DNA of 64,000 bases from Candidatus Marinacidobacterales bacterium (GCA_965219415.1 CBDCNP010000002.1:2528001-2592000); one strand, 5' to 3'. Shown: positions 1 through 64,000, counted from the first letter of the stretch. The notes: generated by a model not told the origin, from the sequence alone. Numbers and translations: made by a program.

Positions 1-188
1 TACGAAACCGAAAAGAGCTTTGTTCTCATCGTTCGCATGGAACCTACGGCCTGTTCCATTGCACGTTCGAGCTCCCGACAAGCATCGATACGGACAAAGT
101 AAAGGCCGATTTCAAGAAGGGCATTCTGACGGTGACCATGCCGAAGAAGGCGAGCGAGAAAAGCCGTCAGATTCTCATCAGTGGTTGA
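1..188 (+). pseudogene. Hsp20/alpha-crystallin small heat-shock protein, 3' part, with internal deletion and frameshift (5' end outside window)
   Basis: YETEKSFVL in one frame switches to HGTYGLFHCTFELPTSIDTDKVKADFKKGILTVTMPKK in another; the central alpha-crystallin strands are missing. Same lesion in the copy at 59840-60171. Confidence 0.8.
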
Positions 189-251
189 CCGCCGTTTTGG
201 GAGCTCGACCCCGACGGCCGGTCCTAGATAACAAGGAGGAATAATCGAGAA

Positions 252-542
252 ATGAAGATCAAACCGATAAAGGACAACATTGTCGTGAAGCGGATCGAGG
301 AGATAGACGAGAAGAAAGTCGGATCCATCATCATTCCCGACACGGCGAAGGAAAAGCCGATGACGGCCGAAGTCATAGCCATCGGATCGGGCCGGACTTT
401 GAATGATGGAAAGAAGGTTGCGCTCGAGGTGAAGGTGGGCGACAAAGTGCTCATCGGCAAATACTCGGGCTCGGAAGTGAAACTGAACGGAACTGAGTAC
501 CTCATCCTCAAAGAGGACGAAGTACTCGGCATCGTGGAATAG
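252..542 (+). CDS. groES: Co-chaperonin GroES
   Basis: 96 aa; GSIIIPDTAKEKP and VKVGDKVL..KYSGSEVK motifs; AAGGAGG RBS. Confidence 0.99.
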   Translation: MKIKPIKDNIVVKRIEEIDEKKVGSIIIPDTAKEKPMTAEVIAIGSGRTLNDGKKVALEVKVGDKVLIGKYSGSEVKLNGTEYLILKEDEVLGIVE

Positions 543-558
543 CTTGGAGGTATTGTAA

Positions 559-2211
<1,653 letters not shown>

Positions 2212-2227
2212 GCTACACACTTCCCGA

Positions 2228-2261
2228 GAGCCCGGGTCGCTCACGCGGCCCGTGCTCTCGT
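2228..2261 (+). terminator. Degenerate rho-independent terminator of left groEL
   Basis: GAGCCCGGGTCGC-TCAC-GCGGCCCGtGCTC stem; the U-tract seen in the right copy is mutated to TCTCGT here. Confidence 0.55.
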
Positions 2262-2295
2262 CGTGTCCGAAAACGGGAACGGAACCGCAAGCTCG
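2259..2295. mobile_element. Terminal stub of an integrase-core (IS481-like) element abutting groEL
   Basis: CGTCGTGTCCGAAAAC.GAACGG matches, as reverse complement, the element ends at about 57733-57766 and 63695-63728. Confidence 0.7.
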
Positions 2296-2460
2296 GGTGC
2301 TTGCGCTGTTTACTGTTGGTGATGTGTACGCGTCCCTTCGCAAAAGAGGCGCTTACGCTCGATTTAGCGCGCAGCGAAGGTCATCGGCGCTATTTTGCTG
2401 TAATTTAATGCACCCTAAAGTCTTAGCGTCATCTCACCAACACTTAATGGCGGAAGCACC
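2296..2460. mobile_element. MITE family A, about 165 bp, full copy
   Basis: Imperfect terminal inverted repeats GGTGCTTGCGCTGTTTACTGTTGGTGA / GGTGCTTCCGCCATTAAGTGTTGGTGA; homologous copy at 13655-13820 and partial copies at 5927 and 60452. Confidence 0.85.
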
Positions 2461-2493
2461 CAATTTCGAGTCAGGTCAGGAGGGTTGCTTGCG

Positions 2494-5400
2494 ATGAAGA
2501 AAATTGCTTTGCTTCTCGGGTGCCTAGTTGTCGGTGCAAGCGCGATCTCGGCGCAAAGCGCAACGAAGCAGTTGCAGAGTGCGGATCTTTCCAGCCTTCA
2601 ATGGCGAAACATCGGTCCCGCACGGCCGAGCGGCCGGGTGACTGATCTTGCGGTCCTCGAGTCGAGGCCGAGTACCTTCTATGTGGCCACCGCGACCGGT
2701 GGCGCCTGGAAAACGACCACCAACGGTACGACGTGGACGCCGGTATGGGACAGCGAGGGCAGCATTTCCTTGGGTGCCATTGCCGTCGCTCCATCCAATC
2801 CCGATGTTGTCTGGGTCGGCACGGGCGAGGCTTGGAGTGCGCGGATCTCTTCCTATGGTGATGGCGTCTACAAATCCGAGGACGGCGGGAAAACCTGGCA
2901 CCACATGGGCCTCCGAGAAACCCGCTACATCGGCCGCATCGCCATTCATCCCCAAGACGAGAACACGGTTTACGTCGCGGCACTTGGATCGCTCTGGGGG
3001 CCAAACGAGGAACGAGGTTTGTTCAAGACCACCAACGGGGGGAAATCTTGGACCAAGATGCTCTACAAGAACCCTCACACGGGCGCAGTCGAGGTTGCGC
3101 TCGCCCCTTCTCGCCCTGAGACGGTATATGCTGCAACCTACCTGCGGGAGCGGCGGGCATGGAACTTCGTGGGTGGGGGACCGGAGAACGGTCTCTACAA
3201 ATCGATAGACGGAGGTGAGAGCTGGGTCGAGCTAACCAACGGTCTTCCCGAAGTGGACATGGGGCGTATCGGACTTTCCATTTGCCGAAGCCAGCCAAGC
3301 ACTATCTATGCGGCTATCGAGGCGCAGCGAGATGCAGGGGGGATCTTCCGCTCCGACGACCGTGGCGCCAGTTGGGAGCGGCGTACCGGAAAGTGGAACA
3401 CACGTCTCGACTACGGAAAGCTCAATTGCGACCCCAACGATCCGGAGAGCCTGTGGTTGATGCACATGCGGCTCTCTCGCTCCGACGATGGCGGGGAGAC
3501 GTTTCGCACCGACGTGGTCGGTCGCGGAGGGCACGCGGACTGGCGCACGATGTGGATCAACCCCACGAACTCAGATCATCTCATCTCCGGCAGTGACGGT
3601 GGCGTTTATCTATCTTACGACCGGGGCAAGAGCTGGAGCTTCATTGGGAATCTCCCAGTATCGCAGTTCTACGACGTCGCGGTCGATATGCAAGAACCCT
3701 TCTACTACGTCTACGGCGGGCTTCAGGATAACGGCACCTTCGGTGGACCGAGTGGAACTCGTTATTCGGATGGAATTACCAATGCCGATTGGAAACTGAC
3801 GACGGGGGGGGACGGTTTCTACGTTCAAATCGATCCCCAGGATCCGACCATCGTCTACAGCGAGTGGCAGTACGGGTTTCTGAATCGTTTCGATACACGA
3901 ACCGGAGAGCGTCACTTCATTCAACCGCAACCTCCGGAAAAGGAGAACTATCGTTGGAACTGGTCCTCGCCCCTGGTGCTCTCACAGCACGATCGCAAGA
4001 CCCTTTACTTCGGTGCGAATTACCTCTTTCGTAGCCGAAACCGGGGCGACAGCTGGGAGACCATCGGTCCCGATCTCACACGCAACTTGAATCCCCATGA
4101 GCTGCCGCTGATGGGCAATGTGTGGCCGAAGGATGCCGTAGCCTACCACGCGGGGACCGCCGATTATGGAAGTATCTCCACCATCGCCGAGTCGCCACTC
4201 AGGGCCGGAGTCCTTGCGGTCGGTACCGACGATGGCTTGATTCAAGTGACGACCGATGATGGGGAAAATTGGTTCCGCGTCGGGACCATCCCCGGTGTTC
4301 CGAACCAAGCGTGGGTGACGCGTGTCGTGCTGTCCGGGCATGACGAGCAGACGCTTTATGCCACGATCGACGCACACCACGACAACGACTTCCGACCTTA
4401 TGTGGTCAAGAGTGCGGACTTAGGTCGCACTTGGAAATCGATTACCGCCAACTTGCCGGAGTTCGGTCACGCGCGGACGCTCGCCGAGCATCCCCGAAAT
4501 CCGAATCTCCTGTTCGTGGGAACCGAGTTTGGCGTCTTCTTATCGCTGGACGGCGGGAACCGCTGGGTCCGGCTCAAGAACAACCTGCCCACCGTCAATA
4601 TTTACGACATATTAATTCATCCCCGAGAGAACGATCTTGTCATCGCCACTCATGGCCGTGGGCTTTGGATTCTAGACGACATCGGAATCTTGGAAAGTGT
4701 GGGACAGGCCTGGGGCAAGGAGCTTCACGTAGCGTCCGTCCGCCCGGCGACCCAGCTCCACCGCTATACCCGTAATCAAGGCTCCATCGGGACGGATCAT
4801 TTTTCGGCGCCCAATCCACCCGACGGGGCCACCATCACTTATTATGTGAATCCGTCATCGCTCGAAGGTGACGGCGGAAAACGCGTGGAAGTCGACATCT
4901 TGGGTGCGGGCGGCGAGTTCGTGCGCCGATTACATACGAATCAAGGGCAGGCAGGCGGTGGCATCCGGCGTTTGATTTGGGATCTGAGGCATCCACTTCC
5001 CTATGACATCACTCCCGAGGAGGCGCGAAACAGTTGGCAGCCTCCCCCGCGCGGGGCATTCGTCATTCCCGGTGAATACCGCGTCCGCTTGCGACTCGGC
5101 GACGAGGAGGTGTCGCAATCGATAACTGTACGAGGCGATCCCGCCATCTCCATCTCCACCGGGAACCGGCGCCTTTGGCACGATACACTGCTTCGTCTCG
5201 CCGAGATGGATGCGGCAGCACGCGGATCGGTGGCTACGGCGCAACAGGTGCAAGAGCAACTAAAGGAAATCGCAAAAGTGCTCGCGTCCAATCCCAACAC
5301 TGCGGCCACGTTGGGCGAGGAATTGCGCAGCCTTCAATCCCAGGTAGACGGTATTTTGGATAACCTCCTGGGTCGTGGCCCTCGGGACGTTGCGGAGCAG

Positions 5401-5646
5401 CCCAAGGCGCCGCCCATTGCCCGACGCATCCGGGAGACCTACGCTTTCGTCGAAGCATCGACCGCCCGTCCTACCGATGACCAATTGCGCATTACCGAGG
5501 AGACGGGCAAGCGACTGAGCGTCGAAGTCGCAAGGATCGATCGTTTGGTGGTCGAAACGATTCCCGCCTTCAACCGGAAGCTCGACACCCTCGGGGTTCG
5601 ATGGACTCCCGGCCGGTCTCCCGGAGTGCGGACTACGACGCAGTGA
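2494..5646 (+). CDS. Secreted VPS10/sortilin-like BNR(Asp-box)-repeat beta-propeller protein (putative glycoside hydrolase-like)
   Basis: Signal peptide MKKIALLL; WRNIGP..GRV; repeated S.DGG.TW Asp-boxes; GGLQDNG; ATHGRG; AGGAGG RBS upstream of ATG 2494. Confidence 0.85.
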   Translation: MKKIALLLGCLVVGASAISAQSATKQLQSADLSSLQWRNIGPARPSGRVTDLAVLESRPSTFYVATATGGAWKTTTNGTTWTPVWDSEGSISLGAIAVAPSNPDVVWVGTGEAWSARISSYGDGVYKSEDGGKTWHHMGLRETRYIGRIAIHPQDENTVYVAALGSLWGPNEERGLFKTTNGGKSWTKMLYKNPHTGAVEVALAPSRPETVYAATYLRERRAWNFVGGGPENGLYKSIDGGESWVELTNGLPEVDMGRIGLSICRSQPSTIYAAIEAQRDAGGIFRSDDRGASWERRTGKWNTRLDYGKLNCDPNDPESLWLMHMRLSRSDDGGETFRTDVVGRGGHADWRTMWINPTNSDHLISGSDGGVYLSYDRGKSWSFIGNLPVSQFYDVAVDMQEPFYYVYGGLQDNGTFGGPSGTRYSDGITNADWKLTTGGDGFYVQIDPQDPTIVYSEWQYGFLNRFDTRTGERHFIQPQPPEKENYRWNWSSPLVLSQHDRKTLYFGANYLFRSRNRGDSWETIGPDLTRNLNPHELPLMGNVWPKDAVAYHAGTADYGSISTIAESPLRAGVLAVGTDDGLIQVTTDDGENWFRVGTIPGVPNQAWVTRVVLSGHDEQTLYATIDAHHDNDFRPYVVKSADLGRTWKSITANLPEFGHARTLAEHPRNPNLLFVGTEFGVFLSLDGGNRWVRLKNNLPTVNIYDILIHPRENDLVIATHGRGLWILDDIGILESVGQAWGKELHVASVRPATQLHRYTRNQGSIGTDHFSAPNPPDGATITYYVNPSSLEGDGGKRVEVDILGAGGEFVRRLHTNQGQAGGGIRRLIWDLRHPLPYDITPEEARNSWQPPPRGAFVIPGEYRVRLRLGDEEVSQSITVRGDPAISISTGNRRLWHDTLLRLAEMDAAARGSVATAQQVQEQLKEIAKVLASNPNTAATLGEELRSLQSQVDGILDNLLGRGPRDVAEQPKAPPIARRIRETYAFVEASTARPTDDQLRITEETGKRLSVEVARIDRLVVETIPAFNRKLDTLGVRWTPGRSPGVRTTTQ

Positions 5647-5710
5647 ATGGGACCAATCGTCGCGGTTCTGAACGCACGCGGCCGCGGGTTGGCTTACAGC
5701 GTGGTCTGCC

Positions 5711-5926
5711 TCAGAGCGTTGCGACGAGGGTGCGCTGTTTCTCCCAATCATCGGGGAGCGGATGATGGAGAAGGTAGCTCGAGGTCAGCCCAACAGGCTG
5801 GCGGCCGTCCACGATGGCACGAACAATGTCGGGTGCCAGGAAGGCATAGCGGATTGCCTTGCGCACCCGGGCCGTAGGGACAGCGTCTTCGGTGGCAATC
5901 TCCTCATAGCGTATGGTGCAAAAACT
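5711..5926 (-). pseudogene. C-terminal fragment of a large serine recombinase family protein
   Basis: RYAFLAPDIVRAIVDGRQP..LP.DWEKQR is the characteristic C-terminus of recombinases of tRNA-integrating islands; cut by MITE-A at 5927. Confidence 0.65.
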
Positions 5927-5967
5927 GGTGCTTGCGCTGTTTACTGTTGGTAATGTGTACGCCATCC
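5927..5967. mobile_element. MITE family A, truncated left end
   Basis: GGTGCTTGCGCTGTTTACTGTTGGTAATGTGTACG matches 2296 onward; interrupted by another element end at 5968. Confidence 0.75.
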
Positions 5968-6165
5968 CGTCCAGTGCCAAAACTCGGCTGTGCCTTCTAT
6001 TTATTCATCCGCGCGCCCCGAACCTGATCGGTCTCCGATCTGCCGGGACTATGCCTGCATGATTTCGTCGTTTTTTCGTGCTCGGCCCTGGGCACGGCCG
6101 CAAACCAGACTCTAAGTTGCTGATTTATGGGCTATTTCAAAAGGGCTGAGTTTTGGCACAGGACG
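5968..6165. mobile_element. MITE family B (5989-6165, internally deleted IS481-like element) plus a 21-bp end stub (5968-5988)
   Basis: Left end TGTGCCTTCTATTTATTCATCC, transposase start codons (MISSFFRA), right end ..GCTATTTCAAAAGGGCTGAGTTTTGGCACAGGACG; the same ends recur at 10961/11107, 57019, 60221, 62417 and 63134. Confidence 0.8.
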
Positions 6166-6214
6166 GGGTCTTGCCGGTTCCCACGCTATCGTCAGCGGTG
6201 CAGCACAGCCGGCA

Positions 6215-6613
6215 CTATTGAACGAAGTGATACGTGATCTGGTCGAAGCGGTCCCGCGCGAAGGAGAACACGAAGAACAGCGGCTCCGAGCCGGTGCATC
6301 GGAGCGCGTGCCTGGCATTGGCAGGGATGTAGATTGCGCAGCCGGGCCCGACCGCCGTCGTGTAATCGTCGATCTTCATCTCCCCTCGGCCGCTAACGAC
6401 GTAATAGGTTTCCTGGGGCTCGTGGTGGTGAAGCAGTAGTTGCGCGCCGGGCGGGAGTTGTGCAATGCCCGTGACGAGGCCGCTGCTTTCCGTGCGTTCG
6501 CCTGTGATCAGGAGCTTCCAGCGTATCGCGCTCTTGGTAGCGAGGGTGGTGTTGCGCCAGCCTTCCCAATCGAGGGTGGCTTGGTCGATAATGATAGGTT
6601 TGCGCATGTTCAT
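6215..6613 (-). CDS. Cupin, DddK/DddW-like candidate DMSP lyase
   Basis: IRWKLLI..SSGL..GIA.LPPG..L.LHHHEPQETY; YIPANARHAL; DRF..ITYHF. The HxH-x3-E-x-Y and distal H/Y pattern match DddK as recalled. Confidence 0.7.
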   Translation of the reverse strand: MNMRKPIIIDQATLDWEGWRNTTLATKSAIRWKLLITGERTESSGLVTGIAQLPPGAQLLLHHHEPQETYYVVSGRGEMKIDDYTTAVGPGCAIYIPANARHALRCTGSEPLFFVFSFARDRFDQITYHFVQ

Positions 6614-6730
6614 TGAACTACCGGTCGACCACCTTTTTTTTGCACTATTTTGTGTGATTTTAATGTGATTCTTAAAGCTAAATGCGTGAAATATTTGTGA
6701 ATTCTTCCATAAATTGCCACCATCGAGACC

Positions 6731-7789
6731 TGTGCATCGTCAAAACTGCTCCGCCCACGAAATCAAGGACTTACGCTCCGCTTGAATTCCGGGCCGAAGA
6801 CGGCGAAACTCCGCCGCTATGCTCAACGTTATTGTCTTCCTCGTCTCACTTGGCGTCCGTGTCATTCGGGCGATGTGTCGGCGCCGCGCCGACCTGGTGT
6901 TGGAGAACGTCGCTTTGCGGCAGCAAGTGACGGTGCTGAAGAAAGAGCGCCCACGCCCACCGCTCGAAGACACGGAACGGGCTTTCTGGGTTGCTCTTCG
7001 AGGTTCGTGGCCCGTGTGGGCGAGCCGCCTGCTCATCGTCCACGCGGACACCGTGGCCCGTTGGCATCGCGACCGATTCCGACGGTACTGGGCAAAGATC
7101 TCGCAGCGCCGCCATCCCGGTCGGCCTCGGATTGATGCCGAGATTCGCCGCCTCGTCCGCACGATGGCGCAAGACGGCTGGGGGGCGCCACGCATCCATG
7201 CTGAGCTCACCAAGCTCGGTTTCATCATCTCCGAGATTACGGTGTCGCGATACCTACCGCGGCATCCTGCGGAGCCCGACCAGCTGAAGCGATGGATGGC
7301 TTTCTTGCGCAACCATAAAGACGATATCGCCGCCATGGATCTGTTCACCGTGCCCACCGCTTCGCTCCGGCTGCTGTACGGCTTCTTCGTCATCGAGCAC
7401 GGCCGTCGGCACATCGTTCACTTCAACGCCACGTTCCACCCGACGTCTGCTTGGGTTATTCAGCAACTGCGTGAGGCGTTTCCCTACGACACCGCTCCGA
7501 AATATCTCATCTTCGATCGCGACTTCATCTTTAGCGCTGGGGTCATCGAGTTCATCAAAGCAACGGGCACAAAACCCGTTCGCACCTCGTTTCGCAGCCC
7601 ATGGCAAAACGGAACCGCGGAGCGGTGGGTCGGCAGCTGCCGTCGCGAGTTCCTTGAGCACGTCGTGGTTCTCGGCGCATGTCATCTCATCCGGCTCGTG
7701 CGAGCTTACATCAGCTACTATCACGAGGACCGTTGCCACTTGGGGCTGAACAAGGACACACCGAGCTTGAGAGCGGTCACGCGCCAACC
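6731..7789 (+). mobile_element. IS481-like integrase-core IS, copy 1, 3'-truncated
   Basis: Left end TGTGCATCGTCAAAACT; near-identical to the inverted copy at 8168-9478; cut at 7790 by MITE-C. Confidence 0.85.
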
Positions 7790-7835
7790 CGTGAGGTCAA
7801 AATACTCATGCGGCTTCCCGATGGTAGAAACGTAG
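6819..7835 (+). pseudogene. Integrase core (rve, DDE) transposase with replaced C-terminus
   Basis: LENVALRQQ, WGAPRIHAEL, DLFTV, DRD, SPWQNGTAER; lacks the GGLHHRY tail of copy 2. Confidence 0.85.
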
Positions 7836-8042
7836 CAGCCCGCCAAAGCCGTTCAAGGGAGCGCACCTTGCGCTCGGACTGAGGGACTGGTCGCTGGCTG
7901 GGAACAGCAGGAGATTCTCCTTGCCTTGATGATTCCTTCCGCTGAACTGGAATGCGTATCCGACCGCGATGGCGGATTCAAGCGGCCCTTGGAAAGGTGC
8001 AAACTGCTGACCCGCTGGGCGTTCGAGTATTTTGACCAGACG
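7790..8042. mobile_element. MITE family C, 253 bp, internally deleted integrase-core element
   Basis: Terminal inverted repeats CGTGAGGTCAAAATACTC / CGTCTGGTCAAAATACTC (16/18); retains the transposase tail NHQGKENLLLFP..GGLLRFYHREAA; related to 63729-63876. Confidence 0.8.
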
Positions 8043-8167
8043 GGATCGTCGGTGAAGGGCATCGCGGTGCCGCGAACGACGGTGTCATGGCCCTCGAGTT
8101 CCGTTCGTTCGGTCGTCATGCCTCTATCTTCGCCTGTCGCGGTCACGCTGGCAATGATCCACAGCCT

Positions 8168-9478
8168 TGTGCCCCGCAAAAAGTCGACCCGGTGTCCATC
8201 ATCATTATTAATCCGGGACTGGACTCTAGGGCCCGGACCACCCTCGAGCACATGCTGGAGAGCGTGGTCAGCGCGCGAGGGAAGGTGCTGAGGACGAACT
8301 TCTCGGCGACCAGCCGAGTAACGCGAGCGACCAAGCTGACTCAGGCTGCCTCTCGCCACTCGTATCGATGGTGCAGTCCACCGACTCGCGGCAGTGCGAC
8401 GACTTTCGCCGTAGGAGACGGTCGGTGCGTGACCGTTCTCAAGCTCGGTGTGTCCTTGTTCAGTCCCAAGTGGCAACGGTCCTCATGATAGTAGCTGATG
8501 TAAGCTCGCACGAGCCGGATGAGATGACATGCACCGAGAACCACGACGTGCTCAAGGAGCTCGCGACGGCAGCTGCCGACCCACCGCTCCGCGGTTCCGT
8601 TTTGCCATGGGCTGCGAAACGAAGTGCGAACGGGTTTTGTGCCCGTTGCCTTGATGAACTCGATGACCGCAGCGTTAAAGATGAAGTCGCGATCGAAGAT
8701 GAGATATCTCGGAGCGGTGTCGTAGGGAAACGCCTCGCGTAGTTGCTGAATAACCCAAGCAGACATCGGGTGGAACGTGGCGTTGAAGTGAACGATGTGC
8801 CGGCGACCGTGCTCGATGACGAAGAAGCCGTACAGCAGCCGGAGCGACGCGGTGGGCACGGTGAACAGATCCATGGCGGCGATATCGTCTTTATGGTTGC
8901 GCAAGAAAGCCATCCATCGTTTCAGCTGGTCGGGCTCCGCGGGACGCCGCGGCAGGTATCGCGACACCGTGCTCTCGGAGATGATGAAACCGAGCTTGGT
9001 GAGCTCAGCATGGATGCGTGGCGCCCCCCAGCCGTCTTGCGCCATCGTGCGGACGAGGCGACGAATCTCGGCATCAATCCGAGGCCGACCGGGATGGCGG
9101 CGCTGCGAGATCTTTGCCCAGTACCGTCGGAATCGGTCGCGATGCCAACGGGCTACGGTGTCCGCGTGGACGATGAGCAGGCGGCTCGCCCACACGGGCC
9201 ACGAACCTCGAAGGGCAACCCAGAAAGCCCGTTCCGTGTCGTCGAGCGGTGGGCGTGGGCGCTCTTTCTTCAGCGCCGTCACTTGCTGCCGCAAAGCGAC
9301 GTTCTCCAACACCAGGTCGGCGCGGCGCCGACACATCGCCCGAATGGCACGGACGCCAAGTGAGACGAGGAAGACAACAACGTTGAGCATAGCGGCGGAG
9401 TTTCGCCGTCTTCGGCCCGGAATTCAAGCGGAGCGTAAGTCCTTGATTTCGTGGGCGGAGCAGTTTTGACGATGCACA
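8168..9478 (-). mobile_element. IS481-like integrase-core IS, complete copy 2 (1311 bp)
   Basis: Ends TGTGCATCGTCAAAAC and TGTGCCCCGCAAAAAG (TGT...ACA); single transposase ORF; no target duplication visible. Confidence 0.85.
8341..9390 (-). CDS. Integrase core domain (DDE) transposase
   Basis: 349 aa; D-D-E motifs DLF/DRD/AER; GGLHHRYEWREAA C-terminus. Confidence 0.9.
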   Translation of the reverse strand: MLNVVVFLVSLGVRAIRAMCRRRADLVLENVALRQQVTALKKERPRPPLDDTERAFWVALRGSWPVWASRLLIVHADTVARWHRDRFRRYWAKISQRRHPGRPRIDAEIRRLVRTMAQDGWGAPRIHAELTKLGFIISESTVSRYLPRRPAEPDQLKRWMAFLRNHKDDIAAMDLFTVPTASLRLLYGFFVIEHGRRHIVHFNATFHPMSAWVIQQLREAFPYDTAPRYLIFDRDFIFNAAVIEFIKATGTKPVRTSFRSPWQNGTAERWVGSCRRELLEHVVVLGACHLIRLVRAYISYYHEDRCHLGLNKDTPSLRTVTHRPSPTAKVVALPRVGGLHHRYEWREAA

Positions 9479-10960
9479 GCCCGCGGCGAGCGGCCCGTAG
9501 CCGAAGAAGCCGTTGGAACCGGCCGAGAAGCCCTGCCCGCGTCCATAGGGACCGACTGTCCACGATGTCGGATGACCCTCGGTAGTCTGGTACTGCTCGT
9601 CACGCCATTCCGCGCCAACGGCGAGGTTGACCATCTCGGTAGCGGCGTAGGAGACATCGAAGTTGACGCCGGTCTCCCGCTGCCGGTTGCTACCGAGATC
9701 GAACGCGGTCGGCGTGTCGGGACCGAGCGAGGCGTTGACGGTGTCGGAGATGAACAGATCAGTCTCGTGAGCCCCGACCGAGCCGCTCACGTCCCAGACG
9801 AAGCCGGCCGCAGTGAAGCCACGGACGCCGACGACGAGTGACACGTCCGTCGCTTCGCCACCGAAGTTCGGGGTGAAACCGCCTGGAAACCGCTCCCGGA
9901 ACGAGAAGCAGTTTGGGTCGTCGAACACCTGCTCCAGGGCGGCCGCGTCGGCGACGTGGTCAGTGATCGCGACCGTGGGGCAGTTCGCCGAGCTGGTGCC
10001 TTGCCGCCATGAGCGCGTCGCCGATCAGCAGCGTTTTGCCGCCGTCGATGCTGAAGACGCCGCCCCGCGTGTTCGGGTTCCGGAAGAAGAATCCCCCCGT
10101 CACTTTTTTGCTGGCGTAGTTCGTGTGGCTGTAGAACTGCACGCCGTTGGCGGCGGTGTAGCCGAAGTTCCCGAACAGCTTCATGTCGTCGTCGACCCGC
10201 GGCGAGCCCCAGACCTGAGGCGTGTCGGAGGCGATGTCCGAATTCCCGGCCGCCCGCAGCGCGATCGCATCGCTGCGAGGCGCGCTCCGATTGGTCGGAT
10301 TCGAGCTGCCATACTCCAAGCTGAGGTTGGCGAAGCCGGTGGCGCCAAGCGGCAGCCCAACATTTCCGGCGACGTTGAAGGCTTCACCGTCGCCCGATCC
10401 GAAAGTGCCGGTGTTGAACGCGAGTGTGCCCCCCGATGGAGCATCCTTGAGCTGGAAGTTCATCACGCCGGCGATCGCGTCCGAGCCGTACTGCGCCGCC
10501 GCGCCGTCGCGCAGCACCTCGACCTGCCGCAACGCAATCGACGGAATGGCCGAAATATCGGGGCCCTGTGACCCGAAGGCGACGCCGTTGCCGCCGTGCC
10601 AGTCGATGATCGACGAGCGGTGGCGGCGCTTGCCGTTGATCAGGACGAGCGTATGGTCCGGCGCGAGGTTGCGTAGCATTGCCGGCCGAACGACCGTCGA
10701 GGCGTCGCTTATCGGCTGTGTGTTGATGTTGAACGACGGGACGATCGTCCTAAGCTGCTCCTGCAGGTTGACGGCGCCCTGCCTGGTGATGTCGAAGGAG
10801 GAGAGAACATCGACCGGCACCGGTGACTCGGCGACCGTCCGCGGCTGCGCACGAGTACCGACGACGACCGTCTCCTCGGTATAGCCCTCCAGCAAAAACT
10901 GCATCTCCTCGGAGGACAGATCCATCGCCTCGATCTCCGCCGTGGTCATCCCGAGCACCC
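9479..10960 (-). pseudogene. TonB-dependent receptor internal fragment (plug plus start of barrel), frameshifted near 10000
   Basis: EETVVVGTRAQPRTVAESPVPVDV, LVLINGKRRH, VEVLRDGAAAQYGSDAIAGVMNF; both ends coincide with element termini (9478, 10961). Confidence 0.85.
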
Positions 10961-11107
10961 TGTGCCTTCTATTTATTCATCCGCCAGCCCATGGGTCGGA
11001 AGTCAGCCCTGCGGCGCGAAATACCCTGGATTCTGCACGGATTCCAAGGGCGTCTAAGCTGCTGATTTGTGGTCTATTTCTAAAGGGCCGAGTTTTGGCA
11101 CAGGACG
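10961..11107. mobile_element. MITE family B, 147 bp
   Basis: TGTGCCTTCTATTTATTCATCCGC ... CTAAGCTGCTGATTTGTGGTCTATTTCTAAAGGGCCGAGTTTTGGCACAGGACG. Confidence 0.8.
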
Positions 11108-11496
11108 GGGAAGGCGTCAAGACCGAGCGTCGTTTCCCGCTCGGTGCCTGCTCCCGTCCGGTCGTGGAAGACGAAGCCGTCGCCGTTGGAGGAAAACACG
11201 AAAGGGATATTGAGGGCCTCGGCGTAATCCAGCCCTTGCGGCATCCCGTCGCTGATGGCGTGGGTGTTATCCTTGGCCTCGATCAGGGCGATGGGGATGT
11301 TGGGCTTGTAATAAAGGATGTAGTCGGCCCGCTTGCCCTTTCCCCGGCTGACCAGCTTGCCGCGAACGATGATGCGGCCCTTGGTGAAGCTGACCTCCTC
11401 GCGAATTTGCGCCATCTCGTCCCACCCGGCCTGGCGCAAGGCCGGTGTGATGAACTTGGTGCAGATGTCACGCTCACTGAGGCTTTTCTTGTCCAT
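11108..11496 (-). pseudogene. hsdR: Type I restriction endonuclease subunit R (EcoAI/EcoEI-like), N-terminal fragment
   Basis: [22 protein letters not shown]; [15 protein letters not shown]; FSSNGDGF; truncated at the MITE-B end. Confidence 0.85.
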
Positions 11497-11559
11497 TGCT
11501 CCGGCCATGATATCAGCACCAAATTCCAGAAGGGCCATTAGCGCTTGAGGAGGACAGAG

Positions 11560-11659
11560 TCCTCAAAGCTCGGCTTCGCGGGAGGAAGCTTCGCTCAAAC
11601 CTTGGCGGACTCTAGTTGAGGCCTAATTATCACAGGTAAACCCCCGGCTCTGCCGGGGT
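11560..11659. mobile_element. Possible IS200/IS605-family end remnant
   Basis: Hairpin AAACCCCCGGCTCTGCCGGGG resembles the IS200 subterminal hairpin as recalled; no tnpA present. Confidence 0.45.
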
Positions 11660-11660
11660 G

Positions 11661-11733
11661 TGAAGTGACCCCGCTTTCGTGGACAGGTTAAGAGTTAGGG
11701 ATCAAGCGGCGCGATAGTACCTCCTTTCGAATT
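11661..11733 (-). mobile_element. IS3-family right-end remnant
   Basis: TGAAGTGACCCCGCTTTCGTGGACA terminal repeat and OrfB-like tail FERRYYRAA-stop; cut by IS256. Confidence 0.6.
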
Positions 11734-13089
11734 GGGGATCCGTCCCGCTTCCCGTGGAAATAAGAATGGCGTAACCTCCGGTTAAGCAAAACCAAACCAC
11801 GCCTGTAAAGGCGAGGAGGAGGATTACGCCATGAAGAAGCCTACCACCATATCGAAGGAGTCTGTAAGCGAGTACCGGGAGTTCGTCCAACTTCGGCTGC
11901 GTATGCGGGTACTGGAGGCGATCGAGGTTGTGCTCGAGGAAGAAGTCGACCAAGCGCTGGGGTGTTGTAGCTACGAGCGTGCGGAAGACCGCCGTGGATA
12001 TCGCAACGGAGCCGAAACCCGTCGCGTGACGACGTCGGTGGGAACTCGCGAGCTCCGGGTGCCACGAGCCCGCGTGCGAGACGAGGAAACGGGAGAAACG
12101 ACAGAGTTCAGGAGCGAGCTGTTGCTCCGGTACGCGCGCCGGACTCGTGAGGTCGACGAGGCGATCTTGGGGACGTACTTGTCGGGCGCGAATAGCCGCC
12201 GGATCCGCAAAGCGCTGAAACCACTGCTCGGTGAGGAGCACCTATCGAAGAGCGCGGTGTCTCGCGTGGTTAGCCGGCTGAAGGAGCGCTTCGAGGAATG
12301 GCAGAACCGTGCTCTCAGCGAGGAGGTCTACGCGATCGTTTACCTGGACGGCTTCCACCTGAAAGTGCGGATGGCGAAACGTGTGATCAGCGTACTCGTA
12401 CTGGCCGCGCTCGGGGTCGCGCCAGACGGGCAGAAACGTCTGTTGTCATTGCGTCTGGCGGTGAGCGAAGCCTCGACGCATTGGGGCTCCGTGCTGGAGG
12501 GACTCCAGGCTCCCAAGCTAGTGATCAGCGACGGCCACAAGGGGCTGACGAAAGCGCTGGAGAAGTGGCCGGGGTGCCGGTTGCAGCGATGTACCGAGCA
12601 CAAGCGCGCCAACTTGCTCCAACATTGCCCGGCGCACGCACGCCGTGAGCTCCGGCGTGACTACAACCGGATCGTCTACGCCAAGAACGGGTTCGATGCT
12701 CGCAAAGCCTATGACGAGCTCGTCGCCAAGTGGACGCCTCTCGCGCCGGCCGTCGTCCGAAGCCTAGAGGAGGCCGGTAATCAGCTGCTGACCTTCTACG
12801 AATTCCCTCGTGCCATGTGGAAATCGACTCGAACGACCAATGCTCTGGAGAATCTCAACCTCGAGTTTCGACGCCGGACGAAAACCCAAGCGTCGTTCTC
12901 CAGCGAGGAGTCTGCGGTCGCTTTGCTGTTTGGGCTTATCGCCTCTGGCCAGATTCAACTACGACGCATCGACGGCTACCAACGTCTGAGCGAGGTTCTC
13001 GAACACGCGGAGGTTCCCGCCTGATATGATACTCTGATGACGGAGTGGAGGGCACCGTTCTTTTTCCACGGACCTCGGGACACATCCCC
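11734..13089 (+). mobile_element. IS256-family element
   Basis: Inverted repeats GGGGATCCGTCCCGCTTCCCGTGGAAATAAGA / GGGGATGTGTCCCGAGGTCCGTGGAAAAAGAA; no target duplication. Confidence 0.9.
11831..13024 (+). CDS. IS256 (mutator-type) transposase
   Basis: GYRNG, YLDG, ISDGHKGL, QRC..H, TTNALE; possible short in-frame deletion at VLEGLQAP. Confidence 0.92.
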   Translation: MKKPTTISKESVSEYREFVQLRLRMRVLEAIEVVLEEEVDQALGCCSYERAEDRRGYRNGAETRRVTTSVGTRELRVPRARVRDEETGETTEFRSELLLRYARRTREVDEAILGTYLSGANSRRIRKALKPLLGEEHLSKSAVSRVVSRLKERFEEWQNRALSEEVYAIVYLDGFHLKVRMAKRVISVLVLAALGVAPDGQKRLLSLRLAVSEASTHWGSVLEGLQAPKLVISDGHKGLTKALEKWPGCRLQRCTEHKRANLLQHCPAHARRELRRDYNRIVYAKNGFDARKAYDELVAKWTPLAPAVVRSLEEAGNQLLTFYEFPRAMWKSTRTTNALENLNLEFRRRTKTQASFSSEESAVALLFGLIASGQIQLRRIDGYQRLSEVLEHAEVPA

Positions 13090-13135
13090 GGGGCGGTTCA
13101 CTTTCAACGGTTGTGTTCGCGCCGGCAATCGAGTC

Positions 13136-13654
13136 TTACCAGAACCCATCCTTCCGCAGTTCCTCTTTACGATCCTCGGCCTGCGCTTCACGCTCGTACT
13201 GGTCAGCGACCCGTCTCAAGAGTTCCGCGGTCCGCGTCCAACGCTGATTGAGTGAAGCTGACCGAGCTGAATACTGAGCCGCTAAACGCCGTTCCTGGCC
13301 ACCGCCACCCAGTGGATCGCGGCTCACTACACCGCGACTGTTGTAGATCTCGATTTCAAGCCCGTCTTCGATCTGCGGATTCTTGAGCTGCTCGAGGATC
13401 TTGCGTAGCGCCCTCGTGAGGCCAGATACCATCCCCGCCCAGTCGGAACGTACCTGAGGATCCGTCCAATGTACTGCTCAGCCACCGTGCGTCGGCGTGC
13501 CGCACTGGAAAGTTCCAATGTCTGTCCGATCCACGCAACAAGCACATCAGCATCCATCGTAGAAGCATCGGCAGAAACGCCGGGCGGTGTCTTCCAGCTT
13601 CCAAGAACGGCGTACGCCGTCTGCGCACGCCGCGCATCAGCCTCCGACACTTCG
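13136..13654 (-). pseudogene. C-terminal fragment of a conserved large protein, probably defence-associated; frameshifted
   Basis: DGIWPHE.. then IYNSRGVVSR..GG.QERRLA.QY..RWTRTAELL..ADQYEREA across frames; bounded by IS256 and MITE-A. Function is inferred. Confidence 0.5.
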
Positions 13655-13820
13655 GGTGCTTGCGCTGTTTGCTGTTGGTGATGTGTACGTATCCCTTTGC
13701 AAAAAAAGAGCTTACGCTCCATTTAGCACGCAGCGAAAATCGTGAGCGCTATTTTAGCTGTAATTTAATGCAGCGTAAAGTCTTAGCGTCATTTTACCAA
13801 CACTTAATGGCGGAAGCACC
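13655..13820. mobile_element. MITE family A, second full copy
   Basis: Aligns end to end with 2296-2460; GGTGCTT...AAGCACC termini. Confidence 0.85.
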
Positions 13821-14326
13821 ACCGGTTGATTAACTTGGCATCAGAAGACTTGAGAGTGTGAGCCAGTTCGAACTTCATTGGAGTGACGTTAGTCGAGTGA
13901 CGAGTGAAGTAGGACGGTATTATAAACGCTTCGATGTAGTTCACGACCGTGTTTCTTAACATTCGTCGGGTTGGCCAACCGCGACCCCGGGCGAAGATCT
14001 GGATCCAGGTCTGGGAAAAGAGGACATCAAGGAGGCTGGACCGCACCTGGACCAGAACGTGCTAGCCTGCTGCGCGGCGGTAGCCACGACCTCGATTCTG
14101 GGCCTCTCGGGCGGCCTCCTTTCCGCTACTGCACGACCCTGTCAGCGCCCGTTTTCCTATTTGGCGCAAAGGTGTCCCTCGAAAATCGGAATTAGAGACG
14201 AAAACCGAAAATGGGGCCCTTTCCGCCCTTCTAGCGCGTCTCTGGTGACACCTATCCCTGCAAAACCCCGCCAACCGCGCGAAAAATCTCATCCGTCTCT
14301 GCAGTGCCACAATTGGGCAGACTGGG

Positions 14327-14422
14327 TGGCGGAGAGGGTGGGATTCGAACCCACGTGCCCGGTTACTAACCGGACAAGACGCTTTCGAGGCGCCCCCGTT
14401 ACGACCACTTCGGTACCTCTCC
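14327..14422 (-). tRNA. tRNA-Ser(CGA)
   Basis: GGAGAGG..; anticodon arm GGCGC-CT-CGA-AA-GCGTC; long variable arm; GGTTCGAATCC T-loop; encoded CCA. Confidence 0.97.
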
Positions 14423-14485
14423 GCGCGAGTGCCCGTCGATTCGACGACGTTGTTAAAGGTAGGATTGGGTCTCTAGAGCTTCCTC

Positions 14486-14920
14486 CTATATGTGATCCCG
14501 CCGGTGGCGGAAAAAGTCCTGCATCAGTTTTCGGCAGTCATGCTCGAGAACACCGGAAATGACTGCCAGCCGGTGCGGCACCCGGATGCTTTCTAGATTC
14601 AAAATAGATTCCACGGCCCCGAACTTGGGCTCCTTCGCTCCGTAAACCAGCGTGCTGACCCGCGCGTGAACGATGGCTCCGATGCACATCAGGCACGGCT
14701 CCACCGTTACATATAGCGTCAACCCCCGGAGTCGATAATCCCCAAGCTCCTTCGCGGCTTGGCGAATGGCGACCAGCTCGGCGTGCGCTGTGGGGTCGAC
14801 CGAATGGATGGGCTGATTGAACCCCGTCGCGACGATCTCCTGGTCCTTGGCTAGAATGGCGCCTATCGGCACCTCTCCCAAGTGGAGTGCTTTATGCGCC
14901 GCCTCCAGGGCGTGTTGCAT
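14486..14920 (-). CDS. tadA: tRNA adenosine(34) deaminase
   Basis: GEVPIGA, HAE, EPCLMC, GAKEPKFGA; sits upstream of tRNA-Ser. Confidence 0.95.
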   Translation of the reverse strand: MQHALEAAHKALHLGEVPIGAILAKDQEIVATGFNQPIHSVDPTAHAELVAIRQAAKELGDYRLRGLTLYVTVEPCLMCIGAIVHARVSTLVYGAKEPKFGAVESILNLESIRVPHRLAVISGVLEHDCRKLMQDFFRHRRDHI

Positions 14921-15070
14921 TAGCTGTTCGTGCGTCCCGATCCCTGAGTCCTCAGCGACGATGTTTCCGCGCCTCGCCCAGTACCCCGAAAGTCACTCGT
15001 CGCAAGCACATTATATAGGAACCATCCGACTTCGCGCCCGATTGCCCACTGAAATCCTAACGGCCCGAGG

Positions 15071-15148
15071 TGCTAAAAATTTAGCAAAAAGACTTGACAG
15101 GTCGGAGCCTCAATGCTAAATTTCCAGCATAATGCTGAAATACTAGCA
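15071..15148 (+). promoter_or_regulatory. Sigma70 promoter overlapped by three 16-bp palindromic operators (TGCTA-N6-TAGCA type)
   Basis: TTGACA 15094-15099, 17 bp, TGc-TAAATT 15117-15122; boxes at 15071-15086, 15114-15129 and 15133-15148. Confidence 0.8.
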
Positions 15149-15177
15149 CGGGCGGAAATTCGAGGAGGCTAAGACAC

Positions 15178-15585
15178 GTGACAAAGAAACATTCGATGGG
15201 CGAGAAAGCGTATCTAGGTTTGAGCACCCGGGAAAGGCAAATCATGGACTTGTTGTATCGCTTCGGCCAAGCCACTGCGGCCGAAGTCCAGACCAACCTT
15301 CCCGATCCTCCGAGTTACTCGGCGGTGCGGGCCACGCTTCGCATCCTGGAAGAAAAGGGACACGTTAGCCACGACCAGGACGGCCCGCGCTACGTCTTCA
15401 CTCCTACCGTGGGGCAGGACAAGGCGAAGCGCTCTGCCATTCAGCACCTTCTTTACACCTTCTTTAACGGATCGACCGAGCAGGCGGTAGCCACGTTGCT
15501 GGACGACTCAACCGCCGATCTTTCGCCCGAAGAGCTGAGCCGCCTCGCAGAGCTGATCGACAAGGCGCGCGCGAAAGGAGCCTAG
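15178..15585 (+). CDS. BlaI/MecI/CopY family transcriptional repressor
   Basis: LSTRERQIMDLLY..SYSAVRATLRILEEKGHV; followed by an M56 gene. Confidence 0.92.
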   Translation: MTKKHSMGEKAYLGLSTRERQIMDLLYRFGQATAAEVQTNLPDPPSYSAVRATLRILEEKGHVSHDQDGPRYVFTPTVGQDKAKRSAIQHLLYTFFNGSTEQAVATLLDDSTADLSPEELSRLAELIDKARAKGA

Positions 15586-15587
15586 CC

Positions 15588-16560
15588 ATGTCTTGGACCC
15601 TCTTCACTGCGAACATCCTCGTCAAAGGATTCGTTATCCTAGGCGTGGCGACTCTGATGACCCTCGCACTACGACGAGCCTCGGCTGCAGCACGACATGC
15701 GGTTTGGGCCCTGGCGCTACTCAGTCTCCTGGCGTTGCCTTTCTTGTCCTCGGCGTTGCCCTCCTGGCGAATGCCGGTACCGGAGATGTTGCTGCCGGTC
15801 GCGCCTTCGTTCGAAGCACCTCGAGAGCTCAACCCGATGCCACTCCCTCCCAAGCTCGCCGCCGCGCACGAGCCGGCCGCTAGACACCAAGCGAAGGCAA
15901 CGGCCTCTTCTCGAACACCGATCACTTCGCCCCAGGATCCACGGCCATCGGGTGCTCCCTCAGAGCCGTCACCGATTCAGAGCTCCATGACCTGGCAAAC
16001 CTGGGATCCTCACGATCTGGCTGGGCGGTTTCGCGCTTTTCGCTTCGCGCATCCTCGTTGGGCTGGTTCGAAGCCGAATTGCCGTCCGCTCGGCAGCCGA
16101 GATCAAAGATCCCTCGTGGAAACTTCTGTGTGAAGAAATCGCAGATCGGTTCGAGATCGCGCAAAGAGTCAGGCTGCTACAAAGTCCCCGCTCAGCATTG
16201 CCTGTCACTTGTGGATTCTTCCGCTCCTCGGTGCTCCTACCAGAAAGCGCCAATGAATGGACGCTGGATAGGCGGCGGAGTGTGTTGCTTCATGAGATGG
16301 CTCACGTGAAGCGTCGGGACTGCCTCGTCCAGTTCTTGGCACAACTGACCTGCGCCGCACACTGGTGCAACCCGGCTGCGTGGTTTGCGGCAAGGGAGTT
16401 GCGGCGTGAGAGCGAGCGAGCCTGCGACGATCTGGTATTGCACGCCGGTACCCGCCCCTCCGACTACGCACACGACCTTCTCGACATGGCTCGGGCATTG
16501 ACCACCACTCCGACGCCCACCCTGGCCGCGGTCACACTCGCGCATCGTTCAAGACTGGAA
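15588..16560 (+). pseudogene. M56 (BlaR1-like) metallopeptidase, frameshifted near 16004 and 3'-deleted
   Basis: RRASAAARHAVW, HEMAHVKRRD, ERACDD; ends at SRLE, fused to the permease. Confidence 0.85.
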
Positions 16561-18923
16561 ACGCCCCGGGTTCACGCTAGTGGCGGTTCTCACCTTGGCT
16601 CTGGGTATCGGCGGAACGACCGCGATCTTCAGCGTGGTGAACGCCGTCCTGCTTCGGCCACTTCCGTTCCCAGAGTCGGATCGTCTAGCGATGGTGTGGG
16701 AAAGAAAGTTAGGCGACCCCAGCGATCGGAACGTCGTCGCCCCGGGCAATTTCGTGGAATGGGACGCACAGCAGGGCGTCTTCGAGCAAGTGGCCGGTTT
16801 CTGGCGAAGCTTGTTCATCCTTACCGGTGAAGGGGATCCGGAAGAGCTGGTCGCCATCGTCACGTCACCCGGCATGTTCCAGCTGCTGGGCGTCGAGCCG
16901 ATCCTAGGAAGAACCTTCCACGGCTTCGGAGCCGAGGATCAGCAGGCGGTCGTGCTCAGCCATCGTTTCTGGCGGAATCGGTTTGGCGGCGACCCGGATA
17001 TCGTTGGAGACACCCTTACTCTAGACGGTGTACCTCAAACGGTCATCGGTGTCTTACCGCCGGGTCCTTCCCTCCTAGAAAGAAGACGTCGATTTGTGGA
17101 GGCCCACCGATTTCGCATGGGCGAATCGGACGGATATGGGTCGCTGGATTCGGGTCTTGGGTCGATTAAAGGAAGGGACGACCCTAGCGCAAGCCCAGGC
17201 CGAAATGGACACCATCGCCGCCCGTTTAGAAAAAGTAGATCCGAGCTTCAACACCGGGTGGCGCGTCAACGTCGTGCCACTCGGTGAAGAGCTGGTCGGC
17301 AACATTCGCCTCTCCCTTCTCGTTCTGTTGGGAGCGGTCGGCTTCCTTCTTCTTATTGCTTGTACCAATGTCGCGAACTTGTTCCTCGTTCGGGGCGCCG
17401 CTCGGCGTAAGGAGATCGCGGTGCGCGCCGCCTTGGGTGCAGGACGCGGACGCTTGGTTCAGGAGCTTCTCACCGAGACCATGCTCCTTGCCGGGTTCGG
17501 CGGAGTGGCCGGTTTGGGGTTAGCCATTTTCGGAATTCCTCTTCTCCTCTCTCTGGTCCCGACCGATCTGTTTCTCCCGCGCGCCGAGTCCATCGGTGTG
17601 GACAAGGCTGTGCTTGGCTTTGCCATGCTCTTGTCGCTCCTCACCGGCACTGTTTTCGGGTTGATCCCAGCTCTCGAAGGCTCGCGGTTCGATGTCAATC
17701 AAGCGCTGCGTGAAGGAGGGAGAAATGTGGGTGAGGGAGCCCGAGGACGGCGTTTTCGAGCCGGGCTGGTCATCGCGGAGGTCGCCCTGGCTCTGATGCT
17801 TCTCGTGGGTGCGGGTCTCCTCGTTCGCAGCCTGATGAGCCTCCATCGAGTGGAGACCAGGCTCGATCCCGGGGGCGTCCTCACGGCTCGAGTCGTACTT
17901 CCGCGGCGCACGTATGAGGAGGACCCGCAGCGGGTCGTGTTCTTCAAAGATGTTCTGGAGCGTGTTCGCTCGTTACCCGGCGTGATCTCCGCCAGCGCGA
18001 TTCAGTGGCTTCCTTTTAGCGGACAGAGCTCCGCCACTGATTTCAAGATCGAAGCCTTGCCAGAGCCACCGCCTGGTGAGTGGCCGGTCACGGCCATTCG
18101 GGTTGTCTCGCTCGACTATTTCCGCGCCGTACGAACTCCGTTGTTAAAGGGGAGAACGTTCACCGAACGAGACCACGCCGACGCACCCGCGGTGGCGGTC
18201 ATCAACAAGACGTTGGCCGAACAGTTCTGGCCCGGCGAAGACCCGATTGGAAAACGCCTCGCCTACAGTTGGGACGATCTCGTGTCCGTCGAGGTCATCG
18301 GCGTAGTCGGCGACGTTCGACACAATGGTCTAGATACTGATCTCTCGCCCGCACTTTTCCGGCCCCATCAACAGATGCCGTCCAACTACATGAACCTCGT
18401 GGTGCGAACCTCCGGCGATCCCGCGATGCTCACACCGGTCATCCGAGGCGTAGTTCAAGCCGTCGACACCGACCAGCCGATTGCGGAAGTACGGACCTTG
18501 GACAGCATCGTGGCGCGATCCATCGGCCAACCACGTTTCAACACTTTGCTGCTCGTTCAGTTTGCAGCGCTGGCTTTACTTCTGGCGGCGGTGGGCATCT
18601 ACGGAGTGATGTCAGACTTCGTGATGCAGAGAACAAAAGAGATCGGTGTTCGCATGGCAGTGGGCGCCCGTGCCACCGACGTTCTGAAGATGGTGCTCGG
18701 CAAGGGCTTGGTTCTCGTGACCTTGGGCTTGTCTATCGGAATCGCCGGCGCCTTGGCGCTGACCCGCTTGTTGGAAAGTCTCTTGTTCGGTGTCACCCCG
18801 GCCGACGTGGCAACGTACGTCGCCGTGGCGTTCCTCTTGAGCCTCGTCGCCGTCGTCGCCATCCTCCTGCCTGCCCTTCGCGCCACCAGAGTCGATCCCC
18901 TCACCGCTCTCCACTACGAGTAA
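16556..18923 (+). pseudogene. ADOP/MacB-like duplicated ABC permease, lacking its start, frameshift near 17075
   Basis: [33 protein letters not shown]; LLIACTNVANL; RTKEIGVRMAVGA; VDPLTALHYE. Confidence 0.85.
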
Positions 18924-18932
18924 ACTAGGCTC

Positions 18933-20168
18933 ATGAGCCTCACCGTTGACACCGTGATCGTTGACGGCATCGTCGCAACCCTGAAGCCCGGATCTGAACC
19001 GTACGGGCAGCTCAGTGATGCCGTCATCGGGATCACCGACGGCCGCATCAGCTATGTCGGTCCGGAGGTCGGTGTCGAAGCAAGGAAGCGCTGGTCGGTC
19101 GGCGGCCGGCTGGTCACACCCGCCCTCATCGACTGTCACACCCACCTCGTGTTCGGAGGCGAACGCATCACCGAGTTCGAGCGACGACTCGGCGGCGCCA
19201 CCTACGAGGAGATCGCCAGCGCCGGCGGTGGAATTCTTTCGACAGTCGCAGCCACCAGAGCGGCGTCGGACGACGAGCTTTTTGACTCCGGCGCTCGTCA
19301 CATCCGCTGGCTACTGCAGAGCGGCGTCGCCACGGTGGAGATCAAATCGGGCTACGGGCTGGATGCCCACCATGAGCTACGGATGTTGCGTGTGGCCCGA
19401 CGTCTCGGCGAAGCGTTGCCGGTGCGGGTCGTGACGTCACTCCTCGCGGCTCACGCCATCCCTCCCGAACATCGAGCCGATCCGAACCGATATATCTCCG
19501 TGATCTGCGAAGACATGATCCCGGCCGCAGCCGAAGAGCGTTTGGCCGACGCGGTGGATGCGTTCAGCGAACGAATTGCATTCACGCCGGCACAGGTCCG
19601 CCGAGTCTTCGACGCCGCACGCGACGCCCATCTGGCCGTGCGATTGCACGCCGACCAGTTAAGCGACTTGGGCGGTGCCGCGTTGGCAGCCGAGTATGAC
19701 GCGCTGTCTGCGGATCACCTCGAACATGCGTCCGATGCGGGCTTGAAAGCCTTGGCGACGGCGGGCACGGTCGCGGTACTCATCCCCGGTGCGTCGGCGT
19801 TCTTGAACGAAGAGGCCCGCCCACCGATCGCAAGGATGCGGGAGGCGGGCGTGCGGATTGCGGTTTCGACCGATCTCAATCCCGGGACCGCTCCCTTCGG
19901 CTCGCTGCAAGAAACCATGGCTTTGGCCAGCGCTCGCTTCCGTCTAACGCCTGAGGAGACGCTGGCGGGAACCACTCGCCATGCGGCAGCCGCCCTCGGT
20001 TTGGGGGACACTGGCGTCATCGAGCCCGACATGCGAGCCGACCTTGCAGTTTGGGACGTGAAGTCGCCGGCCGCTTTGTCCTACTGGACCGGGGCGCCGC
20101 TTTGCACCGAGGTTTGGACCGATGGCGTCCTCCACTACGCGAGAGACACGAGCTCCCTTCCTCATTGA
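18933..20168 (+). CDS. hutI: Imidazolonepropionase
   Basis: DCHTHLVFGG, YEEIASAGGGI, EIKSGYGL, HADQLS, DLNPGT. Confidence 0.95.
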   Translation: MSLTVDTVIVDGIVATLKPGSEPYGQLSDAVIGITDGRISYVGPEVGVEARKRWSVGGRLVTPALIDCHTHLVFGGERITEFERRLGGATYEEIASAGGGILSTVAATRAASDDELFDSGARHIRWLLQSGVATVEIKSGYGLDAHHELRMLRVARRLGEALPVRVVTSLLAAHAIPPEHRADPNRYISVICEDMIPAAAEERLADAVDAFSERIAFTPAQVRRVFDAARDAHLAVRLHADQLSDLGGAALAAEYDALSADHLEHASDAGLKALATAGTVAVLIPGASAFLNEEARPPIARMREAGVRIAVSTDLNPGTAPFGSLQETMALASARFRLTPEETLAGTTRHAAAALGLGDTGVIEPDMRADLAVWDVKSPAALSYWTGAPLCTEVWTDGVLHYARDTSSLPH

Positions 20169-20319
20169 CAGTTAGGGGTCCGCCCCCTATCATGTAATCA
20201 AATACAAAATTCAAACCTTTTCAGAATTTCCTGCGACGCACTGACTACGTTTTGCGGTGATTCCACCTGTCTTCAGATACGGTGCACAGCCGAAGACAAC
20301 AACTAGAAGAGGGGGTCCT

Positions 20320-20520
20320 ATGAATCAGGCGCGTGCTATGTGGGCGATGTTGACCGTCGCAGCGACTTACCTTGGTGTAACCGGAGCCTTCGCTCTCCTG
20401 GCTTTTATCGGCCTCGTCCCCTGGACCGAGGCCAGCGAGGTCGTCGAGGCCTTCTCCGCCTTGTCGAGCCTCGGCGTAGGCGGGGTCATCGGGCTTTATT
20501 TGGGCTCCGGTCCCTCCTAG
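20320..20520 (+). CDS. Small membrane protein, hypothetical
   Basis: 66 codons, two hydrophobic segments, GAGGGGG RBS. Confidence 0.45.
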   Translation: MNQARAMWAMLTVAATYLGVTGAFALLAFIGLVPWTEASEVVEAFSALSSLGVGGVIGLYLGSGPS

Positions 20521-20935
20521 CACCCATCAGTAGCGACACTACAAAACAAAGCAAGATGAACCCGATCGTGACGATCGGCGGGTAGATGAAGTACGCGATG
20601 CTGATGGCGAGAAGACCCGCCGTATAACCTGCGGCCATCCAGGTCACGGTTCGAAGGAACGCGTGATCGTCGCCCCGCGCTCGGACCACGACAAGATTCA
20701 GCACTCCAACGAAGACCAGACTGGCCGCCAAGATCAAGCTGTATCCCTTTAGAAAATCCATCATCGAGCGCTCGATCCCACCGAAGTCGAAGCGGTAGGT
20801 GGTCATCAGCTCGAGCAGCGTCTCCTCGGCCTCGTTAGCGGGCTCCGCGTCGGCGAAGTGACCTAGCGTGTGGAGTCCCGCCGTCACGACCATCCCGTAC
20901 GAGGCCAGCTTGAACCAGAAGGTGCTCTTCTTCAT
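20486..20935 (-). CDS. Conserved four-TM membrane protein
   Basis: GLHTLGHF and MMDFLKGYS motifs with hydrophobic helices; co-oriented downstream of the ArsR gene. Confidence 0.7.
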   Translation of the reverse strand: MKKSTFWFKLASYGMVVTAGLHTLGHFADAEPANEAEETLLELMTTYRFDFGGIERSMMDFLKGYSLILAASLVFVGVLNLVVVRARGDDHAFLRTVTWMAAGYTAGLLAISIAYFIYPPIVTIGFILLCFVVSLLMGARRDRSPNKAR

Positions 20936-20948
20936 GTCTTACGCGCGC

Positions 20949-21740
20949 CTATTGGATCAGGTGGGTCGGCAGTGGCTCTCCGGTCTCGAGTAGAGTCTTC
21001 AAGCTGTTGAGAAGAATGGGCCACCCTCCGAAAGTCTCCTTGTAAGTCTTGGTTTCCCCGTCGAACTCATCGTGGATCACGGTGAGCTTCACCAGGTCCG
21101 AGTCTCCGAAACGCCCGATTGTGTACGAGGCACGGGAGGGCTTATCTCCGTTTTGTGGGAAGGAGAAGGTGTGAACGAGTTTCTTTCCCGGTACGACTTC
21201 GAGAATCTTTCCTGTGAGCGCCGATACTTTCTCTCCCTTCTCGTCTTTCATGAAGTAGTTCAACGACGAACCGGGTTCTAGGTCGCTTTCGATCTCGGTG
21301 CCATAAAAGTACTGCCGTGTTCGATCGGGATTAACGAGCGCGTCCCAGACCTTTTCGGGAGTCGAGCGGATATAGAGCACATAAACCTGCTGCAGCTTCG
21401 TTTCTGTGGTCACGGTTTCCTCCTTTTCGAGCCCGTACTTCAAGGCCGTCAACCTGGAAGCCCAGCGGGCGCTGTACTGGGACATCCAGCGGTCGGAAAT
21501 GGCCTGGATGGGGATCGCGTTGAGATAGAGCTCCTTGGTCTTGCCGTTCCGACGCCGCACGATGAGACCCGCGTCCTCCAGGACCCGAAGGTGCTTGAGG
21601 ACGGCATAGCGCGTGAAGGAGAAGTGGGAGGCAAGCTCTGAAACGGTCATTCCGGGCGTTTCCTTTACCAGATCCAGCATCATGCGACGATTGGCGTCGG
21701 CTAGTGCCTTAAATGTTTGACTATCAGAGACTTCATTCAT
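20949..21740 (-). CDS. ArsR/SmtB regulator fused to SRPBCC (AHSA1) domain
   Basis: FKALADANRR..KHLRVLEDAGL; YIRSTPEKVWDAL..GWPILLNSLKTLLETG. Confidence 0.92.
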   Translation of the reverse strand: MNEVSDSQTFKALADANRRMMLDLVKETPGMTVSELASHFSFTRYAVLKHLRVLEDAGLIVRRRNGKTKELYLNAIPIQAISDRWMSQYSARWASRLTALKYGLEKEETVTTETKLQQVYVLYIRSTPEKVWDALVNPDRTRQYFYGTEIESDLEPGSSLNYFMKDEKGEKVSALTGKILEVVPGKKLVHTFSFPQNGDKPSRASYTIGRFGDSDLVKLTVIHDEFDGETKTYKETFGGWPILLNSLKTLLETGEPLPTHLIQ

Positions 21741-21827
21741 GTGAGCTATAAGTCACTTAATCATCGTCCCAGGGAAATATACGGACATAAAAGACGGATG
21801 TCAACATTAAAGTGACCTTTTAGTCAC
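21741..21827 (-). promoter_or_regulatory. Promoter of the ArsR-SRPBCC gene with two GTGAC-N6-GTCAC operators
   Basis: Minus-strand TTGACA 21804-21799, 17 bp, TATATT 21781-21776; palindromes at 21741-21756 and 21812-21827. Confidence 0.75.
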
Positions 21828-21859
21828 TTTTAATAGGTGCCACCCTTTTGTTGGCGAAG

Positions 21860-23548
21860 CTAGCGGAACGGGAAAGAACGGAGAACTCCCAACCCTTCCA
21901 CGACGACGACCAACTCACCCGCCGGGAGGGGACCGAGGACTTCCTCGCCGGAGCCCGGCCAGTCGATGCGCAGGGTTTGGATCTTCGTTCGCTGGCCCAA
22001 GCCAATGTGCACGACCCGCTCGTTCTGGGACGCATAGCTCGAGCCCGCCAGGAGCTCGATCGTTGTGCGCTCGTCTTCTCCGAGGTCCAAGAACAACTTG
22101 GCGCCTACCGCGTCCCGGTTGGCAAGGCGCCCGATGAGCAGAAGGCGAAGCGAGTTGCCCGAGGGAGTCTCGTTCCAAAGAAGGTCCGGCCGATCACCGG
22201 AGTTCGTGAAAAGGAGATCCAGATCGCCGTCGCTTTCGAGGTCTGCTGCGGCAAGACCCCGGCTCACCTTGACCGGCTCGAAGCCCGGACCCGCCTCCGT
22301 GATCTCCTCGAAATGGCCATCACCCCGGTTCCAGAAGAGTTGATTCCGCTGGGGGTACGATGTGCCCTCGGTCAACTCCGCGGTATTGTCGTAAATGTGC
22401 CCATTCGCCACCACGAGGTCAACGAATCCGTCATTGTCCAAATCGGCGAAGGCAGTACCGAAGCCAAGAACGCGGAGCGACGGACGAGCCAGTCCCGCTA
22501 GGGCAGAAACATCGGTGAAAAACTGGTTCTCGCCGTTCCTGTAGAGAGTATTGAACTCTCCCTGGAAGTTCGTGACGAAGAGATCCATGTCCCCGTCGTG
22601 ATCGTAGTCGCCGATATCCACTCCCATTCCGGCTTGGGCCCGTCCATTCCCGCCGTAGGCCGTCCCCGATTCGAGACCCACCTCCGAAAAACGCATGCCC
22701 CCGTGGTTGCGAAAGAGAAAGTTGGCGACCGTATCATTGGCGACATAGAGATCGGTAAGACCATCCCCATCGTAGTCGAAGGCGACGACACCGAGTCCCT
22801 TGCCGTGAGATAATGCGACTCCCGCTTCTAGGCTCACATCCTCGAACGTCCCGTCGCCTCGATTGCGGTAGAGGGCATCGGGGAGACCCCGGAATAGGAC
22901 CGGACCACAGTAAGAGCGCAAGACCTTGCCGCCTTTGCGACTAGAACAGACGGGATTGTTGTCGAAGCTGAAGTTCAGGTAATTCGCAACGTAGAGGTCC
23001 AGGTTCCCATCCCCATCGAGATCCGACCAACTGGCGCTGACACCCCAAAGAGGGTTGACGAGACCAGCCGCCTCCGTCACGTCGGTGAAGCTCCCGTCGC
23101 CGTTGTTGCGAAAGAGCCGGTTGGGACCGAACTCGGTGACGTAGAGGTCGGGGTCCCCATCGTTATCGTAATCGGCGGCCGCGGCCCCCATGCCGTAGCC
23201 CTGGAAGTCCAGGCCAGAAAGAGCCGTCACCTGCGAGAAGCGTCCGGTGCCGTCGTTGCGGTACAGTGCACCGCCGACCGGGTTTGTCGGCTCGAAGCCG
23301 GGAAGCACGCCGCCATTTACCAAATACAGATCGGGATCCAGATCCCCGTCGTAGTCGAAGAAGATGGCTCCCGAGCCCAAGGTCTCCACCACGTACTTCT
23401 CTCCGGACGCGCCGGTGACGTGAAGGAAGTCGATGCCCGCAGCGGCCGTATGGTCGGTAAATCGGATTGTCGGGGATTCTTCCGAATGAGCTCCGGAAGG
23501 GGCGGCTAGCGTAATGGCCACGGTTAGTCGGAGCAACCATGGGCTCAT
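21860..23548 (-). CDS. CRTAC1/ASPIC-UnbV family FG-GAP repeat protein, secreted
   Basis: Repeated DYDxDGDxDLYV; NRDAVGA..SSYASQNERVVHIGLG; probable start MSPWLLRL. Confidence 0.9.
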   Translation of the reverse strand: MSPWLLRLTVAITLAAPSGAHSEESPTIRFTDHTAAAGIDFLHVTGASGEKYVVETLGSGAIFFDYDGDLDPDLYLVNGGVLPGFEPTNPVGGALYRNDGTGRFSQVTALSGLDFQGYGMGAAAADYDNDGDPDLYVTEFGPNRLFRNNGDGSFTDVTEAAGLVNPLWGVSASWSDLDGDGNLDLYVANYLNFSFDNNPVCSSRKGGKVLRSYCGPVLFRGLPDALYRNRGDGTFEDVSLEAGVALSHGKGLGVVAFDYDGDGLTDLYVANDTVANFLFRNHGGMRFSEVGLESGTAYGGNGRAQAGMGVDIGDYDHDGDMDLFVTNFQGEFNTLYRNGENQFFTDVSALAGLARPSLRVLGFGTAFADLDNDGFVDLVVANGHIYDNTAELTEGTSYPQRNQLFWNRGDGHFEEITEAGPGFEPVKVSRGLAAADLESDGDLDLLFTNSGDRPDLLWNETPSGNSLRLLLIGRLANRDAVGAKLFLDLGEDERTTIELLAGSSYASQNERVVHIGLGQRTKIQTLRIDWPGSGEEVLGPLPAGELVVVVEGLGVLRSFPFR

Positions 23549-24014
23549 TGCTTCCGGGGCTTCTGCCCCGAGGCTCGGGTCCTTCTCGAGTGCGCGCGTA
23601 CAGCTGCGACCGTTATTACTAGCACCGCCAGCATTATAGCGGCATTCATGCCCGCCCGCGCCTATCCAAAGATCGGACTTGAAGAGGTGGCAGCCTTTAG
23701 TATATAAGAATCGAAGTCGGGCTCGCGTATGCATCCGGATTTTTGGATTGCTCCTCCAAAGACCCGGATTGTGCTTAGGCGGCGTAGCCGTAAGCCTTTT
23801 GAATTCAATGCCGGCCTGTTGGCCCGCAGCTTGCGTACTGTGTGATGGGGGGTTGCCGTGATCCGACCTTTAGAGCAGAGCCCCAAGCCGGGAGACGCCG
23901 ACTGGGCAGCGATGGAGGTTGTTCAGCTGTTGCCGTACGTCTTCCCTTCCCCACCGGGAACCCCTTTCTGGAGTCAAAATGTAGTCAGACGAAATGTTCC
24001 TAGGGAGGAACTCT

Positions 24015-26792
24015 ATGTCAAGATTTATCTTTCTAACTCTCCTGGCGCTCCTTGCCGTCCCGCCGGCAGTTTTAGCCCAGTCCGAGTTCACGTCGGGGGG
24101 TATCGCCGGCACCGTCAAGGACGAGACGGGGGCGGTGATGCCAGGCGTCACCGTGATCCTCACCGGCGAGAAGGTTCAAGGCTCTCAAACTTTCGTAAGC
24201 ACGCCAAACGGGGCCTACCGATTTAGCGGCCTGGCGCCCGGCTCGGTCGACCTGGAATACTTAATGGATGGTTTCGCAACCCTGCATCGCCAGCAGATCG
24301 TCATCTCGGTGGGACAGACGGTCAATCTGAACGTCGTGCTCAAGCTCAGCGACGTGACCGAGACCGTCACCGTCATTGGCGAAACGCCCATCGTCGACAC
24401 GCGTTCCACCAAAATGGACACCATTTTGGATCAGGAGTGGGTCGAGAACGCTCCTACCTCACGCTTCGTCTTTTTCGACTACCTCAACCAGGCCCCCGGC
24501 GTCAGTCTGACGTCTTTCGGTGGTAGCGGCTCGAGTGTCATGGGCTCCGGGCGCGACGAGAACTCCTTTATGTTGGATGGGACCAACATCGTCGCCACCG
24601 CCTACGGTAACTCCTTTCCCTGGCCGGACATCGACGCCATCGAGGAGGTCGAGATCCTCTCCCTGGGCGCCCCCGCCGAATACCCTCACGCGGCTGGCGC
24701 CGTCTACAACATCGTGACCCGCTCGGGATCGAACGACTTCCACGGCGACGCCAACTTCTATTTCCAAACCGATGGCATGACGGGCCGGAATACCTCCGAC
24801 GAGGAGGACGACGGCTTGCCCTTCCGCCGGGACGGCTTCACGGACTTCACCGCCCAGCTGGGAGGACCCGTCGTCCACGATAAGCTCTGGTTCTTCGTCG
24901 GTTTCCAGCGCCAAGTTGACGCCCAGACGCAGCCTGGCTCGAGCGCCTCCCACGTGGTAAAGAAGCGCAATTGGATGGGGAAGGTCAACTACCAGGCAAA
25001 CGACGCGAACAAGATCAATTTCATGTGGCATCGTGACTATTTCGACCTCCCGGGTACGCCCACCGCCAACGATGGTCCCGGCACGGTGGGCAGTGAGACC
25101 GGGTATACTGACGCAATTAACCTGGGCTACACCAATATCATTTCCCAGAACACTTTGCTGGAAGCTCATTTCTCCGGCTTCTGGGCACCCGGTATCCTCC
25201 AGGTCATCGATGAATCAGGCAATCCGGATTCTAGCTTACCCATTGGAACGACTCGCTTCTACAACCTGGACACCGGCATGGTCACGGGTGGGGTCTGGGG
25301 ATGGTATGACTCCACGGCCTTCGAGACGGGTCTCAATGGGAAGCTGACTCATTACGCCGAGGACTTCCTGGGAGGAGACCACGAGTTCAAGTTCGGGGTG
25401 CAGTGGGAGCGTGGGGGTGTGGACGGGAGCGCCGCTTCAAACGACTATATCTTCACATACGACGTCGACGGGACCACCTATGCCTATGGCTACGATTACG
25501 AGCCTTACGCGTACTCGGGCATCCAGAGAGGCATCGGTTTTTGGTTCGACGACTCGTGGCAAGTCAACGACCGCCTCACTCTGAACTTGGGTTTGCGGTT
25601 CGACAACAAGCGTGCTTCGGTCAGCGACCTCGTCGTCACGGACGGCGATGGGAATCCCACGGGTGCGGAGTTTCCTGGCATCCCCAACGTTTTCACCTGG
25701 ACCCCCGTCTCTCCGAGGTTAGGCCTCAATTACCAGCTTACCGAAGACGGTAAGACGATCGTGAAGGCCCACTACGGTCGCTACTACCGCGCCATTGTCG
25801 GTTGTGAGTACTGTGTCTCCATCGGATCCTCGCCGAACAGAACCTTTTTCGGAGACTACGACGTGGGGACCGATACCTTCTTCAACACGGTGCTGGACGT
25901 CGTCCTACCCGGCGCTAACGGCGTAAGTCCGAACTACACGGACCCCCACACCGACCAGTTCATCGTCGGGGTTGACCGGGAGCTCGGGAACCGGCTCGCC
26001 CTCCAGGTGAACTACGCATACAAGCGGGGTCAGGACTATCCTGCCTGGCGAGACACTACCGGGGTGTATGAGCCGACCGTCTACATCGACAACCAGGGGG
26101 TAGACGCTACCGGCCAAGCTATCACTCTCCAACGGTTGGTCAGCGACCGGGCGCTGAGGGAATTCGAGATCGACAATGACGACAGACTGAAGACCAACAT
26201 CCATGCCTTGACGGTGCAAGTGGTAAAGAGGATGTCCGACAACTGGCAGACGAACACCTCCATTTCCTGGGTGAGGTCCAGAGGAGCCCTGCGCTCCTCA
26301 AACCAAGGGGCGCGCGGGGGTCAGAACACCGCGCTGACGTTCAATTCCTTCGGCAAGAACCCCAACGACTTCACCAACATCGACGGAATTCTGTCGGCAG
26401 AACGGCCGTGGATGTTCAAGTCGTCGTTCCTCTACCATTTCCCGCACGATTTCCTGGTGGCAGTGAACTACCTCGGTCAGAGCGGGAAAGCGTGGCCGCG
26501 CCAGATTCAGGTCAGCTCAGACGTTACGGGGATCCCCAGCCTAATCAATGTGGAGAAGAGAGACGGTAGCCGTCGCGTGGAGACCTGGCACAACCTCGAT
26601 GTCAGGCTCCAGAAGTTGTTCCAAATCGGCTCCCAGGCCAGAATCGGAGCATTTTTCGATTTCCTGAACGTTCTTAACACCGGCACCAACGAGGACGTTT
26701 TGAGTCGGCGTGGAGATAACTCCAGCTTCGGCGTACGGAGCAACTTCCTGCCCCCGCGACGAATCATGCTGGGGGCGAAGTTCAGCTTCTAG
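24015..26792 (+). CDS. TonB-dependent receptor (Oar-like, N-terminal carboxypeptidase-regulatory domain)
   Basis: Signal peptide; GTVKDETGAVMPGVTV; NIVTRSGSNDFHG; SPRLGLNY; C-terminal F; GGGAGG RBS. Confidence 0.93.
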   Translation: MSRFIFLTLLALLAVPPAVLAQSEFTSGGIAGTVKDETGAVMPGVTVILTGEKVQGSQTFVSTPNGAYRFSGLAPGSVDLEYLMDGFATLHRQQIVISVGQTVNLNVVLKLSDVTETVTVIGETPIVDTRSTKMDTILDQEWVENAPTSRFVFFDYLNQAPGVSLTSFGGSGSSVMGSGRDENSFMLDGTNIVATAYGNSFPWPDIDAIEEVEILSLGAPAEYPHAAGAVYNIVTRSGSNDFHGDANFYFQTDGMTGRNTSDEEDDGLPFRRDGFTDFTAQLGGPVVHDKLWFFVGFQRQVDAQTQPGSSASHVVKKRNWMGKVNYQANDANKINFMWHRDYFDLPGTPTANDGPGTVGSETGYTDAINLGYTNIISQNTLLEAHFSGFWAPGILQVIDESGNPDSSLPIGTTRFYNLDTGMVTGGVWGWYDSTAFETGLNGKLTHYAEDFLGGDHEFKFGVQWERGGVDGSAASNDYIFTYDVDGTTYAYGYDYEPYAYSGIQRGIGFWFDDSWQVNDRLTLNLGLRFDNKRASVSDLVVTDGDGNPTGAEFPGIPNVFTWTPVSPRLGLNYQLTEDGKTIVKAHYGRYYRAIVGCEYCVSIGSSPNRTFFGDYDVGTDTFFNTVLDVVLPGANGVSPNYTDPHTDQFIVGVDRELGNRLALQVNYAYKRGQDYPAWRDTTGVYEPTVYIDNQGVDATGQAITLQRLVSDRALREFEIDNDDRLKTNIHALTVQVVKRMSDNWQTNTSISWVRSRGALRSSNQGARGGQNTALTFNSFGKNPNDFTNIDGILSAERPWMFKSSFLYHFPHDFLVAVNYLGQSGKAWPRQIQVSSDVTGIPSLINVEKRDGSRRVETWHNLDVRLQKLFQIGSQARIGAFFDFLNVLNTGTNEDVLSRRGDNSSFGVRSNFLPPRRIMLGAKFSF

Positions 26793-26829
26793 AAGCCGCC
26801 CCGCCGCACGACAGCGACAAAACCACCTG

Positions 26830-26864
26830 GAGCCCCGGGGGAGCAGCCGGGGGCTCTTTTTTTT
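26830..26864 (+). terminator. Rho-independent terminator
   Basis: GAGCCCCGG...CCGGGGGCTC followed by T8. Confidence 0.85.
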
Positions 26865-26921
26865 CTTAAAGCCCCCCCATCGGGTGGTAGCGGAGGAGAA
26901 TTTGGGCGCATAATCACCGTC

Positions 26922-28505
26922 ATGGGCTCTTTGCCGAGCACGTTCTGCCTCATTTTGCTCTTGCTCCCGCTTGCCGCTTCTTCGCAAACCGCCAAGGAGC
27001 GGGGAGAGCTCCTAGAGGAACGAGGATGGGCAGCCCTTGGTCAGCAGCGTTACCGGGATGCGCTCGTCGCCTTCGATGAGCTCCTTTCCAGGGAGCCGGA
27101 CCGTGCCTCGGCCCATTACGGCAAGGGACTGGCGTTCACCGGTATTCTGAATTACTCGGCAGCCGCAGGCTCTTTCGAGAAAGCCGTTTCCCTGAAGCCC
27201 GATCTCGCAGATGCCTGGCGCCGACTGGTGGTGCTCTATTCCCAGCTTCAGCGCGACCCGAGTACGAAGCGTGCCTATGAGAAGGCCCGCCGGCTTGCCA
27301 AAGTGCCGGAGGAGGATCGGCTTAGCCTGGCCCGCGCTTTGAGAAAGACGAGTTGGATTGCGGAAGCCCGCGCCTTGCTCCATGAAGCTGAACCTCTAGG
27401 CGTAAATGAGCACTTCGAGCTCGGTCTACTCGCATTGGAGGAGGACGATTACGCGGGGGCGGCCGGACATCTCCAGACGGCGACGTCGGATCCCTCGCGC
27501 TCCACCGCCGATGCGGAGTATCAGTACGGGCGGACACTCGAAGCTCTCGGGAATACGGAGCAAGCCATCGAGCACTATCGGCGGGCCATGTCGAAAGATC
27601 CCCGGATGCGAAGCGCCCGTTTTCGCCTGGGGAATCTCTTGCTGCGGTCGGGAAGCCCCGAGCAAGGTCGGGCTCTGCTGCGAGGATACGAGGAGTTCCG
27701 GCAGTGGGATCGGAGGGTGGGGCTCCTACTCGCCATGGTTACCTCAGGAACGCTTTCCGAAGTTGTGGAGAGAGAAAAAACCCGTGAGCTCGTGGATCTA
27801 CTTCTCCAGGGTGGTGCTCTCGAGGACGCGGCCGTACTCATCGACTCGGCACTCGCCAAGAACCCCGACGACCGCGCTTTCCTAGTGGCCCACGCAAGAT
27901 GGCTCTTATCGTCGGGCCAGCCCGACGAGGCCCGGGCACTCGTGGAGCTACTCCTTTCCTTTCCAGACCCTCCCCCAGATGCACTTTGGCTTTCTGCCCG
28001 GCTCCATATTCTTCAGGGCGAGTCCCCGGAAGCGATCGAATCCTTCCGCCGCCTGCTCGCGATCGATCCCGATCCGCCGGCCGTCCTCCTGAAGGAGGTT
28101 GCCACCGCGTACGCCATGAACGCACAGACCGAGGAGGCGGCATCCTACTACCAGCGCGCCCTGGAAAAAGATCCCCTTCTGGCGGGAGCCCACGCCGGGC
28201 TCGGCTCGCTTCTGGAGTCCGCGGGGCGCTCGGAAGAAGCCGAGCGGCGCTATCGCCGCGCTCTCGAGATCAATCCTGATCTTCTTTCCGCACAACAACT
28301 GCTGGCCGAGCTTCTTCTGCGGAGAGGGGATGCTGAGGAAGCTGCCGACCTTTTGCGAAGGAGTGTAACTACCAACCCCACCGACGCGCTTCTCCGGCGC
28401 AACCTCGCCCAAGCGCTCCAGAGGCTCGGCAAGGAGACAGAAGCAGAAGCGGAGCTCGAGAAAGCTCGACAGATCGAGGCTTGGAAAAAGCCGCCGACCC
28501 AATGA
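26922..28505 (+). CDS. Secreted TPR-repeat protein
   Basis: Signal peptide; many TPR-like helices (A...YRRALE.DP). Confidence 0.85.
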   Translation: MGSLPSTFCLILLLLPLAASSQTAKERGELLEERGWAALGQQRYRDALVAFDELLSREPDRASAHYGKGLAFTGILNYSAAAGSFEKAVSLKPDLADAWRRLVVLYSQLQRDPSTKRAYEKARRLAKVPEEDRLSLARALRKTSWIAEARALLHEAEPLGVNEHFELGLLALEEDDYAGAAGHLQTATSDPSRSTADAEYQYGRTLEALGNTEQAIEHYRRAMSKDPRMRSARFRLGNLLLRSGSPEQGRALLRGYEEFRQWDRRVGLLLAMVTSGTLSEVVEREKTRELVDLLLQGGALEDAAVLIDSALAKNPDDRAFLVAHARWLLSSGQPDEARALVELLLSFPDPPPDALWLSARLHILQGESPEAIESFRRLLAIDPDPPAVLLKEVATAYAMNAQTEEAASYYQRALEKDPLLAGAHAGLGSLLESAGRSEEAERRYRRALEINPDLLSAQQLLAELLLRRGDAEEAADLLRRSVTTNPTDALLRRNLAQALQRLGKETEAEAELEKARQIEAWKKPPTQ

Positions 28506-28511
28506 GTCGGC

Positions 28512-31247
28512 TTACCTCTGAGTCGGCTGGGGCGCCTCTTTCTCTTCCTCCTTAGGTGCTTCGGGCTCGGGCGGTGGGCTCCAGAAATCAGCGCTGCCCA
28601 CGGCCTTGGCGGCATGCTCTCCGTGGAACAGGGCAGAGTTGAAGACGATGCGGAACGTGCCAAATGGTTGGCCCCGCCATTGTGGACGAAAGCCAAGCAG
28701 AACGACGTGGCCCTTTCCGTGGCGGACATCGAGCGCGGCGGCGAAACCGTTGATGTGCTCCTCACCCAACAAGTAGCCCGAGAGAAGGGGAGAGCCCGCT
28801 TCTTGGTACTTCGCTAACGCGGCCCCTTCGAAACCCTCGGTGGTGGTGAACACAGGGCTCCGACCCACGAAAACGCTGGCCCTACCCGGCATGCCTGCCA
28901 TCACCGGATGGACAGTATCAACCGCAACTTCTAGAAGGGAACCTCCCACATAGAAACTCTTGCTGTCGAGATCGGCCACGACATTCTTGACCGGCAGGTT
29001 GAGCTCCTTGACGGCGAAAGCGCTGCTCCGGTTGAAGCAAACCAGCGTCCCGCCCGCCTCGACGAACTCGCCGAGCGCACGGACGCCGCGGCTACCGATG
29101 CCGCCCGCATAGCGGGGTGGGACGGACCCAGGCTGGAAACCCTCCAAGATCGTCTTCGCGTCGACGTCGGCGAATAAGATTACGTCGAAGCGATCGCCTA
29201 GCGGACGTGAATGGAAATCAGCATCTCTCAGGTTCGTGAAATCGAAATCATATTGCTCGAGCAACCAGCGCGTCCATCCCTCGTCCATGCTCGCGCGCCA
29301 GGGCCGATAGAGTCCGATCCGTGGACGGGGTAAGGATGTACCGGAGGCACCGCTCCGCTCGGCCCGCAGATGCAGCTCGCGAGCAACCTGGTCGCTGAGG
29401 CCGGTGACCACGTAGCGACCATCGCGAAACCGCACCCGTCCGCCTTCGCGCCAAGCTCGATTGACGACACGAAAAGCATTGTTCTGCGCCGGGCTCAACG
29501 CCAGAGCCGCTCCCGAGCCGGTTACTTCTCCGGCCGGCGGAACGATGCCAGCCGCAACCGCATCGGTATCGAATCCTAAGCCGGGAGCGCTGTCGAACGG
29601 GGCGGCATCGATCTCGCGACTCGCCGGATCCACGTTATCTCGAAACGCCGGGCGCCAGTCGGCGACCTTCCCTTCAACGGGTTTCATCGCCGCCCGAACG
29701 TCATCCGACAACGGCGTCGTCACTTCGATCACCTCGACATCAAACTGATAGGGCAAGGTCCAGCCGGCGACATCATAAGGCTGCTCGGGCGGCGCGTCCT
29801 CGGAAGCACGCAGGTCGGGATAGCTCTGGATCTCCAGAACGTTCCGGGCAAGCTCGGCGAACTCTTGGTTCATCGGGATCACCCAAGTCCCTTCGGGGTA
29901 GGTGTTGCCCTCGATGCTAACCGGACTTTGCAGCTGATGAACCCTCACGCCGTTGAAAGCCAAACGCCGGAGCAGCTCGACCGGCGCGACCGGGTCCCTC
30001 TGTTGCTGCGGTATGAAATACGCGTACGGCGGATCGTTTGTATATTTACGAATGGTGTCCCGGCCGGCCTGATACCGGTTGTAAAGAACACGCTCCTTGT
30101 ACTTTGCGGCGAAGCCCAGGGTCGCATGCGAGGAGGTGAGTATGTACTCGACCGCATCCCGCAGACGCCACCAGCCACCCGGCCAGGGACTCGAGTATAG
30201 GGACTCGGGGCGTAGTTCTTTTCGATTGTCGGGGATGTCCCGGAGAGTATAGAAACCCGGCGTGGCGTACTGGAAGAGCGCGGTCTCGGTGAAGAAAGCG
30301 ACGGCGTTCTGAAGATTGGGCAGGTGATCGACGTAGCCCGGATACCAGACATCGAAGGTTTCCATGTGCGTCGCACCGACCTGGCCGCGCTCCTCCAGTG
30401 CCTGTGCGATCAGCATGCCCAAGGTGTTGACGGTCCGTGACATCACCGGATGGACCCGATTCGCGATCGGATCGGCATAGGGCGGCAGGAAGATCCGAGT
30501 CGGAAAGGGCGACGACTGATGTGGTATGTAGCGAATTTGTGGCTCCCAGTAGCGCCACGTCCGTTCGATGACCCGCGACTCGACCATGTTGAGCATATAG
30601 GCGTCACGATTGTTGTCGTGGCCGACATACTTCTGATAGAGCCACGGCATGCGCGAGGTCTCGTAGGGGGTGCCGACGTTGGGCTCATACCAATCCGCGA
30701 CGAGGGTCTGGCCGTCCGGATTGATGGACGGCCAAAGGAGCACGATGAGATTCTCGTGAATGGCCTGGATCTCGGGATCGTCGACCCCCGCCACCAGGTC
30801 ATATGCGAGCTCCATCGTGTGTTGGGCGTGAGCGACTTCACTTGCGTGCAGACCGCCGTCGATATGGATGATGGCCTTGCCCTCACGCGCGAGTTGCCGT
30901 GCTTCGTCATCGGTCAGCTCTGGCGGGCCTTGCGGGTGGGCCAGCTTCTGTGCGATCTCCCGGTGCCTCTCGACGTTGGCCAGGTTTTCGGGCGAGGAGA
31001 TGAGCGCCATGTACCAGGGGCGGTTGAAAGAGGTCCGCCCAATCTCGAGGAGTTGCATCCGGTCGCTAGCGGCGTCGAGCTGCCGGAAATAGCCGAGCGA
31101 GTCCTCGTAGGAAGCCAATTTGAAGTCGGCTCCCACTTGATACCCGAGCACCGACTCCGGTGTCGGCACGTCCGACTGCACGGCGAAGGAACTGGAGCAC
31201 CACGCTAGCCACAAGAAGGACGCAGTGAGAATCGGCACTTTCTTCAT
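28512..31247 (-). CDS. M14 zinc carboxypeptidase with C-terminal GATase-like domain
   Basis: GLHASE, NPDG, HDNNRD, DEGWTRWLLEQY. Confidence 0.92.
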   Translation of the reverse strand: MKKVPILTASFLWLAWCSSSFAVQSDVPTPESVLGYQVGADFKLASYEDSLGYFRQLDAASDRMQLLEIGRTSFNRPWYMALISSPENLANVERHREIAQKLAHPQGPPELTDDEARQLAREGKAIIHIDGGLHASEVAHAQHTMELAYDLVAGVDDPEIQAIHENLIVLLWPSINPDGQTLVADWYEPNVGTPYETSRMPWLYQKYVGHDNNRDAYMLNMVESRVIERTWRYWEPQIRYIPHQSSPFPTRIFLPPYADPIANRVHPVMSRTVNTLGMLIAQALEERGQVGATHMETFDVWYPGYVDHLPNLQNAVAFFTETALFQYATPGFYTLRDIPDNRKELRPESLYSSPWPGGWWRLRDAVEYILTSSHATLGFAAKYKERVLYNRYQAGRDTIRKYTNDPPYAYFIPQQQRDPVAPVELLRRLAFNGVRVHQLQSPVSIEGNTYPEGTWVIPMNQEFAELARNVLEIQSYPDLRASEDAPPEQPYDVAGWTLPYQFDVEVIEVTTPLSDDVRAAMKPVEGKVADWRPAFRDNVDPASREIDAAPFDSAPGLGFDTDAVAAGIVPPAGEVTGSGAALALSPAQNNAFRVVNRAWREGGRVRFRDGRYVVTGLSDQVARELHLRAERSGASGTSLPRPRIGLYRPWRASMDEGWTRWLLEQYDFDFTNLRDADFHSRPLGDRFDVILFADVDAKTILEGFQPGSVPPRYAGGIGSRGVRALGEFVEAGGTLVCFNRSSAFAVKELNLPVKNVVADLDSKSFYVGGSLLEVAVDTVHPVMAGMPGRASVFVGRSPVFTTTEGFEGAALAKYQEAGSPLLSGYLLGEEHINGFAAALDVRHGKGHVVLLGFRPQWRGQPFGTFRIVFNSALFHGEHAAKAVGSADFWSPPPEPEAPKEEEKEAPQPTQR

Positions 31248-31258
31248 CCTTGACTCCT

Positions 31259-32956
31259 TTAGTTCTCCGTAAGCAGCAGAAGTTTTCCGTCGAGCGCGCC
31301 ATTATATTCGCCGCTCTCGATGCCTATCTTTCCACCTACGATCACGGCCTCGGTCCCCCTGCTGTACTGACGCGCGTCCGTGTGAGTGCCGGTATCCTGA
31401 ACGGTCTCGGGGTCGAATATCACGAGATCGGCCTTGTATCCTTCGGCGAGCAAGCCCCGGTCCTTCAATTGGAGGAACTCGGCCGGAAGGGAAGTCATTT
31501 TCTTCACCGCATCCTCGAGCGTCAGAACCTTGTCTTCCCTGACGAATTTCCGGAGCACCCTGGCCTGACTGCCGAACGCGCGAGGGTGACCGATTACGGG
31601 GTCGTCGGTGTCTTTCGGAATTGGCAACGCATCGCCATCACTCGAGAACATCAGCCAATCTTCCTTCATCGCGTGCACCATGTCGTCTTCCGACATGACG
31701 CCGCAGGCGACGTACAGGTCGGGTTCCTCAAGTACGAGGTCTGCCGCGACATCGAACGGATCTCTCCCCTGTTCTGCCGCGATGTCAGAAAGGATTTTTC
31801 CGATTAACTGCGCATTCTTCTCCGCCACGACGACCAGATAACTATCCCAACCCGCCTGGGCCACCGAGCTCGGGTGTTGAGGGCTGCCGACCAGTACGGA
31901 CTGCCTTATCTGCTGGCGTTTCGACTCATCCGACAGGGCCTTTGCGAGCTCGGCGACATACTGTTCTCTGATAGACTTCTTCTCTGCGTCCTTCAGGTCC
32001 CGTTCGGACAACTTCTCTCTGAGCCCCGCGAACGGCTCCATATCGCTCGGAAGATGAAAAGGGGCCCAGCCGCGGTTTCTGGCGATCGGTATGATCCGTC
32101 CTCCCGACGCGTAGTGGTAGGGATACATGTCGGCGAAGATGTCGACTCCTCTTGCCCGGGCATCGTTGATGACGTCGACGACCTCTTTCATCATGCCCCA
32201 AGCGTTCTTGCGACACGCCTTGAGATGAGACGTAAGAACTCGCACATCGGCTTCCTCGGCGATGCGAATAGTCTCCCGGGTAGCCTCGGGGACACGATCG
32301 AACTCGTTGCGCTGGTGGCTGGCGTAGACTCCCCCGAACTCGCCCACGACTTTCGTCGTTTCGATGACCTCTTCGGTCGTCGAATAGCGGTCGGGGATAT
32401 ACTCCAAACCGGTGCTCATGCCCCAGGCGCCTTCTTTCATCGCCTGACGCAGAATGGACCGCATTTCCTCGATCTCTTCGGGTTTCGCCTCGCGCGGTTC
32501 GACTCCCATGACGGCGCGACGGAGGTCACCGAATCCAACCATGTGGACGGCGTTCGTTCCGATACCTCGTCCCTCCCAGTCGGCCTTGGTCTTCGCAATC
32601 TCGAACGTGCCATCTCCACAATTGCCGGTCAGCACCGTGGTCACGCCTTGATTCAAATAATTGAGGTTTGCGTTCGAGCCGGGCTTCCCGAGGCCACCAT
32701 CGCAATGAGTATGGGTATCGATGAACCCGGGAGAGACGACCAAACCCTCGGCATCGATGGTCTTGGCGGCGGTTTTCCCGGCCAGATCCCCTATCTCGAC
32801 GATGGTGTCTCCCATGATGCCGACATCGGCTCGAAACCCGGGACCTCCGGAACCATCCACTATCTGGCCGTTACTAATGAGGATGTCAAAATCTTCACCC
32901 GCGCTGGAACAACCGAAAAACGAGACCAAAATGAGAATTAGGCTGCGTTCAGGCAT
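31259..32956 (-). CDS. N-acyl-D-amino-acid deacylase family amidohydrolase, putative lipoprotein
   Basis: PGFIDTHTHCD, QGVTT..GNCG, SDG, HPRAFG; FFGC lipobox-like. The longer ORF start at 33607 overlaps another gene and was rejected. Confidence 0.88.
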   Translation of the reverse strand: MPERSLILILVSFFGCSSAGEDFDILISNGQIVDGSGGPGFRADVGIMGDTIVEIGDLAGKTAAKTIDAEGLVVSPGFIDTHTHCDGGLGKPGSNANLNYLNQGVTTVLTGNCGDGTFEIAKTKADWEGRGIGTNAVHMVGFGDLRRAVMGVEPREAKPEEIEEMRSILRQAMKEGAWGMSTGLEYIPDRYSTTEEVIETTKVVGEFGGVYASHQRNEFDRVPEATRETIRIAEEADVRVLTSHLKACRKNAWGMMKEVVDVINDARARGVDIFADMYPYHYASGGRIIPIARNRGWAPFHLPSDMEPFAGLREKLSERDLKDAEKKSIREQYVAELAKALSDESKRQQIRQSVLVGSPQHPSSVAQAGWDSYLVVVAEKNAQLIGKILSDIAAEQGRDPFDVAADLVLEEPDLYVACGVMSEDDMVHAMKEDWLMFSSDGDALPIPKDTDDPVIGHPRAFGSQARVLRKFVREDKVLTLEDAVKKMTSLPAEFLQLKDRGLLAEGYKADLVIFDPETVQDTGTHTDARQYSRGTEAVIVGGKIGIESGEYNGALDGKLLLLTEN

Positions 32957-33072
32957 GGCCTTCCCCCTTTGTGCCCGGAACTGTACCAACGGAAAGGTGA
33001 GCCGGCAAGGACAAGGCATCCCGCCCCGCACGCGGGACGATTCCCTCCGGAGTGTGTTACGCTCTCCGCGAA

Positions 33073-33928
33073 ATGCCAGTCCACAACGGCACCGGTGTGC
33101 TCCGGAAGGTGTTGCTTTGTCCATCCCACTTATTACGAGCTTGTTCCGGTTGACGACTACGCGCGAACCGCGATCGAGCGCGGCGACAAGGTCGACCACG
33201 AAAAGGCCGAAGCACAGCATAACGAGTTCGTCGATATCTACCGAGATGCCGGGGTTGAGGTTTTTTGGACCGAGGAGCCGGACCCCACCCGCCACTATGC
33301 GGTCAACGCGCGCGATTTCGCCGTCAACTCGCCTGAAGGGTTCGTCATATGTCGGTTCAAGTACTCCGAGCGTCGAGGAGAAGAGATCCCCGGCGAGAAA
33401 CAACTGAGGAAACTGGGTTACAACATCTACGGACACATCGAGCGCAGGTGCTGGGAAGGCGGAGACAACAAGTACATCGACGACAAGAACCTCGCCACCG
33501 GAACGGGAGAGCGAAGCACCTGACCTGGCATTCAAAACGCGCAAGACATATACGCGAAACAAGGCATCAAAGTGCATGGCATTCCCTTCCCACCGAAATG
33601 GACCCATCTCAATTGTCTCTTCGCTCCCATCGCGCCGAAGCTGGCCTTGATCGTGAAGTCCGAGGTTCCGGACTGGTTCGTGGGATTCCTCGAGGGTCGA
33701 GAGTACGAGCTGATCGACATCCCGGTCGACAAGGCCGAAGGAGAGGTGGCGCTCAACGTACTCTGCTTAGGGAAAGATCGCGTTATCTCCTACAAGGACA
33801 ACTCCTACATCAATGACATCCTTAAGAGCCACGGGCTGACAGTTTATGCGCCGGATCTGAGCGAATACACCGAGCGCGGCCAGAGACCGCATTGTCTAAC
33901 CTGCGAGCTAGATCGAGACCGAGAATAG
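33073..33928 (+). pseudogene. Amidinotransferase/DDAH/arginine deiminase family, frameshift near 33124 and in-frame TGA at 33521
   Basis: MPVHNGTGVLRKVLLCP|PTYYE, NARD, EGGD, THL, PHCLT. Confidence 0.8.
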
Positions 33929-33930
33929 AA

Positions 33931-35343
33931 ATGATTCTCCCAACGCTTCTCCTCTTGGCTTCCACAGCGTCTCCACCTGCAATCGACGAACAGAGCAAAA
34001 AGGTAGACGCCCTCTTCACGGATTGGGACACCACCGAGACTCCGGGTGCCGTCGTTGCCGTCATCAAAGGTGGAAAGATCATTTACCAGAACGCCTACGG
34101 AATGGCGGATCTCGAACGCGACGTTCCGTTGTCCCCGAAGTCCCTTTTCGACATCGCTTCGATTTCCAAACAGTTCACGGCGCTGAGCATTCTTTTGCTC
34201 GAGGAACAAGGCAAGCTTTCTCTCGACGACGACATCCGGACTTACCTCCCAGATTTTCCAGACTACGGACACGCCATCACCATCCGCCACATGATCCATC
34301 ACACCAGCGGCCTTCGTGACTATATGGACCTCATGGGGCTGGCGGGGATGCCCTGGGAGAACACTTATCACCCGCTGGAGATCGTCGACCTCGTCGCCCG
34401 ACAAAAGGCGCTCAATTTCAAGCCGGGAGACGAGTATCTCTACAGTAACTCCGGCTATCTGTTGCTGGCGGAGATCGTACACAAAGTCTCTGGACAGACT
34501 CTGGGCGAGTTTAGCGAGCAGCATATCTTCAAGCCGCTCGACATGAACGTCAGTCATTTCTACGAGGATTTCACCCGTATCGTCAAGGATCGAGCCCTCA
34601 GCTACTCACAAAAAGAATCGGGTGGCTACAAGAACTACCAGTACATTTTCGATGTGGTCGGAGACACGGGCCTTTTGATCAACGTCGGGGATCTGCTCCT
34701 TTGGGATCAAAATTTCTACCACAACCAGTTGGGCAAGGGAGGACCGAAGCTGATCGAACAAATGCTGACTCCTGGCGAGCTCAATAGCGGTGAGAAAATC
34801 GACTACGCCTTTGGACTCAGAATCGACACGTACCGAGGCTTGAGGGTGGTCAGTCACGGTGGTGGCGCTGCGGGTTATAGCACGCAGATGATGCGCTTCC
34901 CCGAACAGAAGTTCACTGTGCTCGTCCTCTCTAACCTTGGCGAGTTTTCCCCGGCGGAGCTCGCTGGGCAAGTGGCCGACCTTCACTTGTCCGATGAATT
35001 CACCGCCCCGAAACCAGAGGACGGACCAAGAGAGCGCCCCGACCCACCGGCGCCGGTTGAATTGAAGCTTAGCGCCGATGAGCTAGATGAGTATGCGGGT
35101 CACTATTACAGTGCCGAGCTCGAGACCACTTATATCGTTCGTGTCAATCCTTCCGGGGAAGGGAATTTAACATACCATATCGAGTTTTCACCGGTGGACG
35201 TTCAGCTCGTTCCGACCGGACCCGATGAGTGGTACGCCAGTCGCACACAACTCAGTTTCCTACGCGACCGTAATGACAGGGTCACCGGCCTCAATGTGAG
35301 ATCCCGCCGGATCAGAAACATTTATCTTGAGAAGGCCCGTTAG
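33931..35343 (+). CDS. Serine hydrolase (beta-lactamase/D-aminopeptidase family)
   Basis: IASISKQFT (SxxK), YSNSGY, HGG. Confidence 0.92.
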   Translation: MILPTLLLLASTASPPAIDEQSKKVDALFTDWDTTETPGAVVAVIKGGKIIYQNAYGMADLERDVPLSPKSLFDIASISKQFTALSILLLEEQGKLSLDDDIRTYLPDFPDYGHAITIRHMIHHTSGLRDYMDLMGLAGMPWENTYHPLEIVDLVARQKALNFKPGDEYLYSNSGYLLLAEIVHKVSGQTLGEFSEQHIFKPLDMNVSHFYEDFTRIVKDRALSYSQKESGGYKNYQYIFDVVGDTGLLINVGDLLLWDQNFYHNQLGKGGPKLIEQMLTPGELNSGEKIDYAFGLRIDTYRGLRVVSHGGGAAGYSTQMMRFPEQKFTVLVLSNLGEFSPAELAGQVADLHLSDEFTAPKPEDGPRERPDPPAPVELKLSADELDEYAGHYYSAELETTYIVRVNPSGEGNLTYHIEFSPVDVQLVPTGPDEWYASRTQLSFLRDRNDRVTGLNVRSRRIRNIYLEKAR

Positions 35344-35362
35344 TGAACAGGTAGGACATGCC

Positions 35363-37036
35363 ATGAAGATCACTCTCTTTCGATGCATAGCATTCACCGC
35401 CGTCATCTCCTTGGTCATCATCGCGACCACGCCAGCAGGCGATCGGCCCGCGCCGGGGGCCAAGATCGGGCGCTCGCCCGTCCTGGCCACCCAAGGAATC
35501 GTCGCGACAAGCCAGCCTCTCGCCGCCGCCGCCGGTCTCCGGTTGCTCCAGGAGGGCGGAAACGCCATCGATGCTGCCGTTGCGACGGCTGCGGTGCTCA
35601 ACGTGGTGGAGCCCATGATGTGCGGCATCGGCGGTGACCTTTTCGCGCTCGTCTATCATGCGGAATCCGAAAAGCTCTACGGCTTGAACGCGACCGGCCG
35701 CGCCGGCTCTCGCTCCTCGGCGGCGAAGCTTCGCGAGCAAGGCCTGACCCACATGCCGGGCTCCGGCATTATCTCCGTGACCGTGCCCGGTGCTCTCGAC
35801 GGTTGGGAGCAATTGCGTTCGCGCTTCGGGACGCGCCCCCTGGCAGAGCTTCTCGAGCCTGCTATCCGTTATGCCGAGGAAGGGTTCCCGGTCTCCCAAA
35901 TCATCGCCACCGGCTGGCAATTCTCAGAAGAGAAGCTCCTGCGCCAACCCGATGCCGCCGACACCTACCTCATCGAAGGGCGGGCACCTCGCCACGGCGA
36001 GATCTTCCGATCTCCGGATCTGGCCAAGACGTTTCGCAAGATCGCCGCAGAGGGGCCGGATGTTTTCTATCGAGGTGAGATTGCTCGTGCGATCGCGGAC
36101 TTCGTCCTATCGGAAGGCGGCTCGGTCACCTACGAAGATCTGGCCAATCATCGGTCCGACTGGGTCGACCCCATCTCGACGAGCTATCACGACTTCACCG
36201 TCTATCAGATGCCGCCCAACTCGCAGGGTTTCGTGGCACTCGAAATGTTGAACATTCTCGAGGGCTACGATCTGGAGAACCTCGGGCACAACTCCTCCGA
36301 ATATCTTCATCTGCTGATCGAAGCGAAGAAGCTCGCCTTCGCGGATCGGGACGCCTATCTGGCAGACCCGGAGAAATCACCGGTCCCGGTCGAGAAGCTG
36401 CTCTCGAAGGAGTACGCGAAGACTCGCCGGGCGCTCATCGATCGCGATCGTATCGCGAGTGAAGTGGCCCCGGGCCTCGACGATCAAACGGAGACCGTTT
36501 ACCTGACGGTCGTCGACAAGGATAGGAACGCCGTCTCTTTAATCTATAGCGTCTTCTCGAATTTTGGATCCGGCCGCGTCGTCCCCGGCACCGGGATCGC
36601 CCTTCAGAACCGAGGCACGGGTTTCTCGCTCGTGCCCGGTCATCCCAACGAGCTCGCCCCCGGCAAGCGCGCCCTCCACACCAACATGCCCGGCATGGTC
36701 TTCAAAGAGGGTCGGCCCTGGATGAGTTACGGCGTGATGGGCGGCAACATGCAGCCACAGGGTCACACCCAGGTGCTCCTCAACATGTTCGAGTTCGGGA
36801 TGAACGTGCAGGAGGCGGGTGAGGCGCCCCGTTTCCGACACCTCACCGGCCGAAACGTCGCGCTCGAATCGGGTGTCGACATCGAAGTTCTACAGGAGCT
36901 CATCAAAAAGGGTCACCAGCCCATGACGCGCATGGGAGTCTATGGCGGATACCAGGCCATCCGGATCGATTGGGAAACCGGCGTCCTCATAGGAGGCTCC
37001 GACCCCCGTAAGGACGGGGCCGCCGTGGGCTATTGA
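35363..37036 (+). CDS. ggt: Gamma-glutamyltransferase
   Basis: GGNAIDAAVA, ETVYLTVVD nucleophile Thr, GVMGGNMQPQGH, SDPRKDG. Confidence 0.95.
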   Translation: MKITLFRCIAFTAVISLVIIATTPAGDRPAPGAKIGRSPVLATQGIVATSQPLAAAAGLRLLQEGGNAIDAAVATAAVLNVVEPMMCGIGGDLFALVYHAESEKLYGLNATGRAGSRSSAAKLREQGLTHMPGSGIISVTVPGALDGWEQLRSRFGTRPLAELLEPAIRYAEEGFPVSQIIATGWQFSEEKLLRQPDAADTYLIEGRAPRHGEIFRSPDLAKTFRKIAAEGPDVFYRGEIARAIADFVLSEGGSVTYEDLANHRSDWVDPISTSYHDFTVYQMPPNSQGFVALEMLNILEGYDLENLGHNSSEYLHLLIEAKKLAFADRDAYLADPEKSPVPVEKLLSKEYAKTRRALIDRDRIASEVAPGLDDQTETVYLTVVDKDRNAVSLIYSVFSNFGSGRVVPGTGIALQNRGTGFSLVPGHPNELAPGKRALHTNMPGMVFKEGRPWMSYGVMGGNMQPQGHTQVLLNMFEFGMNVQEAGEAPRFRHLTGRNVALESGVDIEVLQELIKKGHQPMTRMGVYGGYQAIRIDWETGVLIGGSDPRKDGAAVGY

Positions 37037-39226
37037 TCTGAACCTCTGATCGCTCGCCCATAGAATTACCGCATCGAAAAGGCGACCAATGATCGGCCGA
37101 ACCCTTTCTCACTACAAGATCCTCGACGAAATCAGCCGCGGTGGTATGGGAATCGTCTACCGCGCCCGGGACATCAAGCTGAACCGCGACGTCGCCATCA
37201 AAGTCTTGCCCCCGGACCTGGTGGCCGATCCGGAACGTAAGCGCCGCTTCGTTCAAGAAGCTCAGGCCGCAGCCGCCCTCCACCACCCCCACATCGCGGT
37301 CATTCACGAGATCGACGAAGTCGATGGCGTAACGTTCATCGCCATGGAGCTCATCGAGGGCAAGAAGCTCCAGGACCTTCTCCGCCAGGATAGACTCCCG
37401 CTCGCCCGTTCTCTCGATGTCGCCACCGAAGTTGCCGAGGGTCTCTCTCGCACCCACGCCAAAGGAATCGTGCATCGCGACCTGAAGCCCGCGAACATCA
37501 TGGTCACTGAAGACGGCCACGCCAAGGTCATCGATTTCGGGCTTGCCAAGCTGGTCGAGCCGGTCGGAAGCGGTGACAGTGACGCAGAAACCGGACTTCG
37601 CGGGGAAACTGATCCCGGCAAAGTGATGGGCACCGTCTCTTACATGTCCCCCGAGCAGGCACGGGGTGTCGAAGTAGACCATCGCACGGACGTGTTCGCA
37701 TTGGGAGTGGTCCTCTACGAGATGCTAAGCGGCCAGCTTCCCTTCCGAGGAGCAACCGCAGCCGACACCCAGAGCGCGATTCTCACCAAGCCAGCGCCTC
37801 CAGTCCCTCTTCAGGGAGAGGGCGTTTCAAGCGAGGCGTCCTCCGAACTGCAGCGGATCGTCGACAAATGCCTGGCCAAGGACGCTGCCGAGAGGTATCA
37901 GGGGATCAAAGACCTGATCGTGGATTTGCGCGCGGCGCGCCGCCGTCTTGAAACAGGATCTGTTCCGGTGGTGGTCGCGCCGGCAACGACGCGCCCCACG
38001 AAACGAACCCCTCTCGTACTGGCTGGGCTGGGTCTATTGGCTCTAGTCGCTGCTTCTCCATTCATCTTTCGAGGCTCCCCGCCAGAAGACACACCCGCCG
38101 ACGAACGAAAAAGAATCGTCGTCCTGCCTTTCGAGAATCTAGGCCCGCCCGAGGATGCATATTTTGCCGCCGGTATGACGGAAGAAATCACCAGCCGCCT
38201 CGCGGTGGTGAGCGGACTGGGCGTCATCTCACGAAGCAGTGCCGTCCAGTATGAGAAGTCTGGCAAGAGCGCCAAGCAGATAGGAGAAGAGCTGGGGGTT
38301 GACTACATCCTGGAAGGAACCGTGCGCTGGCAGAAGGGCGAGAAGGGCTCGAGCAGGGTGCGGGTGACTCCCCAGCTCATCCGAGTCTCCGACGACACTC
38401 ACGTGTGGGCGGAGCGCTACGATCAGGTAGTGGAAGATTTCTTTCAGGTCCAATCTGACATTGCTGAAAGCGTCATCGAGGAGCTGGACGTCGCCTTGCT
38501 AGGCCGAGAGAGCGAGGCTATCCAAGCTCACCCCACCGACAACCCGGAGGCCCACCAGGCCTACCTCCGCGGCGTCGAGCATGTTGAAGCCCCGGACTCC
38601 TGGTTAGAGTCGAGGGGTCGTCTGGCCATTGAGATGTTCGAGAGAGCGGTGGAGCTCGACCCCGGTTTTGCTCTGGCCTACTCGAGGCTATCGATGGCTC
38701 ATTCGAGCTTCTTCTTTCTATGGCACGATTACACGGAGGAGCGCTTAGCTAAGGCCATGGAAGCCGTGAACCAAGCGCTTTCGCTTCAGTCCGACTTGCC
38801 GGCGGCTCACTTGGCGCTCGGGTATTACTTCTACCATGGCAAACGAGAGTACGACCGAGCTCTAGCGGAGCTTGCCATCGCCGAGAAGGGGCTTCCCAAC
38901 AGCAGCCTCGTCTTCGAAGCGAGGGGCTATATCCGGCGCCGTCAGGGTCACTTTGAAGAATCCCTCGAGCATCTCGAGAAGGCCATTGAGTTGAACCCGC
39001 TCGCCGTCAATCTCCTCGAAGAACAAGCCGGCACTTACACTGCGCTTCGAAGATATGAAGAGGCGGAGCGTTACTACGACCTTGCCATCTCTGCCGCTGC
39101 CGATGCGATAGGCCCGTATCTCCGCAAAGCCCTTATGGAATGGCTCTGGAACGGGAGGGTGAGGGATGGCCCTGCCCGGGTTTTGTGGACACCAACCGAG
39201 GCGCGACAATGCGCCTGGAGGCGTCC

Positions 39227-39523
39227 ATGGGAAAACGACGACGCAGGAAGTTCACGGGGGAGTTCAAGAAGGAAGCGGTCCGGTTGTTCAGGGAAGGCGA
39301 GCGCAGCATCGGCCAGGTCGCTAAGGAACTGGACCTGACGGAATCATCCCTTCGAAACTGGGTGAAACAATACAAAGTTGATCACGGTGAAGGTCCACGC
39401 GAGGCTCTGACGACGGCGGAACGTGATGAGCTGGGTTCGCTACGACGTCGAGTGCGCACGTTGGAGCAAGAGCGAGAAATATTAAAAAAGGCGGCGGCCT
39501 TCTTCGCGAAAGAAAGCGAATGA
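39227..39523 (+). CDS. IS3 OrfA
   Basis: RRKFTGEFKKEAV HTH; ILKKAAAFF with A6G frameshift site at 39484-39490. Confidence 0.92.
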   Translation: MGKRRRRKFTGEFKKEAVRLFREGERSIGQVAKELDLTESSLRNWVKQYKVDHGEGPREALTTAERDELGSLRRRVRTLEQEREILKKAAAFFAKESE

Positions 39524-40398
39524 GATTCAATTTCATTCACGCGGAGCGGGCCAACTACCCGGTGCGGGTGATGTGCCGAGTCCTGAGGGTATCGACCAGC
39601 GGCTACTACGCTCAGATGAAGCGCGCGCCCAGCAAGCGACAGTGTGAGGATGGGAAGCTGAAGCTGCGCATCCAAGCGATCCACGCCCATAGCCGTGGTA
39701 CCTACGGCAGGGAGCGTGTACGTCGCCAGCTTGACGGGGAGAACGTCGAGGTGGGCAAGCAGCGAGTGGCACGGCTGATGCGTGAGATGGGTCTGCAGGG
39801 CCTGCCCAGCAAGCGTTTTCGCCGCACGACCGACAGCAAGCACGATCGTCCTGTCGCACCCAACGTGCTCGGTCGGAACTTCGAAGCCGAACGACCGAAC
39901 CAGTTCTGGGTGACGGACATAACCTTCATCCGGACTTGGGAAGGCTGGCTCTACTTGGCGGTCATCCTCGATCTGTTCTCGCGTCGTGTCGTCGGCTGGG
40001 CGATGCAGCCCCACCTGCGCGCGGAGCTTGCTCTCGAGGCGCTTCACATAGCCTTGGGGCGCCGCCTGCCGGAAAGTGGCTTGGTGCATCATTCAGACCG
40101 TGGTACTCAATACGCGGCTGCGACCTACCAGGCCGTGCTCGATGAGTACGGCATCGTGTGCTCGATGAGCCGCAAGGGTGATTGCTGGGACAACGCCGTG
40201 ACCGAGAGCTTCTTCGGCACACTCAAGACCGAACTCCTCCACCGACGTAGTTGGCCAACACGACGTATGGCCAAAGACGCGGTCGCGAGCTACATCGAGG
40301 GGTTCTACAATCCATATCGACTCCACTCGTCACTCGATTACAACAGCCCAATGGTGTTCGAACGGATTCATGATCTCAAAACTGCTCATGCGAGATAA
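39520..40398 (+). CDS. IS3 OrfB (DDE transposase)
   Basis: WVTDIT, HSDRG.QY, CWDNAVTESFF. Confidence 0.94.
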   Translation: MRFNFIHAERANYPVRVMCRVLRVSTSGYYAQMKRAPSKRQCEDGKLKLRIQAIHAHSRGTYGRERVRRQLDGENVEVGKQRVARLMREMGLQGLPSKRFRRTTDSKHDRPVAPNVLGRNFEAERPNQFWVTDITFIRTWEGWLYLAVILDLFSRRVVGWAMQPHLRAELALEALHIALGRRLPESGLVHHSDRGTQYAAATYQAVLDEYGIVCSMSRKGDCWDNAVTESFFGTLKTELLHRRSWPTRRMAKDAVASYIEGFYNPYRLHSSLDYNSPMVFERIHDLKTAHAR

Positions 40399-41045
40399 TC
40401 AACCCGTCCACTTTTCCTGGGCAAGGTCAGGAGGCTCGGGCTGCCCTAGAGACCATGCCGAGTACCGACGACCCATTGGCCGCGCAGTACTGGTTCCGGC
40501 AAGAGGTTATGGAGCGGAACTACGAACAGGCCCTCGAACGGCTTTCTTCCCTAACACTGGAATCCTTTCTGGATCGGCGCTCACTGTGGAAGGCGCAAGT
40601 CTATCAAATGTGGGATAAGCCAGAGCTGGCCCGTGCCGGTTTCGAGGAGGGTCGCATTCTCTTGGAGCGAGAGCTAGAGAGGCAACCGGAGGACCCCTTC
40701 CTCCATACAGCGCTAGGCGTCGCCTACGCCGGCCTCGGTCGCAAAGAGGAAGCGATCCGCGAGGGAAAACGGGCCGTGGAGCTTTATCCTATCTCGGCGG
40801 ACGCTTTTGATGGCCCCGCGCTTATAGAGAACCTCGCTCTCATTTACACGATTGTAGGAGAGCACGACGCCGCCCTAGAGCAGATCGATCATTTACTATC
40901 CATCCCCTCTGGCCTTTCAGTGGGACTCCTCGAGCTCGACCCCTCTTGGGATCCGCTCCGAAAGCACCCACGCTACCAGGAGATCGTAGAGAAGTATTCC
41001 CCTCCAACCTCTGGGACGAATTAAAACCCATCGCCAAACTAGAAC

Positions 41046-41903
41046 ATGCCAAAAAAGACTCGCCCAGCCACCGCGAAGCGGATCGTGCGTAGGACCGTAG
41101 AAGTGCCCGGCAAGCTCCTCGATCTCCAGCGCTACCCCGTGGACCGCCTGTCGAGCCCGGAAGGCGAACGGCTTCTAACGGCGTGTCAGAGTGAATTCGG
41201 TATGAACGGGGCGTGTCTGCTACCCGGCTTCGTGACTCCGGCGGGGGTGGAGCTGATGCTCGAGGAGGCGCGCGCTCGCCTGCCGCGAGCCTTCTTCTGC
41301 CACAAGTCTCACAACGCTTACTTGCTCGATGACGATCCGAGTTTCGACGAAGACCACCCCCGGCGACGCCAACTGGAAACGCAGGTCGGGTCGATCGCGT
41401 GCGATGACCTGCCCGCCGAGGGGGTGCTGCGTCGTTTTTATGCCTGGGACCCGCTCACCCGCGTCATCGGTGCAGTACTCGGCCAGGAGTCCTTTTACCG
41501 TATCGCGGACCCACTCGGCGCGGCGTCGGTCAACGTCTTCGAGCACGGTGCCGCGCACGCGTGGCATTTCGACGAGTCGCTCTTCAGCGTCACGTTGATG
41601 CTCCAGACGGCCGAACGGGGAGGAGGATTCGAGTATGTACCGAACGTCCGTACCCCGGACGATGATGCCTACCAAAAAGTTGGGCGCATCCTGGACGGCG
41701 ATCGGAGTGCGGTGGAGCAGGCGCCTTTCGAGCCCGGGACTTTATTCATCTTTGCCGGTCGCAACTCGCTACATCGCGTCACCCGGGTGGAAGGGGATCG
41801 CCCGAGGCTCGTGCCGGTCCTGTGCTACGACACCAAGCCCGGTTCGATAAACAGCGACGAGGTGCGCACGTTGTTTTGGGGGCGAACGGAGGCACGGTCG
41901 TGA
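41046..41903 (+). CDS. 2OG-Fe(II) oxygenase, ArpA/BesD-like (HxD hydroxylase type)
   Basis: WHFD..SVTLMLQ..GGGFEYVP..GRNSLHRVT..R. Confidence 0.75.
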   Translation: MPKKTRPATAKRIVRRTVEVPGKLLDLQRYPVDRLSSPEGERLLTACQSEFGMNGACLLPGFVTPAGVELMLEEARARLPRAFFCHKSHNAYLLDDDPSFDEDHPRRRQLETQVGSIACDDLPAEGVLRRFYAWDPLTRVIGAVLGQESFYRIADPLGAASVNVFEHGAAHAWHFDESLFSVTLMLQTAERGGGFEYVPNVRTPDDDAYQKVGRILDGDRSAVEQAPFEPGTLFIFAGRNSLHRVTRVEGDRPRLVPVLCYDTKPGSINSDEVRTLFWGRTEARS

Positions 41904-42727
41904 AGGACGGGATCCAGATAGGCGCTGCCGATATCGAGTCCTTCCGCGATGATGGCGCGGTGGCCTTGCGCGGCGTCTTCGACCTTCGTTGGCTCGACAG
42001 TCTAGCAATTGGCGTCGAGAAGAACTTCGCCGATCCCGGCCCCGATGCCTGCCACTATACCCCCGAAGGGGCGTCCGGCGGTTTCTACGACGATTACTGC
42101 AATTGGGAACGCATCGAGGAGTACCGAAATTTCGCGTTGGCGTCGCCCGCCGCAGAGATCGTAGGGCGCCTGATGGGATCGAGACGGGTGCGCTTCTACC
42201 ACGAGCATGTCTTGGTGAAAGAGCCCGGCACTCAAGAGATCACTCCCTGGCACCACGACCTGCCGTATTACGGCTTGGAGGGTACCCAGTTGTGTAGCAT
42301 CTGGTTGCCGCTCGACCCGGTCCCGAAGAGCGCCTGCCCGGAGTTCGTGGCGGGCTCGCACCGTTGGGGGAAGCGCTTCGTTCCGCGAAAATTCGTTAGC
42401 CACCGTAACTACGGAGACGTTCAGGAAGGCTATGAGCAGGTCCCCGACATCGATGCCCAGCGCGCGGACCTGGGAATCCGATCTTGGGAGCTCAAGCCCG
42501 GCGATTGCATTGTGTTCCACATGGCCACCCTGCACGGCGCGCCCGGCACCGCCGCCCTGACCACGCGTCGTCGCGGATTCTCTACCCGCTGGTTGGGGGA
42601 CGACGCCGTCTACGCGACGCGGCCGTGGCCGACCTCGCCTCCGTTTCGCGGCGTCGACGTCAGACCCGGTCGACCCGTCGACGATGCGGCGTTTCCGCTG
42701 GCGTGGACCGCACCGGCCGAGGCGTGA
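41900..42727 (+). CDS. Phytanoyl-CoA dioxygenase (PhyH) family
   Basis: TPWHHD, SIWLPLD, AGSH, GDCIVFH..TLHGA; GTG start overlaps the upstream TGA. Confidence 0.88.
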   Translation: MKDGIQIGAADIESFRDDGAVALRGVFDLRWLDSLAIGVEKNFADPGPDACHYTPEGASGGFYDDYCNWERIEEYRNFALASPAAEIVGRLMGSRRVRFYHEHVLVKEPGTQEITPWHHDLPYYGLEGTQLCSIWLPLDPVPKSACPEFVAGSHRWGKRFVPRKFVSHRNYGDVQEGYEQVPDIDAQRADLGIRSWELKPGDCIVFHMATLHGAPGTAALTTRRRGFSTRWLGDDAVYATRPWPTSPPFRGVDVRPGRPVDDAAFPLAWTAPAEA

Positions 42728-44355
42728 AGCTAACCTTGCTCTCGCCGACACGCTGGCGAGCGATGGCGATCGGCGCGCTTCTGATGGCAACCCTCTTGTT
42801 TCTCGGCGCTCGACAGCAAACCCAAGAAGATTCCCAAGGCGCCCTCCAGCGCGGAATGAAGTCCTACCAGCAGGGCGATTTCACCGCAGCCATCGAGTCC
42901 TTCGAAACGGTGCTTTCCGGCCAGCCCGACAACGTGCACGCTCGCTTCAATCTCGCCCGAGCGCTTCACCAGACAGGAAACTCCGAGCGGGCACTCGAGG
43001 AGATCCTCAAGCTCGAGGGCATAATGAAGGACCGAGCCCGCTACCTCTCCACACTCGGCCAGATCGAAGCGGCTACGGGAAGACTCGCGGAAGCACAAGA
43101 AGCGCTCACCGAGAGCGCCGAGCTTCGCCCGGGGGTGGCACAAACCCAGTATTGGTTGGGCGAAGTACTCGCCTCCCGGGGAGCGCAGCTGGGTGCCATC
43201 GAGAAAATGCAGGAGGCAGCGAGGCTTCAGCCCCGATGGGCTCTGCCGCACAGGCGTATGGGTGAGTTCTGGCTCCAGCTGGGATCTCCAAACCGAGCCA
43301 TTGAAAGCTTGGAGCGAGCCGCGGAGCTCGCACCGGAATCTTCTCCGGTTTGGGGTCTCCTCGGCAAAGCCTATGCGCTGGGAGGTCGGTACGAGGACGC
43401 GGTGCGCGTGCTCGAGAAGGCGCTCGAATTGACGCCAGAGATGGCCCTCGTTCGGGCGCTCCTCGCTGACTCACTCCAGGCTTCTGGGAAAGTCGAACAG
43501 GCCGTGACGGAGTACCGAAAGATGGTCGAGCAAGACCCCGAGAACACGCGTTACCGCATTGAGCTGGCGGAGGCGCTTTACTTGCACGAGCAATTGGAAC
43601 CGGCGCTGCGGGAGCTCGAGCAGGTGCTAGTCCAAGAGCCGCAAAACGGGTTGGTGCTCTATTACATCGGAGTCATCGAGGACGAGCTTGGACAGAAGGC
43701 CGTCGCCCGCGAGCGCCTCGAGGCCGCGGTTGCCTTGCTCGAAAATCAGCCGGCAAGAATGGACTTCAGTGCCGGCCGCGGCGGCGAAAGCTATCCTCTA
43801 CGAATCGCCGCTCAAGTGAGGCTGGCAGGGCTACTCTCCGAATTCCAGGAGCACGAGGCAGCGGCAGAGTCGCTCGAAGCGGTGATTCGGGCCGAGCCGG
43901 ACCACGCCACCGCGCACTATCTTCTCGGCCTCGCCTACCGGGCGCTGGGAAAGAGGGAGGAAGCGCGGAGCGAGCTCAATCTCTTCAAGCAAATCAACGA
44001 CGCGCGGGAGCACGATCAGGCCGCCATGATTGTACTTGAGCGAGGCGACGAGCAACGGGCAATGGAAGAGCTCCAAGAAGCCCTTCGCATCTACCCAACC
44101 GATAGCGTGGCCCACCGGCGGATTGCGAGGCTTTGGGCAAAGCAGGGGGACCCCGAGGCGGCCATGCGGCACCTGGAGCTGGCCATCGAGGCTAGGCCTT
44201 CCTTCGCCGACCCCTATACGGAATTGATGCGGCTCTACTGCCGCTTCGGGCATGTGGAGCGCGCCCGCGCCCTTCTTGAGCGAGCTCTCAAGGATGGTCT
44301 CGTCGTTCCTGGAGTTTGTATTGAAGCCGAGCACTCTCCCGGCGCGGGCGGATAA
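42724..44355 (+). CDS. Secreted TPR-repeat protein
   Basis: GTGA overlap with PhyH; signal-like N-terminus; many TPRs. Confidence 0.82.
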   Translation: MKLTLLSPTRWRAMAIGALLMATLLFLGARQQTQEDSQGALQRGMKSYQQGDFTAAIESFETVLSGQPDNVHARFNLARALHQTGNSERALEEILKLEGIMKDRARYLSTLGQIEAATGRLAEAQEALTESAELRPGVAQTQYWLGEVLASRGAQLGAIEKMQEAARLQPRWALPHRRMGEFWLQLGSPNRAIESLERAAELAPESSPVWGLLGKAYALGGRYEDAVRVLEKALELTPEMALVRALLADSLQASGKVEQAVTEYRKMVEQDPENTRYRIELAEALYLHEQLEPALRELEQVLVQEPQNGLVLYYIGVIEDELGQKAVARERLEAAVALLENQPARMDFSAGRGGESYPLRIAAQVRLAGLLSEFQEHEAAAESLEAVIRAEPDHATAHYLLGLAYRALGKREEARSELNLFKQINDAREHDQAAMIVLERGDEQRAMEELQEALRIYPTDSVAHRRIARLWAKQGDPEAAMRHLELAIEARPSFADPYTELMRLYCRFGHVERARALLERALKDGLVVPGVCIEAEHSPGAGG

Positions 44356-44383
44356 GACAGTACTCCAATCCGCTGTTGAATAT

Positions 44384-45575
44384 TCAGCGCTTGAAAGGCG
44401 CGCTCAATAAATACTCAGCGGACCAGTAAAGTACGTCGGTAACGGCCGGCGTTCGACTGCCGTTTGCAATCGCGATCGCTGCTGTCTCGTGCTCTTCATC
44501 GAAAACGACAAGTGCCGCCGCGCCTGGGTCGCTGCCGGTGTGTCCCATATGCAAATTGTCGTTTAATGTCAGGCCCAACCAGAAAAGACCTTGTTGACGA
44601 TTAGGCTCCTCTTCGGTTGGGTAGGTAGTACTGCGAAGCATGGTCTCGATCGTACTAGCCTCTAGGAAACGGGCGCCGTTCACTTCGCCATTGTTGGTAT
44701 AAATCTTGATGAATGCCGCAAAATCCACGACCGACACTCGAAGCAGGCCAGTCGGGATAGCCAATGTGTGGGAGAGGCCTGAATTGCATCTCCTCATAAG
44801 CGTACGGCGTCGCCAACTGCAATCGGTCTATATCCGCGAGCATCCAGCCGGCGCTGGTCATTCCAAGCGGCGTAAATATCTTGTCCTGCGTGAACTGATC
44901 AACCGGTACGCCGGAAAGCCCTTCGACCAGGTGACCCGCCAACGCCATTCCCACATTGCTGTACGACCAAGTAGACCCAGGCGCTTGCGCTAGATAAGAG
45001 CCTGCCGTCGAGTACCATTCGCCATCGGGCGTCAAATAACCAATGAGAAATTGGCGCAACGGAATTGTCGGATCGCCGGGCGCAGAGAACGGCTGGCCCT
45101 CCCCACCGTAATTCTCGTCGGAGATACTGGAGGTATGAGTAAAGACCTGACGAAACGTGATGTCAGACCGGGGAAAAGTGGGGTGCTGCACGGTGAAGTC
45201 AATATGTTTCGATACTGGTTCATCCAATCGAAAAGTCCCTCTCTCCCAAAGCATCATGAGTGCCGTCCCGACAACCGTCTTCGACATCGAGCAGATGTGA
45301 AAAACGGTCTGGAGTGAGACCTTCCGCCCTCTCTCAACGTCGGCAAATCCGTATCCGCCATTGAACACCGTCTTGTCACGATGCACGAGAGCGACCGCAA
45401 TACCGGGTATGCCCGCTGCCGCCATTTTTTGTGTCAGGTCCGACTCATACTCGCTTTGCCACTCATCGCCTTCGTTTGACCAGACAACCGGCGGCCAAAG
45501 CAAGCCAAGAGTCAACGATACGCCGATCAGGGTATTGAACATTGCCGGTCGCCGTGCCGACCTATTCATAGTCAC
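44384..45575 (-). pseudogene. Serine hydrolase (beta-lactamase family), frameshift near 44750
   Basis: ICSMSKT, YSNVG in one frame; GLLRVSVVDF..GHTGSDPG in another. Confidence 0.82.
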
Positions 45576-45578
45576 GAC

Positions 45579-47087
45579 TTAATTGGCTCGGCTCATACTA
45601 TAGACCGGTCGTCCTGGATACACGTCGGGAACGACAGCACCTTCGTGAACCACCAGCGTGCCGTTAACCGTCACATATTCGAATCCTTTGGAGAATTGCT
45701 TCGCGTCCAGATACTTCGCGCCGGATGCGACGGTATTCGGGTCGAAGACCACGAGATCCGCATCGGCTCCAACCTGAACGCGTCCTTTGTGCTTCATTGC
45801 GGGCACAAAGTCCTCCAGGCGTTGCGCCGGCAGCAGGCTCATCTTGCGAATCGCATCCATAAGGCTAATCGCCCCCTTTTCTCTCACAAAATGTCCGAGA
45901 ACGCGGGCAAAGGTACCCGCCGTCCGCGGGTGTTCGTAACGGTCTCGGAGGGTTCCCGCATCCGAGGCCAAAACTATGTAGGGATCCTGAATCGCTTTGA
46001 TCAGGGTCTCTTCCGTGTTCATGTGCATGAGCACCCGGTCATCGCCGGACCCGTCGCGGAGTTGATTGAACTCTTCCCTCGTCAAACGCTTGCCGGTTGC
46101 TTTGGATTGAAGGTCTTGTGGCGTCACGCCCCAGGCCTCTTCCCAACCCGGGTCGAAGAACAGCGAACGTATGCGATCATTGGATGCATCCCAGGGATAC
46201 ATTTCCGCGGAGATATCAACGCCATGGTCTCGGGCAGCGTTCATAACCTTGATCATTTCGGGCGTGCTCGACATGGCCATGCTGTTGATGTGCACCACGT
46301 AGACGCACCCACCGCTGATGGCCGCGTTGGCAATAGCTTCCTGAATCGCCTCTAAGGTACTGTCCGGCTCGACCAGGCTCCCGTAGCGGACGTGGGTGAA
46401 CACGCACATGTTCGCATCGGCCGCCAATTGATGAACTTCCAGCATTTCCGGGCGCGTGATACCGGGAGCGTATTGGGTGGCGCTCCCGATCCCGATCGCG
46501 CCTTCATTCAAGCCCGCCAGCAAGGTGGGGAGGAAATCCTTGTAGGTGGATTCCGGGATAACCTGTCGAATGATCTCAATATCCGGATCCAGCGTGCCGG
46601 GTTCTCGTTCTTCCGCGAGATCCTGAAGGTGTCGTCTGACCGCCGTATGATCGATACTCGCGCCATAGTTGATCAGCTCCTGCCCTTGTTTTGAGTCGTA
46701 CCATGACCTGACCGGAAAGACGCCTAGTTCCAACTCCAGTCGCGTTGTTCGGCCGTCCATGGCCTGATAGGTTGCCGTCTCGTAGCCCATCGAATGCGAA
46801 TGAAGATCGATAAACCCGGGTGCCAGAACCAGCCCTGTCGCGTCGATGCGGATCGAGCCGGTCAGCGATTCATCCGATATAGCAGCGATTTTGTCGCCGG
46901 AGATACCGACATTTCGAATCGCATCCAGATTCGTTTCGGGATCCAAAACCCGAGCGTTGCTGAACACCAGATCGAAGTCGCGCGCCTGTGCTTGCACGGC
47001 GGTTGGGAAAGAATCACCGGAAAAAGCGGAGACCAACGCCGTTAGACCGACTAGCGCGGCACAGATACTTGTGTATTTCGTTCTCAT
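45579..47087 (-). CDS. Secreted amidohydrolase (D-aminoacylase/D-glutamate deacylase-like)
   Basis: Signal peptide; PGFIDLHSH, ASD, HPRTAGTF, GADADLVVFDP. Confidence 0.88.
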   Translation of the reverse strand: MRTKYTSICAALVGLTALVSAFSGDSFPTAVQAQARDFDLVFSNARVLDPETNLDAIRNVGISGDKIAAISDESLTGSIRIDATGLVLAPGFIDLHSHSMGYETATYQAMDGRTTRLELELGVFPVRSWYDSKQGQELINYGASIDHTAVRRHLQDLAEEREPGTLDPDIEIIRQVIPESTYKDFLPTLLAGLNEGAIGIGSATQYAPGITRPEMLEVHQLAADANMCVFTHVRYGSLVEPDSTLEAIQEAIANAAISGGCVYVVHINSMAMSSTPEMIKVMNAARDHGVDISAEMYPWDASNDRIRSLFFDPGWEEAWGVTPQDLQSKATGKRLTREEFNQLRDGSGDDRVLMHMNTEETLIKAIQDPYIVLASDAGTLRDRYEHPRTAGTFARVLGHFVREKGAISLMDAIRKMSLLPAQRLEDFVPAMKHKGRVQVGADADLVVFDPNTVASGAKYLDAKQFSKGFEYVTVNGTLVVHEGAVVPDVYPGRPVYSMSRAN

Positions 47088-47555
47088 ACTATTACCTCTC
47101 GTTTTCCTATTACTAATAGTCCTCGCACTAGAGATTTTTCTGGTGTTGATCTATAACGGACCTATACTTCGCAAAGTCGTAGCTGGCGTCCGCGTCCACA
47201 ACGAAATATTCCAGCATCTCAAGTGGTATCACCGGCAATGGTCGTCGGTTGAGAAGCACGTACCGTTTCAGGTGAGCCTCCGACCGGTCGCGCGCTCTAC
47301 GGTGGAGGTTTTTTCGGACTGCGGCCAGCATTGTGGAGGCCTCGCTCAGTACCTCGTCGGCACTATACCATTACCCACACCCGCGACCTACATTCTCGCG
47401 GGCATCGAAACTTCCACGACATCGAGGCACCCACTCATAAGCCCCTTTTGGACTGTTATGGACTCTTGCCCAACCGTTGCATCCCAAAGCACGGGGCGCA
47501 TTACAATCTCATTCCCTATGGAATTCTTGCAACTTGTCTAGCAGGAGTGAACAGT

Positions 47556-50500
47556 ATGAAGGGGGACAATTCTGTGGCTCGCATTGTTTCTGTTTGGCGC
47601 CGTTTCGGCCGCCTTCGCCGGGGACACTCGCTTTCTGCACCAGCCGGATATCAGCGCCGAAAAGATCGTCTTCGTTTACGGAAACGACCTGTGGACGGCG
47701 CCGAGAAGCGGTGGCGACGCGGCCCGCCTGACTTCCCACCCGGGTGTCGAGTCCCGCCTCAAGTTCTCACCGGACGGCACGTGGATCGCTTTCTCGGCCG
47801 AATACGGCGGGGCAACATGGACGTCTTCGTCATCTCGTCCCGAGGGGGCCCGCCGCGACGCATCACCTACCACCCGGGGGACGACCGTGTCCAAGGCTGT
47901 CACCCGACGGCGCCAAAGTTCTTTTCAGCTCCAGGCGGTATAGCAATCACGATCGTTCGCAGCTTTTGACCATCGGTGCCGAAGGGGGCTATCCGGAGTC
48001 GTTTCCCATGCACAAGGCCTTCATGGGTGCTTTTTCACCGGATGGGAAGAAGCTTGCCTTTACACCCAACCGGAACGCCTTTCTTACCTGGAAGCGCTAT
48101 CGAGGGGGCGAAACGACGCCGATATGGTTGGTCGATCTGGAAGACTACTCACACGTGGAGATCCCACACGAAAACGCGAGCGATACTTTCCCGGTGTGGC
48201 TGGACGATTCGGTCTTCTTCTTGTCCGATAGGAACGACGTCATGAGCCTCTTCCGTTATGACACCAAAACCGGCGCGGTCGAGGAACAGGCCGACAACGG
48301 CATGACCGATATCGACTCTTTGTCGGGGGCCGGTGACAATCTGGTCTACTCCAGCGGCGGGTACCTGTTCGTCTACGACATCGCAGGCCAGAGTGCCCAG
48401 AAAATTTCGGTGAGCGTGCGCGACGACCGAGTCCAGACCGCGCCTCGTTACAAGAACGTCTCCGAAGAGATAAGGTCGGGGGACATTTCTCCCGACGGGT
48501 CGCACGTGGTGTTCGAAGCACACGGAGATCTGCTCATCGTCTCGGCGGAAACCGGCAAAATCCGAAACCTGACACGGGCACCGGGCTCCGCAGAGCGAGA
48601 TCCCGCCTGGTCGTCGGATGGGAAGTCCATCGCTTATTTCTCGGATGTTGACGGTGAGTATGCCCTTCATGTTGCGGATCAATCCGGTGCTGACCCCATC
48701 ACCAAGATTGGCTTAGGAGGGCAAGGATTCTTCTCCGGGCCGGTGTGGTCGCCCGATAGTCAGAAAATAGCCTACGCCGACAAGACGGAAAGATTATGGT
48801 ATGTCGACACCACGACCCGGAAACCGACGCCGATCGATTGCCGTACCGGGTGCAGCGATATTTATGTGTGGTCTCCAGACAGCCGTTGGCTGGCCTATGG
48901 GGATATGCATTCAACGCTTTTCCGGAGCTTGAAGCTCCATTCGATCGAATCCGAGGAAACCATGTCGGTGACCGATGGCATGGGGGACGCTTACTCGCCG
49001 GCGTTCAGCCACGATGGAAGGTACCTCTTTTTTCTGGGAAGCACGGATGTCGGCCAGGTCAACACCGGTCTCGATCTATCGACGGTGGCTCACCGGAACG
49101 AAGTCACTTGGGAGATCTTTGCCGTTCTTCTGCGCAAGGACGTAGCGAATCCTTTCGCGCCCGGAGGCTCGGTGGACGGCCAGGGACCCGACACGGAGAA
49201 GACACCCTTCCGCATCGAAGGGGGCGGTATCGAGGGGCGGATCGTTCGACTGCCGCTACCACCGGGTCGGTACTCGAATATCAAAACGGGCGCAGATGGG
49301 ATGCTCTTCTTCCGCGAGCAACCCTCGGAACGAACCTTCGGTGGGAAACCGAAGCTGCGCCGCTTCGATATGCGGCAGGGCGAGGCGAGCGATTTCTTGA
49401 CCAACGTCAGTGCCTATGACGTCTCCGCGGAAGGTGAGACGGTGCTCTATTCGGCGGAGGAGGATTGGGGGATCGTGCCCGCCGGGGGGAGCCCGGAAGC
49501 GGGGGCAGGGAAGTTGGACGTCTCGGGGATGGAGATCTTCGTGGATCCTAGGGCCGAATGGAAACAGATGTTTCTGGAAGGTTGGCGGATCGAGAGAGAT
49601 TTCTTCTACGACGACGATATGCATGGGGTCGACTGGGAAGCGATGCGCACCCGTTACGAATCCTATCTCTCGGACGTTCGTTACCGATCCGATCTGAACT
49701 ACGTGCTTGGTCAGATGGTGGGGGAGCTCGTCAACAGCCACATCCGCGTGGGCGGGGGCGATATGCCCAAGGTGGATCGAGTTCCCGGCGGACTTCTGGG
49801 CGCCGACTACGAAGTCGTGAACGAGCGCTACCGGATCAAGAAAATCATCACCGGCTCGTACTGGGACCGCGGTGAAGAAAGTAACCCGCTCATCGTTCCA
49901 GGGGTGGATGTCAAGGAGGGCGATTATGTTCTCGAAGTCAACGGTCATGACCTTCGTTACCCGACGAACATCCACTCGCTCTTCGTGAAGACCGCCGGCA
50001 AAGAGGTGACGCTGCGGGTGGGCCGGGCCCCGCGACTTGAAGCATCCCGTGTGGTGACGGTGGTTCCCCTCGAAAGTGAACGGGCCCTTCGCCGGCGGGC
50101 TTGGATCGAGGACAGCCGGAAGAAGGTCGACGAGCTCTCGGGCGGTCAGATCGCCTACATCTATCAGCCCGATACCGGCCGCGATTCGCTTCGGGAGTTC
50201 GACCGATATTTTTTTCCGCAATCGGACAAGGTGGCGGTCATCATCGACGAGCGGTTCAACGACGGGGGTGACGATCCCGATTACCAGCTCGACATCTTGG
50301 ACCGGCAACAAGTGCATTGGTATGTGACGCGGAACGGCGGGCCCTTCAAGTCTCCGTTCTCGATGATCGATGGCCCCAAGGTCATGCTCATCAACGCCGA
50401 GGCCGGATCGGGAGGCGATGTCTACCCCTATCAGTTCCAGATACGGGGGCTTGGAAAAACGGTGGGAACACGGACCTGGGGCGGCGTCATGGGAGGAGGC

Positions 50501-50776
50501 GGCGGGCCTCGTCTCATGGATGGCGGGTTCGTGCGGGCACCGGACCTGGGCACTTATAGTCCGGATGGAGACTACGTACTCGAGAACAGCGGCCACACAC
50601 CGGACTTCGAAGTCTACGTCTACCCGACGGACGACTTCGAGGCGCGGGATCCCCAACTCGAGAAAGCCGTGGAAATCATCGTGGAGGAGCTCCGGCAGAA
50701 GCCACCCAAGAGCATTCCCGCTTTCGAGAAAGTCGACCGGTCACTGAAGAGGGGAGACAAAGGAACAAGCCAATAG
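47556..50776 (+). pseudogene. Tricorn protease (S41) homologue with three N-terminal frameshifts (about 47563, 47810, 47900)
   Basis: MKG|TILWLALF..RFLHQPDIS; PD40 repeats; WKRYRGG; GELVNSH; GSGGD; GTRTWGG; DPQLEKAV. Confidence 0.88.
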
Positions 50777-50856
50777 TCTTGAGCCATGCTGACCGACGCG
50801 GGCGCGGGGCGCATACAATCCCCGACGGAACAAGAAATAAGAGAGGGAGAAAACCG

Positions 50857-52807
50857 ATGAGGGAAAGAACAAGACCCACGATCATGCTGGTGCTGTTTCT
50901 CCTTTTGTGCACGGCGGGCACGGCGATGGGGGCGGCCGAGCTGACTCCCGAGCAGGCCATCCAGGTGCGTCGTGTGTCGGATCTGCAGTTGTCGCCTGAT
51001 GGCAGCCGGGTGGCCTTCGTGGTGACCGAGCCGCCAGTGGGGGACCGGCAGAACCGGGATATTTACGTATTGGAGGTGGCAGGCAAGCAGGTGCATCGCT
51101 TCACCACCTCGCCGAAGCCGGACCGTTCGCCGCGGTGGTCGCCGAACGGGAAGACGCTGGCGTTTCTCTCCAACCGCGAGGAGGCCACACAGATTCATTT
51201 GTTGCCTTTGTCGGGGGGCGAGGCGCGGGCGTTGACGACGGGCAAGAGCGGGGTGGAGGAGTTCGAGTGGTCGCCGGACGGGAAGAGGATTGCTTTTATC
51301 GCTTCCGAGGCGAAGAAGGAGGAGGAGGAGAAGCGGGAGAAGGAGAAGGACGATGCCTACGTGGTCGAGCGGTCGGAGAAGCGGCCGCAATTATGGGTGA
51401 TCGAGGTCGAGACGGAGGCGGTGAAGCAGTTGACGCGAGGGAGGTGGGAAGTTGGGAGTCCGGCGTGGCTGCCGGAAAACCGGTTGCTGGTGATCGCGAG
51501 AGACCATCCCGACTGGGATTTGGAGGGGGAGAAGAAGCTCTATTCGATCTCCGCCGACGGCGGGCAGATGACGGTGGTGGCTCATCCGCGCCACTCTTTT
51601 GGGAGCGTATGGCCCGTATTCGTTCCGCCAAAGATTTCTCCCGACGGGCAAAGCGTCGCCTATCTAGGGGCGCGCAACGATGGGTTCGATGCCCACGATC
51701 TTCACCTCCAGCCTCTTTCTGGTGGGCCCTCCCGGAATCTGACCGGTGCTTCGATCGATCGGCCCATCAGTGCGTTCCAGTGGCGCAAGGACGGGAGTCT
51801 TCTGGTGTTGGCGCAGACGGGGTTTTCGACGACCTTCTATAGCGTTAGCAAAGAAGGGCGGGCGCGCAAGGGGGAAACGCTTGAGGTGCAACCGGGCAGT
51901 TTTGTGGAGGGGGCCGATTTCCTGGCCTTTGCGGGGGAGACGGCCACCCGGCTGCCTGAGTTGTGGCTCTCGCGGCGCGGGGGTCCGGCGGAGAAGGTGA
52001 CCTCCTTCAACAAGGAGTGGGACGCCATTACGTTGGTGAAGCCGGAGATCATCCGGTATCCCAGTTTTGATGGGACACAGATCGAGGCGGCGCTCTACAA
52101 GCCTGCGGGGTACCGGGAAGGCGCCCGCGTGCCTCTGGTGGTGCTGGTTCATCAAGGCCCCACATTCCACTACGCCGACAGTTTCTACGACTGGGCGCAG
52201 CTTCCTGGCGGGACGAGGCTTTGCGGTGATCACCCCCAACATTAGGGGTTCAACCGGTTATGGTCACGAATTCGTTCTCTTGAACCGCTTTGAGTGGGGC
52301 GGGGGCGACTACAAGGATGTCATGGCCGGGGTTGATTACCTGATTGAGACAGGGATTGCCGATGCGGAGCGTCTGGGAGTTGGTGGTTGGTCTTACGGAG
52401 GCTTCATGGGGGCCTGGGCGGTGACGCAGACTGACCGCTTCAAGGCCAGCGTCTCCGGCGCGCCGATGACCGACCTGGCCAGCGAATTCGGCACCGAGGA
52501 CTCTGGGACCAATCCGCTTGACACGTGGAACCTCGGCACCCCCTATGAAAATCTGCATCTCTTTGTCCAATTCTCCCCCATGACCTTTGTCAAAAACGCT
52601 AAGACTCCTACGTTGCTCCTGTGTTGTGAGAAGGATACCGTCGACCCGATCGGCCAGTGCCAGCAGTTCTATCGAGGGTTGAAGCGCTACGGTGTGGAAA
52701 CCGAGTTTGTGATGTACCCGCGCGAGCCCCACGAACCTCAGGAGGAGAAGCACCGGATCGATGTGTTGAAGCGGATGCTCCACTGGTTCGAAAAGATCCG
52801 GAGCTAG
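50857..52807 (+). pseudogene. S9 family (acylaminoacyl/prolyl oligo-) peptidase, frameshift near 52204
   Basis: WSPDG propeller repeats; PNIRGSTGYG; GWSYGG; D and H triad region. Confidence 0.88.
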
Positions 52808-52933
52808 GCCGCCCAGTAAGGACACTTCCTGTCGTCCTGTGGCCAATCGGTCGAGCGAGGCGGAAGGACCTTTTTTTGCAATCCAAGCGGCTTATGCAAA
52901 CTTCGTGGTTCCGCGAGCCGAGAATGCTGGTGC

Positions 52934-54688
52934 TTAATTGTTTTCTGTTGACAGTAAAACTTTCCCGTTGAGGGTTTTGTTATATTCGGCGTTTTCTATG
53001 CTTATTTTTCCGTTGACAATCACATATTCGAACCCCGTGCTGTACTGGTGAGGGTCGAGAAACGTGGCTTTATCCTCGACTTTTTCCGGGTCGAAGATAA
53101 CAACATCGGCCTTGTATCCTTCCAATAGCAATCCTCGATCCTTCAGTCCGAGGAATGAGGCAGGAAGGGAGGACATCTTCCTGACTGCATCTTCCAAGCC
53201 TATTACCTTCTCTTCCCGGACGTATTTTCTGAAAACTCTGGGGAAGTTACCGTAGTTGCGGGGATGAACGGGGTGTTTTGCGTCGAGCGGTTGACCGGAT
53301 CCATCACTCGCGAACATCAGCCACTCCTCTTTCATTACATGCTTCATGTCATCTTCTGACATCCAGTCCCCGCTGACATACAGGTCCTCTTTTTCCTCTA
53401 TGTATAGATCTGCGGCCACATCGAACGGGTCTACAGGAGGAGAAATTGACCAGAACAGACTGTCCAGGACCTGCTCCCTCTTTCTGTCCTCTGCCGCCTC
53501 AGCTAGAGTCTTGCCGAGCAGATGGGTGTTCTTCTTGGCTCTTGTGATGCACAAAGAATCCCAGTAAAACATCATTACGTAATTTGAACACTCGAGACAT
53601 CCTTCGGCGGTCAATTTCTTGATTCTCTCCCGCTTCGTGGGATCAGAAAGTGCTTTTACCAGTTCGTCGCTATACTGCTGTCTAAACTTCTCCCTGTCTT
53701 CATCTGGCAGGTCTCGATCCCTCATTTTTTTCCTCAATCTTGCCAAAGGCTCCATGTCGCCGGGAATGTTAAAGACAGATGATAGCGACCCTCCTCCCGC
53801 CTCCGCGTAGGAATACATGTCTGCGGTGATGCTTAGCCCTTTGGCCCGAGCGTCGTTGATTACTTTCACAGCCTCTTTCATCAATCCCCAAGCACTGCTC
53901 TTCCCCCCCGCCTTAATATGCGTCACATTGCCGGGTATGCCGGCCTCTTCGCTGATTCTTATCGTTTCCTCAGTGGCTTCGACCATGTATTTTCCTTCAT
54001 GGCGCTGATGGCTGTTGTAGACTCCTCCGTATTCAGCGACAACCTTGCCGAGCGCAATGACTTCTTCCGTATCGGCATAGCGGCCGGGGCGGTACTGTAG
54101 GCCTGTACCCAAACCCCAGGCTCCTTCCTCCATTGCCTGCCTGACAATCGACTTCATTTTTTCTAGCTCTTTTTCCGTAACGGCCCGGGGTGCCTCGTCA
54201 GTGACATGTTCGCGGACAGTGCCGTGCGGCACCAGAAGGATGGCATTGGTTCCGATACCTAGTTTCTCCCACTTCGCTTTGGTCTCGGCGATCTCGAATG
54301 AACCGCCTCCGTCATTACCGGTCACAACCGTAGTAACCCCTTGAGTAAGAATGCTGAGATTGGCGTTCGACTTTCGACTATCGAAGCTGTCATCGGAGTG
54401 GCTGTGCAGATCGATAAATCCCGGGGAGACGACCATTCCTTTGGCATCGATGATTTTGCCTGCCTTTTTTCCTTTAAGGTGTCCTATAGCCATGATGGTG
54501 TCTTTTGAAATTCCGATGTCTCCTCGAAACCAGGGATTTCCTGTTCCGTCGACAATCTTTGCATTTTCAATAAGGACGTCAAATTTCTCTTCGCCGCTGT
54601 TAGAACCTATGGCCGTGCCAGGATTTGCAGCGGAAGCGATTATCACAATCAGGACAGCGAAAAACATAACTAAACGATGTCTCAACAT
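52934..54688 (-). CDS. N-acyl-D-amino-acid deacylase family amidohydrolase, secreted, AT-richer
   Basis: PGFIDLHSHSD, QGVTTVVTGNDG, HPRNYG; homologous to 31259-32956. Confidence 0.9.
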   Translation of the reverse strand: MLRHRLVMFFAVLIVIIASAANPGTAIGSNSGEEKFDVLIENAKIVDGTGNPWFRGDIGISKDTIMAIGHLKGKKAGKIIDAKGMVVSPGFIDLHSHSDDSFDSRKSNANLSILTQGVTTVVTGNDGGGSFEIAETKAKWEKLGIGTNAILLVPHGTVREHVTDEAPRAVTEKELEKMKSIVRQAMEEGAWGLGTGLQYRPGRYADTEEVIALGKVVAEYGGVYNSHQRHEGKYMVEATEETIRISEEAGIPGNVTHIKAGGKSSAWGLMKEAVKVINDARAKGLSITADMYSYAEAGGGSLSSVFNIPGDMEPLARLRKKMRDRDLPDEDREKFRQQYSDELVKALSDPTKRERIKKLTAEGCLECSNYVMMFYWDSLCITRAKKNTHLLGKTLAEAAEDRKREQVLDSLFWSISPPVDPFDVAADLYIEEKEDLYVSGDWMSEDDMKHVMKEEWLMFASDGSGQPLDAKHPVHPRNYGNFPRVFRKYVREEKVIGLEDAVRKMSSLPASFLGLKDRGLLLEGYKADVVIFDPEKVEDKATFLDPHQYSTGFEYVIVNGKISIENAEYNKTLNGKVLLSTENN

Positions 54689-54757
54689 TTTTTTTCCTCC
54701 TTTCTTGAGAAATTGAGTCTGTCTGTGTATTTTTCGAATCATTGAGTTTTAGTCTGT

Positions 54758-55567
54758 TCACATCAAGATTCTGTCGATCTCCTCTAAAGCCTTCTGAATA
54801 TCCTCGGCTTCATTATAGAGATGGGGCGAGAATCTTATGAAGTCCTTTCTGGCTGAGACCATCACTTTTGCTTCATTGAGTTGTCTAGCAATTTCAGATG
54901 AACTTTTTCCTGGGAAGCGAGCGGCAACTATGGATGACCGTTCTTCGTCATTCCTTTGGTGAGATAATTTCCGCGTTTCGCTCCTCTAACCCCTGAATAA
55001 GCAGAAAAGATAGATGCTTGTTGTGCTCGAAGATTCTTTCCACCCCTACTTTTAGAAGGCATTCAATGGAGCGTGCCAAGCCAAGAGGAGAGCCGTAGGC
55101 CATGGTGCTAAACTCAAATCGCTTGGCCGTATCTGGGTATTCCAACCGGTCTGCCTGAAAATCCCACATGTCTTTATGACTCCGCCAGCCGACCAAACCA
55201 GGTTCCAATTTATTCTGTAAATTGGGTGCTAGATACATGACTGCAACTCCGAATGGCCCGCAAAGCCACTTGTAGGCCGAGCTGACTAGCGCATCAACCT
55301 CCGAAGTCGTGACGTCTACCGGAACCGCACCCGCAGATTGGGTGGCGTCTATGACGAGCAAGGCACCATGAGCGTGAGCTTTATCAGCCATGAGTGCCAG
55401 ATCATAGAGCTGGCCGCCCCCATACTCAACATGAGAGAGGCAGACTATCGATGTTCTATTGTCAATCAACTGGATTACTTTTTCAGGGTTGACATATCCA
55501 TTTTCCCCTCTCGCCCATCGGACCTCAGAGTTCATGTGTCTGGATACGCGAATCCAGGGATAGATTG
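54758..55567 (-). pseudogene. Class V PLP aminotransferase, 5'-truncated by IS256, frameshift near 54955
   Basis: IDATQSAG, SSAYKWLCGPFG; tail IRFSPHLYN in a shifted frame. Confidence 0.85.
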
Positions 55568-56939
55568 GAGCTCTTGTCAATAGGTGTGTAAAAAAGTTCA
55601 GGCAGCAGCAACCTTCGACGACTCCGTTACCCTGTCTCCATCTTCAAATCGAACGCCCAGGTGAACCTCTCGCATCAGCTCCGGTGCGTTGAGCCGGCGA
55701 AAATTCTTCTCCGCAACCAGAAGCAGTTTGAAGATTGTCGCAGTGGCGGACTCGACTTTCTTGAACCTTTTGGCCGCATCCGTTCTCAATCTCAGTGCAG
55801 CGAACGGTGACTCCACGACGTTGCTCGTGCGAAGGTGTTGCCAGTGAGGCTTGGGAAAGGAATAGAAGCTGACCATCCGCTCCCAGTCCTCGTCGAGCAC
55901 GTGCGCGGCCCCCGGAAGACCCTTGCGCAAGCACCAATCCTGGAACTTGGCCTTCTTCGTCTCGCACTCCTGCAGGCTGGTGGGGTAGGGGATCGCCGTC
56001 AACAGCGGCTTGGCCTGCGCCTGGTCCCTTTTCGGAATCCGGTCCAGTACGTTGAGGATTCGGTGGTTCCAGCACCGCTGCTCCTCAGCTTCTGGAAATA
56101 CGTTTCGGGTCGCGGCCCAGATGTCGAGATGACCGTCACCGATCACCAAACGGGGACATCTCAGACCGCGCTTCTTCAGTCTCCGTAGCAGCGACGACCA
56201 TGACGCTTCGGATTCTCGATGCCCGGCCTCCAGCGTCAGGACGATTTTCGTCCCGTCGGACAGGCCACCAACCGCAACTAGCACCGCCGCCTTGTCCTTC
56301 TCAAGGCCGGCCTTCACGTACACGCCATCTACCCACAGGGACACGAGCTCGAGTTCGTCCAGTGGGCGAGCTAGCCACTGCTCGTACTCTCCCTGCCATT
56401 TCTGTTTCAGCCGCGACACCGTGCTGGAAGAAAGTGGAGCGTCCTCCCCTAGAAGCCCGCGGAGCGCCAGATCGAAATCTCCGTGAGCTAGTCCATGCAG
56501 GTACAGCTCCGGAATCAACTCGCTCACCGTTTCGCTCCGACGCTTGAACAGCGGAAGCACTCGACTTTCGAACCTCTCCTCCACGTCCCCTACTCTCGGC
56601 CGGCGAACCGTCACTGTGCCCACGCTCATCGTCAGCTTCCGAGGCTTACCGTATCCATTTCGATAGCCCGCCGTTGTGTCCACGGGCTTCCGTCTCTCCG
56701 ATTTCTCACGCCCGAGAAGCTCCGTGACTTCGGCTACCATCAGCTCCTGCACCCAATCCTGGATCTCGAGCCTCGCCCACTTCTCCAGCGACTCCCAAGC
56801 CACCCTTGACGAGCTCCGTCGTCTTGTGGTCTTTTCCTTCATGGCGGTGTCTCCTTCCGTTGGCCCCTTCACGCCGTGTTTCGTGACGCGGAAGGTTACT
56901 CCGCCTTTACTTTATTTCCACACCTTCTGAGGGTAGCTC
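55568..56939 (-). mobile_element. IS256-family element (distinct from the one at 11734)
   Basis: Ends GAGCTCTTGTCAATAGGTGTGTAAAAAAG / GAGCTACCCTCAGAAGGTGTGGAAATAAAG; no target duplication. Confidence 0.9.
55598..56842 (-). CDS. IS256 transposase
   Basis: GYRNGYG, WVDG, IGDG, QRCWNH, TSNVVESPF. Confidence 0.93.
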   Translation of the reverse strand: MKEKTTRRRSSSRVAWESLEKWARLEIQDWVQELMVAEVTELLGREKSERRKPVDTTAGYRNGYGKPRKLTMSVGTVTVRRPRVGDVEERFESRVLPLFKRRSETVSELIPELYLHGLAHGDFDLALRGLLGEDAPLSSSTVSRLKQKWQGEYEQWLARPLDELELVSLWVDGVYVKAGLEKDKAAVLVAVGGLSDGTKIVLTLEAGHRESEASWSSLLRRLKKRGLRCPRLVIGDGHLDIWAATRNVFPEAEEQRCWNHRILNVLDRIPKRDQAQAKPLLTAIPYPTSLQECETKKAKFQDWCLRKGLPGAAHVLDEDWERMVSFYSFPKPHWQHLRTSNVVESPFAALRLRTDAAKRFKKVESATATIFKLLLVAEKNFRRLNAPELMREVHLGVRFEDGDRVTESSKVAAA

Positions 56940-56944
56940 AGCCT

Positions 56945-57019
56945 AGGGGGCCCTTGGCCCAGTCGCTAAGCTGCTGATTTATGGTCTATTTCAAAAGGGC
57001 CGAGTTTTGGCACAGGACG
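56945..57019. mobile_element. Family B right end
   Basis: CTAAGCTGCTGATTTATGGTCTATTTCAAAAGGGCCGAGTTTTGGCACAGGACG. Confidence 0.8.
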
Positions 57020-57400
57020 GGGTCCTGCCGAGTCAGCAGAAGCTCCGCCATCATGAAGTTGGTCAGGAGAATGTCCGGCGGGTTGTCTGCGACCCGCTGG
57101 CGTTCCTCCTGGTTCTCCTGCCCGGTGTAACGCCGGACCACCGGCTTGAGGTTCTCCGAAAGGCCCGACTGGTCGATGAATCTGTTGATTTCCTTGACCT
57201 GGCTGTTAGCGAGTGCGTTCATCGGGTATACGATGATCGCGCGTGTCCTTGGCCCATAACCGGCCTTCCGTGCACGGATGATGGCATCCACGATCGGAAC
57301 GAAAAAACAGAGGGATTTGCCCGAGCCGGTCCCCGTGGTCACAACGAAACTCTGTCCCGCCCGCGCTTTGGCGAAGGCTTGCCCTTGGTGCCTGTGAAAT
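57020..57400 (-). pseudogene. DEAD/DEAH helicase internal fragment (YprA/DUF1998-type, often defence-linked)
   Basis: HRHQ Q-motif, TTGTGSGKS, YPMNALANSQ, RYTGQE, PPDILLTN. Confidence 0.85.
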
Positions 57401-57586
57401 GGAAGCCGCGCTGTTGGTCACGCTGGATCCAACCAGCGATGGCGACCACCAACCATGTCAAGGGCTGCATCGGCGTGCTCATGACTGGGGATTCTAGCTT
57501 CCATTGGCGAACCAAGCGCAGACACCTCGAATCCGAAACGTCCCGGCGCAAGGGTCTTGAATTCGTTTGTGTTTTTGGACACGACG
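57400..57586 (-). mobile_element. Left end and first codons of another integrase-core element
   Basis: End CGTCGTGTCCAAAAAC; MQPLTWLVVAIAGWIQRDQQR leader typical of this transposase class. Confidence 0.6.
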
Positions 57587-57659
57587 CCCTTGAATGCCCC
57601 CGGTATTTACAGACGCGTCGAACGTTCGCTCTCCCCACTCCAGAAGGATCGTGCGAACA

Positions 57660-57766
57660 GCACGGGTCGCCTATAGCAGAGCCAGTGCCGCGTCGGCTAC
57701 TCTCCGCGAATTTCGAGAACGCCTCTAGGATTCGAGCTTGCGGTTCCGTTCGCGTTTTCGGACACG
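57660..57766. mobile_element. Element end abutting right groEL
   Basis: Homologous to 63620-63728; ends GCGTTTTCGGACACG. Confidence 0.65.
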
Positions 57767-57800
57767 AAAAAAGCCCGGGCCGCGTGAGCGACCCGGGCTC
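57767..57800 (-). terminator. Rho-independent terminator of right groEL
   Basis: GAGCCCGGGTCGC-TCAC-GCGGCCCGGGC-TTTTTT on the minus strand. Confidence 0.85.
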
Positions 57801-57816
57801 TCGGGAAGTGTGTAGC

Positions 57817-59469
<1,653 letters not shown>

Positions 59470-59485
59470 TTACAATACCTCCAAG

Positions 59486-59776
59486 CTATTCCACGATGCC
59501 GAGTACTTCGTCCTCTTTGAGGATGAGGTACTCAGTTCCGTCCAGTTTCACTTCCGAGCCCGAGTATTTGCCGATGAGCACTTTGTCGCCCACCTTCACC
59601 TCGAGCGCAACCTTCTTTCCGTCATTCAAAGTCCGGCCCGATCCGATGGCTATGACTTCGGCCGTCATCGGCTTTTCCTTCGCCGTGTCGGGAATGATGA
59701 TGGATCCGACTTTCTTCTCGTCTATCTCCTCGATCCGCTTCACGACAATGTTGTCCTTTATCGGTTTGATCTTCAT
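59486..59776 (-). CDS. groES: Co-chaperonin GroES, second copy
   Basis: 96 aa; one difference (KLDG vs KLNG). Confidence 0.99.
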   Translation of the reverse strand: MKIKPIKDNIVVKRIEEIDEKKVGSIIIPDTAKEKPMTAEVIAIGSGRTLNDGKKVALEVKVGDKVLIGKYSGSEVKLDGTEYLILKEDEVLGIVE

Positions 59777-59839
59777 TTCTCGATTATTCCTCCTTGTTAT
59801 CTAGGACCGGCCGTCGGGGTCGAACTCCCAAAACGGCGG

Positions 59840-60171
59840 TCAACCACTGATGAGAATCTGACGGCCTTTCTCGCTCGCCTTCTTCGGCATGGTCACCGTC
59901 AGAATGCCCTTCTTGAAATCGGCCTTTACTTTGTCCGTATCGATGCTTGTCGGGAGCTCGAACGTGCAATGGAACAGGCCGTAGGTTCCATGCAAACGAT
60001 GAGAACAAAGCTCTTTTCGGTTTCGTAGAGATCCACAGCGGGGGACCATGCCCCAGTGGTCGACAGCTCTCCCTCGGAGCGCGTGCGCGACAGCGTCTGA
60101 TCGATTCGCCGGTTCATCCGTTCTTGAGGCGCAAGAAGCTCACGCACGGGATCCCAATGGGCGAGTGGCAT
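59840..60171 (-). pseudogene. Hsp20 with internal deletion and frameshift
   Basis: MPLAHWDPVREL..WSPAVDLYETEKSFVL then a shifted frame GTYGLF..KKGILTVTMPKK. Confidence 0.85.
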
Positions 60172-60195
60172 TTGTAATTCATCAACCTCAACATA

Positions 60196-60220
60196 TTAGC
60201 ACTCTACACACCCGAGTGCT
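60196..60220. promoter_or_regulatory. CIRCE (HrcA operator), outer 2 bp replaced by an element terminus
   Basis: TTAGCACTC-TACACACCC-GAGTGCT|TGTGCC versus consensus TTAGCACTC-N9-GAGTGCTAA. Confidence 0.9.
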
Positions 60221-60451
60221 TGTGCCTTCTATTCATTCATCCGCGCGCACCGAACTTGATTAGTCTCCGGTCTGCCAGCACTATGCCGGCATGATTTCGT
60301 CGTTTGTTCGCGCTCTCGTCTCTGCCTTCAAGGCTCGTCGCGAGCTGGCTCTCGAGAATGTCGCTCTTCGCCAGCAGCTCGCCGTGCTCCACCGTTCGGT
60401 GAAACGGCCGCGGCTCTCGAATGTCGACCGCGAGTTTTGGGTGCTGTTGCG
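60221..60451 (+). mobile_element. Family B left end with transposase N-terminus
   Basis: TGTGCCTTCTATTCATTCATCC; MISSFVRAL..RELALENVALRQQLAVL..KRPRL; cut by MITE-A. Confidence 0.85.
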
Positions 60452-60507
60452 GGTGCTTCCGCCATTAAAGTGTTGGTGAGATGACGCTAACACTTTACGC
60501 TGCATTA
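60452..60507. mobile_element. MITE family A, partial, inverted
   Basis: GGTGCTTCCGCCATTAAAGTGTTGGTGAGATGACGCTAA is the reverse complement of the 2460 end. Confidence 0.8.
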
Positions 60508-60628
60508 TCCCCAGGGTACTGGTGCCCTATGTGCCAAGCGGCGTCGCGGTGGATTGCTTTCTACATCGTGCCGTCAAGCTTCGACCCATCCCTCACTGTG
60601 CCTCACCGGCGCATAGTAAGATGGCGCG

Positions 60629-60803
60629 ATGAGCCTCAAACGTATCGTCGAGCAATCCGACACGCGGGCGGGGCGCTGGTTCGATAGGGTTGTCTCCGCT
60701 CTCATCGTCGTCTCGCTCATCACGTTCTCGATCGAAACCCTGCCCAATCTCCCGCCGGCGGCCTCGGCGGTGCTCTATTGGATCGAGTTTGCGACCGTTC
60801 TAC
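60629..60803 (+). pseudogene. Ion transporter/potassium channel N-terminal fragment, cut by IS5
   Basis: IVEQSDTRAGRWFD..LIVVSLITFSIETLP..WIE matches S1-S2 of Kv-like channels. Confidence 0.7.
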
Positions 60804-61892
60804 TGCCTTGGTGCACAACTCCGATAGAGGCCGAGAGCTCGCTTGGCCCCGACTCCCATCATCCGATCATCTCGCTATCAGGCATCCCGAGCACCGTCAT
60901 GGTGTTGAGAATCTTGCACCCGATCCTTGCCTCACCTCTCTGTGCCGCCAACCCTCTCGCTCGCATCGCTGAGCCCACGATAGCCTTGTAGCGATGGAAC
61001 GTTGTCTCGACTTTGCTCCGTTTGCTGTAGCCCGATTCTGTGTGCCACTTTCGTTTGCCGAGCCGAGCTTGTGCTGCAATGTTGCGATTGCGCTGTCGGC
61101 TGCTCGCCGGCCCCGATGCGAGCAGGGCGCCCTTGCGCGGCGGTATCAGCACCCTCGGCGAGCGATGAGCGCTGTGATTCTCGATTGCCTCATAGACGCC
61201 GCCGGCGTCGTATGCGGTGTCAGCTCTGGCCGATGAGATGGGACTGTCGATCTGTCCGACAAGCGATGCAACCCGCGATGAATCGCGGGCTCTTTTGCTC
61301 GTCAGCTCGCCGGCGACGACTTCGCCACTCTGCTCGTCGACACACAGATGGAGCTTGCGATAGTCCCTGCTCTTTTGTGCTCTGCGCAGCTGGCCGGCGT
61401 GGACAGCGAGACCGCTGCTGTCGAACAAGATGTGCAACGGCGTCTTCTGCTTGATTTGGTAGAAGGGGACCTTACCCAGCTTCGGCTTGCGCCTCGAGAT
61501 CGTGGTGTGATCGGGCACATCATTGTCTAGCTTCATCAGAGCGAACAACGACCGCAGCAATCCCTCGCTCTGCCTAGATGACAGATGAAACACCATGCCC
61601 AGGGTGACAGCCGTCTCGATGGCGTGGTTCGAGTACTTGCGTTGACGGCCCGGTTTCCTCCTCCTTGGCCGGGGGCGCGTCCCAGTTCACAAGCTTGCCG
61701 GCGGTGAGCGAGATCCAGACGGTCAGGCTCCCGCGGTTGCGTAGACCCGCCTCATATTCACGCCAATTCCTCACGCGATAGGCCTTCTTCACATACTTCC
61801 CGCTGAGTGCGTTTGAAAATGCTCATGGGGAACCTCGTATCCGCGAGTACAGGACAATTGTGGACCGAGATCGCGAGTTGTGCACCAAGGCA
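60804..61892 (-). mobile_element. IS5-family (IS903-group-like) element
   Basis: Perfect 18-bp inverted repeats TGCCTTGGTGCACAACTC; no clear target duplication. Confidence 0.92.
60859..61826 (-). pseudogene. IS5-family transposase with two frameshifts (about 61800, 61672)
   Basis: YRVRNWREYEAGLRNRGSLTVW, PDHTTISRR, DSSG, ADTAYD, RSKVET. Confidence 0.88.
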
Positions 61893-61992
61893 CCGTATTG
61901 GTACAATTCCGGCGGCCCTGTTACCCTGTCCGTGACTGTTACGGCTGGCCGACGGAGCGGGCCATCACACGCAACTATTCTAGGAGATAAAA

Positions 61993-62319
61993 ATGGCAAT
62001 CAGAATCATTGTTGGCCTCATCTGGCTATTGGCGATTGTGCAGGGCTTGGCCGCTGAGGCAGTTCCCGCTGGGATCGTGGCCCTCGCACTGGTTGTTCTG
62101 GGCTTGGTGTATGGCGGTTTGGCGATCGACGCTGAGGACGCGACAGCCTACTTGGTATTGACTCTTGCAGTCGGCGCTACTGCAGGTGCGGACGTACTGA
62201 GTCACATCCAAGTGATTGGCGGTTCCCTGGACGCCATCGTCGATCAGGTCAGTACCTCTCTTTATGCCGGGGTCGTGACCGTGCTTGCCAAGAGGGCGCT
62301 CAAGCTCGTCAAGGGTTGA
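61993..62319 (+). CDS. Small four-TM membrane protein, hypothetical
   Basis: 108 aa, hydrophobic; AGGAGA RBS. Confidence 0.7.
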   Translation: MAIRIIVGLIWLLAIVQGLAAEAVPAGIVALALVVLGLVYGGLAIDAEDATAYLVLTLAVGATAGADVLSHIQVIGGSLDAIVDQVSTSLYAGVVTVLAKRALKLVKG

Positions 62320-62339
62320 AATCTTGTTTCCAGGAGCTA

Positions 62340-62417
62340 AGGGCCCGGTCGCAAACACAGACACCAAGCTGCTGATTTATAGGCTATTTCAAAAAGCCCG
62401 AGTTTTGGCACAGGACG
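62340..62417. mobile_element. Family B right end
   Basis: AAGCTGCTGATTTATAGGCTATTTCAAAAAGCCCGAGTTTTGGCACAGGACG. Confidence 0.8.
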
Positions 62418-62858
62418 GGACGCTGCAACAGTTTCCGGGAGGCGATTGGGTGCGAGCACGACTATCGATTCGTCATCGTGGACCGCGATGGGAAGTTCTC
62501 AGCAGACCTCCGCCGCTCCGTCCGGGGGATGGGTGTTCGGCCGTTGAGGACGCCGCGCAGAGCACCGCAGGCGAATGCCTATTGTGAGAGACTCATCGGC
62601 ACCACACGCCGGGAGTGCTTGGATTTTCTGATACCGCTGTCGGAGGAACATCTCTGCCGACTCTTGACCGAATGGCGTGACTACTACAATCGGGCGAGAC
62701 CGCATTCATCGCTCGGCCCAAGCCTTCCCACCCCCTGTGTCGAGCTTCCGATGAAACCGGACCAGCACCGACATCAATTACCCGCCCAGCGCGCCGTTGC
62801 CTCGAGGCCGGTCCTTGGTGGGCTCCATCACGATTACCGGTTGGCACGCGTCGTCTGA
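62418..62858 (+). pseudogene. Integrase-core transposase C-terminal fragment
   Basis: DRDGKFS, APQANAYCERLIGT.RRECLD, YNRARPHSSL, GGLHHDY. Confidence 0.85.
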
Positions 62859-63024
62859 CGGAGCTAGGTTCTCGCGGGGAACAACGCGTTCTTTCTGAAG
62901 CACGTTATTGCGTCGGTGGCCCGGCAGCGACAGAGTGCAGAACCTCCACCGAGGCGAACACGAGTTCGCAGGACCTCAACTCCCATGGCTGTCTGCCCGT
63001 CAATTCGCGATCTTCTTTTTTGCG

Positions 63025-63134
63025 GATCATAAGAGATGAGAGCGCGAACAAACGACGAAATCATGCCGGCATGGTGCCGGCAGACCAGAGATTAATCAAG
63101 TTCGGTGCGCGCGGATGAATAAATAGAAGGCACA
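63025..63134 (-). mobile_element. Family B left end, inverted, with MISSFVRAL start
   Basis: GGATGAATAAATAGAAGGCACA is the reverse complement of the left end. Confidence 0.8.
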
Positions 63135-63619
63135 CCGCTCGCGCCAATCTCATGCAGCTCGAGTTTATGGAAGAGACAGGTAATTCAAGTCACGCAGCCT
63201 CGAACGGCTGATCTGCACCGCCCTGACCCCGGCTCACTCTGCGATGCCGCGTTGTCGCAGGGTGGCCTAGAAGGCGAAGCCGCCACCCCCTCGGGTGGGG
63301 CCGGTTGGAATCTGCGGCCAACGCCGACGTCTTTATTAGACGCGATGGCGTTCGCCGGCGCACCCAGGCCAACTGACGCTAGCATTCAAATGCCTCTAGC
63401 GGCGTAGTAACACTGGATGGCAGAAGCACTCTTCGAGTAGTGTAGACTCCTGACATTGAGGTGTTCGATGGCGGACAGGCGCGTGTGCTCTGCAAAAAGT
63501 CTATCCGGCGTTGGTTGCGCGTTTTGGACCTGCTATGGTCGGCTGCTTCTGACGGATCTTCTTTTTTGCGGATCACAGCGCAAGCTGGACGGAACGGATG
63601 GTTTGGAGGAGAGCTTCTG

Positions 63620-64000
63620 CTCGGCCTCGCCTATCGCAGACCCCGTGCCGCATCGGCAGGTCTCCGCGAGTTTCAAGAACGCCTCTAAGATTCGAGATTG
63701 CGGCTCCGTTCGCGTTTTCGGACATGACGGGAATCATCAAGGCAAGGAGAATCTGCTGCTGTTCCCAGCCAGCGACCAGTTACCTCAGTCCGAGCGCAAG
63801 GTGCGCTCCCGTGAACGGCTTGGCGGGTTGCTACGTTTCTACCATCGGGAAGCCGCATGAGTATTTTGACCTCACGGGGGGCTCCATCACGATTACCGGT
63901 GGTCGAGCGTCGCCTGACTGACCTAGCTTCTCGCGACCAACAACGCGTTCTTTATCCAACACATTACTGTGTCGGTGGCCCGGCGGCGACAGTGTGCAGA
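63620..64000 (+). mobile_element. Three stacked element remnants (ends at 63728 and 63876; 63877-64000 repeats about 62820-62940)
   Basis: Direct homology to 57660-57766, to 7790-7935 (rc) and to 62820-62940. Confidence 0.75.

Follow-up and report, generated by a model that had tools for sequence, protein, structure and literature searches.

Ends of several IS3/IS481-like families mark joins of unrelated DNA without target duplications in a Candidatus Marinacidobacterales genome

In a 64,000-nt stretch of DNA from a Candidatus Marinacidobacterales bacterium (the window, analysed as a whole), unrelated pieces of DNA lie between short terminal sequences of IS481-like appearance. Are these pieces cassettes, captured and shuffled by one transposase family acting in trans, as a first-pass annotation proposed, or do the ends mark joins of another kind? 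A literature search found no paper mentioning 'Marinacidobacterales', and nothing specific was found in a search on IS481, MITE, target site duplication and sponge. Looking for publications on absent target duplications led to the two papers cited below.

The window consists of two islands of IS and MITE sequences (about 1-14,326 and 55,568-64,000), which flank a 41-kb block showing partial synteny with congeners. A tRNA-Ser(CGA) gene (14327-14422, minus strand) forms the inner edge of the left island, and congener synteny begins here. An Rfam scan of the repeats matched no RNA family, the sole match being one tRNA. The left island had no counterpart in congener G001 (no alignment ≥ 150 bp), its matches in congener G002 were limited to MITE and F2 left-end copies (see below), and no orthologous empty sites were obtained for it in either congener.

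Element ends in the window and in the genome

The window was compared with its own genome using BLAST. All 19 positions at which termini had been reported sit at the ends of repeated elements, and alignment starts or ends pile up at, or 1-5 nt from, most of them. For the left island, 14 alignments end at 5968, about 110 start at 5985-5989, 41 end at 6165 with about 290 more at 6167-6170, 26 start at 6731, 74 end and 19 start at 7789/7790, 59 end at 8042-8044, 46 end at 9478/9479, 34 start at 10961 and about 290 end at 11107-11110. For the right island, about 330 end at 57019-57024, 45 at 57586, 29 at 57767, about 320 at 62417-62420, 112 at 63134 and 69 at 63876-63878; 85 start at 60221, and 12 end and 31 start at 63729/63730. 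Positions 2259 and 8168 are short stubs, each without a pile-up of its own. The motif YGT-N7-VAAAA was found 24 times in the window (expected 8.5 ± 3.0; none of 100 shuffles reached 24). Its approximately nine matches in the repeat-free middle correspond to chance level; hence, the motif alone is weak and the proof is carried by the copy-number boundaries. The termini are genuine element ends, and the elements belong to several related IS3/IS481-like (rve_3) families or are non-autonomous derivatives of these. Genome-wide, at least seven such families with mini-derivatives are present, plus one unrelated MITE, each in about 20-400 copies, nearly all of which lie at 2.5-5.7 Mb of contig C3 and on contig C2.

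The element ISA (1,286 bp, 8193-9478, minus strand) is full-length and encodes a 349-AA rve_3 transposase (8341-9390). Its true end is at 8193, where 61 alignments start, not at 8168. The terminal sequences TGTCCATCATCA...TGACGATGCACA were found in 50 full copies, and a copy at 6731-7789 (plus strand) is truncated after 1,059 of 1,286 bp. ISA copies are 97-99.5% identical to the window copy; the corresponding values are about 90-94% for the F1 MITE and 99.1-99.8% for the control element ISC. Members of the IS481 family are about 1-1.3 kb long. ISA resembles them in this length (about 1.3 kb), in its TGT...ACA inverted repeats, in its high copy number and in its single-ORF integrase-core transposase (rve_3 as the only Pfam domain; HTH_32/HTH_21 in homologs), and the internally deleted mini-elements, which keep the transposase N-terminus, resemble IS481 MITE derivatives. 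In contrast, the transposase stays below the NCBIfam cut-offs for IS481 (NF033577, 78.8 bits, cut-off 224) and for IS3 (82.3 bits, cut-off 160), and target duplications are missing. Judged by sequence, homology to IS481/IS3 is clear, whereas curated family membership is not.

F2 is represented by the MITEs F2a (177 bp, TGTGCCTTC...GGCACAGGACG, 5989-6165, 38 full copies) and F2b (147 bp, 10961-11107, 70 full copies), by solo right ends of 60 nt (56960-57019) and 76 nt (62342-62417), and by a 231-bp left end with the transposase N-terminus (60221-60451), which is cut by an F1 fragment (60452-60507); all are on the plus strand. A further left end of 103 nt (63032-63134, minus strand) is inverted. 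A 21-nt right-end stub (5968-5988, minus strand) is abutted by an F2 left end, and 23 such junctions of a stub with a TGT end exist in the genome. F2 ends share with ISA only the motif TGTSC...AAAAC. The genome holds 407 right and 124 left F2 ends. The GG reported outside CGT-type ends was recovered as CC, on the element strand, preceding 391 of 521 F2 right-end copies (21-nt sequence, ≤ 3 mismatches).

The F1 MITE (165 bp, GGTGCTTGCGC...GCGGAAGCACC, 148 full copies) has ends unrelated to those of the other families and lies at 2296-2460, without target duplication, and again at 13655-13820. F3 is a 253-bp MITE with inverted ends CCCGTGAGGTCAAAATACTC (7790-8042), half of which is repeated at 63730-63878 (minus strand). 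F4 comprises a 34-nt end stub (CGTGTCCGAAAAC..., 2259-2295, plus strand) cut by the F1 MITE, a 100-nt element end (57668-57767, minus strand) and an F4-type end (63627-63729, minus strand). An F5 end fragment (CGTGTCCAAAAACAC...) was located at 57404-57586 (minus strand). F6 is the 3' part of another rve_3 IS (62418-63029, plus strand, end ...GCGGATCATA) with a C-terminal transposase fragment at 62478-62858. An F7 end piece begins at 63484, where 27 alignments start, and is followed by an F6-type end at 63577; compared by eye, the 25-nt stub at 8168-8192 (plus strand) resembles this F7 end in 20 of 25 nt. F1, F2a, F2b and F3 are short and non-coding, with terminal inverted repeats and many copies, as MITEs are, but as a rule they lack the target duplications and contiguous flanking DNA of MITEs. 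Coding copies are far fewer than MITEs and solo ends, so that many elements are non-autonomous.

Besides these, the window contains the Mutator/IS256-type element ISB (11736-13087, plus strand; transposase 11831-13024), the IS5-family element ISD (60804-61892, minus strand) and two controls. These are the IS256-family element ISC (55568-56939, minus strand), which has 8-bp duplications at other sites, and the 1,263-bp element ISE (39167-40429, plus strand; TG...CA ends), which has 3-4 bp target duplications in other copies and appears IS3-like by its ends and duplication length only.

Target duplications and continuity of flanks

The absence of target duplications, noted before for the window, extends to the whole genome. 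Direct repeats of 4-12 bp at both ends were found in 0/50 ISA, 1/148 F1, 0/38 F2a and 1/70 F2b copies, i.e., in 2 of 306, compared with 7-9 bp duplications in 18 of 33 ISC copies of the same genome; ISE copies in the same regions have duplications of 3-4 bp. ISA flanks matched over 2 bp in 8/50 and over 3 bp in 4/50 cases, which is near the expectation for GC-rich flanks. For the IS481 family, PMC10045372, citing ISfinder, gives duplications of 2-15 bp, mostly 6 bp, and ISA does not show these.

The two flanks of one copy are almost never contiguous. Candidate empty sites were obtained for 0/50 ISA, 4/148 F1, 1/38 F2a and 6/70 F2b copies; five were inspected and proved one-sided or weak, and five of the six F2b sites are at the locus of the copy itself. 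For an interrupted sequence, the missing half was found beside the other end of the same family in 3/94 (ISA), 19/192 (F1) and 7/284 (F2) cases with scattered offsets, compared with 8/19 for ISC, seven of these at offset 8. An all-against-all partner test of 14 end types gave no partner class. Thus, the other half of an interrupted sequence adjoins no catalogued end. As the DNA left of a copy does not continue on its right, every element end is a breakpoint of its own, and the data support that the ends mark joins of unrelated DNA, made without target duplications. Informative flanks lie mostly inside other repeats, in their interior rather than at terminus-like positions (38 vs 2 for ISA, 133 vs 11 for F1, 53 vs 8 for F2b). 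For low-copy flanks genome-wide, a paralog continues past the junction in 32/37 (ISA), 75/100 (F2 right ends) and 50/82 (F1) cases.

Three simple geometries were examined and rejected. Split duplications of the intramolecular-inversion type, in which the left flank of one copy equals the right flank of another, were not in excess. Enrichment was confined to the reverse-complement control and is due to the 21-nt F2 stub, which adjoins ends of both kinds. Small deletions, with both flanks close together at a paralogous locus, yielded only paralogous filled sites and noise. A tandem Dup-IS-Dup origin was not favoured, as nearby uninterrupted paralogs were distributed 12, 10, 7 and 7 over four configurations. 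Both 100-nt flanks were unique in only 20 of 306 copies, and among these few usable copies an open frame crossed the joined flanks in 6/20 cases (3/20 for mismatched pairs, 7/19 for ISC). In the best ISA case, with the translation read by eye, the interior of an HNH-like gene meets the beginning of an alpha/beta-hydrolase-like gene, and this junction, too, is a breakpoint.

The same arrangement might have arisen by ordinary nested insertion with target duplications, if recombination deletions between direct copies later erased all duplications and contiguous flanks. Hundreds of copies with 90-99% identity lie only a few kb apart, deletion between direct copies would leave the left flank of one site, an element and the right flank of another without a partner, as observed, ISA and F1 are older than ISC by identity, and F1 behaves alike despite its unrelated ends. 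Yet retention in 2/306 copies differs from 18/33 in ISC within one genome. In another genome, six ISA-like copies with 99.8-99.9% identity include none with a repeat ≥ 4 bp. Among 18 loci from other phyla, inverted-repeat pairs were obtained at 15, with ends defined heuristically in these distant relatives, and a repeat ≥ 4 bp was present in 0/15. Since near-identical copies elsewhere and the loci in other phyla also lack duplications, age alone is not the cause. Furthermore, the flank preference S-Y|R-S is symmetric and centred on the element itself, as expected for joining without stagger. As a full account, nested insertion followed by erasure is therefore considered unlikely, but part of the pattern may be due to deletions by homologous recombination between the hundreds of copies. 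As F1, with unrelated ends, equally lacks duplications and contiguity, island history rather than a property of the enzyme may be behind this part.

The pieces between the ends

The pieces described as lying exactly between termini do so, namely the cupin, scrap, TonB, helicase and groESL pieces. They appear to be truncated copies of duplicated host DNA, of which longer or intact copies exist elsewhere. The Cupin_2 gene fragment with its upstream region (6166-6730, minus strand) has two other copies in the genome, which continue past 6730. The TonB-dependent receptor fragment (Plug domain; 9479-10960, minus strand) has a 97.6% identical paralog at C3:5434510-5435990, uninterrupted on both sides, and in contigs of run X11 the TonB flanks are likewise uninterrupted. 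The DEAD-box helicase fragment (57020-57413, minus strand) has a 93% identical paralog (C3:2462722-2463115), which continues on both sides. A 125-bp scrap (8043-8167) is unique except for one 45-nt match with 89% identity elsewhere on C3. Other island genes are a BNR/sortilin-like gene (2485-5646, plus strand), whose 78% paralog lies on contig C1, and an N-terminal fragment of a type I restriction R subunit (11080-11538, minus strand) cut by the F2b end.

groESL is present in four genome copies with differing neighbours. The two window copies, groES-groEL at 252-2211 (plus strand) and groEL-groES at 57817-59776 (minus strand), lie in the arms of a 98% inverted duplication (1-2310 and 57718-60027). 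The left arm extends from -373 to 2295, and the duplicated segment of 2,669 bp includes 34 and 181 nt of the flanking elements. The F4 stub at 2259-2295 recurs without a mismatch in the other inverted arm (57733-57767), with the same junction. Hence, the two copies share junctions only because this segment was duplicated in inverted orientation.

Known gene-capture systems include composite transposons, IS26 translocatable units, one-ended capture by ISCR/IS91 and integron cassettes. As in these, mobile-element sequences bound the segments, here exactly, and solo right ends are in excess (see F2). The same pieces also occur at other loci in a different order, the left boundary of the cupin piece recurs at a third locus, where it is abutted by the opposite F2 end, and between congeners, identity is 98-99% for island pieces and about 85% for syntenic genes. 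These observations agree with a transposase family that acts in trans on heterologous ends and stacks host DNA into arrays. However, the termini face the pieces, which therefore lie outside the elements and not in a mobilisable unit, and no unit of end, cargo and end was found to recur in the genome for any piece, including the apparent left-plus-right unit at 60221-62417. Cargo with the same boundaries should occur at other loci, but the TonB and helicase copies pass both boundaries and the other cupin copies pass the right one, while at its 5' side, groESL is bounded by a deletion inside hsp20 and not by an element end. At interrupted targets, different end types were not found to pair. The same cargo with the same two ends, as in a composite transposon, was not found at two or more loci, and the segment ISA-TonB-F2b (8193-11107) has no target duplication around it, its outer flanks being the F7 stub and the restriction-enzyme gene fragment, with neither repeat nor continuity. 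Neither a tyrosine-recombinase integrase nor an HUH protein was detected among the 10 ORFs scanned. By the test proposed with it, the capture model is largely refuted, and we regard it as very improbable.

Even less credible are chimeric joins at repeats during assembly of this metagenome-derived genome: it is rated 8.45% contaminated, no public run contained at least half of the sampled words of a 6-kb stretch, and Logan contigs from four runs stop or diverge at element junctions (which is expected at repeats, so the assembly is neither validated nor questioned by this), but many junctions involve MITEs or stubs of just 21-250 bp, truncated copies abutting full ones without duplications also occur in other, independently assembled genomes, the reciprocal partners that false joins should leave are absent, and ISC and ISE have perfect duplications in the same regions.

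Proposed origin of the patchwork

Transposase-driven end joining, accompanied by deletion or duplication, is the account that we hold to be probable, with some reserve, for the patchwork. Element ends would be joined singly to new sites or to broken DNA of the same or a sister chromosome, and related transposases, for example the 349-AA ISA protein, would act in trans on MITE ends. Without any staggered cut, joining of single ends would give rise to duplication junctions as well as adjacent deletions, and many such rounds, together with ordinary segmental duplication as in the inverted groESL arms, could build the patchwork. The events are read from the sequence. As no intact autonomous F2 element was found among 20 left-end copies, we infer action in trans from end similarity only. 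Of the earlier proposal, the related rve_3 elements, many of them non-autonomous, and the joins of unrelated DNA without target duplications are supported, while its cassette capture does not stand; nothing indicates that the pieces move as cassettes, and gene capture is not supported.

Intramolecular transposition of IS1, IS10 and IS26 leads to adjacent deletions and inversions. The junctions analysed here resemble the deletions, in that one flank is kept and the other replaced, no duplication is present and the intervening DNA is lost, but not the inversions, whose split duplications on two copies were sought and not found. The repeated adjacent deletions suggested at first as the alternative fit the data better than capture.

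Ngan et al. (mBio 2024, PMC11708052) describe how a copy of an IS481-family element newly arose at a Dup-IS-Dup junction with no target duplication. They name adjacent deletions among the frequent reasons why duplications are missing, and they propose that certain DDE insertion sequences use breaks or rearrangement junctions as insertion sites instead of cutting the target. Similar to these cases, IS481-like elements lie here between unrelated or duplicated flanks without duplication, and a small number of conserved bases beyond the inverted repeat move with the element (compare CGTCC outside TGTGCC in F2). In contrast, the events described there are single laboratory events and resident copies have a 4-bp repeat, whereas in the present genome > 300 copies of several families follow this pattern as a rule, without a remaining tandem Dup-IS-Dup geometry.

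More speculatively, and rather doubtfully at present, a widespread IS3/IS481-like transposase clade may never stagger its target cuts and may join its own ends or those of mini-derivatives singly to distant or broken DNA; here, it would have built a 3-Mb mosaic compartment with pieces passing between co-occurring species. Each transposition would then amount to a rearrangement, whether by deletion, by formation of a duplication junction or by copying of a gene fragment. If the lack of duplication and continuity is intrinsic to the clade, the genome would offer a natural large-sample case for the recent proposal in PMC11708052, with hundreds of junctions for analysis and a specific transposase (8341-9390) whose ends are defined. 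It also illustrates how, next to a clean core, a bacterial chromosome can carry shuffled gene fragments in a compartment of megabase scale.

Element families and target duplications

IS481-like elements and MITEs without target duplications mark rearrangement breakpoints at an unusual scale.

When the window was compared by BLAST with the genome it comes from, all 19 termini listed by the first-pass annotation proved to be ends of repeated elements. Their degenerate motif is enriched (24 occurrences in the window against 8.5 ± 3.0 expected), whereas its roughly nine middle-block matches are at chance level. The element ISA is present as a full copy (8193-9478; 1,286 bp), which encodes a 349-aa rve_3 protein, and as a truncated copy (6731-7789), of which the first 1,059 bp are kept. 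The transposase is homologous to those of IS3 and IS481, yet falls under both curated score cut-offs. Few of its thousands of homologs are named, as InsO-family transposase, integrase-core-domain protein, putative transposase or hypothetical protein. The related family F2 (left end TGTGCCTTCTATTTATT..., right end ...GAGTTTTGGCACAGGACG) occurs as MITEs of 177 bp (F2a) and 147 bp (F2b), as solo right ends and as left ends bearing a transposase N-terminus. F3 is a 253-bp MITE (7790-8042), and F4, F5, F6 and F7 are known in this analysis from end pieces alone. F1 is a 165-bp MITE, whose ends (GGTGCTTGCGC...) are unrelated to those of the other families. Genome-wide, 79 and 77 ends were counted for ISA, 179 and 185 for F1, 124 left and 407 right ends for F2, 91 and 81 for F3, and 21, 133, 22 and 49 for F4, F5, F6 and F7, respectively. 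The IS256-type elements ISB and ISC and the IS5-family element ISD were classified using Pfam or NCBIfam; for ISE, the IS3-like label comes only from its TG...CA termini and duplications of 3-4 bp.

Target duplications were scored as exact direct repeats, 4-12 bp long, directly adjoining the two element ends. Their absence, first noticed in the window, holds genome-wide: repeats were found in 0/50 copies of ISA, 1/148 of F1 (5 bp), 0/38 of F2a and 1/70 of F2b (4 bp). The control ISC has repeats of 7-9 bp in 18 of 33 copies, and 3-4 bp repeats flank ISE copies within the same compartment as ISA, F1 and F2. For the IS481 family otherwise, duplications of 2-15 bp are reported (PMC10045372). Six ISA-like copies of another genome, 99.8-99.9% identical to each other and drawn from 20 chosen loci out of 80, include none with a repeat of ≥ 4 bp. 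At 18 loci from other phyla, with element ends set heuristically, an inverted-repeat pair was present in 15; in these 15 no repeat reaches 4 bp, and one of them shows 3 bp. Since near-identical copies and distant loci both lack repeats, the missing duplications are not due to age alone.

ISA and F2 prefer flanks of the form S-Y | R-S, symmetric about the element. The GG seen outside CGT-type ends was recovered as CC preceding the F2 right end in 391 of 521 copies. For F3 ends, an all-against-all partner test gave 2-3 offset-7 matches of ~43 per end type, a weak hint that F3, unlike the other families, may make 7-bp duplications. ISD (60804-61892) has no duplication at its assigned ends, but a 9-bp duplication was seen in one empty-site comparison; the assigned ends may be wrong by about 1 base.

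Junctions at element ends

Roughly 60% of flanks are themselves repeated or duplicated DNA. When a flank had at least two informative homologs, these were nearly always alike beyond the junction, thus the flank belongs to the inside of another element or duplicate and not to its end (interior versus terminus-like: ISA 38 vs 2, F1 133 vs 11, F2b 53 vs 8). Candidates for uninterrupted sites of the joined flanks were obtained for 0/50 ISA, 4/148 F1, 1/38 F2a and 6/70 F2b copies; five of the six F2b matches are within the copy's own locus. Six of 18 empty-site candidates were inspected; five (F1, F2b) were one-sided or weak, and the ISD candidate shows a genuine 9-bp duplication. The continuation of the interrupted sequence was found beside the family's other end in only 3/94 (ISA), 19/192 (F1) and 7/284 (F2) cases, with scattered offsets. 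The same test for the control ISC gave 8/19; seven of these matches had offset 8, mostly on the same physical copy. A stricter search across 14 end types returned no partner class. Each element end is a separate breakpoint.

Three short stubs in the window (34 nt of F4, 21 nt of the F2 right end at 5968-5988 and a 25-nt F7-like piece) are resident termini cut at a short, fixed distance by an incoming end, the remaining resident element being absent. A 21-nt F2 stub directly followed by a TGT-type end occurs at 23 genome sites, including 5968-5988. The TGT-type ends abutting the F2 right end 21 nt from its terminus belong to at least five families (F2 left, both ISA ends, F6 and one more). No F2 remainder was detected beyond the stub in the 12 cases with a next F2 terminus, and five of these cases can be read as a MITE bounded by symmetric inverted ends of 21 bp. 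Two readings fit the junction: a precise hot spot for insertion within the inverted repeat, or a symmetric F2 variant with 21-bp TIRs.

Duplications are missing, the flanks are discontinuous, the other half is lost, and the junctions are associated with duplicated DNA. On the likely reading of the junctions, element ends would have been joined one by one to new sites or to broken DNA, which would yield adjacent deletions and duplication junctions, and MITE ends would have been served in trans. The adjacent deletions offered as an alternative by the first-pass annotation come close to this. PMC11708052 describes a new IS481-family copy at a Dup-IS-Dup junction without duplication, which matches the pattern seen here. 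The same source ascribes missing duplications commonly to adjacent deletions and proposes insertion into pre-existing breaks. Against a purely enzymatic cause, F1 behaves alike despite its unrelated ends, and no preferred geometry was found among near paralogs; few copies (20/306) lie in unique DNA. Deletion by recombination among the many element copies is a serious rival to single-end joining, possible rather than probable.

Paralogs of the host DNA between termini

The first-pass annotation had read the host DNA pieces between termini as captured cassettes. By its own statement, such cargo should recur elsewhere with the same boundaries; capture fails this test and is very unlikely. The TonB-receptor piece (9479-10960) has a 97.6% identical paralog (C3:5434510-5435990), uninterrupted through both boundaries, as are the flanks in contigs of one public run. 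Both other copies of the cupin piece (6166-6730) extend beyond 6730 into common sequence. One begins at window position 6265, adjoining an F2 right end; the second shares boundary 6166 with the window, but the opposite (left) F2 end abuts. The 93% identical helicase paralog extends past both sides, and the GACG just before its junction equals the final bases of the F2 end.

The genome holds four groESL copies, which are ≥ 97% identical. The two in the window form a 2,669-bp inverted duplication that takes in element DNA (34 nt from F4, 181 nt from the F2 left end), hence these junctions were copied and not re-made. In the remaining two, the terminator is followed directly by differing 3' neighbours. 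No element end forms the common 5' boundary, which is a deletion inside an hsp20-like gene; this gene, upstream of groES (1-60 and 59990-60220), is internally deleted compared to copies at C3:4.46 and 5.43 Mb. At a second locus, groESL, an F2 MITE, cupin, ISA and ISB follow in the window's order and orientation, separated by other insertions and deletions, and the two loci look like diverging segmental duplicates. Genome-wide, where an end's flank recurs in one to three further copies, a paralog continues past the junction in 32/37 cases for ISA, 75/100 for F2 right ends, 14/27 for F2 left ends and 50/82 for F1.

Genome layout and compartments

The source genome comprises 8.05 Mb in three contigs (C1 to C3) with 59% G+C and a contamination rating of 8.45%, and exceeds its congeners in size (8.0 vs 4.7-6.3 Mb). 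That assembly errors created the breakpoints is very unlikely, as the same architecture recurs in other assemblies and the control ISs are intact in the same regions. Relatives carrying ISA-type transposases are labeled Candidatus Marinacidobacterales or Acidobacteriota MAGs. Nearly all copies of F1 and of the IS481-like families lie in C3 2.5-5.7 Mb or on C2; minor clusters occur at C3 0.5-1.0 and 1.75-2.0 Mb, whereas ISB and ISC are distributed across all contigs. This compartment may be a replicon that was acquired, a fused relative or the product of an assembly join.

The window covers C3:2528001-2592000. According to BLAST against its own genome, it consists of two islands dense in repeats (1 to ~14,326 and 55,568-64,000) and a 41-kb block between them with a single IS (39167-40429). 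The block is partially syntenic with two congeners at ~85% identity from the tRNA-Ser(CGA) gene onward. This gene (14327-14422) lies exactly at the left island's inner edge, and similarity starts at 14327 in one congener (G002) and 14439 in the other (G001), so the left island may be a tRNA-associated genomic island. No counterpart of it was found in G001, and its matches in G002 are MITE and F2 left-end copies only. Within it, the BNR/sortilin-like gene (2485-5646) shares 78% identity with a C1 paralog and at most 77% with matches in the congeners; it is thus a divergent extra copy that lacks an ortholog among the genomes searched. At 11107, the F2b MITE end cuts a gene fragment (11080-11538) encoding the N-terminus of a type I restriction enzyme R subunit.

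A small island in the core region (positions 8545-12016 of C3:755001-775000) contains pieces 98-99% identical to DNA of two congeners, whose syntenic genes are ~86% identical. These pieces suggest that island DNA was recently exchanged between species. The gene shared with this island is interrupted by an F2 right end in G001, at a site that is continuous here; in G002 it carries a ~1.4-kb insertion flanked by a 9-bp direct repeat.
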